Shown here piece by piece: positions 1 to 64,000 of a stretch of 64,000 nucleotides of DNA. How positions within the stretch are numbered: position 1 is the stretch's first letter; every line of letters starts with the position of its first letter. Where the stretch lies: NCBI GenBank assembly GCA_963665755.1, contig OY762445.1:23926-87925 (forward strand), read 5' to 3'. The notes under the pieces are model-generated. The model did not search any database. It saw only the letters and a program-made list of their open reading frames with translations, and had not been told where the DNA came from. Both the position numbers and the translations under genes were made by a program. This DNA comes from a bacterium. GTDB taxonomy: Bacteria > JAAXHH01.

Positions 1-189
1 AGCCTGCGCTTCGCCCTTTACGACCCTAGGTTCGATTTGAACGTACTCGGCCGGATAATCGACCACTTCGTTTCCGATATCTTCGAGACGCTGGTGGAGC
101 GCTTTGATCTCCAGCGGCGTCAGCAGGTTCTCGTAAGGTAGAAATCCCCGTTCGTTGAACTGGTCGACCTGTGCCTGGGTCAACGACAC
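1..189 (-). CDS. Phytanoyl-CoA dioxygenase (PhyH) family protein, 5' part only (runs off the window)
   Basis: Not in the ORF track. GTG at 189 follows an AAGGAGG SD. It reads MSLTQAQVDQFNERGFLPYENLLTPLEIKAL, a typical PhyH N-terminus, and is open to the window edge. Confidence 0.75.
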   Translation of the reverse strand, partial: MSLTQAQVDQFNERGFLPYENLLTPLEIKALHQRLEDIGNEVVDYPAEYVQIEPRVVKGEAQA

Positions 190-202
190 GACTCGCCTCC
201 TT

Positions 203-238
203 TAAGAAGCATTAATCCACTAAGAAGCATTAAACCAC
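203..238. repeat. 18-bp tandem duplication of the SGNH gene 3' end
   Basis: taagaagcattaatccac / taagaagcattaaaccac. Confidence 0.85.
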
Positions 239-816
239 CACTCCGGCCACCGGAGCACCAGTTCCGCCAGCGCGGAGTATCCGCCTTCGCCCGGATGAAC
301 CCGGTCACCGAGTGTGGCTTCGCTCCGCCAGACCCTACCGGCATTCAGATCATGTATCACCTCGAGGTAGGGCACGCCGAGTCTTCCGGCAATTTCGCCG
401 ATGAGCGAGGAAACCTCTACCCTGCGGCCGTGTTCCTCCTCGTCGATCCCGGGCGGCGGTCCGATCATCAATGTGGGCAAAAGCGATCGCGCGCGTGACA
501 GAATCTCATCGGTGTTGCGCACGGTATCGGCCCGTTCCACGCGCGGCTTCCCATCTATGAACCAGCAGTCGTTTGCACCGAAGCCGAAGACCACCCGGCC
601 GTCATGAGGTATCAAACGCCTGGCCTCCACTTCCCGTTCCCATCGCCGGAGCACGTCCGCGCTCGTGTCACCGCGAATGCCGAGATTGTAGCTCGTGATG
701 GAAGTCTCGTCGGACCTCGATGCGGCACACGCGCGCCCCGGCCATCCAAGAAAGGCGGGATCGCCGGTCCCGTTCACGTAGGAATCACCTATAAAGTATA
801 TACGGATGTCTTCCAT
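220..816 (-). CDS. SGNH/GDSL-family hydrolase
   Basis: Block I FIGDSY, block II NLGIRGDT, block III FGAND, block V DRVHP. Confidence 0.9.
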   Translation of the reverse strand: MEDIRIYFIGDSYVNGTGDPAFLGWPGRACAASRSDETSITSYNLGIRGDTSADVLRRWEREVEARRLIPHDGRVVFGFGANDCWFIDGKPRVERADTVRNTDEILSRARSLLPTLMIGPPPGIDEEEHGRRVEVSSLIGEIAGRLGVPYLEVIHDLNAGRVWRSEATLGDRVHPGEGGYSALAELVLRWPEWWFNAS

Positions 817-1066
817 AGATCCTTCCGTTCTCTCCGCTATGCCATCCTGCTTTGCTGAATATCCTCAAGTCTTCGGTCCCGGACGTGATTTCTGATCCGA
901 TCACGGAAGCCGAAAACGCCTTTAGCATACGAATTCCGAGTGTATTTATCAATTGCCAATTTCGTCGCAGCGTGGAAAATTGGTAATGGCCAGGTCAATG
1001 GGAGCCATGTATTGAAACACGTCGCATGACCGACGGATTATCCAGGCATTTCGGGAGAACGCCACC

Positions 1067-2074
1067 GTGCGCGGTTACGTCATCGAGAACAACCTGCTTC
1101 GTCAGGCGGAGCTTCCCGATCCTGTGGAACCCGGTCCCGGCGAAGCGCTCGTCAAGGTCCGGTCCGTATCATTGAACTACCGGGATCTCATGGTCGCCAG
1201 GGGCAGGTACGGAAGGCCGTATGAGGGTACGTTCGTAGCCGGTTCCGATATGGCGGGCGATGTGTTGGACACGGGGCCGGGGGTCGAGCACCTCCGGCCG
1301 GGCGACCGGGTGGTGAACGCGCCGTTCCTGCGATGGCCTGCCGGAAAACTCACAACAGACGGTATGAAGTCCCTGGTCGGAGCAGGCGGCGTGGACGGCG
1401 TTCTTTGTGAGCAGGTGCGCTATCCCGCGGCAGCCCTGGTTCCCATGCCGTCCCATTTCTCCTATAACGAAGGCGCGACGCTGCCCATCGCCGGGCTGAC
1501 CGCGTGGGCCTCGGTCGTGTCACAGGGTCATGTACTGGCTGGGGAGTGGGTCCTGCTTCACGGAACAGGCGGGGTTTCCGTGTTTGCCGCCCAGCTGGCC
1601 AGGATCGCGGGAGCGCGGGCTTTACTGACCACGTCTTCCGAAGATAAAGCCGGCAGGATGAAGGCAGCACTCGGCGTGGTGGAGACTTTCGATTACCGCG
1701 ACGACGACTGGCCTGAAAAGGTCCGGTCTTTCACCGGGGGCACGGGGGTCGACCTGGTCGTGGACGTGGCCGGCGGCCAGACCTTCGCCAATTCCCTCAA
1801 GGCCTGCGCGCTGCATGCCCGGGTATCGCTCGTGGGCATACTCGACGGCTTTGAAACCCGCCTCAATCCCTTCGATATCATCGGCCGTCAGATCCAGGTG
1901 CGCGGGATATACACTTCTTCGGCCGAAGACCTGCGCGACCTGGCAAGGGCCTGCGAGGCGTCGAAGCTCAGGCCCTGTATCGACCGCGTGTTTCCCTTCG
2001 ACGAAGTTCCCGCGGCCTACGACTACCTTGAATCCCAGCGGCACATCGGAAAGATCGTGTGCACGATATCCTGA
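1067..2074 (+). CDS. Medium-chain dehydrogenase/reductase (NAD(P)-dependent alcohol dehydrogenase / quinone reductase-like)
   Basis: SLNYRDL, SDMAG, HGTGGVS nucleotide-binding loop, C-terminal HIGKIV. Confidence 0.88.
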   Translation: MRGYVIENNLLRQAELPDPVEPGPGEALVKVRSVSLNYRDLMVARGRYGRPYEGTFVAGSDMAGDVLDTGPGVEHLRPGDRVVNAPFLRWPAGKLTTDGMKSLVGAGGVDGVLCEQVRYPAAALVPMPSHFSYNEGATLPIAGLTAWASVVSQGHVLAGEWVLLHGTGGVSVFAAQLARIAGARALLTTSSEDKAGRMKAALGVVETFDYRDDDWPEKVRSFTGGTGVDLVVDVAGGQTFANSLKACALHARVSLVGILDGFETRLNPFDIIGRQIQVRGIYTSSAEDLRDLARACEASKLRPCIDRVFPFDEVPAAYDYLESQRHIGKIVCTIS

Positions 2075-2190
2075 CGATTCTGCCTGGAGACACCGGAAAT
2101 ACCTAAAACCCGCGAAATGTTCGCTGCAGCAAAAGCTCTTCGCAAAAAAGCTCGCTAGCGACTTCCTCGCTCGAAATGTCCACTGGAAGT

Positions 2191-4431
2191 TTAAAGGACT
2201 TCAAGGCGGCGTTTCCTGTCGGTGACCCGTCCGATGCAGGCCGCCTGTTGGTACCCGGCGTCGCGAAGTTGCAGGATCACTTCATCGATCCTGGATGATG
2301 TTACGCCGGCCAGAAGGCCTCCCGAGGTCTGGGGATCGTAGAGGATGGCGTCCGCAATGCCAGGTTCGGCCTGGACTTCCCATCTCTTTTGCAAATGATC
2401 CCGGTTGGACGGCGCCAGGGTGCTTTCCACGCCGGCCGCAATACATTCCTCGGTGCCCGCGTATCTAGGAATCCGATCTATTTCGATCTCCGCTCCTGTA
2501 CCGCTGGCCTCGAGCATTTCGGTCAAGTGGCCCGCCAGGCCGAAGCCGGTCACGTCGGTGACGGCCGGAATCCCGGCCTGCTTGAGGATGCTCGCCGCCT
2601 CACCGTTGGATTTCAGCATGCCCTCGAAGACCTCGTCGACCCAGCTTCCCTTCGCCTTCAGGTGCATGTCGGCCGCGAGTATGGCTCCCGTGCCGACGGG
2701 CTTGGCCAGGATGATTCCGTCACCGGGACGCAGTCTGCCCTTTCTGAACACCGAATCGCTTCCGGCCAGACCGTTCATGGTCACGCTGACGGACGTTTCC
2801 GAACCTTCGCTGGTATGGCCGCCCAGAAGCGTGATACGCAGGCGCCGCGCTTCTTCCGCGATCCCGCCCATGAGCTGTCTCAGATCGTTCGCCACGAGGT
2901 GTTTCTCCGCGAAGGGCAGGGTGACCGTAACGAGCGCCGAATGAGGTTCGGCCCCCATGGCGTACAGGTCGGACGCGGCGTGGACCAGGGCGATGCGGCC
3001 AAATAGATGCAGGTCGCCGGTGAAGGCGCGGAATCCGTCCACGGTCTGTACCAGCGACCGGCCCGGAGGTATCTCCAGGAGCGCGGCGTCGTCGGCGTCA
3101 TGCAGGCCGATCCGCACGTCATCGCGGTTGAATACTTCCAGTTCATCGAGTACGCCGGTCAACACACTCGAACCGACCTTGGCGCCGCATCCGGCACAGC
3201 GCATGGCAGCGCCAACCGCGTCCCCGTCCGCGTCTCCGTTGGCTTCCTTTCCGGAGGGCGGCGAATCGCCGGCCGGTTCCATGGGCGGCAGCAGCAAGGG
3301 ATCGAACTTTCGCATCCACCGCTGGTCAATCCAGTTCTTCAGCCGCCATACCCACGCCCCATGGAATGAAATGTGGCGCCGGCTCGCGACGGCGTTCCGC
3401 GTACCGGTCATGAGCAGTGCGAGCGCCGAGGCCTGGGGCCTGAACGGAACCAGGGGGCGCTGCTCCAGCCATGCGTGGATATTCCGTGCGAGAATTGGCC
3501 CTTCCCGGACGGCGTAAACCCCCGATTTAGGAAGGGGGCGTGACTCGAACTCGATGCAATCCCCTGCGGCGAAGACATTGTCGTAATCCATGGCCTGCAG
3601 CGTGGGGCGTACCCGGATGAAGCCGGCGGAGCTGGTTTCCAGGTTCGTCCGCTTCAGCAGTTCCGGCGGCGCACCGCCCGTGGCCCAGAGCAGGAAATCG
3701 CAGGGGAGGGACGGCCGATCCGCGAAATGGACCCCGCCCTCGTCCACCGCGGACACACGAAGGCCCGTCAGACACGCGATCCCCTTCTCTTCGAGATACC
3801 GCATGATCGTCCTGGCTACCCTGGGATTATGGCCGGTCAGCAAAGTGGACTGCGATTCCACGAGCGTGATCTCTACCGGCGCGAAACGTCCTCTCCACCT
3901 GGAGTGCATGGCGAAGGCCAGCTCCGCGCCGGCCGCACCGCCGCCCGCGATGACGATCCGCAGGGGTTGTCCGTCTGCGCGGTGGTTTTCTTCGAACTGG
4001 TGAACCCTTCGCAGCAGCCTGCCGAGCGGTCTCGTGGGTACGGCGTTCTCACGCACGCCCGGGGTATCCAGACCCCTGGGAATCGAACCGATATTGACCG
4101 AAAGGGCATCGTAGGCGAAGGGTGGTCTTCCATCCTCGAAGAAAACCTGTTGGATAGCAGGATCGATACCGGATACGCGTGCCCGAATGAACCGGATACC
4201 CGCCCAAGCGCAAAGCGGTCTGAGTTCCATTTCCATTTCATCAGGGCGATATAGACCGGCCAGGCATCCGGGAAGCATGCCGGAATAGCAGACGGTGGAT
4301 TCGTCGGAGACGAGCGTAACGCGAACGCCGCGAAGCGCCTTCTTCATGGTCAACATGCGGATTACCTGCACATGGGCGTGTCCGCCGCCGACCAGTACGA
4401 GGTCTTTTTTAAATACGGCTGTCTGGTTCAT
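2191..4431 (-). CDS. selD: Fusion of FAD-dependent pyridine nucleotide-disulfide oxidoreductase and selenide,water dikinase
   Basis: N-terminal LVLVGGGHAH and GGGAAG Rossmann motifs. C-terminal RCAGCGAK, DDAA, QTVD, SDLYAMG, GGHT, TDVTGFG and DPQTSGGL SelD motifs. Start placed at MNQT (4431). Confidence 0.92.
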   Translation of the reverse strand: MNQTAVFKKDLVLVGGGHAHVQVIRMLTMKKALRGVRVTLVSDESTVCYSGMLPGCLAGLYRPDEMEMELRPLCAWAGIRFIRARVSGIDPAIQQVFFEDGRPPFAYDALSVNIGSIPRGLDTPGVRENAVPTRPLGRLLRRVHQFEENHRADGQPLRIVIAGGGAAGAELAFAMHSRWRGRFAPVEITLVESQSTLLTGHNPRVARTIMRYLEEKGIACLTGLRVSAVDEGGVHFADRPSLPCDFLLWATGGAPPELLKRTNLETSSAGFIRVRPTLQAMDYDNVFAAGDCIEFESRPLPKSGVYAVREGPILARNIHAWLEQRPLVPFRPQASALALLMTGTRNAVASRRHISFHGAWVWRLKNWIDQRWMRKFDPLLLPPMEPAGDSPPSGKEANGDADGDAVGAAMRCAGCGAKVGSSVLTGVLDELEVFNRDDVRIGLHDADDAALLEIPPGRSLVQTVDGFRAFTGDLHLFGRIALVHAASDLYAMGAEPHSALVTVTLPFAEKHLVANDLRQLMGGIAEEARRLRITLLGGHTSEGSETSVSVTMNGLAGSDSVFRKGRLRPGDGIILAKPVGTGAILAADMHLKAKGSWVDEVFEGMLKSNGEAASILKQAGIPAVTDVTGFGLAGHLTEMLEASGTGAEIEIDRIPRYAGTEECIAAGVESTLAPSNRDHLQKRWEVQAEPGIADAILYDPQTSGGLLAGVTSSRIDEVILQLRDAGYQQAACIGRVTDRKRRLEVL

Positions 4432-4682
4432 GATCGGTTCAACTTTGAATCGACACGCACTTTCATCCGACGCAAGGGAATGGAATATACATGGCGAGTC
4501 CGGGCTGGCCAAAGACGATTATAACTTTGGACATTGCGTGTTACAGCAAGCTGTGCGGTGTCGCAGCAGTACCGTGCCGGACCTTGACACGCGCCTTAAC
4601 TTAACTGCACAGATTTTGGTTCCAGTAGCACTATTGATGAGTTAAAACGTGCGTGTAATCATCATTTTATCGAGGAGTTTAG

Positions 4683-5207
4683 ATGGCTTTCAATATCAAA
4701 AAACGCGGCAAACTGACCTACTATTACCACGGGGACAGCCCGGTGCTGTCGGCCCTGGTGACCGAAGAGCAGTCCGACGGCGACCTGAGGATCTATTTCG
4801 CTGGGCTCACGGGCGGCTATTCGGCCAAGGGCGTGCTGGAACGGGACGAGTTGGTCTCGATGGAACCGGAGCAGGAGATCCCCCTCGTGTTTCAGAGCTG
4901 GGAGAGGTGGCTGATCGACGCCGGACTGTGCAGTTCGCTCAGGGAAATCGATTTCATCGAGGTGCACGCCTTCGGCTGCCAGCCCAAGTCTCCGAATCCC
5001 CTCGTGGACCCGATCGGGTACGCCGCGGAGCAGGACCGGCTAAAAGAAGCCTACGCCCGCGCGTACAGCGGGTTCTTCCGGGATTACCTGCCGGATAACG
5101 GGGTTCCATGCCGCTTCACGGTCCACCTCGTAGACGTGCCCGACAAGGCCGCTTCTTACGAATTCTATTCCACGGCGCTCTGGCAACGGTCGCTGCAATC
5201 CGATTAG
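4683..5207 (+). CDS. Hypothetical protein, probable divergent Rid (YjgF/YER057c/UK114) family
   Basis: GAGGAG SD. IYFAGLTG, WERWLIDAG..SLREI and YSGFF...PCRFTV...SYEF resemble Rid motifs. Confidence 0.6.
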   Translation: MAFNIKKRGKLTYYYHGDSPVLSALVTEEQSDGDLRIYFAGLTGGYSAKGVLERDELVSMEPEQEIPLVFQSWERWLIDAGLCSSLREIDFIEVHAFGCQPKSPNPLVDPIGYAAEQDRLKEAYARAYSGFFRDYLPDNGVPCRFTVHLVDVPDKAASYEFYSTALWQRSLQSD

Positions 5208-5371
5208 TCCCAACCAGGCGCGTTCGTCTGATCGTCGGGTGAACAACCTGTACAGCATGGCCGACTGCGCTCCGGCAGAATTCGCTGCAGTCCGGTTCCT
5301 CCGGATGACCGGATGGTTTCTGTCGCTTCGGGACGGTCGAACACCCGTGGCCGGCCGCACCCATAACCGGC

Positions 5372-5400
5372 TTGACACCCATCCGGTTCAGGATCATATT
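5372..5400 (+). promoter_or_regulatory. Sigma70-type promoter of the RraA/sulfatase cluster
   Basis: TTGACA-N17-CATATT. Confidence 0.6.
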
Positions 5401-5474
5401 CACCGGGTTGCATCCACCGTTCAGCCTGTTTTATTCCCGATCCGCTGCCGTAAGCACCCTGGAAGGAGCAACGC

Positions 5475-6212
5475 ATGTCCGCGCGGTCCTCGCAGGAGGC
5501 GCTGGAAGCGCTGAAACAGTTCGATACGCCCTCGATTACGAACGTGGTGGCGACCTACCCGACCCACCCCCTCTGCCTGGGCCTGTACAATCCCTGGTCG
5601 GAGAACTGGTATACCGATCAGACCATCAAGTGCATCTATCCCGATCTCGGGCGCACCGTGGGCTATGCCGTCACGTGCGTATTCGGTCTTCCCGAGCCGG
5701 GCTTCAAGAACCTTTCCTTCCTGGACGTGATCGATGCCCTGGACGCATCCCCGCAACCGACGATTCTGGCGATCCAGCAGAAATTTCCCCCGGAGATCGC
5801 CGGCAAGGTGGGGCTCGCCGGCGGTAACATGACCGCTTCCGCCAAGGCGGTGGGATGTGTGGGGGTCGTCTCGAACGGACCCTCCCGCGATATCGACGAG
5901 ATCCGCCCCATGAAGGTACAGTATCTGCTCAGCGGAATTACGCCGGGCCATGGCGACATGGCCGTGCACGCGGTGAACGTGCCCGTATCCGTTGGCGGAA
6001 TGGACGTTGCCCCGGGCGAGATCATCCACATGGACGAGAACGGCGCCTGCAAGTTCCCGGCCAACAAACTGGACGCGGTACTCGAAAACGCCACGGCGCT
6101 TGCGGTCGAGGAAGAGTCCCGCATCGCCGCCTTCCAAAGCGCGCGCAATGCCGACGATGTCCAGGCTATCCTGGGCGGACACAGCTACGGCAAGAAAGAA
6201 GAGGCTGAATGA
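5475..6212 (+). CDS. RraA-like / HMG aldolase family protein
   Basis: DTPSI, VGYAVT, GPSRD, PGEIIHMDENG; GGAG SD. Confidence 0.85.
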   Translation: MSARSSQEALEALKQFDTPSITNVVATYPTHPLCLGLYNPWSENWYTDQTIKCIYPDLGRTVGYAVTCVFGLPEPGFKNLSFLDVIDALDASPQPTILAIQQKFPPEIAGKVGLAGGNMTASAKAVGCVGVVSNGPSRDIDEIRPMKVQYLLSGITPGHGDMAVHAVNVPVSVGGMDVAPGEIIHMDENGACKFPANKLDAVLENATALAVEEESRIAAFQSARNADDVQAILGGHSYGKKEEAE

Positions 6213-7690
6213 AATGCGTCTTTGTCGTACTTGATACCGTCCGCCGGGACTTCCTGTCCTCATACGGCAACGACTGGGTCCATACGCCGGCCCTCGACCG
6301 TCTGGCCGAGCGCGGCGTCGTTTTCGACAACCATTGGGTAGGTTCGCTTCCCTGCATGCCTGCGCGCCGGGAGTTCATGACCGGCAGGTACAACTTCATC
6401 TACCGGGGCTGGGGTCCCATCGAGCCCTACGACGACACCCTGCCCGGCGAGCTACGTAAGAACGATGTATTCACCCACCTGCTGACTGATCATTACCACT
6501 ATTTCGAGCTTGGCGGCGAGAACTACCACACGGCCTTCAACACATGGGACTTCTTCCGCGGGCAGGAAAACGACTGGTGGGCATCCCACGTGGACCGCAT
6601 GGCGTTGCCGGATCACATCGGACAGCTTACCCAGCAGAACTACGGCAACCGCAAGCTGCAACAGCGGGAGGAAGACTTCTCCGGTCCCAAGACCGCGCAG
6701 GCGGCCATAGAGTGGCTGAAGTCGAACCAGGCGGCCGAGGACTGGTTCCTTCAGGTCGAGATCTTCGATCCCCACGAACCCTTTTATTGCACGGAGAAAT
6801 ACCGTGCCATGTACGGGGACGATTACAAGGGGCCCTTCTACGACTGGCCGAGTTACGACGAAGTGCACGAGTCGCCGGAAGCCATAGACCACGTCCGGAA
6901 ATGCTATGCCGGGCTGCTAACGATGACGGACCACTGGGTCGGCAAGATCTTCGACACCCTCGACGAACTCGGGCTGTGGGAAGATACCCTGGTCGTGTTC
7001 ACCACGGATCACGGCACCATGCTGGCCGAGCATGATTTCTGGATGAAGAACATCATGCCGCTGTACAACGAGATCGTCCGCATCCCCCTGATCGCCAGTC
7101 TGCCCGGCAACGAAAGAGCCGGAACGCGGACCAGCGCGCTCACGCAGACCATCGACCTGATGCCGACCTTTCTCGACTACTTCGATACGCCGCCTCCGCC
7201 CCACGTGCAGGGTACGTCGCTGCGCGGGATGCTGGACGGCGAAGGCGTGCGACCGGACGGTATTTTCGGATATTTCGGCATGGCGATGAACATCACCGAC
7301 GGCCGGTACGTGTACATGCGCAATCCGGTGAACGAGGATGCCGGCCCCCTCTACGCCTATACGGCCATGCCTACCGGCGGGCTGAACCGCTGGTATCCGC
7401 GGGAGGTGTACGACCGGGTGGAAACGGGCCGTTACTTCGGCCACACCTACAATCTGCCGCTGTACAAGATCCCCACGGAGGGCAAGGTCCCGAGGCACCA
7501 TCCCGACGAGGCGTCCTACGCGGGGCGAAACCAGCTGTTTGACGTGGTCGCCGATCCCGCGCAACAGCACCCGATCGTCGATCCGGAACTGGAAAGGCAT
7601 TTCACCGACGGGATTGCCCGGCACCTGGAAACCTGTGAGGCCACGCCGGAGCAGTTCGCCCGGCTCGGTATCGACCCGCCCGGCGCGTAG
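6209..7690 (+). CDS. Formylglycine-dependent sulfatase (cytoplasmic)
   Basis: CMPAR (CxPxR) motif, DPHEP, TTDHG; ATGA overlap with upstream gene; no signal peptide. Confidence 0.92.
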   Translation: MKCVFVVLDTVRRDFLSSYGNDWVHTPALDRLAERGVVFDNHWVGSLPCMPARREFMTGRYNFIYRGWGPIEPYDDTLPGELRKNDVFTHLLTDHYHYFELGGENYHTAFNTWDFFRGQENDWWASHVDRMALPDHIGQLTQQNYGNRKLQQREEDFSGPKTAQAAIEWLKSNQAAEDWFLQVEIFDPHEPFYCTEKYRAMYGDDYKGPFYDWPSYDEVHESPEAIDHVRKCYAGLLTMTDHWVGKIFDTLDELGLWEDTLVVFTTDHGTMLAEHDFWMKNIMPLYNEIVRIPLIASLPGNERAGTRTSALTQTIDLMPTFLDYFDTPPPPHVQGTSLRGMLDGEGVRPDGIFGYFGMAMNITDGRYVYMRNPVNEDAGPLYAYTAMPTGGLNRWYPREVYDRVETGRYFGHTYNLPLYKIPTEGKVPRHHPDEASYAGRNQLFDVVADPAQQHPIVDPELERHFTDGIARHLETCEATPEQFARLGIDPPGA

Positions 7691-7721
7691 CGGATTGCAC
7701 GATGAAGGGCTCCGTTGGACG

Positions 7722-7775
7722 GTACGCGGAACGAGCGGGCCGAAAAAAACAGTACGCGGACCAAGCGGGCCGGAA
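7722..7775. repeat. Imperfect 30-bp-period intergenic direct repeat
   Basis: gtacgcggaacgagcgggccg / gtacgcggaccaagcgggccg. Confidence 0.7.
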
Positions 7776-7840
7776 CCTGCAAGGTGCGAGTTGCCATATA
7801 AGTTCGCTGTAACGAGTACGCAGATACAAGGGGTAAGCTG

Positions 7841-9637
7841 ATGATTCACCGCCTTCGTCGCCAGGCGCCGGTTTTTGTCGCGGCCGTACTTGCGCTGTCA
7901 TTCCTGCAATGCGGCGCGCAGCCAGATCCTGAAGAGGCCGAAGAAGGCAGCGGCCCCCAGTTGTTGTTCGGTCAGACCGCGGAGATGAAAGAGGCTGCCC
8001 ACGCCGCGTTGATGGAACGTCTTCCAGATGATACCGCGCCCCTGGAGTACCAGGTGTTCCGGTACATGGCCGCCGAACCAAAGAGCATGGACCAGGGCGT
8101 CTCGATTTACGTGGCCGGCGGGAGCGAATTCCACTTCGAAAGGCTCGCCATGTTCGGTGTGAATGGGGAGCTCATCCCGGGCGCGGCGGATTCCTGGGAG
8201 ACCACGGAAGACGGGAAGACGTGGACCTTTCACCTGCGCCGGGACGCACGGTGGAGCGACGGACGGCCCGTCACCGCGCACGATTTCGAATTCACCTTCA
8301 AGCGGTTCCTCCATCCGAACGCGGGCAACGTTTACGCCTTTCTCTACTACGATATCAAGGGCGCCCGGGCGTACAACCAGCGGGAAACGGACGATGTCGA
8401 CACCGTGGGGGTCCGGGCCGTAGACGACTATACCCTGGTCATCGAGACGGAACAATCCTGCGCCTTCCTGCCCCATATCACCGCCTACCTGACCTCCGCG
8501 CCCGTTCCCCCGTGGCAGGTCGAGAAGTACGGAGACCAGTGGGCGCTCGCCGGCACCTGCCTGACCAACGGGCCCTTTCAACTCGAGACCTGGAAAACGG
8601 GCCAGTACATGACCTTCGGCCTGAATCCCCATTACTCCGGCCCCAATCCCGGCCATCTCCGCCAGATCGTACGCATATTCAACGCCATGGTCGGCTCGGT
8701 CAGCGCGTCGAACGACATGGGGCTTTTGCCCTACGAAAATGACGAGATCGATGTGATCGATATCAGCCCCATGGTCTACGGCGGCCTGCGCGACGACCCG
8801 GAGTGGAACGAACCCGCGTGGACATACGACCAGTTCACGACGATCTACCTGTTCTTCCGGACGCGACAGCCCCCCTTCGACAACCTCAAGGTCCGCCAGG
8901 CCTTCGCCCATGCCATCGACAAGGTGTCGTTGAACGAGACGATTCTCCAGGACATGATGATTCCCGCCTATACCATGCTACCGCTCCATTTCCCCGGTTA
9001 CGTCGGGGACAAATACCAGGAACACCAGCGGTTCGACGTGGAACTCGCCCGGCAACTGCTCGCGGAGGCGGGCTATCCGGGCGGCAGGGGTTTCCCGCGG
9101 ATGGATATCTGGCTCGCCGACGCGACGCCCGCTTCTTCCATCAGCCAGGCGGCCCAGGCGTTACAGGAGATGCTCAAGGAGAATCTGAATATCCAGATCG
9201 GCATCCGGAACACGGAAGGGGCCGCGTACCGGTCGGCCATGTACAACTGGGACATGCCCATGAGCATCGTCGGTTTCAACTACGACTTCCCCGATCCCCA
9301 CAGTATGCTCGGCATCATCTGGCGTTCACAGCCCAGGGGCTATACCCGCCACGACTGGCTGAATCCGGACTTCGACCGGCTGATCGACATGGCCGCCGGG
9401 GAGCTGAATCACGAGGCCCGCATGGCCATGTACGACGAGGCCGAGGGGATTCTTGCCTCCGAGGCCGCCGCGGTCTTCCTGTGGCATGTCAATACCTACC
9501 AGTTGCGCAAGCCGTGGTTGAAGGGGTTCAAGGAAGACCGGTGGGGTAATTTTCCCAATTACCGGAACGCGGGCACGTACTACGACCTCTACATCGGGCA
9601 GGAGGCGGTGACAAGCGATCGGCGTATAGATTACTGA
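7841..9637 (+). CDS. ABC transporter substrate-binding protein, family 5 (OppA/DppA-like), probable lipoprotein
   Basis: PGAADSWE..DGKTWTFHLR..WSDG.PVTAHDF, PPFDN.KVRQAF; hydrophobic N-terminus ending LSFLQC. Confidence 0.9.
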   Translation: MIHRLRRQAPVFVAAVLALSFLQCGAQPDPEEAEEGSGPQLLFGQTAEMKEAAHAALMERLPDDTAPLEYQVFRYMAAEPKSMDQGVSIYVAGGSEFHFERLAMFGVNGELIPGAADSWETTEDGKTWTFHLRRDARWSDGRPVTAHDFEFTFKRFLHPNAGNVYAFLYYDIKGARAYNQRETDDVDTVGVRAVDDYTLVIETEQSCAFLPHITAYLTSAPVPPWQVEKYGDQWALAGTCLTNGPFQLETWKTGQYMTFGLNPHYSGPNPGHLRQIVRIFNAMVGSVSASNDMGLLPYENDEIDVIDISPMVYGGLRDDPEWNEPAWTYDQFTTIYLFFRTRQPPFDNLKVRQAFAHAIDKVSLNETILQDMMIPAYTMLPLHFPGYVGDKYQEHQRFDVELARQLLAEAGYPGGRGFPRMDIWLADATPASSISQAAQALQEMLKENLNIQIGIRNTEGAAYRSAMYNWDMPMSIVGFNYDFPDPHSMLGIIWRSQPRGYTRHDWLNPDFDRLIDMAAGELNHEARMAMYDEAEGILASEAAAVFLWHVNTYQLRKPWLKGFKEDRWGNFPNYRNAGTYYDLYIGQEAVTSDRRIDY

Positions 9638-9650
9638 AGCAACCGGCGAT

Positions 9651-9718
9651 GATCGCGTCCGGCGACGTTCGCGCCCGGCCTTCAGATCGCGTCCTGCGAC
9701 TAACACGCCCGGCCTTCG
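9651..9718. repeat. 34-bp imperfect tandem duplication downstream of the SBP gene
   Basis: gatcgcgtccggcgacgttcgcgcccggccttca / gatcgcgtcctgcgactaacacgcccggccttcg. Confidence 0.8.
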
Positions 9719-9814
9719 GATTGACCGCGTGATTCGCATTGAAGCAACGGTTTTTTCCCCGGGCAAGCAGGATTGACCGAATAACTGAGAAAACGGAAAC
9801 GGACAGGCTCACCC

Positions 9815-10639
9815 ATGGAAAACGAACACCAGTACACCGAGATGACCGACGCGCAGCGTGAGCATCTGGACCAGTACGGCTATCTGGTTATCGAAGACGC
9901 GTTGCCCCCAGCCGTTGTAGGGGAGTTGAACGAGGGTATCGACGAAGTGTACGACAGGGCCCGGATCGAAGGCAAGCTGGGGGATAAAGACGATTTGAAC
10001 ATGCGGAACTGCATCGTGGCCCATGACGCCTTCCTGCAGTTGCTTGACTGGCCCGCAACCGTCCCCCTGGCCTGGGGCGCGCTCAGCTGGAACATCCAGA
10101 TGATCACCTCCCACCTGATCGTGCTGCCATCTGGGCCGGAGCCCTCGGAGGATGATAAGCGAGGTCACGGCATGCACCGGGATGGCGGCCGGTCTTTCGT
10201 TGAAATGCAGGAGCCCCATCCCCGCATATTGTTGAAGATCGCCTACGTACTCAGCGACCAGACGGACCCGGCATCGGGCGCCACGGCCCTGGTGCCCGGC
10301 AGCAACCGGATTACAGGCCAGCCGCCCACGGACCCGGCCACGGGCTGGCCCTACGGCGCCATTAGGATGAACCTTCCAGCAGGCAGCGCCTTCCTGTTTG
10401 AACAGCGGACCTTTCACAGCATTGGGCGCAACTGGTGCGGCCAAGATCGCAGGACCATCTTCATGGGCTACGCGTACCGCTGGGTGAAACCCATGGACTA
10501 CATCCAGATGCCCAAGTCGCTCGTGAACCGGTGTACCCCTCTCCAGAAACAGCTGATCGGCGAGGTGGGGGATGCGATCAGCTACTATCTGCCCGAAGAA
10601 GAGGACGTTCCCCTGAAGGCCTTTCTCGACGGGAAATGA
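9815..10639 (+). CDS. Phytanoyl-CoA dioxygenase (PhyH) family Fe(II)/2-oxoglutarate dioxygenase
   Basis: QYGYLVIEDAL, HRD, VPGSN, distal FH, RRT. Confidence 0.88.
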   Translation: MENEHQYTEMTDAQREHLDQYGYLVIEDALPPAVVGELNEGIDEVYDRARIEGKLGDKDDLNMRNCIVAHDAFLQLLDWPATVPLAWGALSWNIQMITSHLIVLPSGPEPSEDDKRGHGMHRDGGRSFVEMQEPHPRILLKIAYVLSDQTDPASGATALVPGSNRITGQPPTDPATGWPYGAIRMNLPAGSAFLFEQRTFHSIGRNWCGQDRRTIFMGYAYRWVKPMDYIQMPKSLVNRCTPLQKQLIGEVGDAISYYLPEEEDVPLKAFLDGK

Positions 10640-10648
10640 GATCTACCC

Positions 10649-12004
10649 ATGGCCAATGTCCTCCTGCTCATCTCCGACGAGCATAATCCCTTTTACTCTT
10701 CCGTGTACGGCCATCCTTTCGTTCAGACCCCAGCCATGGACCTGCTCGCGGAGAACGGGGTCGTCTACGAGAGCGCCTACTGTCCCTCGCCCCTGTGCAC
10801 GCCCAGCAGGTCCGCCTTCATGTCGGGGCGCCGGGTCCACCAGATACAGACCTATTCCAACTGCACAATCGGCGTGGAACCGGATATACCGACCTATGGA
10901 CGTGCCCTGGCCGAACAGGGGATACATTCCGTGCACGTGGGCAAGACGCACGTCTTCGCGCCGAGCAGCGCACTGGGATTCCAGGAGACGCGGCGCGCCA
11001 CGGAGAAAGCGGGCGCCGGCGACCCCGAGATCGGACGCCGGCCGTTCCGGATCAGACAGGCCGCCGCGGAGCGGGCATCCCAGTTCGGGGTGAAGGAATC
11101 CCATCTCCAGGTAGACATAGACCGCGTCGACGCCGCCATAGACTGGCTGACGAATACCGCCCCGAAACTCGGAAGACCGTGGACGCTCTCGGTTAACGTT
11201 ATAAATCCCCATTTCCCTCACTATACCTCGCAGGAACTCTGGAATCTCTATCCGCAGGGTGGCGATCTTCCGGGATACGGCCCGGATCGGGAGACCGCGA
11301 ACCACCCCAGGGCCCGGGAAGTCCGGGCGCACTTTCAGACGGACGCGTTCACCGAGGAACAGGTACGGGGACAGCGGCGGGGATACCTGGCGTGCGCGAC
11401 CTTCGTGGACCGGCAGCTGGCGCGGCTCATCGAAGCATTGAAGGCATCGGGACAGTATGACGATACGAATGTCATTTACACATCGGACCACGGTGAAATG
11501 CTCGGCAAGTTCGGCATGTGGTGGAAGTGTTCCCTCTATGAAGACGCGAGCCGGATCCCCTGCATCGCGGCGGGCCCCGGCTTCTCATCGGGTATCCGTG
11601 TAACGACGCCGGTGGACCTCCATGACGTGCAGGCGAGTCTGTTCGAATCGACCGGCGCTGAACGACCGCCGGACTGGGTAGGCCACCCGTTGCAGCGCCT
11701 GGCGGAAAGCGATGATCAGCGTGTCGTGTTCTCCGAGTATCATGGCCACGGGGTCAGGCACAGCGCTTTCATGATCCGAAAGGGCAAATGGAAGTACCTG
11801 CATCACGTGGAAGCGCCCCACCAGTTGTTCGACCTGGAAAAGGATCCCCATGAGCTGGAAAACCTGTACGGACAATTTCCGGACGTAGCTGCCGATCTGG
11901 AGAGGGAACTCCGCGCGATCTGCGATCCGGAAGCGGAGAACGACCGCGCGGACCGTTTCATCGAAACGCAACTCGCGGCCATGTCGTCGAGTGGCCCATC
12001 GTAG
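10649..12004 (+). CDS. Sulfatase, choline-sulfatase-like
   Basis: SDEH, CTPSR, GKTH, TSDHGEMLG..GMWWK. Confidence 0.9.
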   Translation: MANVLLLISDEHNPFYSSVYGHPFVQTPAMDLLAENGVVYESAYCPSPLCTPSRSAFMSGRRVHQIQTYSNCTIGVEPDIPTYGRALAEQGIHSVHVGKTHVFAPSSALGFQETRRATEKAGAGDPEIGRRPFRIRQAAAERASQFGVKESHLQVDIDRVDAAIDWLTNTAPKLGRPWTLSVNVINPHFPHYTSQELWNLYPQGGDLPGYGPDRETANHPRAREVRAHFQTDAFTEEQVRGQRRGYLACATFVDRQLARLIEALKASGQYDDTNVIYTSDHGEMLGKFGMWWKCSLYEDASRIPCIAAGPGFSSGIRVTTPVDLHDVQASLFESTGAERPPDWVGHPLQRLAESDDQRVVFSEYHGHGVRHSAFMIRKGKWKYLHHVEAPHQLFDLEKDPHELENLYGQFPDVAADLERELRAICDPEAENDRADRFIETQLAAMSSSGPS

Positions 12005-12031
12005 CGAGCCCATCGTAACAAGCCCATCTGA
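11994..12031. repeat. 14-bp-period triplication spanning the stop codon
   Basis: gcccatcgTAGcga gcccatcgTAAcaa gcccatcTGA. Confidence 0.75.
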
Positions 12032-12049
12032 GTACGCAACCGGAGCGAA

Positions 12050-13459
12050 ATGAGCGGGAAACGATTGCTGGGAATAACCGTCCTGGCCGACTTCATCCTG
12101 AACGAGGGGGTGGAGTCCGTGCTGGACAATCTCGTCGAACGGGCCGGCGCCACGGCCGTGGCGCTGAATCCCACGGTGACCGCGCCGTCGGAGGTAGGGG
12201 CCGGTTCCTTCCAGCCTCCCACCGACGCCGGAAGCAGTCCAAGGCTCTTCGATCGTCCCCTGTGGGGCCGGCGCTCGCTCTGGGTCCGTAGCGCGCCCAG
12301 CTATCACCCCCGGATCCCGTACTATGCCGATACCCCGTACAAGCCCCGCGAGCCGAACGAGTTGACCGACGAGCATGGTGATCTGGTCGGACGTTTCATC
12401 GACGCGGCCCTGGGCCGGGGACTCAAGGTCTACCTGCAGTTGAGCGGCGCGACGCCGCCCGGACTCCTGGACGACGACCGGCCGCGACGGCCGGATGGAC
12501 AACTGCCGGACCGCATGGCCGACACGGGATGTCTCGCCAGCGAGGCGATCCGGGCTTACATCGCGGCCTACGTGCGCGACCTGTTGGAGCAGTACCCTCG
12601 GATTACAGGGTTCCGGCCGGACTGGCCCGAGTATCCCTGTTACAAGCTGGACGAGGCCTTTCAGGATTTCAATCCACAGGTGGCGCACTGGGCGGCGGCC
12701 CATGGATTCGACTACGGGTCCATGCACCGGGAGGTCCTGGCGGCGTTCGAATATCTGCACGGACGGCTCGAGAACGGTGATCTGCTGGACTTCAGCGGTC
12801 TCGGCCGGGGCGCGGCGACGCTGGCCGAACTGCTCCGTTCCTCACCGGGTATCTTGGAGTGGATGCGCCTTAAATCCGCCCTGTCCAACGACCTGCTGCG
12901 CCACTGGAGGACCGTCGTCACGGCCCACGGCGGACCCGAAAAGGAGGTGTCGGCCAACGCCTTCATGCTTCCGCTCACCCTGTGGACGGGCTTCGACTTC
13001 CGTGAAGCGGCGAAACTTTGCGACGCCGTCTCCCCCAAGCTGTACACCATGCACTGGTCGGTCATGGTGGAATTCTGGGGGCGGGTACTCCTGAAGCACA
13101 ATCCCGGTCTGGACGAGCGGCTTCTGGTGCGTTCGCTCGCCCATCTCTTCGACCTGGGCGATGAAATCACGGCCACGCGCATCGATCAGTACAGGTATCC
13201 CGAGCCCGACGAGCCCCATCCCATTCCCGACGACGTCCAGAGGAGGCGGATCGAGCAGGTCTGCGCCGAAGTGAGCGGCCGCGCGCTGGTCACCCCGCTG
13301 ATGCATGGTTACGGCCCGCACCACGACTTCGTCCGGCGTTTCAGGGTGGTGGCGGAAAGTCCGGCCGATGGCGTATGGATCAATCGTTACGGGTACCTCA
13401 GCGACGAAAAGCTGGACGCGGTGGGGCGCATCTGGCGGCAGGTCCGGCGGCCGTCTTGA
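12050..13459 (+). CDS. Hypothetical protein, possible glycoside hydrolase-like TIM barrel
   Basis: Long GC3-biased ORF in the operon. GLKVY and CLASEAIRAY..VRDLLEQYP.ITGFRPDWPEY resemble GHL10/DUF187-type barrels. Confidence 0.6.
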   Translation: MSGKRLLGITVLADFILNEGVESVLDNLVERAGATAVALNPTVTAPSEVGAGSFQPPTDAGSSPRLFDRPLWGRRSLWVRSAPSYHPRIPYYADTPYKPREPNELTDEHGDLVGRFIDAALGRGLKVYLQLSGATPPGLLDDDRPRRPDGQLPDRMADTGCLASEAIRAYIAAYVRDLLEQYPRITGFRPDWPEYPCYKLDEAFQDFNPQVAHWAAAHGFDYGSMHREVLAAFEYLHGRLENGDLLDFSGLGRGAATLAELLRSSPGILEWMRLKSALSNDLLRHWRTVVTAHGGPEKEVSANAFMLPLTLWTGFDFREAAKLCDAVSPKLYTMHWSVMVEFWGRVLLKHNPGLDERLLVRSLAHLFDLGDEITATRIDQYRYPEPDEPHPIPDDVQRRRIEQVCAEVSGRALVTPLMHGYGPHHDFVRRFRVVAESPADGVWINRYGYLSDEKLDAVGRIWRQVRRPS

Positions 13460-13496
13460 CAACGCTTGTCGGACGCGGTGGGGCGCATTTGGCGGC
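13414..13496. repeat. 26-bp direct repeat (57-bp period) copying the gene 3' region past the stop
   Basis: ggacgcggtggggcgcatCtggcggc at 13414 vs ggacgcggtggggcgcatTtggcggc at 13471. Confidence 0.85.
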
Positions 13497-13514
13497 GCAG
13501 TCGAAAGGACTCCA

Positions 13515-15041
13515 ATGACCCGTCCCAACATTCTTTTCATCATGACGGACCAGCAGCGCTTCGATACCATCGCCGCGCTGGAGAACGACGTCATCCACAC
13601 GCCCAACCTGGATCGCCTGGTGCGCCGGGGTGTCTCCTTTACCCGGGGCTACTCGACCTGCCCCGTCTGCGTGGCGGCGCGGACGACCATCCGCACCGGC
13701 TGTGACCCGCCCACGACCCGCGTTTTCAGCAACGGCCGGTCCGCTCCTGTGCCTGGTCAGGCCGATACGCTCGAGGGCCGATGCGGGGACTATCTGGCTC
13801 GAACCCTGTCGGCGATGGGTTACCGAACCTTCGGCGTGGGAAAGTTCCACACGGCCCCTTGGGACGAAGACATCGGATATGAGTCCCAGTTGCACAGCGA
13901 GGAGCTTTACGCGAGCCCGCGTCAGCGTCGGGAGGAAGCCTACGCGGGATGGATTGCGCGGGAACATCCGGAATTCGACTATATCGAAGCGCTCATGGGG
14001 GAACGGACTGAGATGTACTACATGCCCCAGGCGAGTCCACTGCCCGCCCACCTGACCGTGGAATCCTGGGCGGCGGACCGCTCGATCGAGGCGTTGCAGC
14101 ATCCCGGCGATCGGCCGTTCTTCGGCTTCGTGTCCTTCATCGGTCCCCATCCGCCCTTCGCGCCGCCCGTACCCTTCAACCGGATCTACGATCCCGACCG
14201 TATGCCCGGTCCGGTGCGCGGCGAAAAGGCGGTGGACCACATGGACGAGCAGATACCCTTCATGAACCGGATCATCTGGGCGGACGAGATCAACGATGCC
14301 TTGACACGGACCCTAAAGGCCCGTTATTACGGAGAGATCACCTACATCGACGATTGCCTGGGACGGATACTGGACGCCGTCGAGGCCAGGGCGGACGCCG
14401 ATGACACGCTCATCTGCTTTTTCTCGGACCACGGCGACCATCTCGGCGACCATACGGCGTGGCAGAAGGAGAGCTTCTTCGACGTTTCGGCACGGGTGCC
14501 ATTCCTGGTAAGCTGGCCCGCCCGGCTGCCGCGGGATGTCCGCCGAGACGACCTGGTCTGCCTGACCGATCTGTTTGCCATCGCCACCCATGCCGCTGGA
14601 CAGACCCAGGTGCGCGACGGCGTCGACGTACTCGGCGCAATTGAAGGCAGCGTCTCGCCGAGGGAGTGCCTCTTCGGATATTACGGCGAGCCGGGAACGG
14701 ACCGGTTCAAAATCATGGTCCGAAGCGGAGACTGGAAGTACATTTACCTGGCCAACGGAGGCGGGGAGCAACTCTTCAATACGGTCGAAGACCCCGCCGA
14801 GATCGCGAACAGGATCGAGGTCGATCGGGACGTGGCGGACGGTCTGTACCGCCGCGCAGTGGAGGCCTGCGGCCATCCGGGCGCTACCGATGCCCTGGAC
14901 GGCGAGAACCTGCGGTACTTTCCCTACACCAGGTGGAAGGCCTCGCGGATATACCAGTTTGACCGTTCGCGGGACGTGCGGGGGTTTCCCGGGCATCCTC
15001 GCGAAGTGCTGGGTCCCTGGGTCCGTCGCGGCCGCAGATAA
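13515..15041 (+). CDS. Sulfatase with non-canonical CxAxR motif
   Basis: MTRPNILFIMTDQQR, CVAAR, GKFH, GPHPPF, SDHGD; AAGGA SD before ATG 13515. Confidence 0.9.
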   Translation: MTRPNILFIMTDQQRFDTIAALENDVIHTPNLDRLVRRGVSFTRGYSTCPVCVAARTTIRTGCDPPTTRVFSNGRSAPVPGQADTLEGRCGDYLARTLSAMGYRTFGVGKFHTAPWDEDIGYESQLHSEELYASPRQRREEAYAGWIAREHPEFDYIEALMGERTEMYYMPQASPLPAHLTVESWAADRSIEALQHPGDRPFFGFVSFIGPHPPFAPPVPFNRIYDPDRMPGPVRGEKAVDHMDEQIPFMNRIIWADEINDALTRTLKARYYGEITYIDDCLGRILDAVEARADADDTLICFFSDHGDHLGDHTAWQKESFFDVSARVPFLVSWPARLPRDVRRDDLVCLTDLFAIATHAAGQTQVRDGVDVLGAIEGSVSPRECLFGYYGEPGTDRFKIMVRSGDWKYIYLANGGGEQLFNTVEDPAEIANRIEVDRDVADGLYRRAVEACGHPGATDALDGENLRYFPYTRWKASRIYQFDRSRDVRGFPGHPREVLGPWVRRGRR

Positions 15042-15110
15042 GAACCAGCGCGGCCGGAGATAAGAACGGTATCGGCCGCAAATAAGAAGCGGCACGGCCG
15101 GAGACAAGTC
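15029..15110. repeat. 22-bp-period four-copy repeat spanning the sulfatase stop codon
   Basis: Units at 15029, 15051, 15073, 15095: cggccgcagataagaa / cggccggagataagaa / cggccgcaaataagaa / cggccggagacaag. Confidence 0.85.
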
Positions 15111-15179
15111 TCAGGTTTTCCCCGCAATGTCATTCGCGGGAATCCGCGCTCGAATGGGCGCAGAGGAAGAGTTCATACC

Positions 15180-16526
15180 GTGAACCCCGTTGATACATCC
15201 ACCGCAGTCCCGGCATCGGTCATGCCTTCCGCGGGGGGCGACCCGGTCCCCGTCCCGGCGTTTCACGTGATGATGAAACCTCGGGGGGCCATCTGCAATC
15301 TAGACTGCAAGTACTGCTACTTCCTCGCGAAGGAGGACCTGTACCCGGGCAGTGGATTCCGCATGTCCGAAAACCTGCTCGAAGAATACGTCCGGCAGTA
15401 CATCGAGGCCCAGCAGGTACCGGAAGTCACCTTTGCCTGGCAGGGCGGCGAGCCCACGCTCATGGGACTGGACTTCTTCCGCAAAGCCGTTGAATTCCAG
15501 AAAAAACACCAGAAACCGGGAACGCGGCTATTCAACTCGCTGCAGACCAATGGTACGCTCCTCGACCGGGACTGGTGCCGGTTCTTTCATGAGAACGATT
15601 TCCTGATCGGTCTTAGCCTGGACGGCCCCCGGGCGCTGCACGACGCCTACCGGGTCGACAAGGGCGGCAAGCCGACCTTCGACACCGTGATGCGCGCCGC
15701 CGAGATGATGCAGTCCCACGAGGTCGAATTCAACATTCTGACCACGGTGCACGCGGCGAACGCGGGGCACCCCGTTGAAGTCTATCGCTTCATGCGGGAC
15801 GTGGTGAAGACCCGCTTTATCCAGTTCATTCCCATCGTGGAACGGGACAACGAGACAGGGTACCAGGAAGGCAACGAAGTGACGAACCGGTCGGTGACGG
15901 GGAAGCAGTACGGCCGGTTCCTGATCGGGATTTTCGACGAATGGGTACGCCGGGACGTGGGGAATATGTACGTGCAGATATTCGACGTGTCGCTCGCGGC
16001 CTGGTCGGGCCAGAGCCCGGGTCTCTGCATATTCATGGAGACCTGCGGCGATGCCCTCGCCCTGGAGCACAACGGGGATCTATATTCCTGTGATCACTAT
16101 GTCGAACCGGATTACAGGCTGGGAAATATCACCGAAATACCCATGATGGATATGGTCCTGTCTGAACAGCAGCGGGCCTTTGGACAGGCCAAACTGGACA
16201 CGCTTCCTCAATACTGCCTGTCATGCGACGTGCGGTTCATCTGCAACGGGGGTTGTCCGAAGAATCGTATCATAAACACGCCCGACGGCGAACCGGGCCT
16301 GAACTACCTGTGCGAGGGGTACAAGGCCTTCTTCCACCACATCGACGGACCCATGCGGTTCATGGCCAATGAACTGCGCCACAGGCGGGCTCCCGCCAAC
16401 GTGATGTCGTACATCCGCCAGCGCGAATCCGAACTTCACAGACAGCAGCAGTTTCAATCGGTGGGGCGAAACGACCCCTGTCCGTGCGGAAGCGGCCTCA
16501 AATACAAGCGGTGCCACGGCAGGTAG
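15180..16526 (+). CDS. Anaerobic sulfatase maturase (radical SAM/SPASM, AslB/AtsB-like) with C-terminal SEC-C motif
   Basis: CNLDCKYC, WQGGEP, YSCDH, SPASM cysteines, GRNDPCPCGSGLKYKRCHG. Confidence 0.95.
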   Translation: MNPVDTSTAVPASVMPSAGGDPVPVPAFHVMMKPRGAICNLDCKYCYFLAKEDLYPGSGFRMSENLLEEYVRQYIEAQQVPEVTFAWQGGEPTLMGLDFFRKAVEFQKKHQKPGTRLFNSLQTNGTLLDRDWCRFFHENDFLIGLSLDGPRALHDAYRVDKGGKPTFDTVMRAAEMMQSHEVEFNILTTVHAANAGHPVEVYRFMRDVVKTRFIQFIPIVERDNETGYQEGNEVTNRSVTGKQYGRFLIGIFDEWVRRDVGNMYVQIFDVSLAAWSGQSPGLCIFMETCGDALALEHNGDLYSCDHYVEPDYRLGNITEIPMMDMVLSEQQRAFGQAKLDTLPQYCLSCDVRFICNGGCPKNRIINTPDGEPGLNYLCEGYKAFFHHIDGPMRFMANELRHRRAPANVMSYIRQRESELHRQQQFQSVGRNDPCPCGSGLKYKRCHGR

Positions 16527-16594
16527 GACGGCTTGCCTGCATACCGCCCGGCACCAGCCGGGACAGGGTCCGGACGACCGATCCTTAATTCAAA

Positions 16595-17248
16595 TCACAT
16601 ATAGTAGCCGCGTTCCACCGCGAGGGTCAGGGAAAGCTCGATATCCGAAATCGCCCTCGACATGGCCTGGCCGATGAGGTCCAGCTTGCGCACCTGGTCG
16701 ATGCGTTCGGTGGCCTGCGCGAGTTCCCGCGAGGACAGGATCTCCTTGAAGAGATTGCACGCGTGGGCGAGGTTGATGATCACGACGTCGCGCGGACCGG
16801 GGATCTTTTCGCTGAACAGCACTTCCATGATCCGGAGCTTGACTTCACGCTCGGCCGTTCCGTCGATGGTGGGATAGCGCCGCGACCGGAACACCCACAG
16901 GAAATTCCCTTCTTCCCTGCTCAGGATACCCCGTTCCACGAGCCGGTCGATAGCCGTCTCTCGGATGTCGTCGGCACGGTCGACCGCGTGTTCGATCCAG
17001 TACCGAGCCCCATGCGTTTCGGGTGAGGCCGAGATATCCGCCAAAATGGGGTCGAGGAGATTGTCGCCCAGGGGGTTAGAGTCCACGAGGACCAGCTTGT
17101 CGACATCGGTATCGATACGGTTCTCGAGTGCCAGGTCCATCAGAACGCCTCCGGCAAGGCCATACCGCAAGAGGCGGTCGGGCACCCCCAGGAACTTCCC
17201 GTCGTCGTCGAGCGTCAGCAACATGATCTCTTCCGCGAATCTTAACAT
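16595..17248 (-). CDS. GPP34 / GOLPH3-Vps74 family protein
   Basis: FAEEIMLL, LAGGVLMDLAL.NRI, LVERGIL...FLWVF..RYP; start MLRF after a GGAG SD. Confidence 0.8.
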   Translation of the reverse strand: MLRFAEEIMLLTLDDDGKFLGVPDRLLRYGLAGGVLMDLALENRIDTDVDKLVLVDSNPLGDNLLDPILADISASPETHGARYWIEHAVDRADDIRETAIDRLVERGILSREEGNFLWVFRSRRYPTIDGTAEREVKLRIMEVLFSEKIPGPRDVVIINLAHACNLFKEILSSRELAQATERIDQVRKLDLIGQAMSRAISDIELSLTLAVERGYYM

Positions 17249-17446
17249 CTTCTCTCCCGGTTTGAAATTCGTTTTAGTGCATGCCGCAGGCGGGCGACCC
17301 TGGCATCTCCGAAGTTTCTCATGTATCAATAGCCATCCTGAATAGCCATCTTGAATTCACTTATCAAATTGAAGTTTTTTATACGTGTCCATTTTCGCGC
17401 CTGCTGTCAAGAGAATTAGACCCCTGTCGAGGGCCGACGATCCGCT

Positions 17447-19852
17447 TCAGAAATGACGTGCCAGTTCCACGCCCCAGTAGGGCGGTTCGTTTACGAATCC
17501 GGTCAGGTTGTTGAAATCGATACCGCCGGTGAGGGACACGTCGTCAAATATGTTTCTGCCGACCAGGGAGATCTCCAGTCCGGACCCCCGCGCCAGATAG
17601 GAGAGGCGGACCCCGCATTCCAACAGCCGATCGTCCTGAAACTCCACGGATTCGTATAGAAAGAACCGGACCGCGCTACGGTAGGCCAGGTCGGCCGTGG
17701 CCACCAGGTATGAGCCGTCCGGCAGGAGCACGGGGTAGCGCAGGATGGCGTCCGTGATCCACCTGGGCGCCTGGGGCAGGCCGTTGCCGTCAATCCTGAC
17801 CGTGCCGGGTTCCCGCCCCGGGGGATCCAGCACGGTACATGGGGCGTCGCATCCCTGCACGGCGAGGTCGTCATCTTCTATACGGGTATGATTATAGCTC
17901 AGTCCGGTCGTAATGTGCAGCCGGCCCGCCGGTGCGAGGGTTACTTCCGCTTCGAAACCCCTCCCCAGGGTCCGGTCCGCGTTTACCAACCGGTTGAAAT
18001 TGGCTTCGCCGCCTACCGCGGTGAGTTGCTGGTTGTGGAGACGGTAGTGAAATGCGGCCAGGTCGAGGCGAAGCCGTCCGTCCCAAAGGCGCATTTTCGT
18101 TCCGCCTTCGATGGAGTATATGGTCTCGGTCCCTGCCACGGAGACCATGTCGCCGAACAGAAGGCGTCCCTGAATACTCGGCGCGCGGAACCCCCTGGCG
18201 GCGCGTAAGTACGTCTGCACGCCGGATGAGACCGTATAACGCATGCTCAGGTCGCCGCTCCACGCGCTGTCGGTGGGACTGCGGTGTATCGGTCCGATCC
18301 CACCGGCCCCGGAGACCGATGGCGCTTCGACCCTCCTGGCGGTGTAGTCCTTCGCGTCACGGGAAAACCGCAACCCCCCGCCGATCTCCACGGGATCGCC
18401 CAGGTGCAGGGTGGATGCCAGAAACGCGGCCCATGCCTCGGCCTTCTGGTGTTGCCGGGTGTATCCGTCCTGCGTTCCACCGGCCAGGGTATCGTAGTTG
18501 AAGTCGTCTAGGTCGACCGACTCGTGCAGGTAGTACAGGCCGAACAGGTAATCGAGACGCCGGTGTTCCTGGCTGACCAGCCGGATTTCCTGGCTGACCT
18601 GGCGCAGGAAGGGGATGCCCCCCGCCGTTTCGGAAGGAAATGGAATCACGCCCGGGCCGCTGGGTGGACTGAACGCCGCACCGTAGCCGCCGTCTATGTC
18701 TCCGCGCGAGAAACTCTCGAGCCGCTCCATGCCGGTCAGCGAAACCAGTTCGTGGGTACCCGTCCGGTAGCGTACCTCTACCATCATTCCATGGGAATTC
18801 AATTCCCGTGTGTTGCGTCCATCGATCGCGATGTGATCACGGGAGAATCCTTCCGTCAGTCCGCCCCGGTCCGGTACGATGACGTTGGCGCGGAACAAAC
18901 GGGCGGAGCCGTCGAGTTCCCTGCCATGGATATTGACCAGCGTTTCAAGATCCGACGCGGGTTTCCAGCGCAACTGAAATCGTCCGGCCAGTTCCAGGTA
19001 CCCCCCGAGCGCTGCATTCGGACCATCGTGTTCGTTGTCCACCCAGTCGCCCCGCCGCTGCGCCAGCACCGAAAGACGGGCGGTGAGTTCCGGCGATCCG
19101 AGCGGTCCGGATACCGCCCCTTCGAAAGTGGCGCTGTTGAATCGCCCGTAACCCAGGCGGCCGAAACCTTCCGGCTCCTCGGTCGGCCGTGCAGATTCCA
19201 GCTTGACGATACCGGCCGGCGTGTTCCGGCCGAAAAGCGAACCCTGGGGACCGCGAAGCACCTCGATCCGGTCGAGGTCGAAGGCGGGATAGCCCTTCAA
19301 CAACGCGTTCTCGAGTACGATGCCGTCGTAGACCACGGAAACAGGCTGCGAAGCGTTCAGGTCGAAGTCCGTGTTGCCCAGACCCCGAATGTAAAAGCGG
19401 GGGAAAATCCGGCCGTAGGAGGACTCCATATGCAAACTGGGAACCCGGTTCGAAAGGAATCGAAGGTCCATGCCCGATGAACGGAGCACGGCGGACTTCC
19501 CTTCCTGTATCGTGGATAGGGAAAGCGGGACTTCGAATGCGGGTTGTTCACGCTTCCGCGCGGTGACCACGACCTCTTCCATCAGGATCGGTGCGCCGGT
19601 CGTGCCGAGGGTTTCCCCGTCGTCTTCGTCCTGTGGTGCGCCGGCCGTGCCGCGTGGGTCCGCTTCGTCCGTGTCCTGTGGTGCGCCGGCCGAGGTGCGT
19701 GGGTCCGTGGCCTGCGCGGCCGAATTGTTCGTTGTGTATACCAGGATCAGGGTCAGGACGGTCAGGACCGCCAGCAAAAAAACGGTTTCCGCCTTGCGTT
19801 TCCGCGATGTCTGAACGGAATTCAATGTACGGTTCATAGTCGGTGTAATCAT
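17447..19852 (-). CDS. TonB-dependent receptor
   Basis: Signal peptide, EEVVVTARKRE, RIEVLRGPQGSLFGRN, C-terminal F; start could be 19837. Confidence 0.93.
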   Translation of the reverse strand: MITPTMNRTLNSVQTSRKRKAETVFLLAVLTVLTLILVYTTNNSAAQATDPRTSAGAPQDTDEADPRGTAGAPQDEDDGETLGTTGAPILMEEVVVTARKREQPAFEVPLSLSTIQEGKSAVLRSSGMDLRFLSNRVPSLHMESSYGRIFPRFYIRGLGNTDFDLNASQPVSVVYDGIVLENALLKGYPAFDLDRIEVLRGPQGSLFGRNTPAGIVKLESARPTEEPEGFGRLGYGRFNSATFEGAVSGPLGSPELTARLSVLAQRRGDWVDNEHDGPNAALGGYLELAGRFQLRWKPASDLETLVNIHGRELDGSARLFRANVIVPDRGGLTEGFSRDHIAIDGRNTRELNSHGMMVEVRYRTGTHELVSLTGMERLESFSRGDIDGGYGAAFSPPSGPGVIPFPSETAGGIPFLRQVSQEIRLVSQEHRRLDYLFGLYYLHESVDLDDFNYDTLAGGTQDGYTRQHQKAEAWAAFLASTLHLGDPVEIGGGLRFSRDAKDYTARRVEAPSVSGAGGIGPIHRSPTDSAWSGDLSMRYTVSSGVQTYLRAARGFRAPSIQGRLLFGDMVSVAGTETIYSIEGGTKMRLWDGRLRLDLAAFHYRLHNQQLTAVGGEANFNRLVNADRTLGRGFEAEVTLAPAGRLHITTGLSYNHTRIEDDDLAVQGCDAPCTVLDPPGREPGTVRIDGNGLPQAPRWITDAILRYPVLLPDGSYLVATADLAYRSAVRFFLYESVEFQDDRLLECGVRLSYLARGSGLEISLVGRNIFDDVSLTGGIDFNNLTGFVNEPPYWGVELARHF
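19590..19707. repeat. 45-bp in-frame repeat (about 2.6 copies) in the TonB receptor N-terminal linker
   Basis: Encodes DPRTSAGAPQD / DPRGTAGAPQD / LGTTGAP. Confidence 0.8.
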
Positions 19853-20125
19853 ATCAGCTCATATGAATATGTGAGTATGCGGAACGTTCAGGTCGAGTAT
19901 ATGTCGAGTAATTATGGATAGCACGGGTACGTGCGAGATCGGCATCGAAACGGACGGCAATTTGAACGAGTCCGGCTCGTCCTGTCAAGCGCAACATCTC
20001 GAACGCGGGAAGCCCATTCTTTCCTTCAGCCCGGTTCGATTCGGTCCACTGAATTCGTTTGTAAGCAGACCTTTTTGAAGGTATTTTCGCCACAAACCTC
20101 CCTGCTCACGAATAGGAATCTTAAC

Positions 20126-20802
20126 ATGATATCGAAGTCTGCCATCCCCGCATCGGTCCTGTGCATGCTGGCATACCTTTCCTTCCCGTCGGATTCTTCC
20201 GCAATGGCCGGGGAAAACCGCAGCCGCCAGGGTTTCTACTTCGTATTGCAGGCCGGCGTATCGTCCCGGGCGACGAAAAGCAGGCGGAGTTTGTCGAACG
20301 CAGCGAGCAGATCAGCGATTTTCGGACCGACAACCTCTTCGCGAACATCTACTATGAATTCAACGGACGGCTTTCACGGGACGCCACGCCGCACCTCGGC
20401 GCGGGAGCGGGTGTGACGAGACAGCGGATGTTCTATTCCGCGGCGTCTATCCGGACGAACGACAGGGAACGGATGCGGCAGCTCGGACGCAACCCGCATG
20501 CGGCCGAACTGGCTTCACTGGCCGACGAAACGCTATCGGACAGGATGCTCGGATTCCAGTTTGTCGCGGGTGTGGACTATGCCATGGGCGAGCGGTTTTA
20601 GGCCGGCCTTAAACTGAGGTACGGCCGGACCGGTGAGTTTCTGGACGGCGAGAACCGCTGGAGGCTGCTGCGCGGGCACGAATCCACCGTGGGACCGACA
20701 TCGGAAACCGACTCCGATATGCCGGTTCTATACGAAATCAAAGGAAGCCCCGCTCAATTCTGGGGTATATCCCTGGGCCTGCGGTACCATATCGGAGGCT
20801 AG
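20126..20802 (+). pseudogene. Outer-membrane beta-barrel (opacity/surface-antigen-like) pseudogene
   Basis: Signal peptide and GFYFVLQAG in one frame. Shift near 20270 to NLFANIYYEF..PHLGAGAG..GFQFVAGVDY. In-frame TAG at 20599-20601, then the frame continues to FWGISLGLRYHIGG-stop. Confidence 0.75.
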
Positions 20803-20875
20803 CGGGGGCGGCCGACCGCGTAAACGGTTGGCGCGAATCGGCGAGGCCGTGGTCGGGTGCGTCCGCGGGCGGTAC

Positions 20876-20910
20876 AAAAAAGCGCCGGAACAGATTGCTC
20901 CGGCGCCTTT
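20876..20910 (-). terminator. Intrinsic terminator of cspA
   Basis: Stem gcgccgga/tccggcgc (20882-20906) followed by U6 on the minus strand. Confidence 0.8.
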
Positions 20911-20938
20911 GACGTTTTTTTCGGGGACCTGTGCCGCT

Positions 20939-21139
20939 TTACTGCTTAGTGACGTTTGCGGCCTGGAATCCCTTGGGCCCTTCCGTGATATCGAACTCGA
21001 CCGCATCTCCCTCGGCTAGGGACTTGAAACCCTCTCCCTGGATCGCGGAGTAGTGTACGAAGACGTCATCGCCACCATCGTGCTCGATAAAACCGTAGCC
21101 CTTGTGGTCGTTGAACCACTTTACTTTACCGACTGCCAA
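20939..21139 (-). CDS. cspA: Cold-shock protein
   Basis: GKVKWFN..KGYGFI (RNP1), DVFVHYS (RNP2). Confidence 0.97.
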
Positions 21140-21301
21140 TATTGCTCACCACCTTTCAGGCATTTGTAGATACTTCTACAGCGAAGTCTCTGTTCGGCTT
21201 TCAACCCGCATATAGAAAAACGGCAGGACCGTAAGTTCTGATCCGTGCCGCATCGTTTTTTGTTTTACGATCATGCAGGAGACAGAGACAAATCCTGAAA
21301 C

Positions 21302-21331
21302 CTAATAAATCAAAACCGCCTTGAATGTCAA
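21302..21331 (-). promoter_or_regulatory. Putative cspA promoter giving a long 5' UTR
   Basis: TTGACA at 21331-21326, AT-rich -10 region near 21308-21302; about 155-nt leader as in csp genes. Confidence 0.45.
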
Positions 21332-21387
21332 CACTTTTTTCTTTTTGCGGCGTAATCGCGATCAATCCGGTCGCCTGCGACAGCCTA

Positions 21388-23004
21388 TCATTCCACACGC
21401 TCGATCCGTGCTTCCATCAGCATCCAGCCGACCTGATCGACCAGGACTTCATCGGGTGCTCCGTCCAGTTTGAAGCGAAATACGTGGGACCGGTCGCGCA
21501 GCTCGACCCGCCGCCGCTGTTCTTGATCCCCAACCGCGAAGGCCATGGTGAGGGGCAGCCGGAAAGGCTCCTGCCGCTGGGTCTGCCGGACCTGCATGGC
21601 GACTTCCCCGGTTCCCTCGTCCCAGGACCAGGTCGCCTCGACCACGGGATGTCCCGCACGGTAAATCCACTGTTCGAAGAACCAATCAAGCGTACTCCCG
21701 TACCGGGTTTCCATGACGGCCTGGAAATCCCCGGTCAACACGGTCTGATCGCGGAATTCGCGGTAGAAGCGCCGGATGCCGTCGAAAAAGGCTTCGTCGC
21801 CCATCAGGCCCCTCAGCATGTGGAGCACCAACCCGCCCTTGCTGTAATTGTACGCGTTCAACAGGTCGAACAGGTCCGTTATCGCAGGATTGATTATGGA
21901 CGCGGGAGCGCGGCGGTACGCTTCGATATACCGGGCCCTGCTCCGGGACAGCATTTCGTGAAACCGCTCGTTCCCTTCGGCTTCTTCGAAAAACAGGGCG
22001 CCGAAATAGGTGGCGAACCCTTCGCTGAGCCACAGGTGGTGCCAGTCGGACTCGGTCACCGAGTCGCCGAACCACTGGTGGGCGATCTCGTGGGCGATCA
22101 CGGCCTCGTTCCGTTTTGTGCCCGTTATGCCCTTCTCCGAAAAGAAGATGGCACTTGCGTTCTCCATGCCGCCGAACCGGGTGGAAGACTGTACCAGCGC
22201 GAGTTTCGTATAGGGATAGGGTCCAATCAGTTCGGTGTAGAAGGCCAGCATGTCCGTGGAACGGGAAAAATCCGTTATTCCCGCGTCCCGGTCGCCGGGA
22301 AAGAGGTAGTATGAAACGGGGATCCCCTGCCAGGACCCGGGTCGGATAATGGAAAATCGCGCCGCGCCGACGACCATGCAGTACGTGGGGATGGGCGCGT
22401 CGGTCTTCCAGTGCGTTCGTTTCATTTCCGGCGAGACGGCCGTCGTTTCCAACAGACGGCCATTGGCCACTACGTCGTAGGCCGCGGGCGCGGTGACGAT
22501 GAATTCGGCCGTGGCCTTGTCATAGGGGTGATCCACCCCGGGGAACCAGTGCCGGGCCCGGTTCGGCCAGTTGTCCGCGAATACCGACCGGTCCCCGAAC
22601 TTGTTCGCCTGTATGAACAGGCCGTCCACGGGCTCGCCGTGATAGATCACTGCCACCGCAACCGTGTCGCCCTCGGCATGGCCGTCCCCCAGCGCAATGC
22701 GCAACCGGCCGTCCCGGTGCTCAAAAGCCGCGATTTCGCCGTCGACCGTCACCCGGTCCACGGTCAGCGCGACCAGGTCGAGGGGCAGGACGTCCCGTCC
22801 GCCGGCCAGCATCACCGCCCGGATCGTGGTTTCGCCCTGGATGGCCTTGCCTGTTTCGCCGATATCCAGACGGATCCGGTAATGGAGGATGTCCACGTCG
22901 TCCAGGCGGGTGTATCCGTCGCTGGCCAGGCCGGCAGCGGGCGTAAGGCCCGGGAGGAGCAGCACCGCCGTGATGATCCACTTAGTAGTCATCCACTTCT
23001 TCAT
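21388..23004 (-). CDS. M1-family aminopeptidase, secreted
   Basis: GGMEN, HEIAH-x18-E (WLSEGFA), YSKG; signal peptide; AAGGAGG SD before ATG 23004. Confidence 0.92.
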   Translation of the reverse strand: MKKWMTTKWIITAVLLLPGLTPAAGLASDGYTRLDDVDILHYRIRLDIGETGKAIQGETTIRAVMLAGGRDVLPLDLVALTVDRVTVDGEIAAFEHRDGRLRIALGDGHAEGDTVAVAVIYHGEPVDGLFIQANKFGDRSVFADNWPNRARHWFPGVDHPYDKATAEFIVTAPAAYDVVANGRLLETTAVSPEMKRTHWKTDAPIPTYCMVVGAARFSIIRPGSWQGIPVSYYLFPGDRDAGITDFSRSTDMLAFYTELIGPYPYTKLALVQSSTRFGGMENASAIFFSEKGITGTKRNEAVIAHEIAHQWFGDSVTESDWHHLWLSEGFATYFGALFFEEAEGNERFHEMLSRSRARYIEAYRRAPASIINPAITDLFDLLNAYNYSKGGLVLHMLRGLMGDEAFFDGIRRFYREFRDQTVLTGDFQAVMETRYGSTLDWFFEQWIYRAGHPVVEATWSWDEGTGEVAMQVRQTQRQEPFRLPLTMAFAVGDQEQRRRVELRDRSHVFRFKLDGAPDEVLVDQVGWMLMEARIERVE

Positions 23005-23017
23005 GTTGTGTTCCTCC

Positions 23018-23048
23018 TTGACACGTTTCGAGGTCTTTCTCATATATT
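23018..23048 (+). promoter_or_regulatory. Putative promoter of the PhyH gene; -35 overlaps the SD of the divergent peptidase
   Basis: TTGACA-N17-CATATA(TT). Confidence 0.45.
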
Positions 23049-23087
23049 CTCCGCACACTTCCATCCACAACGAAAGGGCTAAGGGAC

Positions 23088-23867
23088 ATGGTCCGTCTAA
23101 CCGAGGACGACATCCGTTTCTTCGTCCGCGAAGGCTACCTGATCAAGCGCGGCGTGCTGAACCCCGACCTGATGGCCCAGGGACGGGAACGCATGTGGCG
23201 GAATCTGCCGCCTCCCCTCGAACGCGGGAAACCGGCAACCTGGATCGGACCCTTTGTCGAACCGGTCGACGACGGCGCGTCCCACAGGCACAGGTTCATG
23301 TGGAAGTACCGGGAACCCGGCGGAGAGGACTGGATGGTGCGACTCCTCGCCACCGATCCTTCCGTGATGGGCATGGCGGAACAGCTCCTGGGGGAAGGAA
23401 TGCTGGTCGACCCCGATCGTATCCGCGGCATTTACTGCGTCCTGCCCGAGGGCGCCGCGCCGCCCCGTCCCATGGGTTGCCACGTGGACGCCCATCCCTT
23501 TCACCTCGGCGTCGTGGGATACATCGACGACGTGGGGCCGAAGGGCGGCGGATTCACCGTCTGGCCGGGCAGCCATCGGAAATTCTATCCCGATTTCCCC
23601 ACGCGGTACTGCTTCGAACGAACCCCCTCGTACCAGGCGCACCTGGAAGAGGTGAACCGGATGCCTTACGCAGACTGTCACGGCAATGCCGGAGACATCG
23701 TCTTCTGGCACCACCGCATGGGCCATTCCGTCGGCCACAACCGGTCCACGCGGATCCGCCAGGCGGTCCTCTACGACTACAAGCGGACGGACCTGGACGA
23801 GAACGCGCCTCCCGGCGACGACATGTGGGTGGACTGGCCCGGCGTCCGTGCCGTTTTAGCATCTTGA
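23088..23867 (+). CDS. Phytanoyl-CoA dioxygenase (PhyH) family protein
   Basis: LTEDDIRFFVREGYL, HVD, VWPGSH, GDIVFWH..MGHS, IRQA. Confidence 0.88.
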   Translation: MVRLTEDDIRFFVREGYLIKRGVLNPDLMAQGRERMWRNLPPPLERGKPATWIGPFVEPVDDGASHRHRFMWKYREPGGEDWMVRLLATDPSVMGMAEQLLGEGMLVDPDRIRGIYCVLPEGAAPPRPMGCHVDAHPFHLGVVGYIDDVGPKGGGFTVWPGSHRKFYPDFPTRYCFERTPSYQAHLEEVNRMPYADCHGNAGDIVFWHHRMGHSVGHNRSTRIRQAVLYDYKRTDLDENAPPGDDMWVDWPGVRAVLAS

Positions 23868-23959
23868 CATGTGGGTAGACTGGCCCGGCGTCCGTGCCGT
23901 TTTAGCATCTTGACATGTGGGTAGACTGGCCCGGCGTCCGTGCCATACTGGCGTCTTGA
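23820..23959. repeat. 46-bp tandem triplication of the last 15 codons plus stop of the PhyH gene
   Basis: Units at 23820, 23866, 23912: gacatgtgggt(g/a)gactggcccggcgtccgtgcc...tctt. Confidence 0.95.
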
Positions 23960-23963
23960 ATCC

Positions 23964-24827
23964 CTACTCGAAGTAGCGGCCCACGATCGGCTTCAGCTTC
24001 TCCAGCGTGCCGCCGGGTACCGAATCCCGGTCGGAAACGATGGCGTTGGCCAGCGCGTTTTGACAGCGGCACGTGCTTTCCAGCGGGATGGCCGGCACCA
24101 CGTGGCGGACGACCTGCCGCGCCTGTTCCACGTTGGCGTGCAGGTTCTCGATGATCATGTCGACGGTGACGGCGTCGTGATCTTCGTGCCAGCAATCGTA
24201 GTCGGTGGAACACGCGATCGTGGCGTAGCAGATCTCGGCCTCCCGGGCCAGCTTGGCTTCCGGCGCGGCCGTCATGCCGATGACTGAGAACCCCCAGCCC
24301 CGGTATACGTTCGATTCCGCCCTGGTCGAGAACTGGGGTCCTTCCATGCAGAGATAGGTGCCGCCGTCATGTACCGTCAGCCCCGTCGATGCAGCGCCGT
24401 CGACGAGCAGTTTGCGCAGGGGGCCGCAGAAGGGTTCGGCGAGGCCCACGTGCACGACGAGACCGCTGCCGAAGAAGCTGGTCGCGCGGTGCCGCGTGTG
24501 ATCGTACAGCTGATCCGGAATGACGAAGTCCCGCGGGCGTATGCGTTCCTGGAGACTGCCCACCGCGCTGACCGACAGGATCCACTGCACGCCCAGCGTC
24601 TTCAGCGCAAAGATGTTCGCCCGCACGTTGATTTCGGACGGCCCGGTGCGGTGGCCGCGGCCGTGTCGGGCCAGGAAGGCCACGCGCCGGCCCTCGAGGG
24701 TGCCGGTCACGATCGCGTCGCTGGGATCGCCGAAGGGGGTGGCGGGCCGGACTTCCTCGAGATCCGTCAGGCCTTCCATACCGTAGAACCCCGTGCCGCC
24801 GATGACCGCGATCTGCGCGTTCGCCAT
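23964..24827 (-). CDS. mtnP: S-methyl-5'-thioadenosine phosphorylase
   Basis: IAVIGGTG, RHGRGH, SAVGSL, EGPQFSTRAES, IGMT, STDYD. Confidence 0.93.
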   Translation of the reverse strand: MANAQIAVIGGTGFYGMEGLTDLEEVRPATPFGDPSDAIVTGTLEGRRVAFLARHGRGHRTGPSEINVRANIFALKTLGVQWILSVSAVGSLQERIRPRDFVIPDQLYDHTRHRATSFFGSGLVVHVGLAEPFCGPLRKLLVDGAASTGLTVHDGGTYLCMEGPQFSTRAESNVYRGWGFSVIGMTAAPEAKLAREAEICYATIACSTDYDCWHEDHDAVTVDMIIENLHANVEQARQVVRHVVPAIPLESTCRCQNALANAIVSDRDSVPGGTLEKLKPIVGRYFE

Positions 24828-24948
24828 TTCACAACTCCCCTGGTTGATTCGAACGGTGCGTTTTCGCCGATGAAACCTGATGAAATGGTGCTGGAGTAGA
24901 CATATAACCCGCCCCACTTTTTATATCAATAAATAAAATCGATTAGCC

Positions 24949-24976
24949 TTGACAACGCCCTCCGGCGGTTTATCTT
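24949..24976 (+). promoter_or_regulatory. Putative nuo operon promoter
   Basis: TTGACA-N16-TATCTT preceded by an AT-rich UP-like tract. Confidence 0.55.
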
Positions 24977-25055
24977 GATTGGCGAGTTTGAGGGATAGAT
25001 GTACCTGGAAGCAGCCTCTGTCGACCGATCTATCTGGTTATTCCGAATCGACTAC

Positions 25056-25406
25056 ATGTCATACCTTCCCCTTATCCTGCTCGTCCTGCTTGTCCTGATC
25101 GTCGCGGCCGTAATCATTACCCTTTCCACTTTCATAGGCAGAAAAAAAGCGAGCGCCTCCAAGCTTGCGTCCTACGAATGCGGCGTTCCTCTCCAGGACT
25201 CCGCCCGGAAGAGCTTCTCCGTCAAGTTCTACCTGATCGCAATCCTTTTCATTCTTTTCGACGTGGAGATCATTTACCTCTACCCATGGGCTGTCGTTTA
25301 TGGCGATCTTCAGGTATTCGGCGCATTGGCGATGGGGGTGTTCTTTCTGTTGCTCATCATCGGATTCCTGTACGAATGGAAACGGGGAGCCCTGGAATGG
25401 GACTAG
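25056..25406 (+). CDS. nuoA: NADH-quinone oxidoreductase subunit A
   Basis: [18 protein letters not shown]; start may be 24999. Confidence 0.95.
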
Positions 25407-25867
25407 AAGACCAGCTTCAGGAAAACGTCATGACCACCAAGGTCGACGCGATGGTCGGCTGGGCCCGGAAGAATTCGCTCTGGCCGATGCCCTTCGGCAC
25501 CGCCTGTTGCGCCATCGAACTCATGGCGACGCTGGCCTCCCGGTTCGACCTGGCCCGTTTCGGAGCCGAAGCCATACGGTTTTCCCCCCGGCAGTCCGAT
25601 CTGCTGATCGTTTCCGGGAGGGTTTCCATCAAGATGATGCCCGTGCTGAAGAAGATCTACGACCAGATGCCGGAGCCCAAATGGGTCGTATCCATGGGGG
25701 CCTGCGCGTCCTCCGGCGGCGTATTCAATACCTACACGCTGGTGCAGGGCGTTGACCAGTATATCCCGGTGGATGTGTATATCCCGGGTTGTCCACCCAG
25801 GCCCGAAAACGTGATCCAGGCGTTGATGAAGATCCAGGAGAAAGTGGCCCAGGCGAAAGCGAACTGA
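25397..25867 (+). CDS. nuoB: NADH-quinone oxidoreductase subunit B
   Basis: [27 protein letters not shown]. Confidence 0.97.
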
Positions 25868-26508
25868 TGAACAGAAAATCCATCGCAGAGCTTCTGCTAG
25901 ACATTAAAGCCGTCACCATCAACGTCGAAGCCCCCTACCATTACAGTTCCGGTATAATCTCTCCGATATATTGCGATAACCGGTTGATCATATCCTGCCT
26001 GGAAGAGCGCAAGGTGATCGTCGACGCATTTATCGAGATCATCGACGCCCTCGATATTTCGCCGGATGTCATCGCGGGAACGGCGACCGCCGCCATCCCG
26101 TTCGCGGCGTGGGTATCGAATCGCATGGACCTCCCCATGGTCTATGCGCGTTCGGGCCAAAAGGGGTACGGCAAGGAACACCGGGTCGAAGGCACCCTGG
26201 TCCCCGGTCAGAAGGTGCTGTTTACCGAAGACCTGGTCACCACGGGAGGGGGCGTGCTGAAGGCGGTCGAAGACGTGGTCAGGTTCGACGTCGAGGTGAT
26301 CGGCGTGGCCACCATTTTCGAGTACGGCTTGCCCGCCGCCACGGAGGGTTTCCAGAAGGCCGGGCTGCCGAAATGGAGCATGGCGGACTTCGTGGCCATC
26401 CTGGACGTAATGAGTGAGCGGGGCGAGCTTTCGGACGACAGTAGAGACATCGCCATGGACTGGCAATCGGATCCCAGGGGCTGGGGCAGCAAGATGGGTT
26501 TCGAATAA
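25867..26508 (+). CDS. pyrE: Orotate phosphoribosyltransferase
   Basis: SGIISPIYCDNR, IAGTATAAIP, PRPP motif EDLVTTGG; TGATG overlap with nuoB. Confidence 0.88.
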   Translation: MNRKSIAELLLDIKAVTINVEAPYHYSSGIISPIYCDNRLIISCLEERKVIVDAFIEIIDALDISPDVIAGTATAAIPFAAWVSNRMDLPMVYARSGQKGYGKEHRVEGTLVPGQKVLFTEDLVTTGGGVLKAVEDVVRFDVEVIGVATIFEYGLPAATEGFQKAGLPKWSMADFVAILDVMSERGELSDDSRDIAMDWQSDPRGWGSKMGFE

Positions 26509-26519
26509 AGGGGACTGAA

Positions 26520-27056
26520 GTGGAGAACCAGGAGGAACGCCAGCCCGAGGGCGTTGATCCACAGGAGCCGGACCAGGGCGAGGTAACGGCGCGAATCCGG
26601 GCCCGGTTCGGCAACGCGACGGTCCGGCGCGGCAACGCGGTGGGGTGCGAGAGCGTCATCGTTTCGTTGGATTCGCTCCATCCGTTCATGACCTTTCTGA
26701 GAGACGATCCGGAATTGGCTTTCGATTATCTCGTCGACGTGACCGCCGTGGACCGGTTGAGGCTTGACGAAGCCATCCGTTTCGCCGTAGTCTACCAGCT
26801 GTATTCCTACAAACACAACCGCCGTTTCAGCGTAAGCGTTCCCGTTCCGGAAGCGGATCCCCGGATCGAGTCGATGGTGTCTGTCTGGCCGGGCGCCAAC
26901 TGGCTGGAACGGGAAGTGTACGACATGTACGGGATCGTCTTCGACGGCCATCCCGACCTGCGCCGTATCCTGATGCCGGACGACTTCGGCTCGCATCCCC
27001 TGAGGAAAGACTATCCCCTTCACGGCAAAGGGGAAAGGGACAACTTCGTTTTCTAG
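26520..27056 (+). CDS. nuoC: NADH-quinone oxidoreductase subunit C
   Basis: ANWLEREVYDMYGI.F.GHPDLRRIL..HPLRKDYP. Confidence 0.96.
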   Translation: MENQEERQPEGVDPQEPDQGEVTARIRARFGNATVRRGNAVGCESVIVSLDSLHPFMTFLRDDPELAFDYLVDVTAVDRLRLDEAIRFAVVYQLYSYKHNRRFSVSVPVPEADPRIESMVSVWPGANWLEREVYDMYGIVFDGHPDLRRILMPDDFGSHPLRKDYPLHGKGERDNFVF

Positions 27057-27088
27057 CCGGCCGTTCGCGATGGACACGGCCAGGCCCG

Positions 27089-28366
27089 ATGAAAGCACGC
27101 ATCGTGAATACCACGCAGATCGACAAGCTCGCCGAGGCGGACCTCGAGGAAATCCGGAACGAACGGGTGACTTTCGAGCGCACGCCCGACATGCCCAGCG
27201 AGCACATGATCCTCAATTTCGGTCCCCAGCATCCGGCGACCCACGGGACGCTGCACATGGTGCTGGAACTGGACGGGGAAAAGGTCGCGGGCGCCACGCC
27301 GCACCTCGGCTACCTGCACACCGGTTTCGAGAAACTGGGGGAGTACCGCAGTTACAATCAGTTCGTCACGCTGACCGACCGGATGAATTACCTGTCGCCC
27401 CTCTGCAACAACATCGGCTATTCCCACGCGGTCGAGAAACTGATGGATATCGAAATCACGCCGCGCTGCCGGAATATACGGGTCGCCCTGGCCGAACTTT
27501 CCCGCCTCGCCGACCACCTTTTGTGCGTCGGCACAGCCGCCCTCGATATCGGTGCGTTCACCGCCTTTCTGTACGGGTTCAGGGCCCGGGAAGTGCTGTA
27601 CGACCTGTTCGAAGCGGTATGCGGCACGCGGCTGACCACGAGTTACACGCGCGTGGGCGGTCTCCTGCGCGACGTGCCGGACAATTTTGCGGAGATGGCC
27701 CGTGAATCGGTGGAGGAGACGCTGACGGCCACATCGGAAATCGACCGGCTCCTGACGCATAACCGCATCTGGCGCGACCGGACCGAGGGCGTGGGCGTTC
27801 TCTCCGCGGAAGACGCCGTGGCCTGGGGCGCCACGGGACCGGTGCTCAGGGCGTCGGGCGTCGACTGGGACATTCGCAAGAACGAACCGTACCTCGGGTA
27901 CGAAGCCTACGATTTCGACATACCCATCGGCCGGAACGGGGACGCGTACGACCGCTATCTCGTACGGATGGAAGAGATCAGGCAGAGCGCGGAGATTGTT
28001 CGACAGGCCGTGGAAAACCTGCCGTCGGGGCCCGTGAACTCCGAGGAAGAACACGCCGTACTGCCCGAGAAATCGGAAGTTTACGAGTCCATGGAATCGC
28101 TGATCTACCATTTCAAGATGACCATGGAGGGGCACGGGCCGACACCGCCGGTGGGCGAGGTGTATGCCGCGACGGAAGCGCCGAACGGAGAACTGGGTTT
28201 TTTCATCGTCAGCGACGGCAGCCGGGAACCTTACCGGATTAGGGTGCGCCCCCCGTCTTTCATAAACTTTTCGTTATTCCCCATGTTGATAAAGGGGCAT
28301 ATGCTGTCCGACGTCGTTGCGATACTGGGCAGCCTGAACGTCATCGCCGGAGAACTGGACCGATAG
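27089..28366 (+). CDS. nuoD: NADH-quinone oxidoreductase subunit D
   Basis: NFGPQHPATHG, GYLHTG.EK, DRMNY, GELDR. Confidence 0.97.
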   Translation: MKARIVNTTQIDKLAEADLEEIRNERVTFERTPDMPSEHMILNFGPQHPATHGTLHMVLELDGEKVAGATPHLGYLHTGFEKLGEYRSYNQFVTLTDRMNYLSPLCNNIGYSHAVEKLMDIEITPRCRNIRVALAELSRLADHLLCVGTAALDIGAFTAFLYGFRAREVLYDLFEAVCGTRLTTSYTRVGGLLRDVPDNFAEMARESVEETLTATSEIDRLLTHNRIWRDRTEGVGVLSAEDAVAWGATGPVLRASGVDWDIRKNEPYLGYEAYDFDIPIGRNGDAYDRYLVRMEEIRQSAEIVRQAVENLPSGPVNSEEEHAVLPEKSEVYESMESLIYHFKMTMEGHGPTPPVGEVYAATEAPNGELGFFIVSDGSREPYRIRVRPPSFINFSLFPMLIKGHMLSDVVAILGSLNVIAGELDR

Positions 28367-28367
28367 C

Positions 28368-28859
28368 TTGGCCACACCGCTGGAATTCACAGAAGAGGCG
28401 CGGGAGCGCGCGGCGGAGATCCTGAGTCGGTATCCTGATGAATACAGGAAGTCGGCCGTGGTGCCGCTCCTGCATCTCGCCCAGGAAGAGTGGGGTTACG
28501 TCTCGCCGGAAGCCATGGCCTGCGTGGCCAGGTTGATCGGCTGCTCGCCCGTCAAGGTCGCCGAAATCGCAACTTTCTATCCCATGTTCAACAAGGAGCC
28601 CGTGGGCGACCATGTACTGGCGGTATGCCATACGCTGCCCTGCGCGCTGACCGGATGCGGGGGCATTTTCGATCATCTGTCGGATAGGCTCGGTATCGGA
28701 CTCGGCGAGACCACGGAAGACGGCCGTTTCACGTTGCGGAAGTCGGAATGCCTTGCCGCCTGCGACCGGGGCCCCGTGCTCCTGGTAAACCGCAAACTGC
28801 ACACCCATCTCACCACGGCCAAGGTCGACGAAATACTCGATGGCCTGGAAGAAGAATAG
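28368..28859 (+). CDS. nuoE: NADH-quinone oxidoreductase subunit E
   Basis: ATFYPMF, CHTLPC, CLAAC [2Fe-2S] ligands. Confidence 0.95.
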   Translation: MATPLEFTEEARERAAEILSRYPDEYRKSAVVPLLHLAQEEWGYVSPEAMACVARLIGCSPVKVAEIATFYPMFNKEPVGDHVLAVCHTLPCALTGCGGIFDHLSDRLGIGLGETTEDGRFTLRKSECLAACDRGPVLLVNRKLHTHLTTAKVDEILDGLEEE

Positions 28860-28862
28860 CCC

Positions 28863-30239
28863 ATGGCCGCACCGCTCGAAATACTGACGGCGCACCCGCC
28901 GGCGGGAACCGATCCCGGTGATATCGAAGCGTATATGGCCGGTGGCGGTTACGGCGCGGTACGGAAGGCGCTCACGACCATGAGCAAGAACGGACTGATC
29001 GAGGAGATCAACGCCTCTGGGATCAAGGGCCGGGGCGGTGCCGGATTCTCGACGGGCATGAAGTGGAACCTGTGCGCCGACCGGTATCCGCGGTACCTGT
29101 GCGCCAACGCGGACGAAAGCGAACCAGGCAGCTTCAAGGACCGGCTCCTGCTGGAATCGAAACCCCATCAGATCATCGAAGGCATGATCATCACCAGCTA
29201 CGCCCTGGGGATCAACCTGGGCTATATCTATATCCGCGGTGAGTTCTTCCAGATCATCGACCAGATGGAAGCCGCCCTCGCGGACGCCGGAAAACGCGGC
29301 TTTCTCGGCAAGAATATCCTGGATTCGGGCTTCGACCTGGAATTGTACGTCCATCCCGGCGCCGGGGCCTATATTTGCGGAGAAGAGACGGGCCTGATCG
29401 AATCCATCGAGGGCAACCGGCCCTACCCCCGGCTGAAACCGCCGTTCTTCCCCGCCGCCATCGGTCTCTGGGGACAACCCACGATCGTGAACAACGTGGA
29501 AACCATGGCCCAGATCACCACGATCGTCGACATGGGGGCGGAAACCTACAAGCAGATCGGAACGGAGGAAGACACGACGGGACCACGGCTGTTCGGCCTG
29601 TGCGGCCACGTGAAGAATCCCGGCGTCTACGAGTACGACTCCGACGTCACGCTGCGGGAGCTGATCTACGACGCAGGCGGCGGCATACGGGACGGCAACC
29701 GGCTCAAGGGGGTCATCCCCGGCGGGATCTCGGCGCCGGTCCTGACACCGGAGGAGATCGATACCACCATGGGCTTCGGCGCCCTGGGCAAGCTGGGTTC
29801 CATGGGCGGAACCGGCGGAATCATCGTGATGGACGAGACCACCAGCATGGTGGACGCCCTGCTGAACGCCTCCTCCTTCGCCGCCCACGAGTCATGCGGC
29901 CAGTGCACACCCTGCCGCGAAGGCGTGCCCTGGATGAACGACATCCTCCACCGGATCCGCAACGGTCAGGGCCGCGACGAGGACCTCGACCTGCTGCTGG
30001 ATATCTGCAAGCAGATCCATGGCCATACGGTGTGCGTTTTTGGCCAGGCGCCGGGGGTCTGGCCCGTACGGACCATTCTCGTCAAGTACTGGCCGGAATT
30101 CAGGGCCTGCATCGAACAGAAAGAACTGGTCGTCCTGCCCGTGGAGGAATCGTACCTGCGGCCCGGCCAGTATGAACACATACCCCCCGTACCCGGCAAT
30201 TTCCGTCTGAAAACCAACGAAGCCGACGCAGCTGGATGA
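28863..30239 (+). CDS. nuoF: NADH-quinone oxidoreductase subunit F
   Basis: GRGGAGF, NADESEPG, YICGEET, ESCGQCTPCREG. Confidence 0.97.
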   Translation: MAAPLEILTAHPPAGTDPGDIEAYMAGGGYGAVRKALTTMSKNGLIEEINASGIKGRGGAGFSTGMKWNLCADRYPRYLCANADESEPGSFKDRLLLESKPHQIIEGMIITSYALGINLGYIYIRGEFFQIIDQMEAALADAGKRGFLGKNILDSGFDLELYVHPGAGAYICGEETGLIESIEGNRPYPRLKPPFFPAAIGLWGQPTIVNNVETMAQITTIVDMGAETYKQIGTEEDTTGPRLFGLCGHVKNPGVYEYDSDVTLRELIYDAGGGIRDGNRLKGVIPGGISAPVLTPEEIDTTMGFGALGKLGSMGGTGGIIVMDETTSMVDALLNASSFAAHESCGQCTPCREGVPWMNDILHRIRNGQGRDEDLDLLLDICKQIHGHTVCVFGQAPGVWPVRTILVKYWPEFRACIEQKELVVLPVEESYLRPGQYEHIPPVPGNFRLKTNEADAAG

Positions 30240-30246
30240 GTATCCC

Positions 30247-31857
30247 ATGGCAACCATAACCATAGATGATCGGCAGTATACCGTCGAAGAAGGCCGCAAC
30301 CTGATCGACGCGGCGGCGGACCTGGACATCGACATCCCCCATTTCTGCTATCACCCGGGGCTGGCGCCGGACGGCAACTGCCGCATGTGCCTCACCGAGA
30401 TGGAGATACGGCCCGGACAGTTCGGCATCGTCACGTCGTGCACAATCCGGATCAAGGACGGGATGAATTTCCGGTTCAATTCCCCGGCCGTGCTGGACAA
30501 CCGCAAGGGGATCATGGAGTTCCTGCTCATCAACCACCCCCTGGACTGTCCCTGGTGCGACCAGGCCGGGGAGTGCAAGCTGCAGGACCATTCCTTCGAC
30601 CACGGCCGGGGTCACAGCCGGTTCGTCGAGACCAAGCGCGTACCGCCGAAGAAGGACCTCGGACCGCACATCACGCTCTACACGACGCGCTGCATACTGT
30701 GCCAGCGCTGCACCCGTTTCTGCGACGAGATCACGGGAACGTCCGAACTCGGCGTCGTGCAGATGGGGAGCAAGTCCGAGATCGCGACCTTCGAGGGCGT
30801 TCCCCTGGACAACAAGATGTCGGGGAACGTGGCGGACATCTGTCCCGTAGGCGCCCTGGTCACCAAGGACTTCCTCTACAAACCCCGTATCTGGCATTAC
30901 GACAAGGTGGACACCCTTTGCCCGGGATGCGCCACCGGGTGCAACACCACCCTGGAAGTCATGCACCAGAAGATCTACCGCACCCGACCCCGGCACAACG
31001 AGGCCGTCAACGGGCACTGGATGTGCGACGAGGGCCGGTTCTGCTACCATGACTGGCAGGGCGTGGACCGGCTGAAAGCGCCGCTGAAGCGGGTGGACGG
31101 CGAATTGCGCCAGGTCACGTGGCCCGATGCCCTGGACGCCGCCGTCAGCGGCATACAGGCTATCCTGGCGGACGAAGGGGATTCCGCCATGGGCGTGGTC
31201 GGGTCGTCCATGGCGACCAACGAGGAGAACTACCTGCTCGGCTTACTGGGCACCGGAGCCTTCGGATCTTCGTGGACCGGCCTCATCCGCAAGCCCGGTG
31301 GGGAAGTGTGGACGTCGAAGAGCGGATTTCACATCGACGCGGACAAGACGCCCAACAGCCGGGGCGCCGGCGACATGCTGGGCGTCGACTCGCTGGACGG
31401 CATCCTGCAGGGTATCGATGGCGGCTCGGTACGGGGGCTATACGTACTGGGTGGCGATATCGGCCAGACGCTGTCGCAGGAGGTCGCGGAGGCCTTCCGC
31501 AAGCTCGAATTCCTGGTGGTGCACGACGTGCGCCGGTCCGACCTCGCCGAACTGGCCGACGTGGTCCTCCCGGGGGCGGTTCCCTTCGAGAAGACCGGTA
31601 CCATGACCAATGCGCAGGGGCGTGTGCAACGCCTGAACGCCGCCTTTCCCCAGCCCGGCGGAGCACGGGAGGACGGTGCGATCCTCCGATACGTGGGACT
31701 GCGCATGGGCGTTGAAATGGGCGAAGCCGACCCTGCCCGGATCCTGGAGGAAATCGCCCGTAGCGTGGATGGATACGCGGGACTCACCTATGACCTGATC
31801 GGTGATCAGGGCGCCATGACGGCCGGCGAAGGGCCGTCCGAGGCCGCGGGAGGTTAG
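30247..31857 (+). CDS. nuoG: NADH-quinone oxidoreductase subunit G (short form)
   Basis: PHFC..CRMC, HPLDCPWCDQAGEC, CILCQRC..CPVG, CPGCATGC. Confidence 0.92.
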   Translation: MATITIDDRQYTVEEGRNLIDAAADLDIDIPHFCYHPGLAPDGNCRMCLTEMEIRPGQFGIVTSCTIRIKDGMNFRFNSPAVLDNRKGIMEFLLINHPLDCPWCDQAGECKLQDHSFDHGRGHSRFVETKRVPPKKDLGPHITLYTTRCILCQRCTRFCDEITGTSELGVVQMGSKSEIATFEGVPLDNKMSGNVADICPVGALVTKDFLYKPRIWHYDKVDTLCPGCATGCNTTLEVMHQKIYRTRPRHNEAVNGHWMCDEGRFCYHDWQGVDRLKAPLKRVDGELRQVTWPDALDAAVSGIQAILADEGDSAMGVVGSSMATNEENYLLGLLGTGAFGSSWTGLIRKPGGEVWTSKSGFHIDADKTPNSRGAGDMLGVDSLDGILQGIDGGSVRGLYVLGGDIGQTLSQEVAEAFRKLEFLVVHDVRRSDLAELADVVLPGAVPFEKTGTMTNAQGRVQRLNAAFPQPGGAREDGAILRYVGLRMGVEMGEADPARILEEIARSVDGYAGLTYDLIGDQGAMTAGEGPSEAAGG

Positions 31858-31861
31858 TGGA

Positions 31862-32920
31862 TTGATCGTCGACCCAATAATCCTGGAGGGCACCGTCGCC
31901 CTGGTCAAAATCGGCATCTTGCTCGGGGTGGTGTTCACCACCGTCGCCTACCTCACCTTCATGGAACGCCGGGTAAGCGCCATGATCCAGGACCGGCTCG
32001 GTCCCAATCGCGTCGGACCTATGGGACTGCTGCAGCCGCTGGCCGACGGTATCAAGTTCATGTGGAAGGAAGAGTTCATCCCGGCGAGCGCCGATCGCAC
32101 CCTCTTCGCCGTCGCGCCGGCCCTGATCCTGGTGCCGGCCCTGTTGATCTTCGCCGTCATTCCTGTGGGCGGTGAAGTGACCATTCCGGCCTTTACCCTC
32201 TTCGGCCTGCAGTTCCAGGAGACCACGACCAACCTGCAGATCATCGATCTGAACGTCGGAATACTGTACGTCCTGGGCATGACCTCCATCGCCGTGTACG
32301 GGATCGCCCTGGGCGGATGGAGCGCGAACAACAAGTTCACCCTGCTGGGCGGGATCCGGTCGTCTGCGCAGATGATCAGTTACGAACTTTCGCTGGGCCT
32401 GTCCATCGTCGGCATCCTGATGCTCACGGGGTCTCTCCAGATGAGCCGGATCGTCGACGCGCAGGGCACCTTCCTCGATTGGTTCATTTTCCGGCAGCCG
32501 CTGGCATTCCTGATCTTCGTCGTCGCGGCCTTTGCAGAGAACAACCGGTTGCCCTTCGACCTGGTCGAGTGCGAACAGGAACTCGTCGGCGGCTTCCATA
32601 CGGAATACAGCAGCATGCGGTTCTCCATGTTCATGATCGCGGAGTACGCCAGCATGATCGCGGCTTCCGCCTTGATGGCGACCCTCTTCTTCGGGGGATG
32701 GCACATGCCCTTCGAAGATCTGGTCGGACCGGGCCTGGTGACCCTCTATCAAGTGGCCGGGTTCCTGGTCAAGACGGGATTCTTCCTCTTCCTCTATATC
32801 TGGGTGAGGTGGTCGCTTCCGCGATTCCGGTATGATCAGCTTATGGCGATCGGATGGAAGGTGCTGCTGCCCCTTGCCCTGCTGAACGTGGTATTTACCG
32901 GTATATGGATGCTGGTCTGA
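31862..32920 (+). CDS. nuoH: NADH-quinone oxidoreductase subunit H
   Basis: ERR..A.IQDRLGPNRVGP.GLLQPLADGIK, SYE, RLPFD..E.EL..G..TEYS. Confidence 0.97.
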   Translation: MIVDPIILEGTVALVKIGILLGVVFTTVAYLTFMERRVSAMIQDRLGPNRVGPMGLLQPLADGIKFMWKEEFIPASADRTLFAVAPALILVPALLIFAVIPVGGEVTIPAFTLFGLQFQETTTNLQIIDLNVGILYVLGMTSIAVYGIALGGWSANNKFTLLGGIRSSAQMISYELSLGLSIVGILMLTGSLQMSRIVDAQGTFLDWFIFRQPLAFLIFVVAAFAENNRLPFDLVECEQELVGGFHTEYSSMRFSMFMIAEYASMIAASALMATLFFGGWHMPFEDLVGPGLVTLYQVAGFLVKTGFFLFLYIWVRWSLPRFRYDQLMAIGWKVLLPLALLNVVFTGIWMLV

Positions 32921-32938
32921 CTCGGGAGAGTGCAACCC

Positions 32939-33505
32939 ATGGCAATCGTCGTTGAAGCGCGCAAGATGACCCTGGCGGAACGGCTGTACCTGCCGGCGGT
33001 GATCAAGGGCATGCTCCTTACCCTGACCCACCTGTTCAAGAAAAAGGTCACGATGCAGTACCCTGAGGTGCAGAAAGTCCTGCCGCCCGGATACCGCGGC
33101 GCCCACCGGCTCAACAAGGACGAGCAGGACCGGATCAAGTGCGTGGCCTGTGAAATGTGCGCCGTGGCCTGCCCTGCCGATTGCATCACCATCGAAGGCA
33201 AGGAAACCGAGTGGGACGACCGGGAAAAGATCCCGCGCACCTTCCAGATAGACATGCTCCGGTGCATATTCTGCGGCATGTGCGTGGAGGCCTGCCCGGA
33301 GGACGCCATCGATATGACGGACAACATCGATCTCGTGGCCACGACGCGGGAAGAAATGATCTGGGACCGGGAACGCCTGCTGAAGAACTACGACGACACC
33401 CGGAACCAGGCGGGCACGCTAGGCCAGGTCCTTCGAAAGAGCCGGAAGGCTTTTACACGACCCAGGGGAGACCAGCTTCCAGCTCCGGGCGGTCATACGC
33501 ATTGA
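32939..33505 (+). CDS. nuoI: NADH-quinone oxidoreductase subunit I
   Basis: CVACEMC..CP and CIFCGMC..CP ferredoxin motifs. Confidence 0.96.
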   Translation: MAIVVEARKMTLAERLYLPAVIKGMLLTLTHLFKKKVTMQYPEVQKVLPPGYRGAHRLNKDEQDRIKCVACEMCAVACPADCITIEGKETEWDDREKIPRTFQIDMLRCIFCGMCVEACPEDAIDMTDNIDLVATTREEMIWDRERLLKNYDDTRNQAGTLGQVLRKSRKAFTRPRGDQLPAPGGHTH

Positions 33506-33542
33506 CGGGCTGGGAATAGCCCCTACGGTATTTACGGTATCT

Positions 33543-34058
33543 ATGGAACTCTACTTCTTCCTGTTTTTCGCCTTCGTGGCCGTTGCGAGCAGCGTGGCGA
33601 TGATCCTGCAGCGCAACCCGATTTACTGCGTGCTGCTGCTCATCATGGTCATGATCTCCATCGCCGGCCTGTACCTGATGCTGGATGCCCAGTTCGTCGC
33701 GATCATCCAGATCGTCGTGTACGCCGGGGCCATCATGGTGTTGTTCCTATTCGTTATCATGCTGCTCAACCTGAGCCGCGAGGAGGGCGGAACGTTCCGG
33801 ATTCAGAAACCGATTGCCGGCCTCCTGGCCGTGCTCCTGTTCCTGCCCGTGGCGGCCATGGTGATGTCCTACGCGGGCGGCGGGACGGCTCCGCCGGCGG
33901 AAGGGAGCCAGGCGGGATTCGGCGAAGTGGAACAGATTGGCACGTTGCTGTTCACGAAATACCTGCTGCCCGTGGAGATCGCGGCCGTGCTCCTTTTGAT
34001 CGCCATCGTGGGGGCCGTGGTGCTGACGCGCAAGGGCACCGTTGCCGCGGGCGAATGA
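33543..34058 (+). CDS. nuoJ: NADH-quinone oxidoreductase subunit J
   Basis: QIVVYAGAIMVLFLFVIMLL. Confidence 0.96.
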   Translation: MELYFFLFFAFVAVASSVAMILQRNPIYCVLLLIMVMISIAGLYLMLDAQFVAIIQIVVYAGAIMVLFLFVIMLLNLSREEGGTFRIQKPIAGLLAVLLFLPVAAMVMSYAGGGTAPPAEGSQAGFGEVEQIGTLLFTKYLLPVEIAAVLLLIAIVGAVVLTRKGTVAAGE

Positions 34059-34087
34059 GAACCTGATCTGGTAGAATCGAATAACCC

Positions 34088-34390
34088 ATGATCCCTGTCA
34101 CTTATTACCTGGTCCTCAGCGCGGTGCTTTTCCTTATCGGCACCACCGGCGTGCTGATCCGGCGGAACGCGATCATCGTGCTGATGGGCATCGAGTTGAT
34201 GCTCAACGGGGCCAACCTGTCATTCGTGGCCTTCGCCCGGGAGTTCGGCATGGCCGACGGCCACATCTACGTTTTCCTCGTGATCACCGTGGCGGCCGCC
34301 GAGGTGGCGATCGGTCTGGCCCTGGTCATCCTGCTGTTCCGAAACCGTGGAACGGTCAACATCGACGAGGTCCGATCCCTGCGCTGGTAA
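34088..34390 (+). CDS. nuoK: NADH-quinone oxidoreductase subunit K
   Basis: [16 protein letters not shown]. Confidence 0.97.
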
Positions 34391-34411
34391 CGGGAGCCTT
34401 CGAGCACAAAC

Positions 34412-36337
34412 ATGACCGAATCCTTCGGCTACGTCTGGCTGATCCCCTTCCTGCCCCTGCTGGGCGCATTCATCAACGTATTCTGCAACCGGAATCCCCG
34501 GGTGTCCGGAATGATCGCCTGCGTCGCGGTGGCCACGTCCTTCCTGCTCGTGCTGGCCGTCTTCTTCCAGCTCATCGGGCTGCCGGCTGGGGAACGCAGC
34601 GTCGACGTGGTCGTCTATTCGTGGATAACGACCGGTACCTTCGCGGTGGACGTGGCCTTTCTGATCGACCCGCTTTCGACGGTCATGATGCTGGTGGTGA
34701 CGGGCGTCGGACTGCTGATCCACGTCTATTCCATCGGTTACATGGGCAAGGACACGTGCTGTGTCCGGTATTTCTCCTATCTGAACCTGTTCATGTTCGC
34801 CATGCTCATCCTCGTGATGGGCGACAACTTCCTTCTGATGTTCGTAGGTTGGGAAGGCGTCGGCCTCTGTTCCTACCTGCTGATCGGCTTCTGGTGCGAA
34901 AGGCAGTCCGCGGCGAACGCGGGAATGAAGGCCTTCGTGGTGAACCGCGTCGGAGATTTCGCCTTCATCCTCGGCCTGCTCCTGATTTTCCTCTATGCCG
35001 GCTCGCTGACCTACGCCGACGTGTTCGCGGCAGACCCGAACGTACTCGCCCCGGTCATCACGGCGATCACCCTGCTGCTCTTTATCGGGGCCATGGGCAA
35101 GTCGGCCCAGGTCCCCCTCCACGTCTGGCTCCCGGACGCCATGGAAGGCCCCACGCCGGTCAGCGCGCTGATCCACGCGGCCACCATGGTAACCGCGGGC
35201 GTGTACATGGTGGCCCGTTGCCACGCGCTCTTCGCGCAGTCGGCCACGGCCATGACTGTCGTGGCCGTAGTCGGCGCGGTCACGGCCGTTTTCGCCGCGT
35301 ACATCGCCATGACCCAGTACGACATCAAACGCGTCCTCGCCTATTCCACCGTGAGCCAGCTGGGATACATGTTCCTGGCTTGCGGCGTCGGTTATTTCAC
35401 CGCGGGCATCTTCCACCTGGTCACCCACGCGTTTTTCAAGGCCCTGCTGTTCATGGGCGCGGGCAGCGTCATTCACGCCCTGGAACACGCCCTGGAAAAG
35501 GGCAAGGACCCCCAGGACCTCCGCAACATGGGCGGACTCAGCAGTCTGATGCCGGTAACCTACAAGTCCATGCTGCTGGCCACCCTGGCCATCGCGGGGA
35601 TCGCGCCATTCGCCGGATTCTTCAGCAAGGACCTGATCCTGCTGGGCGCTTTCGTCAACGCCCCCGTGCTGTGGGTGGTGGCCCTGGCCACCGCGGTTAT
35701 GACCGCATTCTACATGTTCCGGCTGCTGTTCATGACCTTCGGCGGCAAGACCCGGATGAACCCTCTGGAGACTGAGAAGGTACACGAATCGTCCCGGGTC
35801 ATGACCATACCGCTGGTCCTGCTGGCCATTCTTTCCACCGTGGGTGGTTTCATCGGTATTCCCCATGTTTTCGCGAAGGGCATGGACCGATTCGGCGGAT
35901 TCCTGGCTCCGGTGTTCTCCGGACTTCCGGAAGCGCCGGTTCCTTCTTCGAGCGTTGAACTGGTCCTGATGGTCCTGACCCTGCTGCTGGCCTCGGCCGG
36001 CATCTGGGGCGCCTACACGGTCTACATCCGGGGCAATACGGTTTTCGACCGCCTGGTTCCCCGCGCGCTGTATACACTTTCGCTGAGGAAGTTCTACGTG
36101 GACGAGGTCTACGACGCCCTGATCGTCGGGCCGGTCAGGAAGATCGCCTGGGGATTCTCGCGCATCGTGGACGCCCTGATCATCGACGGCGGCCTGACCC
36201 TGGCCGCGCTTACGGTGCGCAGCGTGGGGAACGTGATCCGGTACTCGCAAACGGGTGTCGTTCAGCATTACGCGCTGATCATGGTCATCGGCGCACTGGT
36301 GGTAATCGTCTACGTCACCGGTTACCTGGGACCCTAA
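34412..36337 (+). CDS. nuoL: NADH-quinone oxidoreductase subunit L
   Basis: WEGVG, GKSAQ.PLHVWLPDAMEGPTPVSALIHA, HAFFKALLF, FFSKD. Confidence 0.97.
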   Translation: MTESFGYVWLIPFLPLLGAFINVFCNRNPRVSGMIACVAVATSFLLVLAVFFQLIGLPAGERSVDVVVYSWITTGTFAVDVAFLIDPLSTVMMLVVTGVGLLIHVYSIGYMGKDTCCVRYFSYLNLFMFAMLILVMGDNFLLMFVGWEGVGLCSYLLIGFWCERQSAANAGMKAFVVNRVGDFAFILGLLLIFLYAGSLTYADVFAADPNVLAPVITAITLLLFIGAMGKSAQVPLHVWLPDAMEGPTPVSALIHAATMVTAGVYMVARCHALFAQSATAMTVVAVVGAVTAVFAAYIAMTQYDIKRVLAYSTVSQLGYMFLACGVGYFTAGIFHLVTHAFFKALLFMGAGSVIHALEHALEKGKDPQDLRNMGGLSSLMPVTYKSMLLATLAIAGIAPFAGFFSKDLILLGAFVNAPVLWVVALATAVMTAFYMFRLLFMTFGGKTRMNPLETEKVHESSRVMTIPLVLLAILSTVGGFIGIPHVFAKGMDRFGGFLAPVFSGLPEAPVPSSSVELVLMVLTLLLASAGIWGAYTVYIRGNTVFDRLVPRALYTLSLRKFYVDEVYDALIVGPVRKIAWGFSRIVDALIIDGGLTLAALTVRSVGNVIRYSQTGVVQHYALIMVIGALVVIVYVTGYLGP

Positions 36338-36361
36338 CCTAAGGACTCGAAGGTGCCGTTC

Positions 36362-37915
36362 ATGGCCGATCTGCCCCTGCTTTCCCTCATCATCTGGCTG
36401 CCTGTACTCGGCGCGATTCTCCTCCTCTTCGTCAAGGGGGACGTGGCTGCCCGGTGGGTGGGATTCGGCGTCACGGCGCTGGTGTTCATCCTCTTCGCGG
36501 TCTGTTTCGGGGCTTTCAAGTCACACATCGGCGATCCGCAGTTCGTGGAACGGATACCCTGGATCGAATCCCTGGGCGTGTCCTATTACGTCGGTGCGGA
36601 CGGCATAAGCATCCTCCTCGCCGGGATCACCGCGCTCATGTGGCCCCTGGCGCTGCTCGGCACCTGGACGATCGTCACCGAGCGCGTCCGGGCCTACCAG
36701 GTATTCATGCTGCTGATGGAAACCACGCTGATGGGCGTGTTCTTCTCCCTCGACCTGTTCCAGTTCTTCCTCTTCTGGGAAGGCATGCTGATCCCCATGT
36801 ATTTCCTGATCGGCATCTGGGGTTACGAGCGGAGCAGCATGGCGGCTCTGAAGTTCTTCCTGTTCGCCATATTCGGCAGTCTGCTCATGCTGGCCGCCGT
36901 CATCACGCTGGCCTTTCTCTATCACCAGGCCCACGGCGTCCTCACCTTCGAGATGGCGGCGCTGTATCAGCTTGCCATCCCGCCGGAAGTACAGTTCTGG
37001 CTCGCTCTCGCCTTTATCGCCGCCTTCGCCGTGAAGGTGCCCATGGTCCCGTTCCATACGTGGCTGCCCGATGCCATCGTCCTCGCCGTCGTACTCGTCA
37101 AGATGGCGGCCTACGGGTTCATTCGCCTGACCCTTCCCATGTTTCCCGATGCCCTGGCCGAACTGGCGCCCCTGATGTGCGGGGCGGCGGCGGCCGGAAT
37201 CGTCTACGGTGCACTGATCGCCCTGGCGCAGTCCGATATTCGAAGGATGATCGCCTATTCCACCATCAGTCACGCGGGGTTCGTCGTACTCGGCGTATTC
37301 GCCCTGAATCAGCACGGCCTCCAGGGCGCGGTCGTCCACATTGTCAGCCTGGCGCTGTCTACCGGTGGACTGTTCCTCGCCGCGATGATGCTCGTGCAGC
37401 GTCGGAATACCTGGGACATGGAGGCGTACGGCGGGCTCTGGCACACGATCCCCGTGTTCTCCGCTTTTCTCCTCATATTCTCCCTGGCCTCCGTCGGCCT
37501 TCCGGGCCTGAGCAATTTCGTCGGGGAATTCCTCATCCTGGTCGGGGTTTTTCAACAGCACGCGGCGATCGCGGTGGTTGCCGCCACCGGGGTCATCCTG
37601 GCGGCCGTCTACATGCTCCGGATGTACAGGAAGGTCATCTTCGGTCCTTTGACCAGGGACGAGAACAGGGGGATCAAGGACCTCTCGTTCAGGGAGACGG
37701 CCGTCCTCGCCTGCATGACGCTTTTCATCATCGGGATCGGGGTGTATCCCAATCCGGTTCTGCGGACCATGGAGGCTTCGGTACAGAAACTGCTGGTCCA
37801 GACCCACCGTCTCGCGGAGACAGCGCCGGCGGGAACGACCGGGACATCCAGCGAATCGGCGTCGCGGCCGGCCGGCCTGGACGCGACCCGGGGAATCAGC
37901 CAGGATAATCGATGA
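36362..37915 (+). CDS. nuoM: NADH-quinone oxidoreductase subunit M (apparent 9-aa internal deletion)
   Basis: FWE, AVKVP.VPFHTWLPDA, YSTISH, NFVGE; the H-x-x-APTxGS segment is absent. Confidence 0.93.
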   Translation: MADLPLLSLIIWLPVLGAILLLFVKGDVAARWVGFGVTALVFILFAVCFGAFKSHIGDPQFVERIPWIESLGVSYYVGADGISILLAGITALMWPLALLGTWTIVTERVRAYQVFMLLMETTLMGVFFSLDLFQFFLFWEGMLIPMYFLIGIWGYERSSMAALKFFLFAIFGSLLMLAAVITLAFLYHQAHGVLTFEMAALYQLAIPPEVQFWLALAFIAAFAVKVPMVPFHTWLPDAIVLAVVLVKMAAYGFIRLTLPMFPDALAELAPLMCGAAAAGIVYGALIALAQSDIRRMIAYSTISHAGFVVLGVFALNQHGLQGAVVHIVSLALSTGGLFLAAMMLVQRRNTWDMEAYGGLWHTIPVFSAFLLIFSLASVGLPGLSNFVGEFLILVGVFQQHAAIAVVAATGVILAAVYMLRMYRKVIFGPLTRDENRGIKDLSFRETAVLACMTLFIIGIGVYPNPVLRTMEASVQKLLVQTHRLAETAPAGTTGTSSESASRPAGLDATRGISQDNR

Positions 37916-39378
37916 ATACGGTACTGCCCGAAATAAACCTCTACGCCGTGATGCCGCAGATCCTCCTCGTGTCCTCCGCGACCGTGGTCCTGATCGTCGG
38001 CCTGTTCGAGAGATTCCGCAGGGGCATCCCATACCTCAGCCTGGTGCTCCTGGCGATTTCGGGCGTGGTGGTGATAAATCAGCTGGGACAGGATCCCATC
38101 GCCTTTTCGGATACCTCGCCGATGATGGTGTTGGACGATTTCAGCCTGGTGGCCACCCTGATATTCATCGCCGGCGCCATGATGACCGTGCTGATATCCA
38201 TCTCCTACGCCGAAGCCCGGTCGATTGCCCGCGGCGAGTATTACGCGCTGCTGATATACGCCGTTTCGGGCATGAGCATGATGGCGGCGGGCACCGACCT
38301 GTTCTCCTTCTTCCTGGGTCTGGAAGTGCTCTCCATTTCGCTCTACGTGCTGATCGGCTTCGAACAACGTGAGGCCAGTTCGAACGAAGGCGCGTTGAAG
38401 TATTTCCTGCTGGGGGCCTTCGCCAGCGGCTTCATCCTCTACGGAATGGCCCTGCTCTACGGCGCCAGCGGCAGCACGGAGTACGAAGTCATTGCGCACA
38501 CCCTGGCCGGGGAACGGAGCGACTCGGTGAATCTCCTGCTGCTCGGTGGCCTGGGTCTGCTGCTGATCGGCATTGGATTCAAGATTTCCATGGTCCCGTT
38601 CCACGCCTGGACGCCGGACGTGTACCAGGGCGCGCCCACGCCCGTCGCCGCCTTTTTGTCCACCGGATCCAAGGCGGCCGGCTTCGTGGTGTTAATCAGG
38701 TTGCTTGATTCGGTTTTTCCCGGCCTACAGGTGGATTGGATTCCGCTGATCTCGGTGCTGGCGGTCCTTACGATTGCCGTCGGAAACGTCGTGGCGTTGG
38801 TTCAGTCCAACCTGAAAAGACTGCTGGCCTACTCCAGCATCGCCCACGCCGGGTACATGCTCCTGCCCTTCATGTCGAACAGCCAGGACGGCAGCGCGAG
38901 CATCATATTCTACCTGATCGTGTACACGGCGATGAACCTGGGCGCCTTCGGCGTGCTGGCCGTGCTCTCAGCACGCGGATCGACATGCGCGACCCTGGAC
39001 GACCTGGCCGGTCTGGGAAGCCGCCATCCCCTCCTCGCCGCGATCATGGCAGTGGTCATGTTCTCTCTGGCCGGTATACCGCCCACGGCCGGATTCATGG
39101 CCAAGTTCTACCTCTTCAGCGCGGTGGTGACCGGGGGATACATCGAACTGGCCGTGATCGGCCTGCTTTTCAGCGGCGTGTCACTGTATTACTACCTCCG
39201 GATCGTGATCTGGATGTACATGCGCCCTGTGGCACGGGAATCCGCCGACGGCACCGGCCGCCTGTCCTACAGCGGCATGACGGCGCTTTGCGTCTCCGCC
39301 CTGGCCATCCTGGCCGTGGGCGTTTTCCCCTCCGGGTTGCTGCAACTGGCCCAGCGGGCCGTAATGGCGCTGCCGTAA
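37912..39378 (+). CDS. nuoN: NADH-quinone oxidoreductase subunit N
   Basis: EGALKYF, FKIS.VPFHAWTPDVYQGAPTP, KRLLAYSSIAH, GIPPTAGF.AKF. Confidence 0.97.
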   Translation: MNTVLPEINLYAVMPQILLVSSATVVLIVGLFERFRRGIPYLSLVLLAISGVVVINQLGQDPIAFSDTSPMMVLDDFSLVATLIFIAGAMMTVLISISYAEARSIARGEYYALLIYAVSGMSMMAAGTDLFSFFLGLEVLSISLYVLIGFEQREASSNEGALKYFLLGAFASGFILYGMALLYGASGSTEYEVIAHTLAGERSDSVNLLLLGGLGLLLIGIGFKISMVPFHAWTPDVYQGAPTPVAAFLSTGSKAAGFVVLIRLLDSVFPGLQVDWIPLISVLAVLTIAVGNVVALVQSNLKRLLAYSSIAHAGYMLLPFMSNSQDGSASIIFYLIVYTAMNLGAFGVLAVLSARGSTCATLDDLAGLGSRHPLLAAIMAVVMFSLAGIPPTAGFMAKFYLFSAVVTGGYIELAVIGLLFSGVSLYYYLRIVIWMYMRPVARESADGTGRLSYSGMTALCVSALAILAVGVFPSGLLQLAQRAVMALP

Positions 39379-39428
39379 ATCCCGCCCTTCCGCCAACGCC
39401 AACCACGCGTCCACAACGGCGAATAGGG

Positions 39429-39457
39429 TTGACTTCCGGTCGATTTCACACCATATT
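39429..39457 (+). promoter_or_regulatory. Putative promoter of the ispB-LPS operon
   Basis: TTGACT-N17-CATATT. Confidence 0.5.
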
Positions 39458-40476
39458 TGCATGTATTTCAGTGTGCGTTACCGAACAGCAAATCGGGGGC
39501 ATTCATAGACTTCAGTACCATCAGCGCGCCGGTTCAAGGGCATCTCGACCGATTTGAACACCAGATCAGGGAGATCTCCAGATCCGACGTGGAAGTCATC
39601 AACCAGATCTGGTCTCACCTGGTTCGTACCAAGGGCAAGCGGCTCAGGCCCGCGCTGGTTTTCCTTTCCGCCTCGGCATACGGCTCGCCGTGCAGAGAGA
39701 CCATGCTGGCGGCATTCATCATCGAGCTCTGCCATACCGCGACGCTGATCCACGACGACGTGGTGGACCGGGCGACGACCCGGCGCGGACTGCCCACGCT
39801 GAATTCAGTCTGGGACAACCATGTCTCGGTGCTCATGGGCGACAACGTGATCGCCAGGGTGTTGACGCTGATTGCGAAACTGGACTGTTCGAGGATCACG
39901 ACGAAAATCGCGGAATGCGTCGAACGGCTGACCGAGGGCGAGTTGCACCAGGCCATACGCCGGTTCAACATCAGTACGACCGAGGCGGAGTATTACCGCA
40001 TTATCAGCAACAAGACGTCTTCGCTTATCGCGTGCGGTTGCGATTCCGGAGTCTACCTTTCGAGTCAGTCGGCAGAGACCGCCCGCCGGTTCGGTGAGTT
40101 TGGCGAGAAGCTTGGCATGGCGTTTCAGATTACCGACGACATCCTGAATTTCACGGGAGACGAGGACGTCATCGGCAAACCGAGAGGCAACGATTTCAGG
40201 GAAGGCACGGTTACCCTGCCCCTGATCCATGCCCTCCGCAACGCCTCCAGCGATGGAAACCGGCGCGTGGAGCAATTGCTTGAAACGGAGTGGAGCGATC
40301 GGGTCTGCGACGAGATCGTTGAATTCGTCCATGTCCACGACGGCATCCGCTACGCGAAAGGCAAGGCGCTGGCATACGCGGAAGAGGCCAAGAAGATCCT
40401 GGTCGAAGAACCGTATACCCAGGCTAAGCAGGCCCTGTTGAACATGGTGGATTACGCCATTGAACGGGATCGATGA
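39457..40476 (+). CDS. ispB: Polyprenyl diphosphate synthase (octaprenyl/IspB-like)
   Basis: GKRLRP, LIHDDVVD..RRG, KTS, FQITDDILN; true start uncertain (possibly ATA at 39505). Confidence 0.88.
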   Translation: MHVFQCALPNSKSGAFIDFSTISAPVQGHLDRFEHQIREISRSDVEVINQIWSHLVRTKGKRLRPALVFLSASAYGSPCRETMLAAFIIELCHTATLIHDDVVDRATTRRGLPTLNSVWDNHVSVLMGDNVIARVLTLIAKLDCSRITTKIAECVERLTEGELHQAIRRFNISTTEAEYYRIISNKTSSLIACGCDSGVYLSSQSAETARRFGEFGEKLGMAFQITDDILNFTGDEDVIGKPRGNDFREGTVTLPLIHALRNASSDGNRRVEQLLETEWSDRVCDEIVEFVHVHDGIRYAKGKALAYAEEAKKILVEEPYTQAKQALLNMVDYAIERDR

Positions 40477-40483
40477 TGCATGT

Positions 40484-41359
40484 ATGGATTCTATATCCGT
40501 AATCGTCATTACCTATAACGAAGAACCGCATATCGATTCCTGTCTGCGAAGTGTATCATGGGTCGACGAAATCGTGGTGGTGGATTGCGGCAGCAGCGAT
40601 CGCACGGTTGAGATCTGCAAAAGCCACGAAAAGGTCCGGCTGTTTCATGTAGACCGGCACGGCAGCGGACAGCAGAAACAACAGGCCCTCGACCGGGCGG
40701 TTTCCGAATGGGTGCTGAACCTGGATGCGGACGAACGGCTCAGCGAATCCCTGCAGTCGGACATACGGCGCCTCCTCGAGACTCCGGCACCCTTCGACGG
40801 TTACCAGATACCAAGGGAGAACTACTTCCTCGCCAGGCATATCCGGCACGCGGCGGGATGGGGAGACGACCGGCCGCTCCGGCTGTTCCGACGGACCAAG
40901 ACGGCCGTCACCCGGACCCAGGTGCACGAAACATTCGTGGTGGACGGACCGACCGGCAGGCTCGAATCTCCTCTGATACACGATGCCTACACCAGCCTGT
41001 ACCAGTATATCGAGAAGCTGAACGAGTACACGTCGATCGAGGTGAGAAACCGGCTCAAGGCGCGGCCGGACCGGAAGATAACCTGGGTGCACATCGCCCT
41101 CGCTCCCCTGGGCACGTTCTGGAAGTTGTACGTTATGAAACGAGGATATCTCGATGGGATGCAAGGACTTCTGCTTTGTGTCCTTTCATCCGTATCGGTC
41201 ATGTCCGGGTACGCGAAGACCTGGGAATACGGGATGTACAGGAAGCGGGGCGGTCGGATGTTCCCGCCCATACGGACCGAGGAAGTAAGGACCCGGCAAC
41301 CGGGCTACAACCGGCTGATCCGGGATGGCGACGAAGAATTCAACTGGAAGGATGATTGA
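40484..41359 (+). CDS. GT2 glycosyltransferase (KdtX/WaaE-like)
   Basis: ISVIVITYNEE, VVVDCGSSD, LDADE, VHE. Confidence 0.9.
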   Translation: MDSISVIVITYNEEPHIDSCLRSVSWVDEIVVVDCGSSDRTVEICKSHEKVRLFHVDRHGSGQQKQQALDRAVSEWVLNLDADERLSESLQSDIRRLLETPAPFDGYQIPRENYFLARHIRHAAGWGDDRPLRLFRRTKTAVTRTQVHETFVVDGPTGRLESPLIHDAYTSLYQYIEKLNEYTSIEVRNRLKARPDRKITWVHIALAPLGTFWKLYVMKRGYLDGMQGLLLCVLSSVSVMSGYAKTWEYGMYRKRGGRMFPPIRTEEVRTRQPGYNRLIRDGDEEFNWKDD

Positions 41360-41365
41360 GACCCA

Positions 41366-42352
41366 ATGGGCCTTAAAGACACTTTCTACAAGACCGCGTC
41401 CCGGTACGAACCGCTTCAGCGTGTCCTGCGCAATGCCGTCGTTGCCCGTAAACTGCGATTTCCCGAAGTCATCAGCATCGAGTCTTCGAGTTTCTGCAAT
41501 GCCGATTGCATCATGTGCCCGAGGGAGTTGCTCAGTCGCAAGAAGGGCAACATGTCCATGGACCTGTATCGCAAGATCATCGACGAGTGCGCTGAGAACG
41601 CCCGGTACATCAAGCTCATACAGCCCTTCATGTTCGGAGAGTCCTTCATCAACAAGCAACTCGTCGATATGATCGCGTATACGAAAAACAGGCTGCCTCG
41701 CGTGCCGGTCAGCGTGAGCACCAACGGTTCCCTCATCGATCCCCGGAAGGCCCAGGAGCTCATCGACTGCAAGCTGGACAAGATCAATATCGATATCGAC
41801 GGAGCGACTGCGGACACTTTCGAAGCGGTGCGCGTGGGTCTCGATTACGAACAGGTGGTTGAAAACGCGCGGTACTTGATGGAACTTAAACGGTCCACCG
41901 CCAGCCGGACGCCCGAAATCACGGTGACGATCATCAATATGGAAGAGACCCAGCACGAAGTCGCGGCGTTCCGGGAGCTGTGGGCGCCCATCGCCGACAA
42001 CGTCGTCGTGCAAAGCTACACCACGTGGACCGGAAGCGTGGATGACAAGAACGTGGGCGACCAGGCCGCGGCTTCGTCCGCGGGCGGTTTTACCTTTCCC
42101 TGCAAGCATCCCTGGGAGGAGTTTGTCATCGCCAACGACGGCCGCGTGTCCATCTGCTGCCTCGATTTCGACTTCAAGGTGGAGGTGGGCGACGTATCGA
42201 AGCAATCGATCAGGGAGGTCTGGAACGGCGCTCCGATTGAGGAGATCCGACAGAAGATGATCGAGAACCGGTACGACGAACTCGAGATCTGCAGCCAGTG
42301 CAACAACTACATCTTTCAGACCGAATGCGCCTGGCACCAGGTGTGGAAGTAA
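41366..42352 (+). CDS. Radical SAM / SPASM(twitch)-domain protein
   Basis: CNADCIMC, FGES, STNG, C-terminal C..PW...DG.V.ICC.D and CSQC. Confidence 0.88.
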   Translation: MGLKDTFYKTASRYEPLQRVLRNAVVARKLRFPEVISIESSSFCNADCIMCPRELLSRKKGNMSMDLYRKIIDECAENARYIKLIQPFMFGESFINKQLVDMIAYTKNRLPRVPVSVSTNGSLIDPRKAQELIDCKLDKINIDIDGATADTFEAVRVGLDYEQVVENARYLMELKRSTASRTPEITVTIINMEETQHEVAAFRELWAPIADNVVVQSYTTWTGSVDDKNVGDQAAASSAGGFTFPCKHPWEEFVIANDGRVSICCLDFDFKVEVGDVSKQSIREVWNGAPIEEIRQKMIENRYDELEICSQCNNYIFQTECAWHQVWK

Positions 42353-42442
42353 TGCCGGTTCACTCGTATCCCGCCGGCATGGGCAGGCCGCCCGGATACC
42401 CGTAAGCGCCCCCTTTCAATCTCCTTCGACAAGAGGAATGCC

Positions 42443-43588
42443 ATGGACCGCATGGCGCCCGCGCGCATCCTGCAGGTGTGTTCCTCCCTGGCCTGGGGCG
42501 GTACGGAGATGCATGTGCCGATCCTGTCGGGTAAACTCCGGGCCCGCGGTCACGACGTGCGGCTGGTGCTTCATCCGAAGGGATCGATCGCCGGCGAGTC
42601 CAGGGCATTGGGTTTTCCGACCGAGACCATCCCCATCGGCGGATACGTGAATCCGGTTTCCACCTGTGCGTTGGGGCGGTGCATACGGCGCTTCAGGCCC
42701 CATGTCCTCCACCTCCACCTTTCCCGCGACCTCTGGCAGACCGTGCCCGCCGCGCGGCTGGCGGGATACGATGGACCGGTCGTCCTCACCAAGCACGTGG
42801 GTTCCTACGTGACGAAAACGGACCCTCTGCACCGCTGGCTGTACCGCCGCGTTTCCCGCGTCATTACGGTATCGGAGACGCTGAACCGGAACGTGCGCGA
42901 GACCTGTCCCGTCGACCCGAATCGCGTAGTAACCGTGCATCCGGCCCTGGACCTGGAACGGTTCGATTCCACCGGTTACGACCGGGTGGAAACGAGAAAG
43001 TCGCTCGGATTCCCGATCGACGCCGTCGTGGTGGGGACCGTGGGGCGCGTTTCTCCGGGGAAGGGGTACGAAGAGTTCCTGCAGGCCGCCCGGTTGCTCC
43101 GGGACCGCCATCCCAATATGCCCCTGCGTTTCCTCGTGGCGGGCGAGGCCAGCTATGGAGAGGAAGCGTACCACGACGGAATCGTTCATTACGCCCGGGA
43201 ACTCGACCTCGCTGAAACCGTACTTTTTGCGGGTTTCAGGCGGGATATTCCCGCCTTGCTGAACGCCATGGACGTTTTTATATTTCCCTCCAGAGCGGAG
43301 GGGTTCGGCGCGACCGTCATCGAGGCGATGGCCATGGGTGTTGCCTGCGTATCGACCCGGTCCGACGGGACGCTGGACACCGTGGAGGACGGGGTAACGG
43401 GCCTGGTCTTCCAGGGAGGCGACGCGGAAGGGCTCGCGCGGTCGGTCGAATCGCTGCTTACGGACGGTCGGCTGCGCGCGCGCATCGCGGAGAACGGCTG
43501 CAGACAGGCCCGGGAACGCTTTAATCTCGATGCCATGACCGACCGCGTGGAAGCGCTCTACGCCGAATCAATAGCCCATCCCGCCTGA
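42443..43588 (+). CDS. GT4 glycosyltransferase
   Basis: WGGTE, VGRVSPGKG, PSRAEGFG.TVIEAMAMG. Confidence 0.92.
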   Translation: MDRMAPARILQVCSSLAWGGTEMHVPILSGKLRARGHDVRLVLHPKGSIAGESRALGFPTETIPIGGYVNPVSTCALGRCIRRFRPHVLHLHLSRDLWQTVPAARLAGYDGPVVLTKHVGSYVTKTDPLHRWLYRRVSRVITVSETLNRNVRETCPVDPNRVVTVHPALDLERFDSTGYDRVETRKSLGFPIDAVVVGTVGRVSPGKGYEEFLQAARLLRDRHPNMPLRFLVAGEASYGEEAYHDGIVHYARELDLAETVLFAGFRRDIPALLNAMDVFIFPSRAEGFGATVIEAMAMGVACVSTRSDGTLDTVEDGVTGLVFQGGDAEGLARSVESLLTDGRLRARIAENGCRQARERFNLDAMTDRVEALYAESIAHPA

Positions 43589-43606
43589 TCCCGATCCCGG
43601 CCCTAC

Positions 43607-45505
43607 ATGAACCTGTATCTCCGAATACTGTCCTATGTAAAGCCCTACTGGTACTTCATGGCCGGCGCCATGGTGTGCATGGCCTTCTTTGCGCTGACCA
43701 GCAGTGCAACGGTCTGGGTGGCCCTGCCCTTTCTGCAGACCCTGTTCGGCCAGGAATCCGTACAGACGGACCAGACCGGGCAGTCCGGACAGACCGGGCA
43801 GTTCGACATAGCGCGGGATTCGGCGAACCGGCTGGAGCAACGGACCGGGATGGCGGGCCTGCGCGAGTCGTTGAAGGATCGCACCAACGCCCTGATCACC
43901 CGGCCGACCAGGCAGGCTACGCTGGAACGCCTCTGCCTGATCATCCTGTTCATCCTCCTGATCAAGAACATCAGCAGTTTCCTGCAGGCCTACCTGATGG
44001 CCTACGCCGAGAACGGGGTCATCAAGGACCTCCGGAACCATCTCTATATCCACCTGCACCGCCTTTCCCTGTCCTACTTCCACCGTGAACGCACGGGGGA
44101 GCTCATCTCCCGGGTATCCTACGACGTCATGAAGATCAACGGGACGGTTTCCGCCGCCTTCGGGACGTTGATCAAGGAACCTATGCTGGTGGTGGTCTAC
44201 CTCGCGATCCTCTTGATCCTGAGCTGGCAATTGACGCTGGTCTCCCTGGTGCTTCTTCCCTTCAGCGTCCTCGTCATCACCACGGTGGGCAGGCGGCTGC
44301 GCCGGAGCAGCACCGCCTCACAGGAAGCCATGGCCGATCTGACCTCGACGCTCCAGGAGACCGTGGCCGGCGTGCGGGTGGTCAAGGCCTTCAACATGGA
44401 ATCCTTCGAGATCGGCAAGTTCAAGCGGCAGACCCAGCATTACTTCGCCACGCTGCTTCGACTGACCCACATGCACAATCTGGCCAGCCCCATCACGGAG
44501 ATCCTGGGCAGCTTCGTCGGCCTGGCGATCCTCTGGTACGGTGGCCGGCAGGTCCTCGAAGGCGGCCTGCTTGCGCCGGAGGATTTCCTGACGTTCTTTC
44601 TCGCCCTCTTTTCCATGATGAAGCCGGTCAAGGAACTCGGACAGGTGCACAACCGGATCCAGGAGGGAATCGCGGCCGCCGACCGCGTGTTTTCGATCCT
44701 GGACACGGCGCCCGAAATCACGGACGCGCCCGATGCGGAGCGGCTTCCCGACCTGCGTCGGGAAATCCGGTTCCACCGTGTTGCCTTCCGGTACGACAAG
44801 TCCGCCGAACCCGCCCTGGAGGATATCGATCTCGTGGTCCGTTCGGGAGAGACCGTGGCCCTTGTGGGACCGAGCGGTGGAGGCAAGTCCACCCTGGTTG
44901 ACCTCGTCGCACGGTTTTACGACCCGACCGACGGGTGCATCGAGATAGATGGGAAAGACCTGCGTTCGGTCACCGTGGCGTCTCTCCGGGACAAGATGGG
45001 CATCGTGACACAGGACGTGATCCTGTTCAACGACACGGTCCGCAACAATATCGCGTACGGCGTGCAGGATATGCCCGTGGACCGGATACGATCCGCCGCG
45101 GCCGCCGCCAACGCGGATGCCTTCATCGACCAGTTGCCCGTTGGATACGAAACATATCTCGGGGAACGCGGCGTGCGTCTCTCCGGGGGCCAGCGTCAGC
45201 GCATCGCGATCGCAAGGGCCATCCTGAAGGATCCCCAGATCCTCATTTTCGACGAGGCCACCTCCAGCCTGGATACCGAGTCCGAACTGCTGGTCCAGGA
45301 GGCCATCGACCGGTTGATGGCGGGGAGGACGGCCCTGGTCATCGCCCATCGCCTGTCGACCGTGCAGAAGGCGGACCGGGTGGTCGTGGTCGACCGTGGC
45401 CGTATCGTGCAGACCGGCGATCACGGATCGCTGATCCGGGAAGACGGCCTGTACCGGAAGCTCTACAACCTGCAGTTCCGGGACCAGGAACCCGTCGCGG
45501 AATAA
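43607..45505 (+). CDS. msbA: Lipid A flippase-type ABC exporter (MsbA-like)
   Basis: TM domain plus GPSGGGKST, LSGGQRQR, DEATS; LPS gene context. Confidence 0.82.
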   Translation: MNLYLRILSYVKPYWYFMAGAMVCMAFFALTSSATVWVALPFLQTLFGQESVQTDQTGQSGQTGQFDIARDSANRLEQRTGMAGLRESLKDRTNALITRPTRQATLERLCLIILFILLIKNISSFLQAYLMAYAENGVIKDLRNHLYIHLHRLSLSYFHRERTGELISRVSYDVMKINGTVSAAFGTLIKEPMLVVVYLAILLILSWQLTLVSLVLLPFSVLVITTVGRRLRRSSTASQEAMADLTSTLQETVAGVRVVKAFNMESFEIGKFKRQTQHYFATLLRLTHMHNLASPITEILGSFVGLAILWYGGRQVLEGGLLAPEDFLTFFLALFSMMKPVKELGQVHNRIQEGIAAADRVFSILDTAPEITDAPDAERLPDLRREIRFHRVAFRYDKSAEPALEDIDLVVRSGETVALVGPSGGGKSTLVDLVARFYDPTDGCIEIDGKDLRSVTVASLRDKMGIVTQDVILFNDTVRNNIAYGVQDMPVDRIRSAAAAANADAFIDQLPVGYETYLGERGVRLSGGQRQRIAIARAILKDPQILIFDEATSSLDTESELLVQEAIDRLMAGRTALVIAHRLSTVQKADRVVVVDRGRIVQTGDHGSLIREDGLYRKLYNLQFRDQEPVAE

Positions 45506-45515
45506 CGGATGGTGG

Positions 45516-46661
45516 ATGATGTGGTATCCGATCGAGAAGCGGTTCAAGACCCGCGTGCTCAAATGGCTGGTAAGCCATCCCCTGGGACAGCGCCGCGCGC
45601 CGCCCGGCACGGTCGACCCGGACGGCATCAACCGGATCCTGATCATCCGGCAGCACGATCAGTTCGGCGATTTCCTGCTGACCACCCCCGCGATCCGCGC
45701 GCTGCGTGCGCGGTTTCCCGATGCGCACCTGTCGCTGGTCGTCCGCGCCTACCTGTATCCCGTGGCCCAGGGCAATCCGGACGTGGACCAGGTCCTGGTT
45801 TTCCACGAATCCGGTTTTCGCTGGAGACCCGGAGACATCCGTTCTTTCGTCGACCTGATGCGCGGGTCCATCGACCTAGCCGTCGTGTTCAACACGGTAT
45901 CCCATTCCCTTTCCAGCGACCTGATTGCCTGGCTCTCCGGCGCCCCCGTGGTCATGGGACCCGCGACACCCACTTTCGACCATCTCGATCATAATCCGTT
46001 CTACACGGTAAACGTACCCGTCAATCCCGAACCCAGGCACCAGATCCAGCGGAACCTGGACATGGTCCGGTACGTCGGCGCGGATACGGAAGACCTTTCC
46101 TACGGGTATGCCATGTCCGAGGACGAGCGGGCCGGAGGACGTGAAGTAGTCGAAGGTCTGGCAGGAGGTCCGACCGCGCCCGGAGGCCCCGTGGTCGCCG
46201 TCCACTTCGGAACCGGGGACGTGAGGAAACGATATCCGGTCGGGCAACTGGCCCGCGTATGCGACGAGTTGGCCACACGACTCTCCGCCCGGATCCTGGT
46301 CATATCCGCACCGGGGGACGAAGCACTGCTGCGCGCCCTGTGCGACGCGGCATCCACACCCCTGCGCAATGTGCCGCCCATGTCGCTGCGGAGGGTAGCC
46401 GGAGTGCTCCACGCCGCGGATCTGCTCGTGTGCAACGATACCGGGGTACTTCACCTGGCCGCCGCGGTAGGAACGCGAACCCTTTCCTTCCACGCCACGA
46501 GTGATCCGGCCTGCTGGAAACCACCCGGCGCCGGGCACCGCGCCTTCTACGCCGTCAGCCGGCGGATCGGCGAGATCCCGCCGGACCGGGTTTACCGCGA
46601 AATCGCCGCCATGCTCGACGATCCCCCCGGCACCGGAACAGGCGAGATAATCCGCGTCTGA
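45516..46661 (+). CDS. GT9 heptosyltransferase-like protein
   Basis: RILIIR..QFGD...TPAI, CNDTG.LHLAAA. Confidence 0.88.
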   Translation: MMWYPIEKRFKTRVLKWLVSHPLGQRRAPPGTVDPDGINRILIIRQHDQFGDFLLTTPAIRALRARFPDAHLSLVVRAYLYPVAQGNPDVDQVLVFHESGFRWRPGDIRSFVDLMRGSIDLAVVFNTVSHSLSSDLIAWLSGAPVVMGPATPTFDHLDHNPFYTVNVPVNPEPRHQIQRNLDMVRYVGADTEDLSYGYAMSEDERAGGREVVEGLAGGPTAPGGPVVAVHFGTGDVRKRYPVGQLARVCDELATRLSARILVISAPGDEALLRALCDAASTPLRNVPPMSLRRVAGVLHAADLLVCNDTGVLHLAAAVGTRTLSFHATSDPACWKPPGAGHRAFYAVSRRIGEIPPDRVYREIAAMLDDPPGTGTGEIIRV

Positions 46662-46688
46662 ACCCGAATCGCCTACGGGCTAATTATC

Positions 46689-46717
46689 TTGACAGGCACC
46701 CGGGCTTCCGGTACCAT
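46689..46717 (+). promoter_or_regulatory. Internal sigma70-type promoter
   Basis: TTGACA-N17-TACCAT. Confidence 0.6.
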
Positions 46718-46764
46718 GTTGCCCGCTCGCGCGCAGGCCGCAACAGGCATGGAAACGGGTAAAC

Positions 46765-47265
46765 ATGGCGACCAAACTCGATATGGGCTGCGGTCCCTTC
46801 GGGAAACTGGAAGGCGCCGTCGGCCTGGATATCAATGACGCGGCGCACGTGGACGTCGTGCATGACCTGGACGAGTATCCCTATCCCTTCGACGACGGCC
46901 AGTTCGACCATATCGAGATGTCCCACATTCTGGAACATATCCGCCAGCCGGCCAGGGCCATGGACGAAGTTTTCCGAATCGCGCGGTCCGGGGCGTCGAT
47001 CCGTATCGTCACGCCCCATTACTCTTCCCAGTTGTCCTATGGCGACCTGACCCACTATCATCATTTCGGCTACGTGACGATCACCCAGATGTGCCGGGAC
47101 GGGCGGTTCCGAATGGACGGCTGCAGGCTGATTTTCAGCGACATCTACCGGGTGCTGGGCATCAGCCTGTTCGCCAATTGGTTTCCCCGGCGTTGGGAGA
47201 AATACCTCGCCTTCATTTTCCCGGGCATGTACGTAGAGGCGAATCTGAGCGTTGTCAAAGCATGA
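46765..47265 (+). CDS. Class I SAM-dependent methyltransferase (type 11-like)
   Basis: LDMGCG, VGLD, PF.D.QFD, SHILEHI. Confidence 0.85.
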   Translation: MATKLDMGCGPFGKLEGAVGLDINDAAHVDVVHDLDEYPYPFDDGQFDHIEMSHILEHIRQPARAMDEVFRIARSGASIRIVTPHYSSQLSYGDLTHYHHFGYVTITQMCRDGRFRMDGCRLIFSDIYRVLGISLFANWFPRRWEKYLAFIFPGMYVEANLSVVKA

Positions 47266-47293
47266 ACGGAACGGGATAAACCGGAGGGCCGAC

Positions 47294-47605
47294 ATGGCCG
47301 CATCGACAGATCCCGCCGGAAACAAGGCCGCACGGGCCCTGCGCCGGTACTGGCGTGCCAACATTCGGTTCATGGCCGTGCTGCTCGGGCTGTGGGCCCT
47401 GGCCGGACTGGGCGCCGGCATCCTGTTCGCGGACGCGCTCAACGCGTACCGGATATCCGGCACGGGTTTTCCCCTGGGTTTCTGGTTCGCCCACCAGGGC
47501 AGCATCATCGTGTTCGTGCTGCTCATCCTGGCCTACTGCCTCTACATGAACCGCCTGGATAAACGGCACCGTCGCGAACTCGAAAGTACGGAACAGGAAG
47601 GTTAG
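47294..47605 (+). CDS. Solute:sodium symporter small subunit (DUF4212-like)
   Basis: YWRAN, PLGFWFAHQGSI.VF, MNRLD; GGAGG SD; precedes the SSS gene. Confidence 0.85.
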   Translation: MAASTDPAGNKAARALRRYWRANIRFMAVLLGLWALAGLGAGILFADALNAYRISGTGFPLGFWFAHQGSIIVFVLLILAYCLYMNRLDKRHRRELESTEQEG

Positions 47606-47614
47606 AATCGGCCT

Positions 47615-49468
47615 ATGTCCGTTCAGGCGTGGACCTATTTCTTCGTAGCGCTCTCCTTCGGCATCTACCTTTTCATCGCCTGGCGAACCCGCGTCCGGGA
47701 TACCAAAGGGTTCTACGTCGCCGGCCAGGGCGTGCCCGCGGCGGCCAACGGAATGGCCACGGCCGCGGACTGGATGAGCGCGGCGTCCTTCATCTCGATG
47801 GCCGGGCTGATCTCCACGATGGGATACGCCGGCGGCGTATATCTCATGGGGTGGACGGGCGGCTACGTGCTGCTGGCGCTGCTGCTCGCGCCTTACCTGC
47901 GGAAATTCGGCCACTACACCGTGCCGGACTTCGTGGGCGACCGCTTCGCGTCGGACGTGGCGCGAATCGTGGCCGTGACCTGCGCGATCTTCATCAGTTT
48001 CACCTACGTGGCGGGACAGATGCGCGGGGTAGGGGTCGTCTTCAGCCGGTTCCTCGAAGTGGACATCCACGTCGGCGTGATCATCGGGATGGCCATCGTC
48101 TTCATCTACGCCACGCTGGGTGGCATGAAGGGCATCACGTGGACGCAGGTCGCCCAATACTGGGTGCTCATCACCGCTTTTCTCATTCCCGCGATCGCCA
48201 TCAGTATCAAGCTCACGGGCAGTCCGCTGCCGCAGGCCGGGCTCGGCAGCACGCTGGAGCCGTCTATCGCGGGCCAGTCCGGGGTGTACCTGCTGGAGAA
48301 ACTGAACCAGATTCAGACCGATCTGGGATTCAGCAGCTATACGGCCACCTTCGTGGGGGGCTGGGACAAGGTCAACGTATTCTGCGTGGCCCTCGCGCTG
48401 ATGGTGGGTACGGCGGGCCTGCCCCACGTGCTCGTCCGGTTCTACACCGTCAAATCAGTCCGAGCGGCGCGCTGGAGCGCCTTCTGGGCGCTGCTGTTCA
48501 TCTCCCTGCTGTACCTGACGGCGCCCGCGACCGCGGCTTTCGCACGGTACTACATGATCGACAGCCTGAACGGGAAGACCGCGCAGGAACTTCCGTCGTG
48601 GTTCGAGAACTGGGAGAAGACCGGCCTCATTCTGTGGATGGACAACGGGGACGGAGTCATGCGGTATTCGGCCGGCGAGGACAACGAGATATTCCGCGGC
48701 GGTTCCCTGTCTGCGGCGGAACTGTCCACCGTACAGGTCGACCACCGGGCGTGGCTCGATTCGGAAGGCGCGGACGGCACGGACGGCCGGGCGGCGCTCC
48801 GGGCCCTTGGGCTTACCGGTCCGGACCGGGACATCATCGTGCTCGCCACGCCGGAAATGGCCGAACTGGCCAGCTGGATCATCGCACTGGTGGCGGCGGG
48901 CGGGCTGGCGGCGGCGCTTTCGACGGCGAGCGGGTTGCTGCTCGTTATTTCCGCCAGCGTATCCCACGACCTGTACTACCGCGTACTGCGCCCCCAGGCC
49001 AGCGAGAAGCAGCGCCTGGCCGTGGGCCGCGGCGTGATCGGTATGGCGGTGGTCGTGGCCGGGATATTCGGGATCTATCCGCCGGGCTTCGTAAGCCAGG
49101 TCGTCGCATTCGCCTTCGGCCTCGCGGCGGCGAGCTTTTTTCCAGCCATCGTCCTGGGTATTTTCAGCAAGCGGGTGGGCACCGTGCCCGCCGTGTGCGG
49201 CATCGTGGCGGGCATCGGTTTCACGGCCTTCTACATCATCGCATGCGTGTTCTTCAACATGGAAACCTGGACCTTCGGACTGTTTTCCAACGGCATCAAT
49301 CCCCAGGGGATCGGCACGATCGGCATGCTGATCAACTTCGCCGTGACCCTGTCGCTCACGCCCCTGTTCCCCAGGCCCGGACCGGAAGTCGAGGCCATGA
49401 TCGACTCGGTCAGAGAACCGGAAGAAGCGGGGCCAGCGGTAATGATCGAAACGGCCCCGGAACACTGA
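47615..49468 (+). CDS. Sodium:solute symporter, ActP-like (cation/acetate or monocarboxylate)
   Basis: NGMATAADWMSAASF, GGMKGITWTQVAQY, GTAGLPH, AAALST. Confidence 0.9.
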   Translation: MSVQAWTYFFVALSFGIYLFIAWRTRVRDTKGFYVAGQGVPAAANGMATAADWMSAASFISMAGLISTMGYAGGVYLMGWTGGYVLLALLLAPYLRKFGHYTVPDFVGDRFASDVARIVAVTCAIFISFTYVAGQMRGVGVVFSRFLEVDIHVGVIIGMAIVFIYATLGGMKGITWTQVAQYWVLITAFLIPAIAISIKLTGSPLPQAGLGSTLEPSIAGQSGVYLLEKLNQIQTDLGFSSYTATFVGGWDKVNVFCVALALMVGTAGLPHVLVRFYTVKSVRAARWSAFWALLFISLLYLTAPATAAFARYYMIDSLNGKTAQELPSWFENWEKTGLILWMDNGDGVMRYSAGEDNEIFRGGSLSAAELSTVQVDHRAWLDSEGADGTDGRAALRALGLTGPDRDIIVLATPEMAELASWIIALVAAGGLAAALSTASGLLLVISASVSHDLYYRVLRPQASEKQRLAVGRGVIGMAVVVAGIFGIYPPGFVSQVVAFAFGLAAASFFPAIVLGIFSKRVGTVPAVCGIVAGIGFTAFYIIACVFFNMETWTFGLFSNGINPQGIGTIGMLINFAVTLSLTPLFPRPGPEVEAMIDSVREPEEAGPAVMIETAPEH

Positions 49469-49486
49469 TCGACGGGAGCCGGCGCC

Positions 49487-50275
49487 ATGTCCATTTCCGT
49501 CATAGTCATAGCCCGGGACGAAGCCCTCCGGATCGAAACCTGCCTGCAGCGCGCGCGCTTCGCCGACGAGATCGTGCTCGTGGACTCCGGGAGCACGGAC
49601 GACACCGTCGCCATCGCGCGGAAGTACGCCGATCAGGTCATCGAAACGGAGTGGCGTGGCTACGGCGCGACCAAGCAACTGGCCCTGGAGCACGCCAGCG
49701 GGGATTGGGTACTCTGGCTGGACGCGGACGAACGCGTCCCGCCGGACCTGCGGGATGAGATCCTCGTCACCGTGGAAGCCGGCGAGCATGCCGGATACCG
49801 CATCGCTCGGAAGACGTTTTTCCTGGGACGCTGGATACGCCACTGCGGCTGGTATCCCGACTACGTACTCCGCCTGTTCCGGCGTGCGGCCGAACCCCGG
49901 TTTACGGACGACGAGGTCCACGAGTCGCTGCGCATCCAGGGCACGACCGGCGATCTGAAACACCCCATGATCCACGATACCGATCCCACCCTCCACCACT
50001 ACCTCCGCAAGTTCAACAGTTTTACCAGTCTCGGCGCCCGCCAGCTTTACCTGTCGGGCCGGCGTTTCCGTTTGACAGATCTGGTGTTCCGTCCGATTTT
50101 TACCCTGTTGAAAATGTACGTGCTGAAGCGGGGCTTCCTGGATGGCCTGCCCGGCTTCATCTTGTGCGGTCTTTCCGCCTGTTACGTTTTCGCCAAGTAC
50201 GCCAAGCTATGGCACCTGCACGCCCGCGGCTCCGCCGACTTCGAATCGGGCGCGGCGGGCGGCCAGTCCTCCTGA
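49487..50275 (+). CDS. GT2 glycosyltransferase (KdtX/WaaE-like)
   Basis: VDSGSTD, LDADE, GWYPD, VHE, GFLDG. Confidence 0.92.
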   Translation: MSISVIVIARDEALRIETCLQRARFADEIVLVDSGSTDDTVAIARKYADQVIETEWRGYGATKQLALEHASGDWVLWLDADERVPPDLRDEILVTVEAGEHAGYRIARKTFFLGRWIRHCGWYPDYVLRLFRRAAEPRFTDDEVHESLRIQGTTGDLKHPMIHDTDPTLHHYLRKFNSFTSLGARQLYLSGRRFRLTDLVFRPIFTLLKMYVLKRGFLDGLPGFILCGLSACYVFAKYAKLWHLHARGSADFESGAAGGQSS

Positions 50276-50300
50276 AACCGCACCTCCACCGGCGACTCCC

Positions 50301-51113
50301 ATGCAAACGCTGTCCGTCGTGGTAATCACCCGCAATGAGGAACGGAAACTCCGCCGCTGCCTGGATCCCGTCTCATGGGCCGACGACATCGTCGTAGTCG
50401 ACAGTTACAGCACCGACGCCACGGTGGAAATCGCGGAAACCTACACCGGCCGCGTGTTCCGCCGGGCCTGGTCCGGCTTCGCCGACCAGCGAAACTTCGG
50501 CATGGAGCAGGCCCGCGGGGAATGGATACTCTTTCTCGACGCGGATGAATACGTCACCGGCGGACTCGAGAAGCGTATCCGCGAATTGCTGCGGGACGGC
50601 GGGGACTACGACGCCTACAAGATCCATCGCCTGGAACACTTCCTTCGGTTTCCGATCCGACACGGGACCCTCAATCCGAGTTACCAGCCCCGGCTGATGA
50701 GAAAAGGGAAGGGGTACTGGACGGGAGGCGCGCACGCCCATATCGAAGTAGACGGCCATGGCGAACTGGGCCTGATCCACGAGGATCTCTACCATGATTC
50801 GCACAACTCGCTCTCCGATTTCATCGCACGGATCAACCAATACACCACGGTGGACGCGGAAGAGCGTATTCTGGCGGGGCAGCGTGTGGGACGACTGCGC
50901 CTGGTGCTTTCACCTGTCGGAATGGCCTGGAAGTGCTACATCGTTAAAAAGGGGTACCGGGACGGGTTCCCCGGCCTGCTGTTCAGCCTGTGTATGGGGA
51001 TCTATTCGTTCCTGAGGCTGGTCAAGGTCTGGCAGCACGGATCCCGGGTGAAGGAGAATACGGAAGGTCGGGCGAAGGACAACCCGGAAAGCCGGTCGCA
51101 GTCACCGTCGTGA
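50301..51113 (+). CDS. GT2 glycosyltransferase (KdtX/WaaE-like)
   Basis: LSVVVITRNEE, VDSYSTD, LDADE, GYRDG; start at MQTL. Confidence 0.9.
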   Translation: MQTLSVVVITRNEERKLRRCLDPVSWADDIVVVDSYSTDATVEIAETYTGRVFRRAWSGFADQRNFGMEQARGEWILFLDADEYVTGGLEKRIRELLRDGGDYDAYKIHRLEHFLRFPIRHGTLNPSYQPRLMRKGKGYWTGGAHAHIEVDGHGELGLIHEDLYHDSHNSLSDFIARINQYTTVDAEERILAGQRVGRLRLVLSPVGMAWKCYIVKKGYRDGFPGLLFSLCMGIYSFLRLVKVWQHGSRVKENTEGRAKDNPESRSQSPS

Positions 51114-51133
51114 CGGTTAATTCGGACTGAATC

Positions 51134-52093
51134 ATGGCACAGGGCAAGCGATGCAGTATCGTGATACCGACGTGGAACGCGGGTTCATTGATCGAACGGT
51201 GCCTGCGCGCACTGAAGGATCACGGGGAAGCGGACCGGGCGGAGATCGTCGTGGTCGACGACGGCGGCACGGACGACTCCGCCGAAAGGATAGAGGCGGC
51301 CTGTCCCGATGCGGTCCTGGCCAGGCACGAAGAGAACAGGGGTTTTGCCGCGGCCTGCAACACGGGCGTGTCCCGGGCATCGCACGACGTCGTGGTCCTG
51401 CTCAACAACGACGTCGTCGCGACCGGACCGTTCCTGGATCCGCTCCTTTCCCATTTCCGGGATGACCGGGTGTTCGCCGTCAATCCCCGTGTCTACCACG
51501 CCGCGGACCGGCGTCCCGGCGGCGGGCTGGTGCGGGGGTACATGCACTGCGGGCTGTTACGGCTCAGGTGGGCCGAAAGCGAGTCCCGTCGCGAAGCCGG
51601 AGGACTCACGCTGTACGCCAACGGGGCCGCCATGGCGGTCTCCCGGGACAAGTACCTGTCGCTCGGTGGATTCGACACCCTGTACGTGCCCTTTTACTCG
51701 GAAGACCTGGACCTGTCCTTCCGTGCGTACCAGCGGGGATGGACCGTGCATTATGAACCGGAAAGCCGGCTCGACCACGATCACGGCGCCACGATCGGCG
51801 CCCGCCATGATCAGACCCGCATCGACCGGGTCAGCATGAGAAACCGGATCCTCTTCGTGTGGCGCAACGTACGGGACGGCCGGTACCTGGCCGGTCATGT
51901 CCTATGGATGATCGCCCGCTCGTTCGGCGCGGTGCTGAAGGGCGATATGGTCTTTCTCGGCGCGCTCGTGGACGCAACGGCCCGGTGGGACGCGGTGATG
52001 AAGCGGCGTCGGTCCGATCCGGAACCCGTGGTCTCCGACCGCGAGATCCTGCGATCCACATCCACGTGGGCCGGTCGCGAACAGACCGGATAG
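51134..52093 (+). CDS. GT2 glycosyltransferase (WbbL/rhamnosyltransferase-like)
   Basis: IVIPTWN, VDDGGTD, NRGFAAACN, LLNND, YSEDLD. Confidence 0.88.
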   Translation: MAQGKRCSIVIPTWNAGSLIERCLRALKDHGEADRAEIVVVDDGGTDDSAERIEAACPDAVLARHEENRGFAAACNTGVSRASHDVVVLLNNDVVATGPFLDPLLSHFRDDRVFAVNPRVYHAADRRPGGGLVRGYMHCGLLRLRWAESESRREAGGLTLYANGAAMAVSRDKYLSLGGFDTLYVPFYSEDLDLSFRAYQRGWTVHYEPESRLDHDHGATIGARHDQTRIDRVSMRNRILFVWRNVRDGRYLAGHVLWMIARSFGAVLKGDMVFLGALVDATARWDAVMKRRRSDPEPVVSDREILRSTSTWAGREQTG

Positions 52094-52144
52094 TCGGATT
52101 CTGCACGCGTTCGGATTCCGCACGCGCTCGGATTCTGCACGCTC
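52094..52144. repeat. 17-bp tandem triplication immediately after a stop codon
   Basis: tcggattctgcacgcgt tcggattccgcacgcgc tcggattctgcacgctc. Confidence 0.85.
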
Positions 52145-52164
52145 AATGGACACCTTTGACTACC

Positions 52165-53208
52165 ATGAAAGCACCGGAACTGGATCGGATCCTCATTTCC
52201 CGTTTGCGGTTCATCGGCGATGTCGTGCTTACCACGCCGGTGATCAGGGCGCTGAAGCGTCAGTACCCGGAAGCGGGCCTCTACTACCTGGCGGAGTCGG
52301 GACCCGCGGCGGTCCTCGCCCGGAACCCCCACCTGGAAGAAGTGATCGTGCTGCCGGACGAGTTCCTTCCCGGCCGGGCCGTCCTGACCCGGTGCGCTGC
52401 CCAGGTGCGGTTCCTCCGTTCTTTGCGAAAGCGGCGGTTCGACCTGTCGATCGATCTCTTCGGCAATCCCCGAAGCGCGTTGCTTACCCTGGCCACGGGC
52501 GCGCGGTACCGGGTCGGCTATGATGTGCGGGGAAGGGGCAGGGCGTATAATGTCAAGATCAGGCGGACCGAATCCCGCCGGGTGCTCGATGCCTACCTGG
52601 ACGCCGTACGGACGATAGGGGTTCCGGTCGAGGACGACCGCACCGAAGTGCATTTCTCCGTGGAAGACGCGAAGTGGGCTGAATCCTGGCTTAAGGCGCG
52701 GGGAATCGACGGAACCCGTCCGATCATCGCTTTGAACCCCGGCGCCAGTTGGCCGGCCAAGACCTGGAGCGCGGGGCGGTTCGCCGAACTGGCGGCGGGG
52801 TTGATCGGAGAACTGAATGCATCGGTCCTGCTGGTGGCAGGACCGGGTCAGCGGGAGGTCATCAATGTAACAGAAGCGCTGACCGCCCATGACTGTCCCG
52901 TCGTGCATACCGATTCGCTCACTCGTCTGGCGGCATTGATCCACCGCTGCCGCCTGTACGTTTCAAATGACTGTGGTCCGATGCATATCGCTGTCGCCGT
53001 GGGCACGCCTACGATCGGCCTCTTCGGACCGAGCCGGCCGGAGATCTGGTTTCCCTATTCGGCGGAGGAAGGACACGTAGCGCTGCAGGCCGAAACGGAC
53101 AACTGCTGCGGCCGCGATTTCTGCATCAGGCCGACGCCCTGCATCGAATCGATCTCGCCGCGCAAAGTGCTCGACACCGTGGAATCCCTGATAGGCCGGT
53201 CCGTTTAA
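52165..53208 (+). CDS. GT9 heptosyltransferase-like protein
   Basis: RILISRLRFIGDVVLTTP, NPGASW.AK.W, SNDCGPMH, LFGP. Confidence 0.9.
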   Translation: MKAPELDRILISRLRFIGDVVLTTPVIRALKRQYPEAGLYYLAESGPAAVLARNPHLEEVIVLPDEFLPGRAVLTRCAAQVRFLRSLRKRRFDLSIDLFGNPRSALLTLATGARYRVGYDVRGRGRAYNVKIRRTESRRVLDAYLDAVRTIGVPVEDDRTEVHFSVEDAKWAESWLKARGIDGTRPIIALNPGASWPAKTWSAGRFAELAAGLIGELNASVLLVAGPGQREVINVTEALTAHDCPVVHTDSLTRLAALIHRCRLYVSNDCGPMHIAVAVGTPTIGLFGPSRPEIWFPYSAEEGHVALQAETDNCCGRDFCIRPTPCIESISPRKVLDTVESLIGRSV

Positions 53209-53228
53209 TCGCCCAACCGGAACAGTCC

Positions 53229-54269
53229 ATGCCCGTAACACCCAATCGAATCCTGGTCATAAAACTGCGAGCCACAGGTGACGTCGTTCTCTCTACGCCC
53301 GTAATCGAAAACCTGAAACGGCGGTTTCCCGGGGCCCGTATCTCATTTCTGACGGAGGAGGCCTCCGCTGACGTATTGAGATGGAATGCCTTCCTGGATG
53401 ACCTCATCGTGCTGCCGGTTCGACGGTGGAAACGCACCGGTTTCCGGCGGTCCTGGCGCGAGCAGGCGCGATTCTACCGCAATCTGCGCCGCAGGCGTTT
53501 CGATCTCGCGATAGACCTCTTCGGCAACCCGCGCAGCGCCGTGCTGACCTGGCTGACCGGGGCGGCGAACCGGGTCGGCTACGACTTCAGGGGGCGTCGC
53601 CTCGCCTACAACACCGTGGTTGCGCCCCCGGAACGGGCGGGGCACGAGGTCCTTTTCCACCTCGAGACCCTCGAGGCTCTGGACATCCCGGTTGTCACCA
53701 GCCGGCCAGCCGTCGCCATACCCGGAACGGCCGAGGGAAAGGCGCGCCGGTGGCTGCGTGGGCATATCCAGGAAAGCCGCGCGGTCGTCGGGCTGAATCC
53801 GGGTGGAGGATGGGCAATCAAGCGGTGGCCGCCGGACAGTTTCGGCCGCCTGGCCGACGCCCTGATCGATGAATTCGGCGTGGAAGTCCTGATCATGTGG
53901 GGTCCGGGCGAAGAGGGGCTCGTCGAGGCGGTGGCCGGCGCCATGCGTAACCGTCCCCTCGTTATCCCGGCGGTAACGCTCGCGGAACTCGGCGCCTACC
54001 TCAAACGCTGTTGCCTGCTGGTCAGCAACGACAGCGGTCCGATGCATATGGCCGCGGCGCTGGACGTTCCGACGATCGGTATTTTCGGCCCGACCGACCC
54101 CCGGGCCCAGGGCCCATGGGGCGATGGACACGGTGTGGTGCGGAAGGAAAGTGTCGACTGTCTCGGCTGCAATCGGATCGAATGTCCCATCGGCAACATT
54201 TGCATGACGACGCTGGAACCCCGCGAGGTACTCGCGAAGATACAGCCATACATTCCAGTCGAAGCTTGA
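53229..54269 (+). CDS. GT9 heptosyltransferase (WaaF/WaaQ-like)
   Basis: RILVIKLRATGDV, KRWP, SNDSGPMH, IFGPT. Confidence 0.9.
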   Translation: MPVTPNRILVIKLRATGDVVLSTPVIENLKRRFPGARISFLTEEASADVLRWNAFLDDLIVLPVRRWKRTGFRRSWREQARFYRNLRRRRFDLAIDLFGNPRSAVLTWLTGAANRVGYDFRGRRLAYNTVVAPPERAGHEVLFHLETLEALDIPVVTSRPAVAIPGTAEGKARRWLRGHIQESRAVVGLNPGGGWAIKRWPPDSFGRLADALIDEFGVEVLIMWGPGEEGLVEAVAGAMRNRPLVIPAVTLAELGAYLKRCCLLVSNDSGPMHMAAALDVPTIGIFGPTDPRAQGPWGDGHGVVRKESVDCLGCNRIECPIGNICMTTLEPREVLAKIQPYIPVEA

Positions 54270-54294
54270 CATCAACCGGTCCACATGTTATATT
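54266..54294 (+). promoter_or_regulatory. Sigma70 promoter of rng-rplU-rpmA
   Basis: TTGACA-N17-TATATT with extended TG. Confidence 0.7.
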
Positions 54295-54354
54295 TTACCA
54301 CTTTGGAACGTTTACTTTAACCGGCTCTCCTGGAGCCAGACAGAAGGTTTTTAT

Positions 54355-55887
54355 TTGCGGAAAGATATCATAGTTGAGACGGCCACGCACGAAACGCGCA
54401 TTGCCATGCTCGAGGACAACCATCTCGTTGAGCTTCTGGTCGAACGCCCGGAACACGAACGCGTGGTCGGGAATATCTGCAAGGGCGTTGTAACGGCGGT
54501 CATACCGAGTATTCAGGCAGCTTTCATCGATATCGGCATGGACAAGGCGGCATTCCTGCAGGCGTCGGATGTCACCGGAGGGGCCGACTGGATCGATTTC
54601 GATGACGACGAGAACCAGGATTCCGGATCCGGCAGGAGCAGGGACCGGGAATACCGGATACAGGAGATGGTCAAAGAAGGCCAGGAAATTGTAGTCCAGA
54701 TTACGAAGGAGTCGATCGGCACCAAGGGACCTCGGGTCACCTCCCAGATATCTCTGCCGGGCAGGTTTCTCGTGCTGGTTCCCCATGCCAATTACGTCGG
54801 CGTGTCGCGACGTATCGACGACTGGAACGAAAAGCGCAGGCTCAGGGACCTGGCCCGGAGCCTCAAGTCCGACGACTTCGGGGTCATCGTGCGGACAGCC
54901 GCACTGGGCAAATCGGATTCCGAGTTGAAGAACGATCTCAAGCAATTGACCAGGATCTCGCGGAATATCGAGAAACAGGTCGGGAATACATCGGCCCCCG
55001 CCATGATCCACAAGGACGTCGAAATGACGTCGGGGATGATACGCGATCTGTTCACGCCCGATATCGACAGTGTGATCATCGATTCGAAGGCGGTATACAA
55101 GGAGATCCTTGCATATCTCAAGGGGGTAGCCCCCCAGCTCCGCTCGCGCGTTCACATGTACGATGGGACGGCGCCGGTGTTCGACGCCTACGGGATCGAA
55201 AACGAGATCGGCAAGGCGCTGCACCGGAAAGTATGGCTGAAGAATGGCGGATACATACTCATCGAGCCCACAGAGGCGCTGGTGACGATAGACGTGAATT
55301 CGGGACGATACGCGGGCTCCAAGGGGCACGAGGAAACGGTGTACCAGACCAATCTGGAAGCCTGCGCGGAGGTCGCCCGGCAGCTTCGGCTCAGGGACAT
55401 CGGGGGCATCATCGTTATCGATTTCATTGACATGGAAGACCGTGGAAACCGGCGCCAGGTGCACCAGGAGATGGAAAAGGTCATGGCGCACGACCGCGCG
55501 CGGACACGCATGTCCAAGGAGATCAGCGAATTCGGACTGATAGAGATGACCCGCCAGCGGATCCGTCCCAGCCTGCTCTTCACCTTCAGCGAAGCGTGCC
55601 CGGTTTGCGACGGAACCGGACGAATCATGTCGCGTCTTACCATGGTGACCCAGATCGGCCGGTGGCTGAAGCGGGCAAAACCGGGTCTGAGAGAACGAAG
55701 GCTCAGGCTCAAGGTCCATCCCACCGTGGCGTTGAGTCTGAACGAAAACGGTCGGGAGAAACTGGTGAACCTGCAGGACGAATACAAGATGCAACTTCAG
55801 ATCGAGGAAGATCCGTTTCTACACGTGGAGGAATTCCGCGTGTTTTCGGGCAAACGGGACCTGGACGTGACCGACGAGTTCAAGTGA
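54355..55887 (+). CDS. rng: Ribonuclease E/G family (RNase G-sized)
   Basis: S1 domain, IDVNSG, LRDIGGIIVIDFID, CPVC.G.G. Confidence 0.92.
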   Translation: MRKDIIVETATHETRIAMLEDNHLVELLVERPEHERVVGNICKGVVTAVIPSIQAAFIDIGMDKAAFLQASDVTGGADWIDFDDDENQDSGSGRSRDREYRIQEMVKEGQEIVVQITKESIGTKGPRVTSQISLPGRFLVLVPHANYVGVSRRIDDWNEKRRLRDLARSLKSDDFGVIVRTAALGKSDSELKNDLKQLTRISRNIEKQVGNTSAPAMIHKDVEMTSGMIRDLFTPDIDSVIIDSKAVYKEILAYLKGVAPQLRSRVHMYDGTAPVFDAYGIENEIGKALHRKVWLKNGGYILIEPTEALVTIDVNSGRYAGSKGHEETVYQTNLEACAEVARQLRLRDIGGIIVIDFIDMEDRGNRRQVHQEMEKVMAHDRARTRMSKEISEFGLIEMTRQRIRPSLLFTFSEACPVCDGTGRIMSRLTMVTQIGRWLKRAKPGLRERRLRLKVHPTVALSLNENGREKLVNLQDEYKMQLQIEEDPFLHVEEFRVFSGKRDLDVTDEFK

Positions 55888-55914
55888 CTGGACCCAATGG
55901 ACAAGGAGTGATCG

Positions 55915-56241
55915 ATGTACGCTGTGATCAGATCGGGCGATCAGCAGTTCAGTGTCAACGAGGGGGATGAGATCCAGGTCGAGAAGATTGCCGCCGAAGT
56001 GGGCGAGGAGATCACCATCGACCAGGTACTCCTCCTGGGCGGCGGGGAGACGCTGGTTGGTACGCCGACGGTTGCCGGTGCTACCGTGACGGCCAGGGTA
56101 ACGGAACAGGGGCGTCATCCTAAAATCGTGGTGTTCAAGATGAAACGCCGTAAGAACTACCGCCGGAAGAGGGGGCACAGGCAGCAGTATACCGCGCTCG
56201 AAATAACCGGCATCAACTACGACCCAAGCGTGACCAACTGA
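55915..56241 (+). CDS. rplU: 50S ribosomal protein bL21
   Basis: [23 protein letters not shown]. Confidence 0.97.
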
Positions 56242-56259
56242 TTTGAGAGGAGCCTTGAC

Positions 56260-56514
56260 ATGGCCCACAAGAAAGGCGTAGGGAGTTCTCGCAACGGTAG
56301 AGACAGCAATCCCAAATTTCTCGGCGTGAAAACCGGAGACGGCATGCGCGTCCGGGCCGGCAACATCCTCGTGCGGCAGCGGGGAACGCGTATTCTGCCT
56401 GGAACGAACGTCGGGCGCGGCAACGACGACACCCTCTTTGCCCTTGCGGATGGCGTCGTTCAGTTCCGCCGGCTCGGAAAGAGCCGTACGCAGGTCCATA
56501 TCGCCAACGGGTGA
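56260..56514 (+). CDS. rpmA: 50S ribosomal protein bL27
   Basis: [16 protein letters not shown]. Confidence 0.98.
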
Positions 56515-56518
56515 TCCC

Positions 56519-58738
56519 ATGGCGATCGCCGATGACGCCGTCGTTCGAAAGGCGCAAGACGGGATTTTCGCCTTCCTCGAGGGACAGTTCCGGCGCGGGC
56601 TGATCGATGAAGGACTCTACGAACAGGCCCGCCGCAACGTAGTCCCGAATCTCCGCAGTTGGCTGACCGACCCGCACATCATCCGGCTGTCTCCCCGGCT
56701 CGGAGTAGGACTGAGAACCGCGGTCGAAGCGGACAGGTGGGCCGAACTGGTCGAAGCCTACGTGGACGAGATCAAGTTCGGCACGGCGGGTATACGCGGC
56801 AAGGCCGCGATGTCGGATGAAGAACTGCAGATCCTCTCCCGCGACGGCATGGACGCCCCCATCCTCAAGGGGCCGAATACCCTCAACAACATCGTTCTTC
56901 TGCTGAAATCCACGGGCGTGGCGAAATACGCTACCGATCATGGGCTCAGGGCCATCGTCATCGGATATGACAGCCGGGTCGCGGGCCAGGACTTCGCGCG
57001 GCTGGTGTCCCGGGTTTTCCTGGCGGCGGGACTGAAGGTCTACCTGTTCGACGAAGCCTGCCCATATCCGGAAATGACCTTCGCCATTCCAACGCTGGGC
57101 GCCGACATGGGTATCCTGATCTCGGCGAGCCACAACGACCGCAGATACAACGGCTACAAGCTTTCTGCCGGTACGGGATCGCAGTTTCCACCGGGGGAAC
57201 GCGCCGTAATCTGCAACGACTACATCCGGAGAACGATCCCGGCCCATATCGCCCTCGTGGACTACGATGAAGCCGGTGCCGATCCGGATCACCCCGAAGA
57301 TCCTGGCCGGGACGGCAACAGGCTCGTGTTTCTCGGCGGGGCGGCTCCATTGCCAGGGTTCGACTACCTGGACCGTCCCCTCGTCGATGTCCATCGGATG
57401 TACCAGGACCAGATCCGGAGCTTCATATCCGACCCGGCCACGACGAAGTCCTGGGCGCCCACCGTCGGGATCGGGTATTGCGCCTTCCACGGGGCCGGGC
57501 GTAAGGCCGTACCGCGGTTGCTGAAGGACTTCGGTTTCACCCGCGTGAACCGGATAACCAGGCACCAGTTGAACGAGCTCAACGGCCTTTTCCCCGCCTT
57601 CCAGGATCACCCGGAACAACAACCGGACCCCGGTGATCCCATGGCTGCGGAGATTGCCGTGAACGCTTACAGGGAACAGTACGGCGCGGAAGCCTTGGAA
57701 AGCCTCGACCTCATGATCGGGACCGACCCGGATGCCGACCGGGCGGGGCTCGTGATCAAGGTCCCCCGGGAATCCCGGGTGTACCACGAGAACAGGTCCC
57801 ATATCCTGCTTTCGGCCGACGACGCCTGGTCCCTGCTGCTCTGGTACCGCCTGTCGAGGGATGACGGGGATTCACGGGCGTTTCGACCCCGGCCGGAGGA
57901 GTCCTTCGTCGTGCTTTCCCATATCACGACCGATGCACTGGTCCGGCTCGCTCGGAAGTACGGGCTTGGCGTCATCAAGACCTGGGTCGGTTTCGGTTTG
58001 ATCGCCAATGCGGTCGAACGCGTGTGGTCGGGAGACGACCTGTCGGATCCCCGTTTCAGGGACATCATCTATCAGACCGTGGATATGGACAATAAGCCTC
58101 GGAGCTATAATGTGGGGTGCCTGGAACAAAGTAACGGATTCAGTATACTGGGCGGCCCGCCGGCCACGGCCGCGGCCATGGGAACGAACGGGCACGTGCG
58201 GGACAAGGACGGGGTCTTCGCCGCGATCCTGCTCGCCGAAGTGGCGGCCTATGCCGCGTCCCTCGGGACGACGATCTATGACCTGATAGACGAGATGATT
58301 TACCTGGATCCGGACATCGGATGTTTCGTGACCGATGTCGTGCCCGTTCCGCAGTGGGGAGAATTCGCGGGACTGGAGGGGTTGACGCGGAAGATCGATT
58401 GCCTCAGGCGATGCGCCGACCTGGGGGAGCGCGTCCGGGAAGGCGAATCCATATCGCTGGATGGTCTTCCGGTGCTGTCGGCGGAAACCTTCGTTGCGGG
58501 CAAATACGCGGATGCGCACCAGTGGCCGGGTTTTCCCGATGAAGGCATTCGGTTCTACTTCGACGAGGAAAGACTGAATTACATGACCGTGCGTCCATCG
58601 GGCACGTCTCAATGCTTCAGGTTTCACATGCAGTTGCAGGTGGAGAACCCGACACGGCACCGCCTGGCGCAACAGAAGTGCGAGGCCAGGCTGCGAGCCC
58701 GGAGGATGATCGCCGCGATGCGCGATCGTATCATGTAG
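56519..58738 (+). CDS. Alpha-D-phosphohexomutase (phosphoglucomutase/phosphomannomutase)
   Basis: FGTAGIRG, GYDSR, ISASHN, DPDADR, DKDG, RPSGT. Confidence 0.9.
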   Translation: MAIADDAVVRKAQDGIFAFLEGQFRRGLIDEGLYEQARRNVVPNLRSWLTDPHIIRLSPRLGVGLRTAVEADRWAELVEAYVDEIKFGTAGIRGKAAMSDEELQILSRDGMDAPILKGPNTLNNIVLLLKSTGVAKYATDHGLRAIVIGYDSRVAGQDFARLVSRVFLAAGLKVYLFDEACPYPEMTFAIPTLGADMGILISASHNDRRYNGYKLSAGTGSQFPPGERAVICNDYIRRTIPAHIALVDYDEAGADPDHPEDPGRDGNRLVFLGGAAPLPGFDYLDRPLVDVHRMYQDQIRSFISDPATTKSWAPTVGIGYCAFHGAGRKAVPRLLKDFGFTRVNRITRHQLNELNGLFPAFQDHPEQQPDPGDPMAAEIAVNAYREQYGAEALESLDLMIGTDPDADRAGLVIKVPRESRVYHENRSHILLSADDAWSLLLWYRLSRDDGDSRAFRPRPEESFVVLSHITTDALVRLARKYGLGVIKTWVGFGLIANAVERVWSGDDLSDPRFRDIIYQTVDMDNKPRSYNVGCLEQSNGFSILGGPPATAAAMGTNGHVRDKDGVFAAILLAEVAAYAASLGTTIYDLIDEMIYLDPDIGCFVTDVVPVPQWGEFAGLEGLTRKIDCLRRCADLGERVREGESISLDGLPVLSAETFVAGKYADAHQWPGFPDEGIRFYFDEERLNYMTVRPSGTSQCFRFHMQLQVENPTRHRLAQQKCEARLRARRMIAAMRDRIM

Positions 58739-58812
58739 CGTACCTGGTCCGCTGACTGCCGGTGGGGTGGTATGGTGGCATCAGTGGTTGGCCGATGGAA
58801 GCGGATAAACCC

Positions 58813-60633
58813 CTATATGGCGAAAAAGGACCTCAGGTTGTTCTCGATGTCCGCGTCTTCGCGCAGCTTGGACAGCCATTCCTGGTACAGCTGATTCTGC
58901 TTCTGAAGCAGCAGTTGCCGTTTCAGGCCATCTTTCACCATTTCGTAGGTAGCCTCGTCGACCGGCTCTCTGGTAACCAGTTGAATGAGGTAGTAACCCC
59001 TTTCCCCTTCAACCACTTCGCTGAGCGCACCGGTCTCCGCCAGCTGGAACGCGCCCTTGATGAAAGCCAGATCCTGCCCGATTCGAGGGATGAAAGCCTG
59101 TTGTCGCGAGATGGGATCCGTGATGACGACACGGTCCGCCAGGGCGCCGCTCAATGCGTCCAGGTTTCCGCCGCCGAGGCCCGCCCTGACCTCCTCGCCC
59201 CGCAGTCTGGCCCGTTCCATTTTCTGATTCCGAACGAGGATCGACCGGATGCGCAACGCCACTTCCTCCAGGGGCAGCACGCCGGCCGGCTTTTCCTCCG
59301 CGTTCGCGAGTACATAAAACCCGTTGGTGTTTTCCAGCACTTCGCTGATGTCGCCGGGTTCCGATCCGAAGGCGAAGGACGAAGCGCCGACCAGGTACCC
59401 GATGCCCGGGATGAACCCGTCGGGACGGTCGGTGAAAAACCCGGTGGTTTCGATCTCCAGGGAATCCGGCATGCCGAGGACGGCTTCGTCCAGTCTGCTT
59501 TCGAGTGCCCGGGTTCGAAGCTGTCCCGCCTGTTCGCGCAGCGTGGCGAGGGTCTGCTGGCCGGTGATGGTCTTCAAGAGAATATGGCGCGCGCGGACCT
59601 GCTCTACGCCATTCCTGGCCGTAGCCTCTTCCACCTGGATAATGTGCCATCCGTGCTGCGTTTTTACAGGTTCCGAGATGGAGCCCGGGGGTGTTGCGAA
59701 GGCGATCGCCTCAAATTCCGGGACCATGGTGTTTCTTCCGAAAAACCCCAGGTCTCCCCCCTCGGCGGAATTGGATGCGTCCTCGGAGAAGTCCCTGGCC
59801 AGCGTCGCGAAATCGGCGCCGCCGCCGAGTTGCCCGTATAACTCGTCGATCTGGCGTTCGACGCGCTGGGAATCGGCCACGCTCGGTTGCTTCGGAATCC
59901 TGACGTAGGTTAACGAAACCCGATCGTTCTCCATGAAGGCTTCGGCATGATCCGCGTAGTACGCGGCGATGTCGCCGTCGGTGATCGATTCCGGTTCCAC
60001 TTCCTGGTCTTCAGGATCGAAAAAGAGGTATTTGGCCGTCAACTGCTCGTTTTGTTCCTCAAAAGCCTGCCTTACTTCCAGATCCGTGACGCGGGCGCCC
60101 GAGATCACCCGATTGGTGAGCTTCCGCCTGGGCAGCAGCGCGCGGTACTGGTCTTCGAGGAACGCCCAGCCCTCGACGGCCGGGTCGTTCAGCGCCTGGA
60201 GATACTTGGTCTGGTCGAATTCGCCGTCCGTCTGGAACACCTCCTGCTGCCGGACATATTCCGGTGGATTGTTGCGAATCGCTTCCAGTATTTCGGCGTC
60301 GGTTACGAAAATCCCCTGTCTTCCGATTTGCTGTTCGAGCAACGCGAGTTCTATGCGCCGGTCCCATACCTCGTTTATGATCTCCCGGCTCCTGAATTCG
60401 TCCAAGCTTCCGCCCTGTTGCTGCCGTTCGATTTCCTGCACCCGTTCCACTTCAAACCGCATTTCTTCATAGGACACCGATTCACCGTTTATCGATCCCA
60501 CGGTGTTCTGCCCACCCGGCCCCCTGCCCGCCATGTCGGCGCCCCATTCCAGGCCGATCAGACCGATGAAGGCTATGACCAGTATGATCATGACGACGTG
60601 GGTTCGTTCTCTCAGTAGTTTCATCAGGGCCAT
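58813..60633 (-). CDS. PpiD/SurA-like periplasmic chaperone with parvulin domain
   Basis: N-terminal TM anchor, SurA_N-like region, FATLA..FSED..GGDLGFF..MVPEFE, GWHII. Confidence 0.88.
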   Translation of the reverse strand: MALMKLLRERTHVVMIILVIAFIGLIGLEWGADMAGRGPGGQNTVGSINGESVSYEEMRFEVERVQEIERQQQGGSLDEFRSREIINEVWDRRIELALLEQQIGRQGIFVTDAEILEAIRNNPPEYVRQQEVFQTDGEFDQTKYLQALNDPAVEGWAFLEDQYRALLPRRKLTNRVISGARVTDLEVRQAFEEQNEQLTAKYLFFDPEDQEVEPESITDGDIAAYYADHAEAFMENDRVSLTYVRIPKQPSVADSQRVERQIDELYGQLGGGADFATLARDFSEDASNSAEGGDLGFFGRNTMVPEFEAIAFATPPGSISEPVKTQHGWHIIQVEEATARNGVEQVRARHILLKTITGQQTLATLREQAGQLRTRALESRLDEAVLGMPDSLEIETTGFFTDRPDGFIPGIGYLVGASSFAFGSEPGDISEVLENTNGFYVLANAEEKPAGVLPLEEVALRIRSILVRNQKMERARLRGEEVRAGLGGGNLDALSGALADRVVITDPISRQQAFIPRIGQDLAFIKGAFQLAETGALSEVVEGERGYYLIQLVTREPVDEATYEMVKDGLKRQLLLQKQNQLYQEWLSKLREDADIENNLRSFFAI

Positions 60634-60778
60634 ATTGCCTGCGCTCCTTGCGGGCTTGTGCCGTTCGTTACTCCAGCATGTTTCCGGACGTATGGAAAAA
60701 GACAAATAAATATAAGGGACCGGCTTTTCGTCGGCAACTCATTTGTCCCGGACGGGCGGGCATACTGGCAAAAGATGC

Positions 60779-60807
60779 TTGACAGTCTGCCGGACTCCAC
60801 CTATTTT
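60779..60807 (+). promoter_or_regulatory. Promoter of rpmE-prfA-prmC-proC
   Basis: TTGACA-N17-TATTTT. Confidence 0.6.
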
Positions 60808-60881
60808 TTGCTGGGCGCTTAAACAAACTAGCAGCCCGGCGATTCTTATAACACGGCCGATGACCTCAAGGAGTCAGCCCG

Positions 60882-61085
60882 ATGAAGAGCGGAATTCACC
60901 CTGAGTACAAGGAAATCACGGTAAGTTGCGCCTGCGGCAATACTTTTCAGACTCGCTCGACGATCGATACGATCCACGTGGAGATCTGTTCGGCTTGCCA
61001 TCCCTTTTACACCGGAAAGCAGAAAATGATCGACAGCGCGGGCCGCGTGGAACGCTTCAACCGGAAGTACGGAATCAACGAGTAA
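60882..61085 (+). CDS. rpmE: 50S ribosomal protein bL31 (zinc-ribbon type)
   Basis: [22 protein letters not shown]. Confidence 0.97.
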
Positions 61086-61179
61086 GCCGCGATCGTAGTC
61101 GCCCGACCCTTCCAGGCCCGACAGTCCAGGCTGTTCCCGACTGTCGGATGCCGCCGTTCCCCTACCTTGCCATGCCTCC

Positions 61180-62262
<1,083 letters not shown>

Positions 62263-62283
62263 CGCCATCCCTGGAATTGGCCC

Positions 62284-63243
62284 ATGAACAGATTTGAATG
62301 CCCTGCCGCGTTGACCGTGCTACAGGCGGTCGACTGGGCAGCCCGCAAGCTGGACGGCCGGTCGAACCCCGCCAGCCGCGTCGAATCCGAAATCCTGCTT
62401 GGTAAGGTGTGCGCGTCAAGCCGCCTCGCATTGTACCTCGACCATGCCAGGCGTCTCGACATACTGGAGACTTCCCGGTTTTCGGTGCTGGTCGGCCGAA
62501 GAATGCGCGGGGAACCTGTCCAGTATCTTACGGGTAGTGCGGAGTTTTACGGCCGTGAGTTCCTGGTATCGCCGGCCGTGCTGATCCCCCGGCCCGAGAC
62601 CGAGCGGATGGTAGACCACGTGCGTCCCTTCCTGGATGGGATTCGGCGCGTGCCCATCGAAAACCCGGGCATGCGTGCCCGGGCGCGGAATACCGGCGGA
62701 ACGCCTTCCGACGCCCCCGTGCATTTCGCGGACGTCGGCACCGGCTCAGGGGTCCTCGCGGTCACGCTCGCCCTGGAATGCCCGTCGGTTCGGGGGTATG
62801 CAACCGATGTCTCCGACGGGGCCCTGGGGATCGCGCGCAGGAATGCCGGCCGCCTGCTCCGGGACCATAGCCGGATTGCCTTCTCGCGGGGTTCGTTGCT
62901 GGCACCGTTGAACGCGTCATCCATCCCCGCTTTGGACCTCATCGTGTCCAACCCGCCTTATGTCACTTCGCGGGAGATGGACGGCCTGCCGGATGAGATT
63001 CGCGCATTTGAACCACGGCTTGCCCTCCATGGCGGCGAAGATGGCCTGGCATGCTACCGCGAACTCATCGACAAGGCCCCGGCGAATCTGAAAAAAGGCG
63101 GGATGATCGCCCTGGAGATCGGCGCGGAACAGTCCGCGGCGGTGACTCGTTTATTGACAGATCGCCGTGTATACGGAAACATGAAGATCGTGAAGGATTA
63201 CAATGGCCTCGACCGTATCGTGTCCGCCATTCACGTCGGGTGA
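62284..63243 (+). CDS. prmC: Release factor glutamine methyltransferase
   Basis: LIPRPETE, DVGTGSG, SNPPY; follows prfA. Confidence 0.95.
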   Translation: MNRFECPAALTVLQAVDWAARKLDGRSNPASRVESEILLGKVCASSRLALYLDHARRLDILETSRFSVLVGRRMRGEPVQYLTGSAEFYGREFLVSPAVLIPRPETERMVDHVRPFLDGIRRVPIENPGMRARARNTGGTPSDAPVHFADVGTGSGVLAVTLALECPSVRGYATDVSDGALGIARRNAGRLLRDHSRIAFSRGSLLAPLNASSIPALDLIVSNPPYVTSREMDGLPDEIRAFEPRLALHGGEDGLACYRELIDKAPANLKKGGMIALEIGAEQSAAVTRLLTDRRVYGNMKIVKDYNGLDRIVSAIHVG

Positions 63244-63273
63244 TCCCCGGCTTCACCGACCGGAAGGTGCACC

Positions 63274-64000
63274 ATGCTGAACAACCATCGCATCATGATA
63301 CTTGGAACTGGAAACATGGGATCCTGCCTGCTCGGCGGCATACGCAGAGCAAATCTCGTTCCCCCGGATCAAATCGTGATTACCGGTCTGCGGTCCGATT
63401 ACCTCAAGGACCTGGCGGAACAATGGGAAGTAGGCTGGACCACGGACAATCGCAAAGCGGTGCGTGAAGCGGATATCGTCATGATCTGCCTCAAGCCCCA
63501 GGCCATTGAACGCGTGGTGGATCAAGTTCGCGACTGTCTCCGTCCCGATCAGTTGCTGATCACGATCGCGGCGGGAATGACGACGACCTCGATCACGGAA
63601 ATGGCACGCACCGAGAATCCTGTCGTCCGGGTGATGCCGAATATCGCCTCCCTGGTGGACGAGGGGGCCGCCGCTATTTCGCCGGGCAGGTACGCCGGCG
63701 AAGAACACAAACAGATTGCAGCCCGGATCTTCCAGGCGGTAGGGCGCGTCGTATTCGTGAACGAACATCTGCTGGACGCGGTAACCGGCCTCAGCGGCAG
63801 CGGCCCCGCCTATATATATATGGTAATAGAGGCATTGTCAGACGGCGGTGTGAAAATGGGCCTGCCCCGAGATGTCGCCCTGGACCTCGCGGCCCAGACC
63901 GTACTTGGCGCCGCGCGGCTTATTCAGGAGACCGGCAAGCATCCTGCGGTGTTGCGCGACCAGGTACTTACGCCGGGCGGCACCACCATTGCGGCGGTAC
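63274..64000 (+). CDS. proC: Pyrroline-5-carboxylate reductase, 3' end outside the window
   Basis: Not in the ORF track. ILGTGNMG, LKPQ, RVMPN, TGLSGSGPAY, TPGGTT. Confidence 0.93.
   Translation, partial: MLNNHRIMILGTGNMGSCLLGGIRRANLVPPDQIVITGLRSDYLKDLAEQWEVGWTTDNRKAVREADIVMICLKPQAIERVVDQVRDCLRPDQLLITIAAGMTTTSITEMARTENPVVRVMPNIASLVDEGAAAISPGRYAGEEHKQIAARIFQAVGRVVFVNEHLLDAVTGLSGSGPAYIYMVIEALSDGGVKMGLPRDVALDLAAQTVLGAARLIQETGKHPAVLRDQVLTPGGTTIAAV

Follow-up and report, generated by a model that had tools for sequence, protein, structure and literature searches.

Locus-specific variable-number tandem arrays at gene ends in a sponge-associated bacterial genus, with extra copies free of coding constraint

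Tandem arrays are enriched at the stop codons of a 3.9-Mb genome (G000) from a sponge-associated bacterial genus: the arrays are real, hold the stop in their first unit, have units peculiar to each locus, turn over between relatives and carry extra copies that evolve neutrally. The feature is of a known kind, intergenic variable-number tandem repeats (VNTRs), and shows the traits of locus-specific VNTRs or minisatellites: head-to-tail copies above chance, variation by whole units, local units and unconstrained extra copies. With high confidence, we read them as gene-boundary DNA duplicated in tandem in units of ~10-60 nt, variable in number and peculiar to each locus, the first copy staying live and the extra copies decaying. 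About 4% of the genes in this genus end within such a dynamic array, with consequences for gene-end annotation, strain typing and short-read assembly, in which contigs break at the 46-nt array described below.

In the window (the whole 64,000-nt stretch of DNA that was analysed), the sequence and the lists of open reading frames confirmed all five gene ends for which the original prediction had described downstream copies of the last codons. They are given here together with two further arrays that begin behind stops:

Site 1: 203-238, minus strand; 18-nt unit in 2.0 copies, 94% match (TRF), at the end of a GDSL-lipase gene (220-816; Pfam)
Site 2: 11994-12028, plus strand; 14-nt unit in 2.5 copies, 90% match (TRF), at the end of a sulfatase gene (10649-12004; Pfam)
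Site 3: 13414-13496, plus strand; 26-nt copy (13414-13439 and 13471-13496) at the end of the gene 12050-13459
Site 4: 15023-15108, plus strand; 22-nt unit in 3.9 copies, 71% match (TRF), at the end of a sulfatase gene (13515-15041; Pfam)
Site 5: 23820-23959, plus strand; 46-nt unit in 3 copies, at the end of a PhyH-family gene (23088-23867; Pfam) and between convergent genes
Further array: 9643-9721, plus strand; period 16/34, beginning 6 nt past the stop of an SBP_bac_5 gene (7841-9637; TRF, Pfam)
Further array: 52094-52142, plus strand; 17-nt unit in 2.9 copies, beginning at the base right after the stop 52091-52093 (TRF)

The inter-copy differences reported earlier were likewise all found: GTG/GTA, TTA/CTG, GCA/GCG, ATC/ATT, CGC/CGG and TAG/TAA among codons, and V/I, R/K and F/I among residues. 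At site 1 the live stop TAG (222-220) arises across the junction between two 18-nt units, and the distal copy retains an older TAA that shares bases with AGGAGG, the ribosome-binding site of the gene that follows. The units of site 2 bear TAG, TAA and TGA; those of site 4 have TAA in units 1-3 and CAA in unit 4. At site 3 the two copies, with one mismatch and an offset of 57, are not listed as a TRF array, and the copy excludes the stop, as predicted; the gene itself (12050-13459) had no Pfam match. Compared with the compact form of relatives, site 3 has 57 inserted nt, of which the duplicate is part; the 24 non-duplicated bases of this insertion, compared by eye with the next gene's ribosome-binding site and start on the idea of a decayed copy, matched at 10 of 18 positions in one relative and ~8 of 31 in the window. 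The TRF row of site 5 covers 23820-23944 (46 nt x 2.7, 98% match), the third, diverged tail extending to 23959; this third copy bears an older tail (ATACTGGCGTCTTGA). Periods of 14, 22 and 46 nt shift the later stops in G000 out of frame.

That repeats should outnumber those of shuffled controls and concentrate at stops was borne out genome-wide. TRF gave 993 rows in the genome and 122 and 108 in the shuffled controls; with a score of at least 50 and a period of at least 13, the figures were 595 versus 20 and 10. Among 828 merged arrays, placed against 2978 genes from a crude in-house gene caller, 105 spanned a stop (26.5 under random placement), 282 were intergenic (105.9 expected) and 396 lay within genes (660.6 expected); 31 spanned a start (24.8 expected), a class for which start codons from this caller are unreliable, making any deficit of arrays at starts approximate. 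For arrays with a period of at least 10 nt that is not a multiple of three (n = 320), stop-spanning cases numbered 69 versus 9.9 expected, and those within genes 63 versus 256.2.

The stop fell within the first unit in 69 of 80 such stop-spanning arrays, and its position inside the unit was evenly spread. Within non-coding DNA, repeat density behind stops was 5.5% at +1-10 and ~9% at +21-50, while that before starts was ~6% at -60 to -130 and 1.6% at -10; density was high throughout the 3' flank, and depletion was confined to the final 40 nt preceding starts. A duplication process anchored on the stop codon, one of the origins first proposed, is not supported, since the stop may lie anywhere in the first unit and repeats are sparser immediately behind it than further downstream. 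By spacer type, array coverage was 3.9% (convergent), 3.8% (co-directional) and 2.7% (divergent). In an all-against-all comparison of consensus units, 658 of 694 arrays were singletons. Arrays were evenly distributed along the chromosome, so a hot region near the window was rejected; the stretch with the five sites is one of eight 25-kb windows that hold three stop-spanning arrays. Comparators of 220-400 kb each were taken from three other genomes. A congener (G016) had a like pattern (18 stop-spanning arrays versus 5.0 expected), and a genome of the same order (G026) had 45 arrays per Mb versus 145-227 per Mb in G000 stretches of equal length; G036, at 28% G+C, had many low-complexity arrays and was of little use as a comparator.

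The original prediction held that differences between copies are mostly synonymous, stop-to-stop or conservative and hence point to a coding-like history beyond neutral decay. A modest genome-wide bias was indeed present, but synonymous changes were not a majority: 46 were synonymous and 71 non-synonymous (random expectation for the synonymous share, 27-31%; one-sided p 0.002-0.04), and third positions made up 54 of 117 inter-copy differences (p 0.014). For 39 stop-spanning arrays, G000 was set against the sister genome G043. Changes in the extra copies came to 8.7, 11.9 and 7.7% for virtual codon positions 1, 2 and 3, which is flat (chi-square p 0.34); the corresponding rates were 3.4, 0.6 and 6.6% for the live copy and 3.7, 1.9 and 11.9% for the coding flank upstream. 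The rest of the array changed at 10.4%, compared with 11.9% for third positions of the flank. Thus the extra copies are under no coding constraint and evolve at the neutral rate, and the coding-like history is contradicted by their flat profile. The third-position bias between copies arises because one of the two compared copies is still the live gene end: coding rates of the flank combined with the pooled extra-copy rate predict a third-position share of 47%, and the observed per-site share was 43%, whereas the array-internal live-copy rates alone predict 37%, under the observed value. This removes the attractive but wrong inference that DNA past a stop evolves as coding DNA.

Turnover was followed against the same sister genome (92-99% identical), in which 1.2 Mb were compared and 197 of 747 arrays placed. 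Arrays within genes had the same length in 67 of 87 cases, stop-spanning arrays in 10 of 34 and intergenic arrays in 21 of 63; changes by whole units accounted for 12 of the 34 stop-spanning and 22 of the 63 intergenic arrays. Site 5 is shorter by one 46-nt unit in a strain from run X3, and its copies across the genus range from 1 to 3. In relatives, these gene ends occur in compact form as well as with differing units, of 12 and 18 nt for site 1, 14 and 18 nt for site 2, and 22, 28 and 32 nt for site 4. The recurrence of arrays at the same five gene ends in many congeners suggests a site-specific propensity or self-perpetuating arrays; as uniform mutation followed by a filter does not predict such recurrence, it counts against our preferred explanation.

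How the arrays form and persist is inferred: by slippage, under a selective filter, and with ends swapped through contraction. The duplications, which are common across the intergenic DNA of the genus, would be generated by slippage during replication or by unequal recombination. Where the stop lies within the first unit, a duplication would leave the protein unchanged and could persist, and so could duplications in the 3' flank; selection would remove duplications within genes, except where unit length is divisible by three, and any that fall within ~40 nt upstream of a start. Extra copies are on this view untranslated relics in neutral decay. Arrays continue to gain and lose whole units, so that contraction or a shifted-register exchange could put another copy at the live end of the gene. 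Microhomology of 3-8 nt at the junctions was in excess of a rough expectation; 24 of 75 perfect two-copy arrays had none. A repair defect was rejected as an explanation for the frequent duplications, the repair genes covered (MutS, MutS2 and MutL) all being present. Attachment-site duplication by an integrating element was likewise rejected, because nothing is inserted between the copies, which adjoin each other or stand 31 nt apart.

Three known systems provide a frame of comparison. Across 5374 prokaryotic genomes, tandem repeats concentrate upstream of starts and downstream of stops and are scarce within genes (Nucleic Acids Res 2025, PMC12418385), a profile that this paper, in the part drawn on here, interprets as intergenic DNA being more permissive or as a regulatory role. 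Bacterial intergenic VNTRs (minisatellites), formed by slipped-strand mispairing, resemble the present arrays in being head-to-tail, locus-specific and changed by whole units between close relatives; arrays with the stop in the first unit and the evolution of extra copies, treated here, are not singled out in that part of the paper. In the Borg elements of Methanoperedens, as described in sections of the source, intergenic units are mostly not multiples of three and genic units always are, and repeats originate independently and turn over fast, as here; Borg units differ in being perfect, A-rich and nearly absent from the host chromosome (PLoS Biol 2023, PMC9879509), whereas the arrays here have diverged copies (63-100% match) and lie in chromosomal DNA of 60% G+C. 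Mycobacterial MIRU-VNTRs share tandem units (40-100 nt) between operon genes, small reading frames (Supply et al. 1997, via Genome Biol Evol 2011, PMC3184786), unit ends that overlap neighbouring genes and variable copy number; according to the portion of PMC3184786 used here, MIRUs form one dispersed sequence family at ~40-50 loci, possibly spread by transposition. A dispersed family of that type was rejected for the present arrays, whose units are not shared between loci.

Should the arrays instead be functional elements under their own selection, such as back-up stops, relays for translational coupling, terminators or binding sites, their presence at the same gene ends across the genus would be accounted for, as would site 2, where many congeners have in-frame 18-nt units that each run from ATG to TGA and resemble the small reading frames of MIRUs. 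We nevertheless think this very improbable: loci do not share related units, close relatives vary in unit length and copy number, extra copies change at the neutral rate, convergent spacers hold as many arrays as operon-type ones, and there is neither unusual folding nor an Rfam family. Folding z-scores at sites 1-5 (0.25, -1.06, 1.00, 0.56 and -0.28) gave no sign of palindromic REP/BIME elements or terminator-type stem-loops, Rfam had no matches in positions 1-25000 of the window, and no 9-mer was common at gene ends. A shared motif or small mobile element was also rejected: GCATCTTGA at site 5 resembles the site 3 spacer in relatives, but its 16 + 16 genome occurrences (32, both strands) are about the number expected by chance. 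That the arrays are assembly artefacts, or reflect the strain mixing in a metagenome assembly that had been raised as an alternative, is a possibility we regard as negligible. The genome is indeed metagenome-assembled, and short-read contigs break within the 46-nt array, at 23861 and 23915; however, contigs from two other studies (runs X15 and X17), covering 9500-15449 and 9829-16690 with no differences, exactly match sites 2-4 and the array at 9643, a 67-nt contig spans the junction between copies 1 and 2 of site 5, the separate one-contig genome G043 has the same three copies there, and more than 20 congeneric assemblies have arrays at these gene ends.

More remains of the proposal that extra copies are former gene ends, displaced when a diverged allele recombined in. 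Sites 1, 3 and 5 each keep the older end as their distal copy, which remains attached to its old downstream context; the coding-like origin does not hold generally, given the flat profile of the extra copies. As a general origin, the arrival by one crossover in shifted register of a diverged allele from another lineage, both copies having been coding at the time of divergence, is unlikely. Its best case is site 5, where proximal tails are of one shared type across genomes and distal tails correspond to those live in close relatives with a single copy (copy 3 of G000 resembles G014; the distal tails of G017 and G003 resemble G021 and G007), part of this comparison of live tails resting on two query loci. 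Copies 2 and 3 agree at all of 31 positions and then differ at 5 of 15, a mosaic that, as read from the sequence, points to recombination over even decay. Identity to G014 (one contig) goes from ~90% at 13836-15300 to ~98% around site 5, which suggests exchange between species; moreover, the arrays at 294637 and 322369 of G000 have second copies diverged by 13-17% where G043 is single-copy. Yet an old two-tail array contracting in some lineages would give the same pattern at site 5, no coding signature appears in extra copies genome-wide, the live copy accounts for the inter-copy bias, and whole-unit gains and losses are frequent between near-identical genomes, as expected of slippage in place.

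Under our preferred reading of variable-number duplication with a live first copy, site 5 still demands more than slippage followed by decay: close single-copy relatives use the distal-type tail as their live end, and such a switch requires contraction or shifted-register recombination. It is possible, and here we are tentative, that stop-spanning arrays repeatedly switch their live copy in this way and so form a standing source of new C-terminal tails, and of spacers for gene pairs that formerly overlapped or abutted. Only this exchange of tails and growth of spacers, based on a few loci, reaches past the textbook view; it would give a picture of compact gene boundaries growing spacers. Compact boundaries have an ATGA overlap at site 2; at sites 1 and 3 the stop falls within the ribosome-binding site that serves the next gene. 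In two pairs of close relatives, the two members end their PhyH gene with different tails.

All five duplicated gene ends of the original prediction were present as described, as judged by reading of the sequence, TRF (used for calling repeats) and an ORF list used alongside our own gene caller (2978 genes and 84.5% coding DNA in G000, the genome holding the window); gene families were assigned with Pfam. The repeat unit that ends the protein is termed the live copy, and units past the stop codon the extra copies.

Site 1: GDSL lipase gene, minus strand, stop at 220; array 203-238, 18 nt x 2.0 (TRF)
Site 2: sulfatase gene, stop at 12004; array 11994-12028, 14 nt x 2.5 (TRF)
Site 3: gene without Pfam match, stop at 13459; 26-nt copy at 13414-13439 and 13471-13496 (offset 57, one mismatch)
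Site 4: sulfatase gene, stop at 15041; array 15023-15108, 22 nt x 3.9 (TRF)
Site 5: PhyH-family protein gene, stop at 23867; array 23820-23944, 46 nt x 2.7 (TRF), with a diverged third tail on to 23959
Further arrays directly behind stops: 9643-9721 and 52094-52142 (TRF)

The two sulfatase genes (10649-12004 and 13515-15041) belong to a cluster at 10649-16526. Between them lies a 469-aa gene without Pfam match; at 15180-16526 the cluster encodes a radical-SAM/SPASM protein, likely a sulfatase-maturing enzyme, whose C terminus bears a SEC-C motif. The sulfatase family has 31 matches in G000.

The window sits in a one-contig genome (3.91 Mb, 60% G+C), and contigs from public sequencing runs X15 and X17, of two other studies, equal positions 9500-15449 and 9829-16690 respectively without differences. 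Thus sites 2-4 and the 9643 array were independently confirmed. At site 5, short-read contigs end at 23861 and restart at 23915, as expected of a 46-nt repeat; a 67-nt contig spans the copy 1/copy 2 junction, one unit is missing from a related strain (run X3), and the sister genome G043 (separate and one-contig) has three copies, as in G000. Strain mixing or an assembly artefact, raised earlier as an alternative, is therefore contradicted by the exact contigs at sites 2-4 and the three site-5 copies in G043. Runs containing this stretch are mostly sponge metagenomes, and the relatives' records are metagenome-assembled, with the genus labelled Latescibacterota or Gemmatimonadota. In each of the four runs compared, contigs break off or jump at 16661-17153 and 22042-22108: many terminate unjoined at 16661 and 16705, 69-226 nt are skipped, and summed depth at 16318-16804 is about twice that of the neighbourhood. 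These segments may be variable, or common to other organisms. The 188 nt at 20163-20352, skipped by the X3-strain contig and a minor X17 contig, represent a between-strain deletion polymorphism within or adjoining a weakly supported ORF (20161-20601).

Genome-wide, TRF returned 993 rows, vs 122 and 108 in order-3 Markov and block-shuffled controls; at score at least 50 and period at least 13, the counts were 595 vs 20 and 10.

Placement of arrays in G000, observed vs expected at random: 828 merged arrays; then the subset (n=320) with period at least 10 and not a multiple of 3
Stop-spanning: 105 vs 26.5; 69 vs 9.9
Start-spanning: 31 vs 24.8; 17 vs 9.7
Spanning both stop and start: 14 vs 10.2 (828 arrays)
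Intergenic: 282 vs 105.9; 160 vs 40.8
Inside genes: 396 vs 660.6; 63 vs 256.2

Repeats are thus enriched at stops relative to random placement and the claim of recurrence is real, with ~4% of genes ending within an array. The proposed stop-anchored duplication process did not hold: in non-coding DNA behind stops, repeat density was lower at +1-10 (5.5%) than at +21-50 (~9%; ~8% out to +100), and the stop, which lay in the first unit in 69 of 80 stop-spanning arrays with period not a multiple of 3, could fall anywhere in that unit, all fifths being occupied (7, 13, 20, 16 and 11). Before starts, density was ~6% at -60 to -130 and dropped to 1.6% at -10. Arrays covered 3.9, 3.8 and 2.7% of convergent, co-directional and divergent spacers respectively. 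Arrays are evenly spread along the chromosome, and, their units being local (no match to another array in 658 of 694), they do not form a dispersed repeat family. In small lineage samples, congener G016 (400 kb) resembled G000, with 18 stop-spanning arrays vs 5.0 expected and 382 arrays per Mb; same-order G026 (220 kb) had 45 per Mb and zero at stops, a further genome (G030) had 100 per Mb and 1 at stops vs 1.0 expected, and 220-kb stretches of G000 had 145-227 per Mb.

Differences between copies had been described as mostly synonymous, stop-to-stop or conservative. Between live and next copy in 92 indel-free stop-spanning arrays, 32/354, 31/377 and 54/409 sites differed at first, second and third codon positions (third-position share 46% vs 36% of sites; p 0.014), and 46 differences were synonymous (27-31% expected under random change; p 0.002-0.04) but 71 non-synonymous. 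Thus a synonymous and third-position bias exists, but it is modest. The accompanying inference, that neutral decay of the extra copies could not account for such differences, was not supported when orthologous arrays of G000 and G043 (1.2 Mb of the latter; flanks 92-99% identical) were compared. Across 39 stop-spanning arrays, substitution at codon positions 1, 2 and 3 was 3.7, 1.9 and 11.9% in the upstream coding flank, 3.4, 0.6 and 6.6% in the live copy, and flat (8.7, 11.9 and 7.7%; p 0.34) at virtual codon positions of the extra copies, with 10.4% in the rest of the arrays. Therefore the extra copies decay neutrally, and the between-copy bias arises from the constrained live copy. Flank rates and the pooled extra-copy rate (53/565) predicted per-site shares of 29, 25 and 47%, vs 30, 27 and 43% observed; the few array-internal live-copy sites predicted 37% at third positions.

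Copy number turned over between the same genomes (197 of 747 arrays with period at least 10 were placeable in the G043 sample). Length was kept in 67 of 87 arrays inside genes, 10 of 34 stop-spanning arrays (whole-unit change in 12, other change in 12) and 21 of 63 intergenic arrays (whole-unit change in 22). Among 75 perfect two-copy arrays there was some excess of 3-8 nt junction microhomology, with none in 24; MutS, MutS2 and MutL are present in the genome.

Gene ends in relatives differed likewise. At site 1 (20 of 25 loci with both anchors), 11 loci are compact (57-58 nt), with a TAA or TGA stop within the next gene's AGGAGG site, and nine, among them G000, have an extra 12, 18, 23 or 26 nt; the extra 12 nt extend the protein in frame. 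At site 2 (25 of 30 loci), the compact form, in which stop and start overlap as ATGA, occurs at four loci; the other 21 are longer, chiefly with 18-nt ATG...TGA units. G000 and G043 carry 14-nt units akin to the repeated ribosome-binding region of congener G013. The longest site-2 array seen, in congener G021 (locus L039), fills the spacer between orthologues of genes 10649-12004 and 12050-13459 with seven consecutive 18-nt units, most of which open with ATG or a near-start codon and close with an in-frame TGA. At site 3 (28 of 30 loci), 11 loci (nine genomes) are compact, with a TAG or TAA stop within a GAGGAAA site, and 16, G000 included, carry a ~57-nt insertion whose distal copy retains the earlier stop and the binding site; in G013 there is instead a duplication of its own, 59 nt long, whose copies are nearly identical. 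Site 4 (25 of 30 loci) has 22-, 28- and 32-nt units, differing among genomes.

At site 5, congeners have 1, ~1.5, 2 or 3 copies and more distant species one; the junction of TGA with CATGTGGG is identical everywhere, and the tail of the distal copy is the older one. Congener G014, whose two flanks each match those of G000 at 97-98% identity, has one copy with a distal-type tail. The single copy of G021 (96 and 94% identical to congener G017 in the two flanks) has, in a comparison covering two query loci, the tail type that is distal in G017 and G003. These single-copy relatives indicate that the live C-terminal tail was swapped at least twice, which would have occurred by contraction or by exchange in shifted register. 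Of the idea that extra copies are displaced gene ends, only this tail swapping survives: orthologue alignment placed the older end or tail in the distal copy at sites 1, 3 and 5, live in relatives at site 5. Genome-wide, no coding signature was seen in the extra copies. Identity to G014 along its contig C180 rises from ~90% at 13836-15300 to ~98% at 23700-24080 (93% and 97-98% for G043), a mosaic that suggests DNA exchange between species of the genus.

The observation is real and recurs, and the explanation is probably an ordinary one, namely neutral, locus-specific VNTRs filtered by selection. No Rfam family matched in window positions 1-25000, and the five sites folded no better than shuffles (z -1.06 to +1.00). 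These results, added to the neutral decay, the turnover of units and an equal array density in convergent spacers, speak against any selected function. In a 2025 survey (PMC12418385; 5374 prokaryotic genomes), tandem repeats are reported to be over-represented ahead of start codons and behind stop codons, which its authors read as permissiveness or regulation. MIRU ends overlap neighbouring genes of a polycistron (PMC3184786). Brief word searches of the open-access literature found no paper on evolution of post-stop copies or tail swapping, which leaves absence unproven. VNTRs of this kind are already known; only end-swapping is modestly new.

Two other arrays lie at minus-strand genes. A 45-nt tandem repeat (19590-19692; 2.3 copies, 82% match) falls within long gene 17447-19777 and, its period being a multiple of 3, would repeat 15 protein residues. 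A 13-nt x 2.2 array (17328-17356), in an A+T-rich spacer by the start of gene 16595-17248 (or 17329), has the same length in G043.
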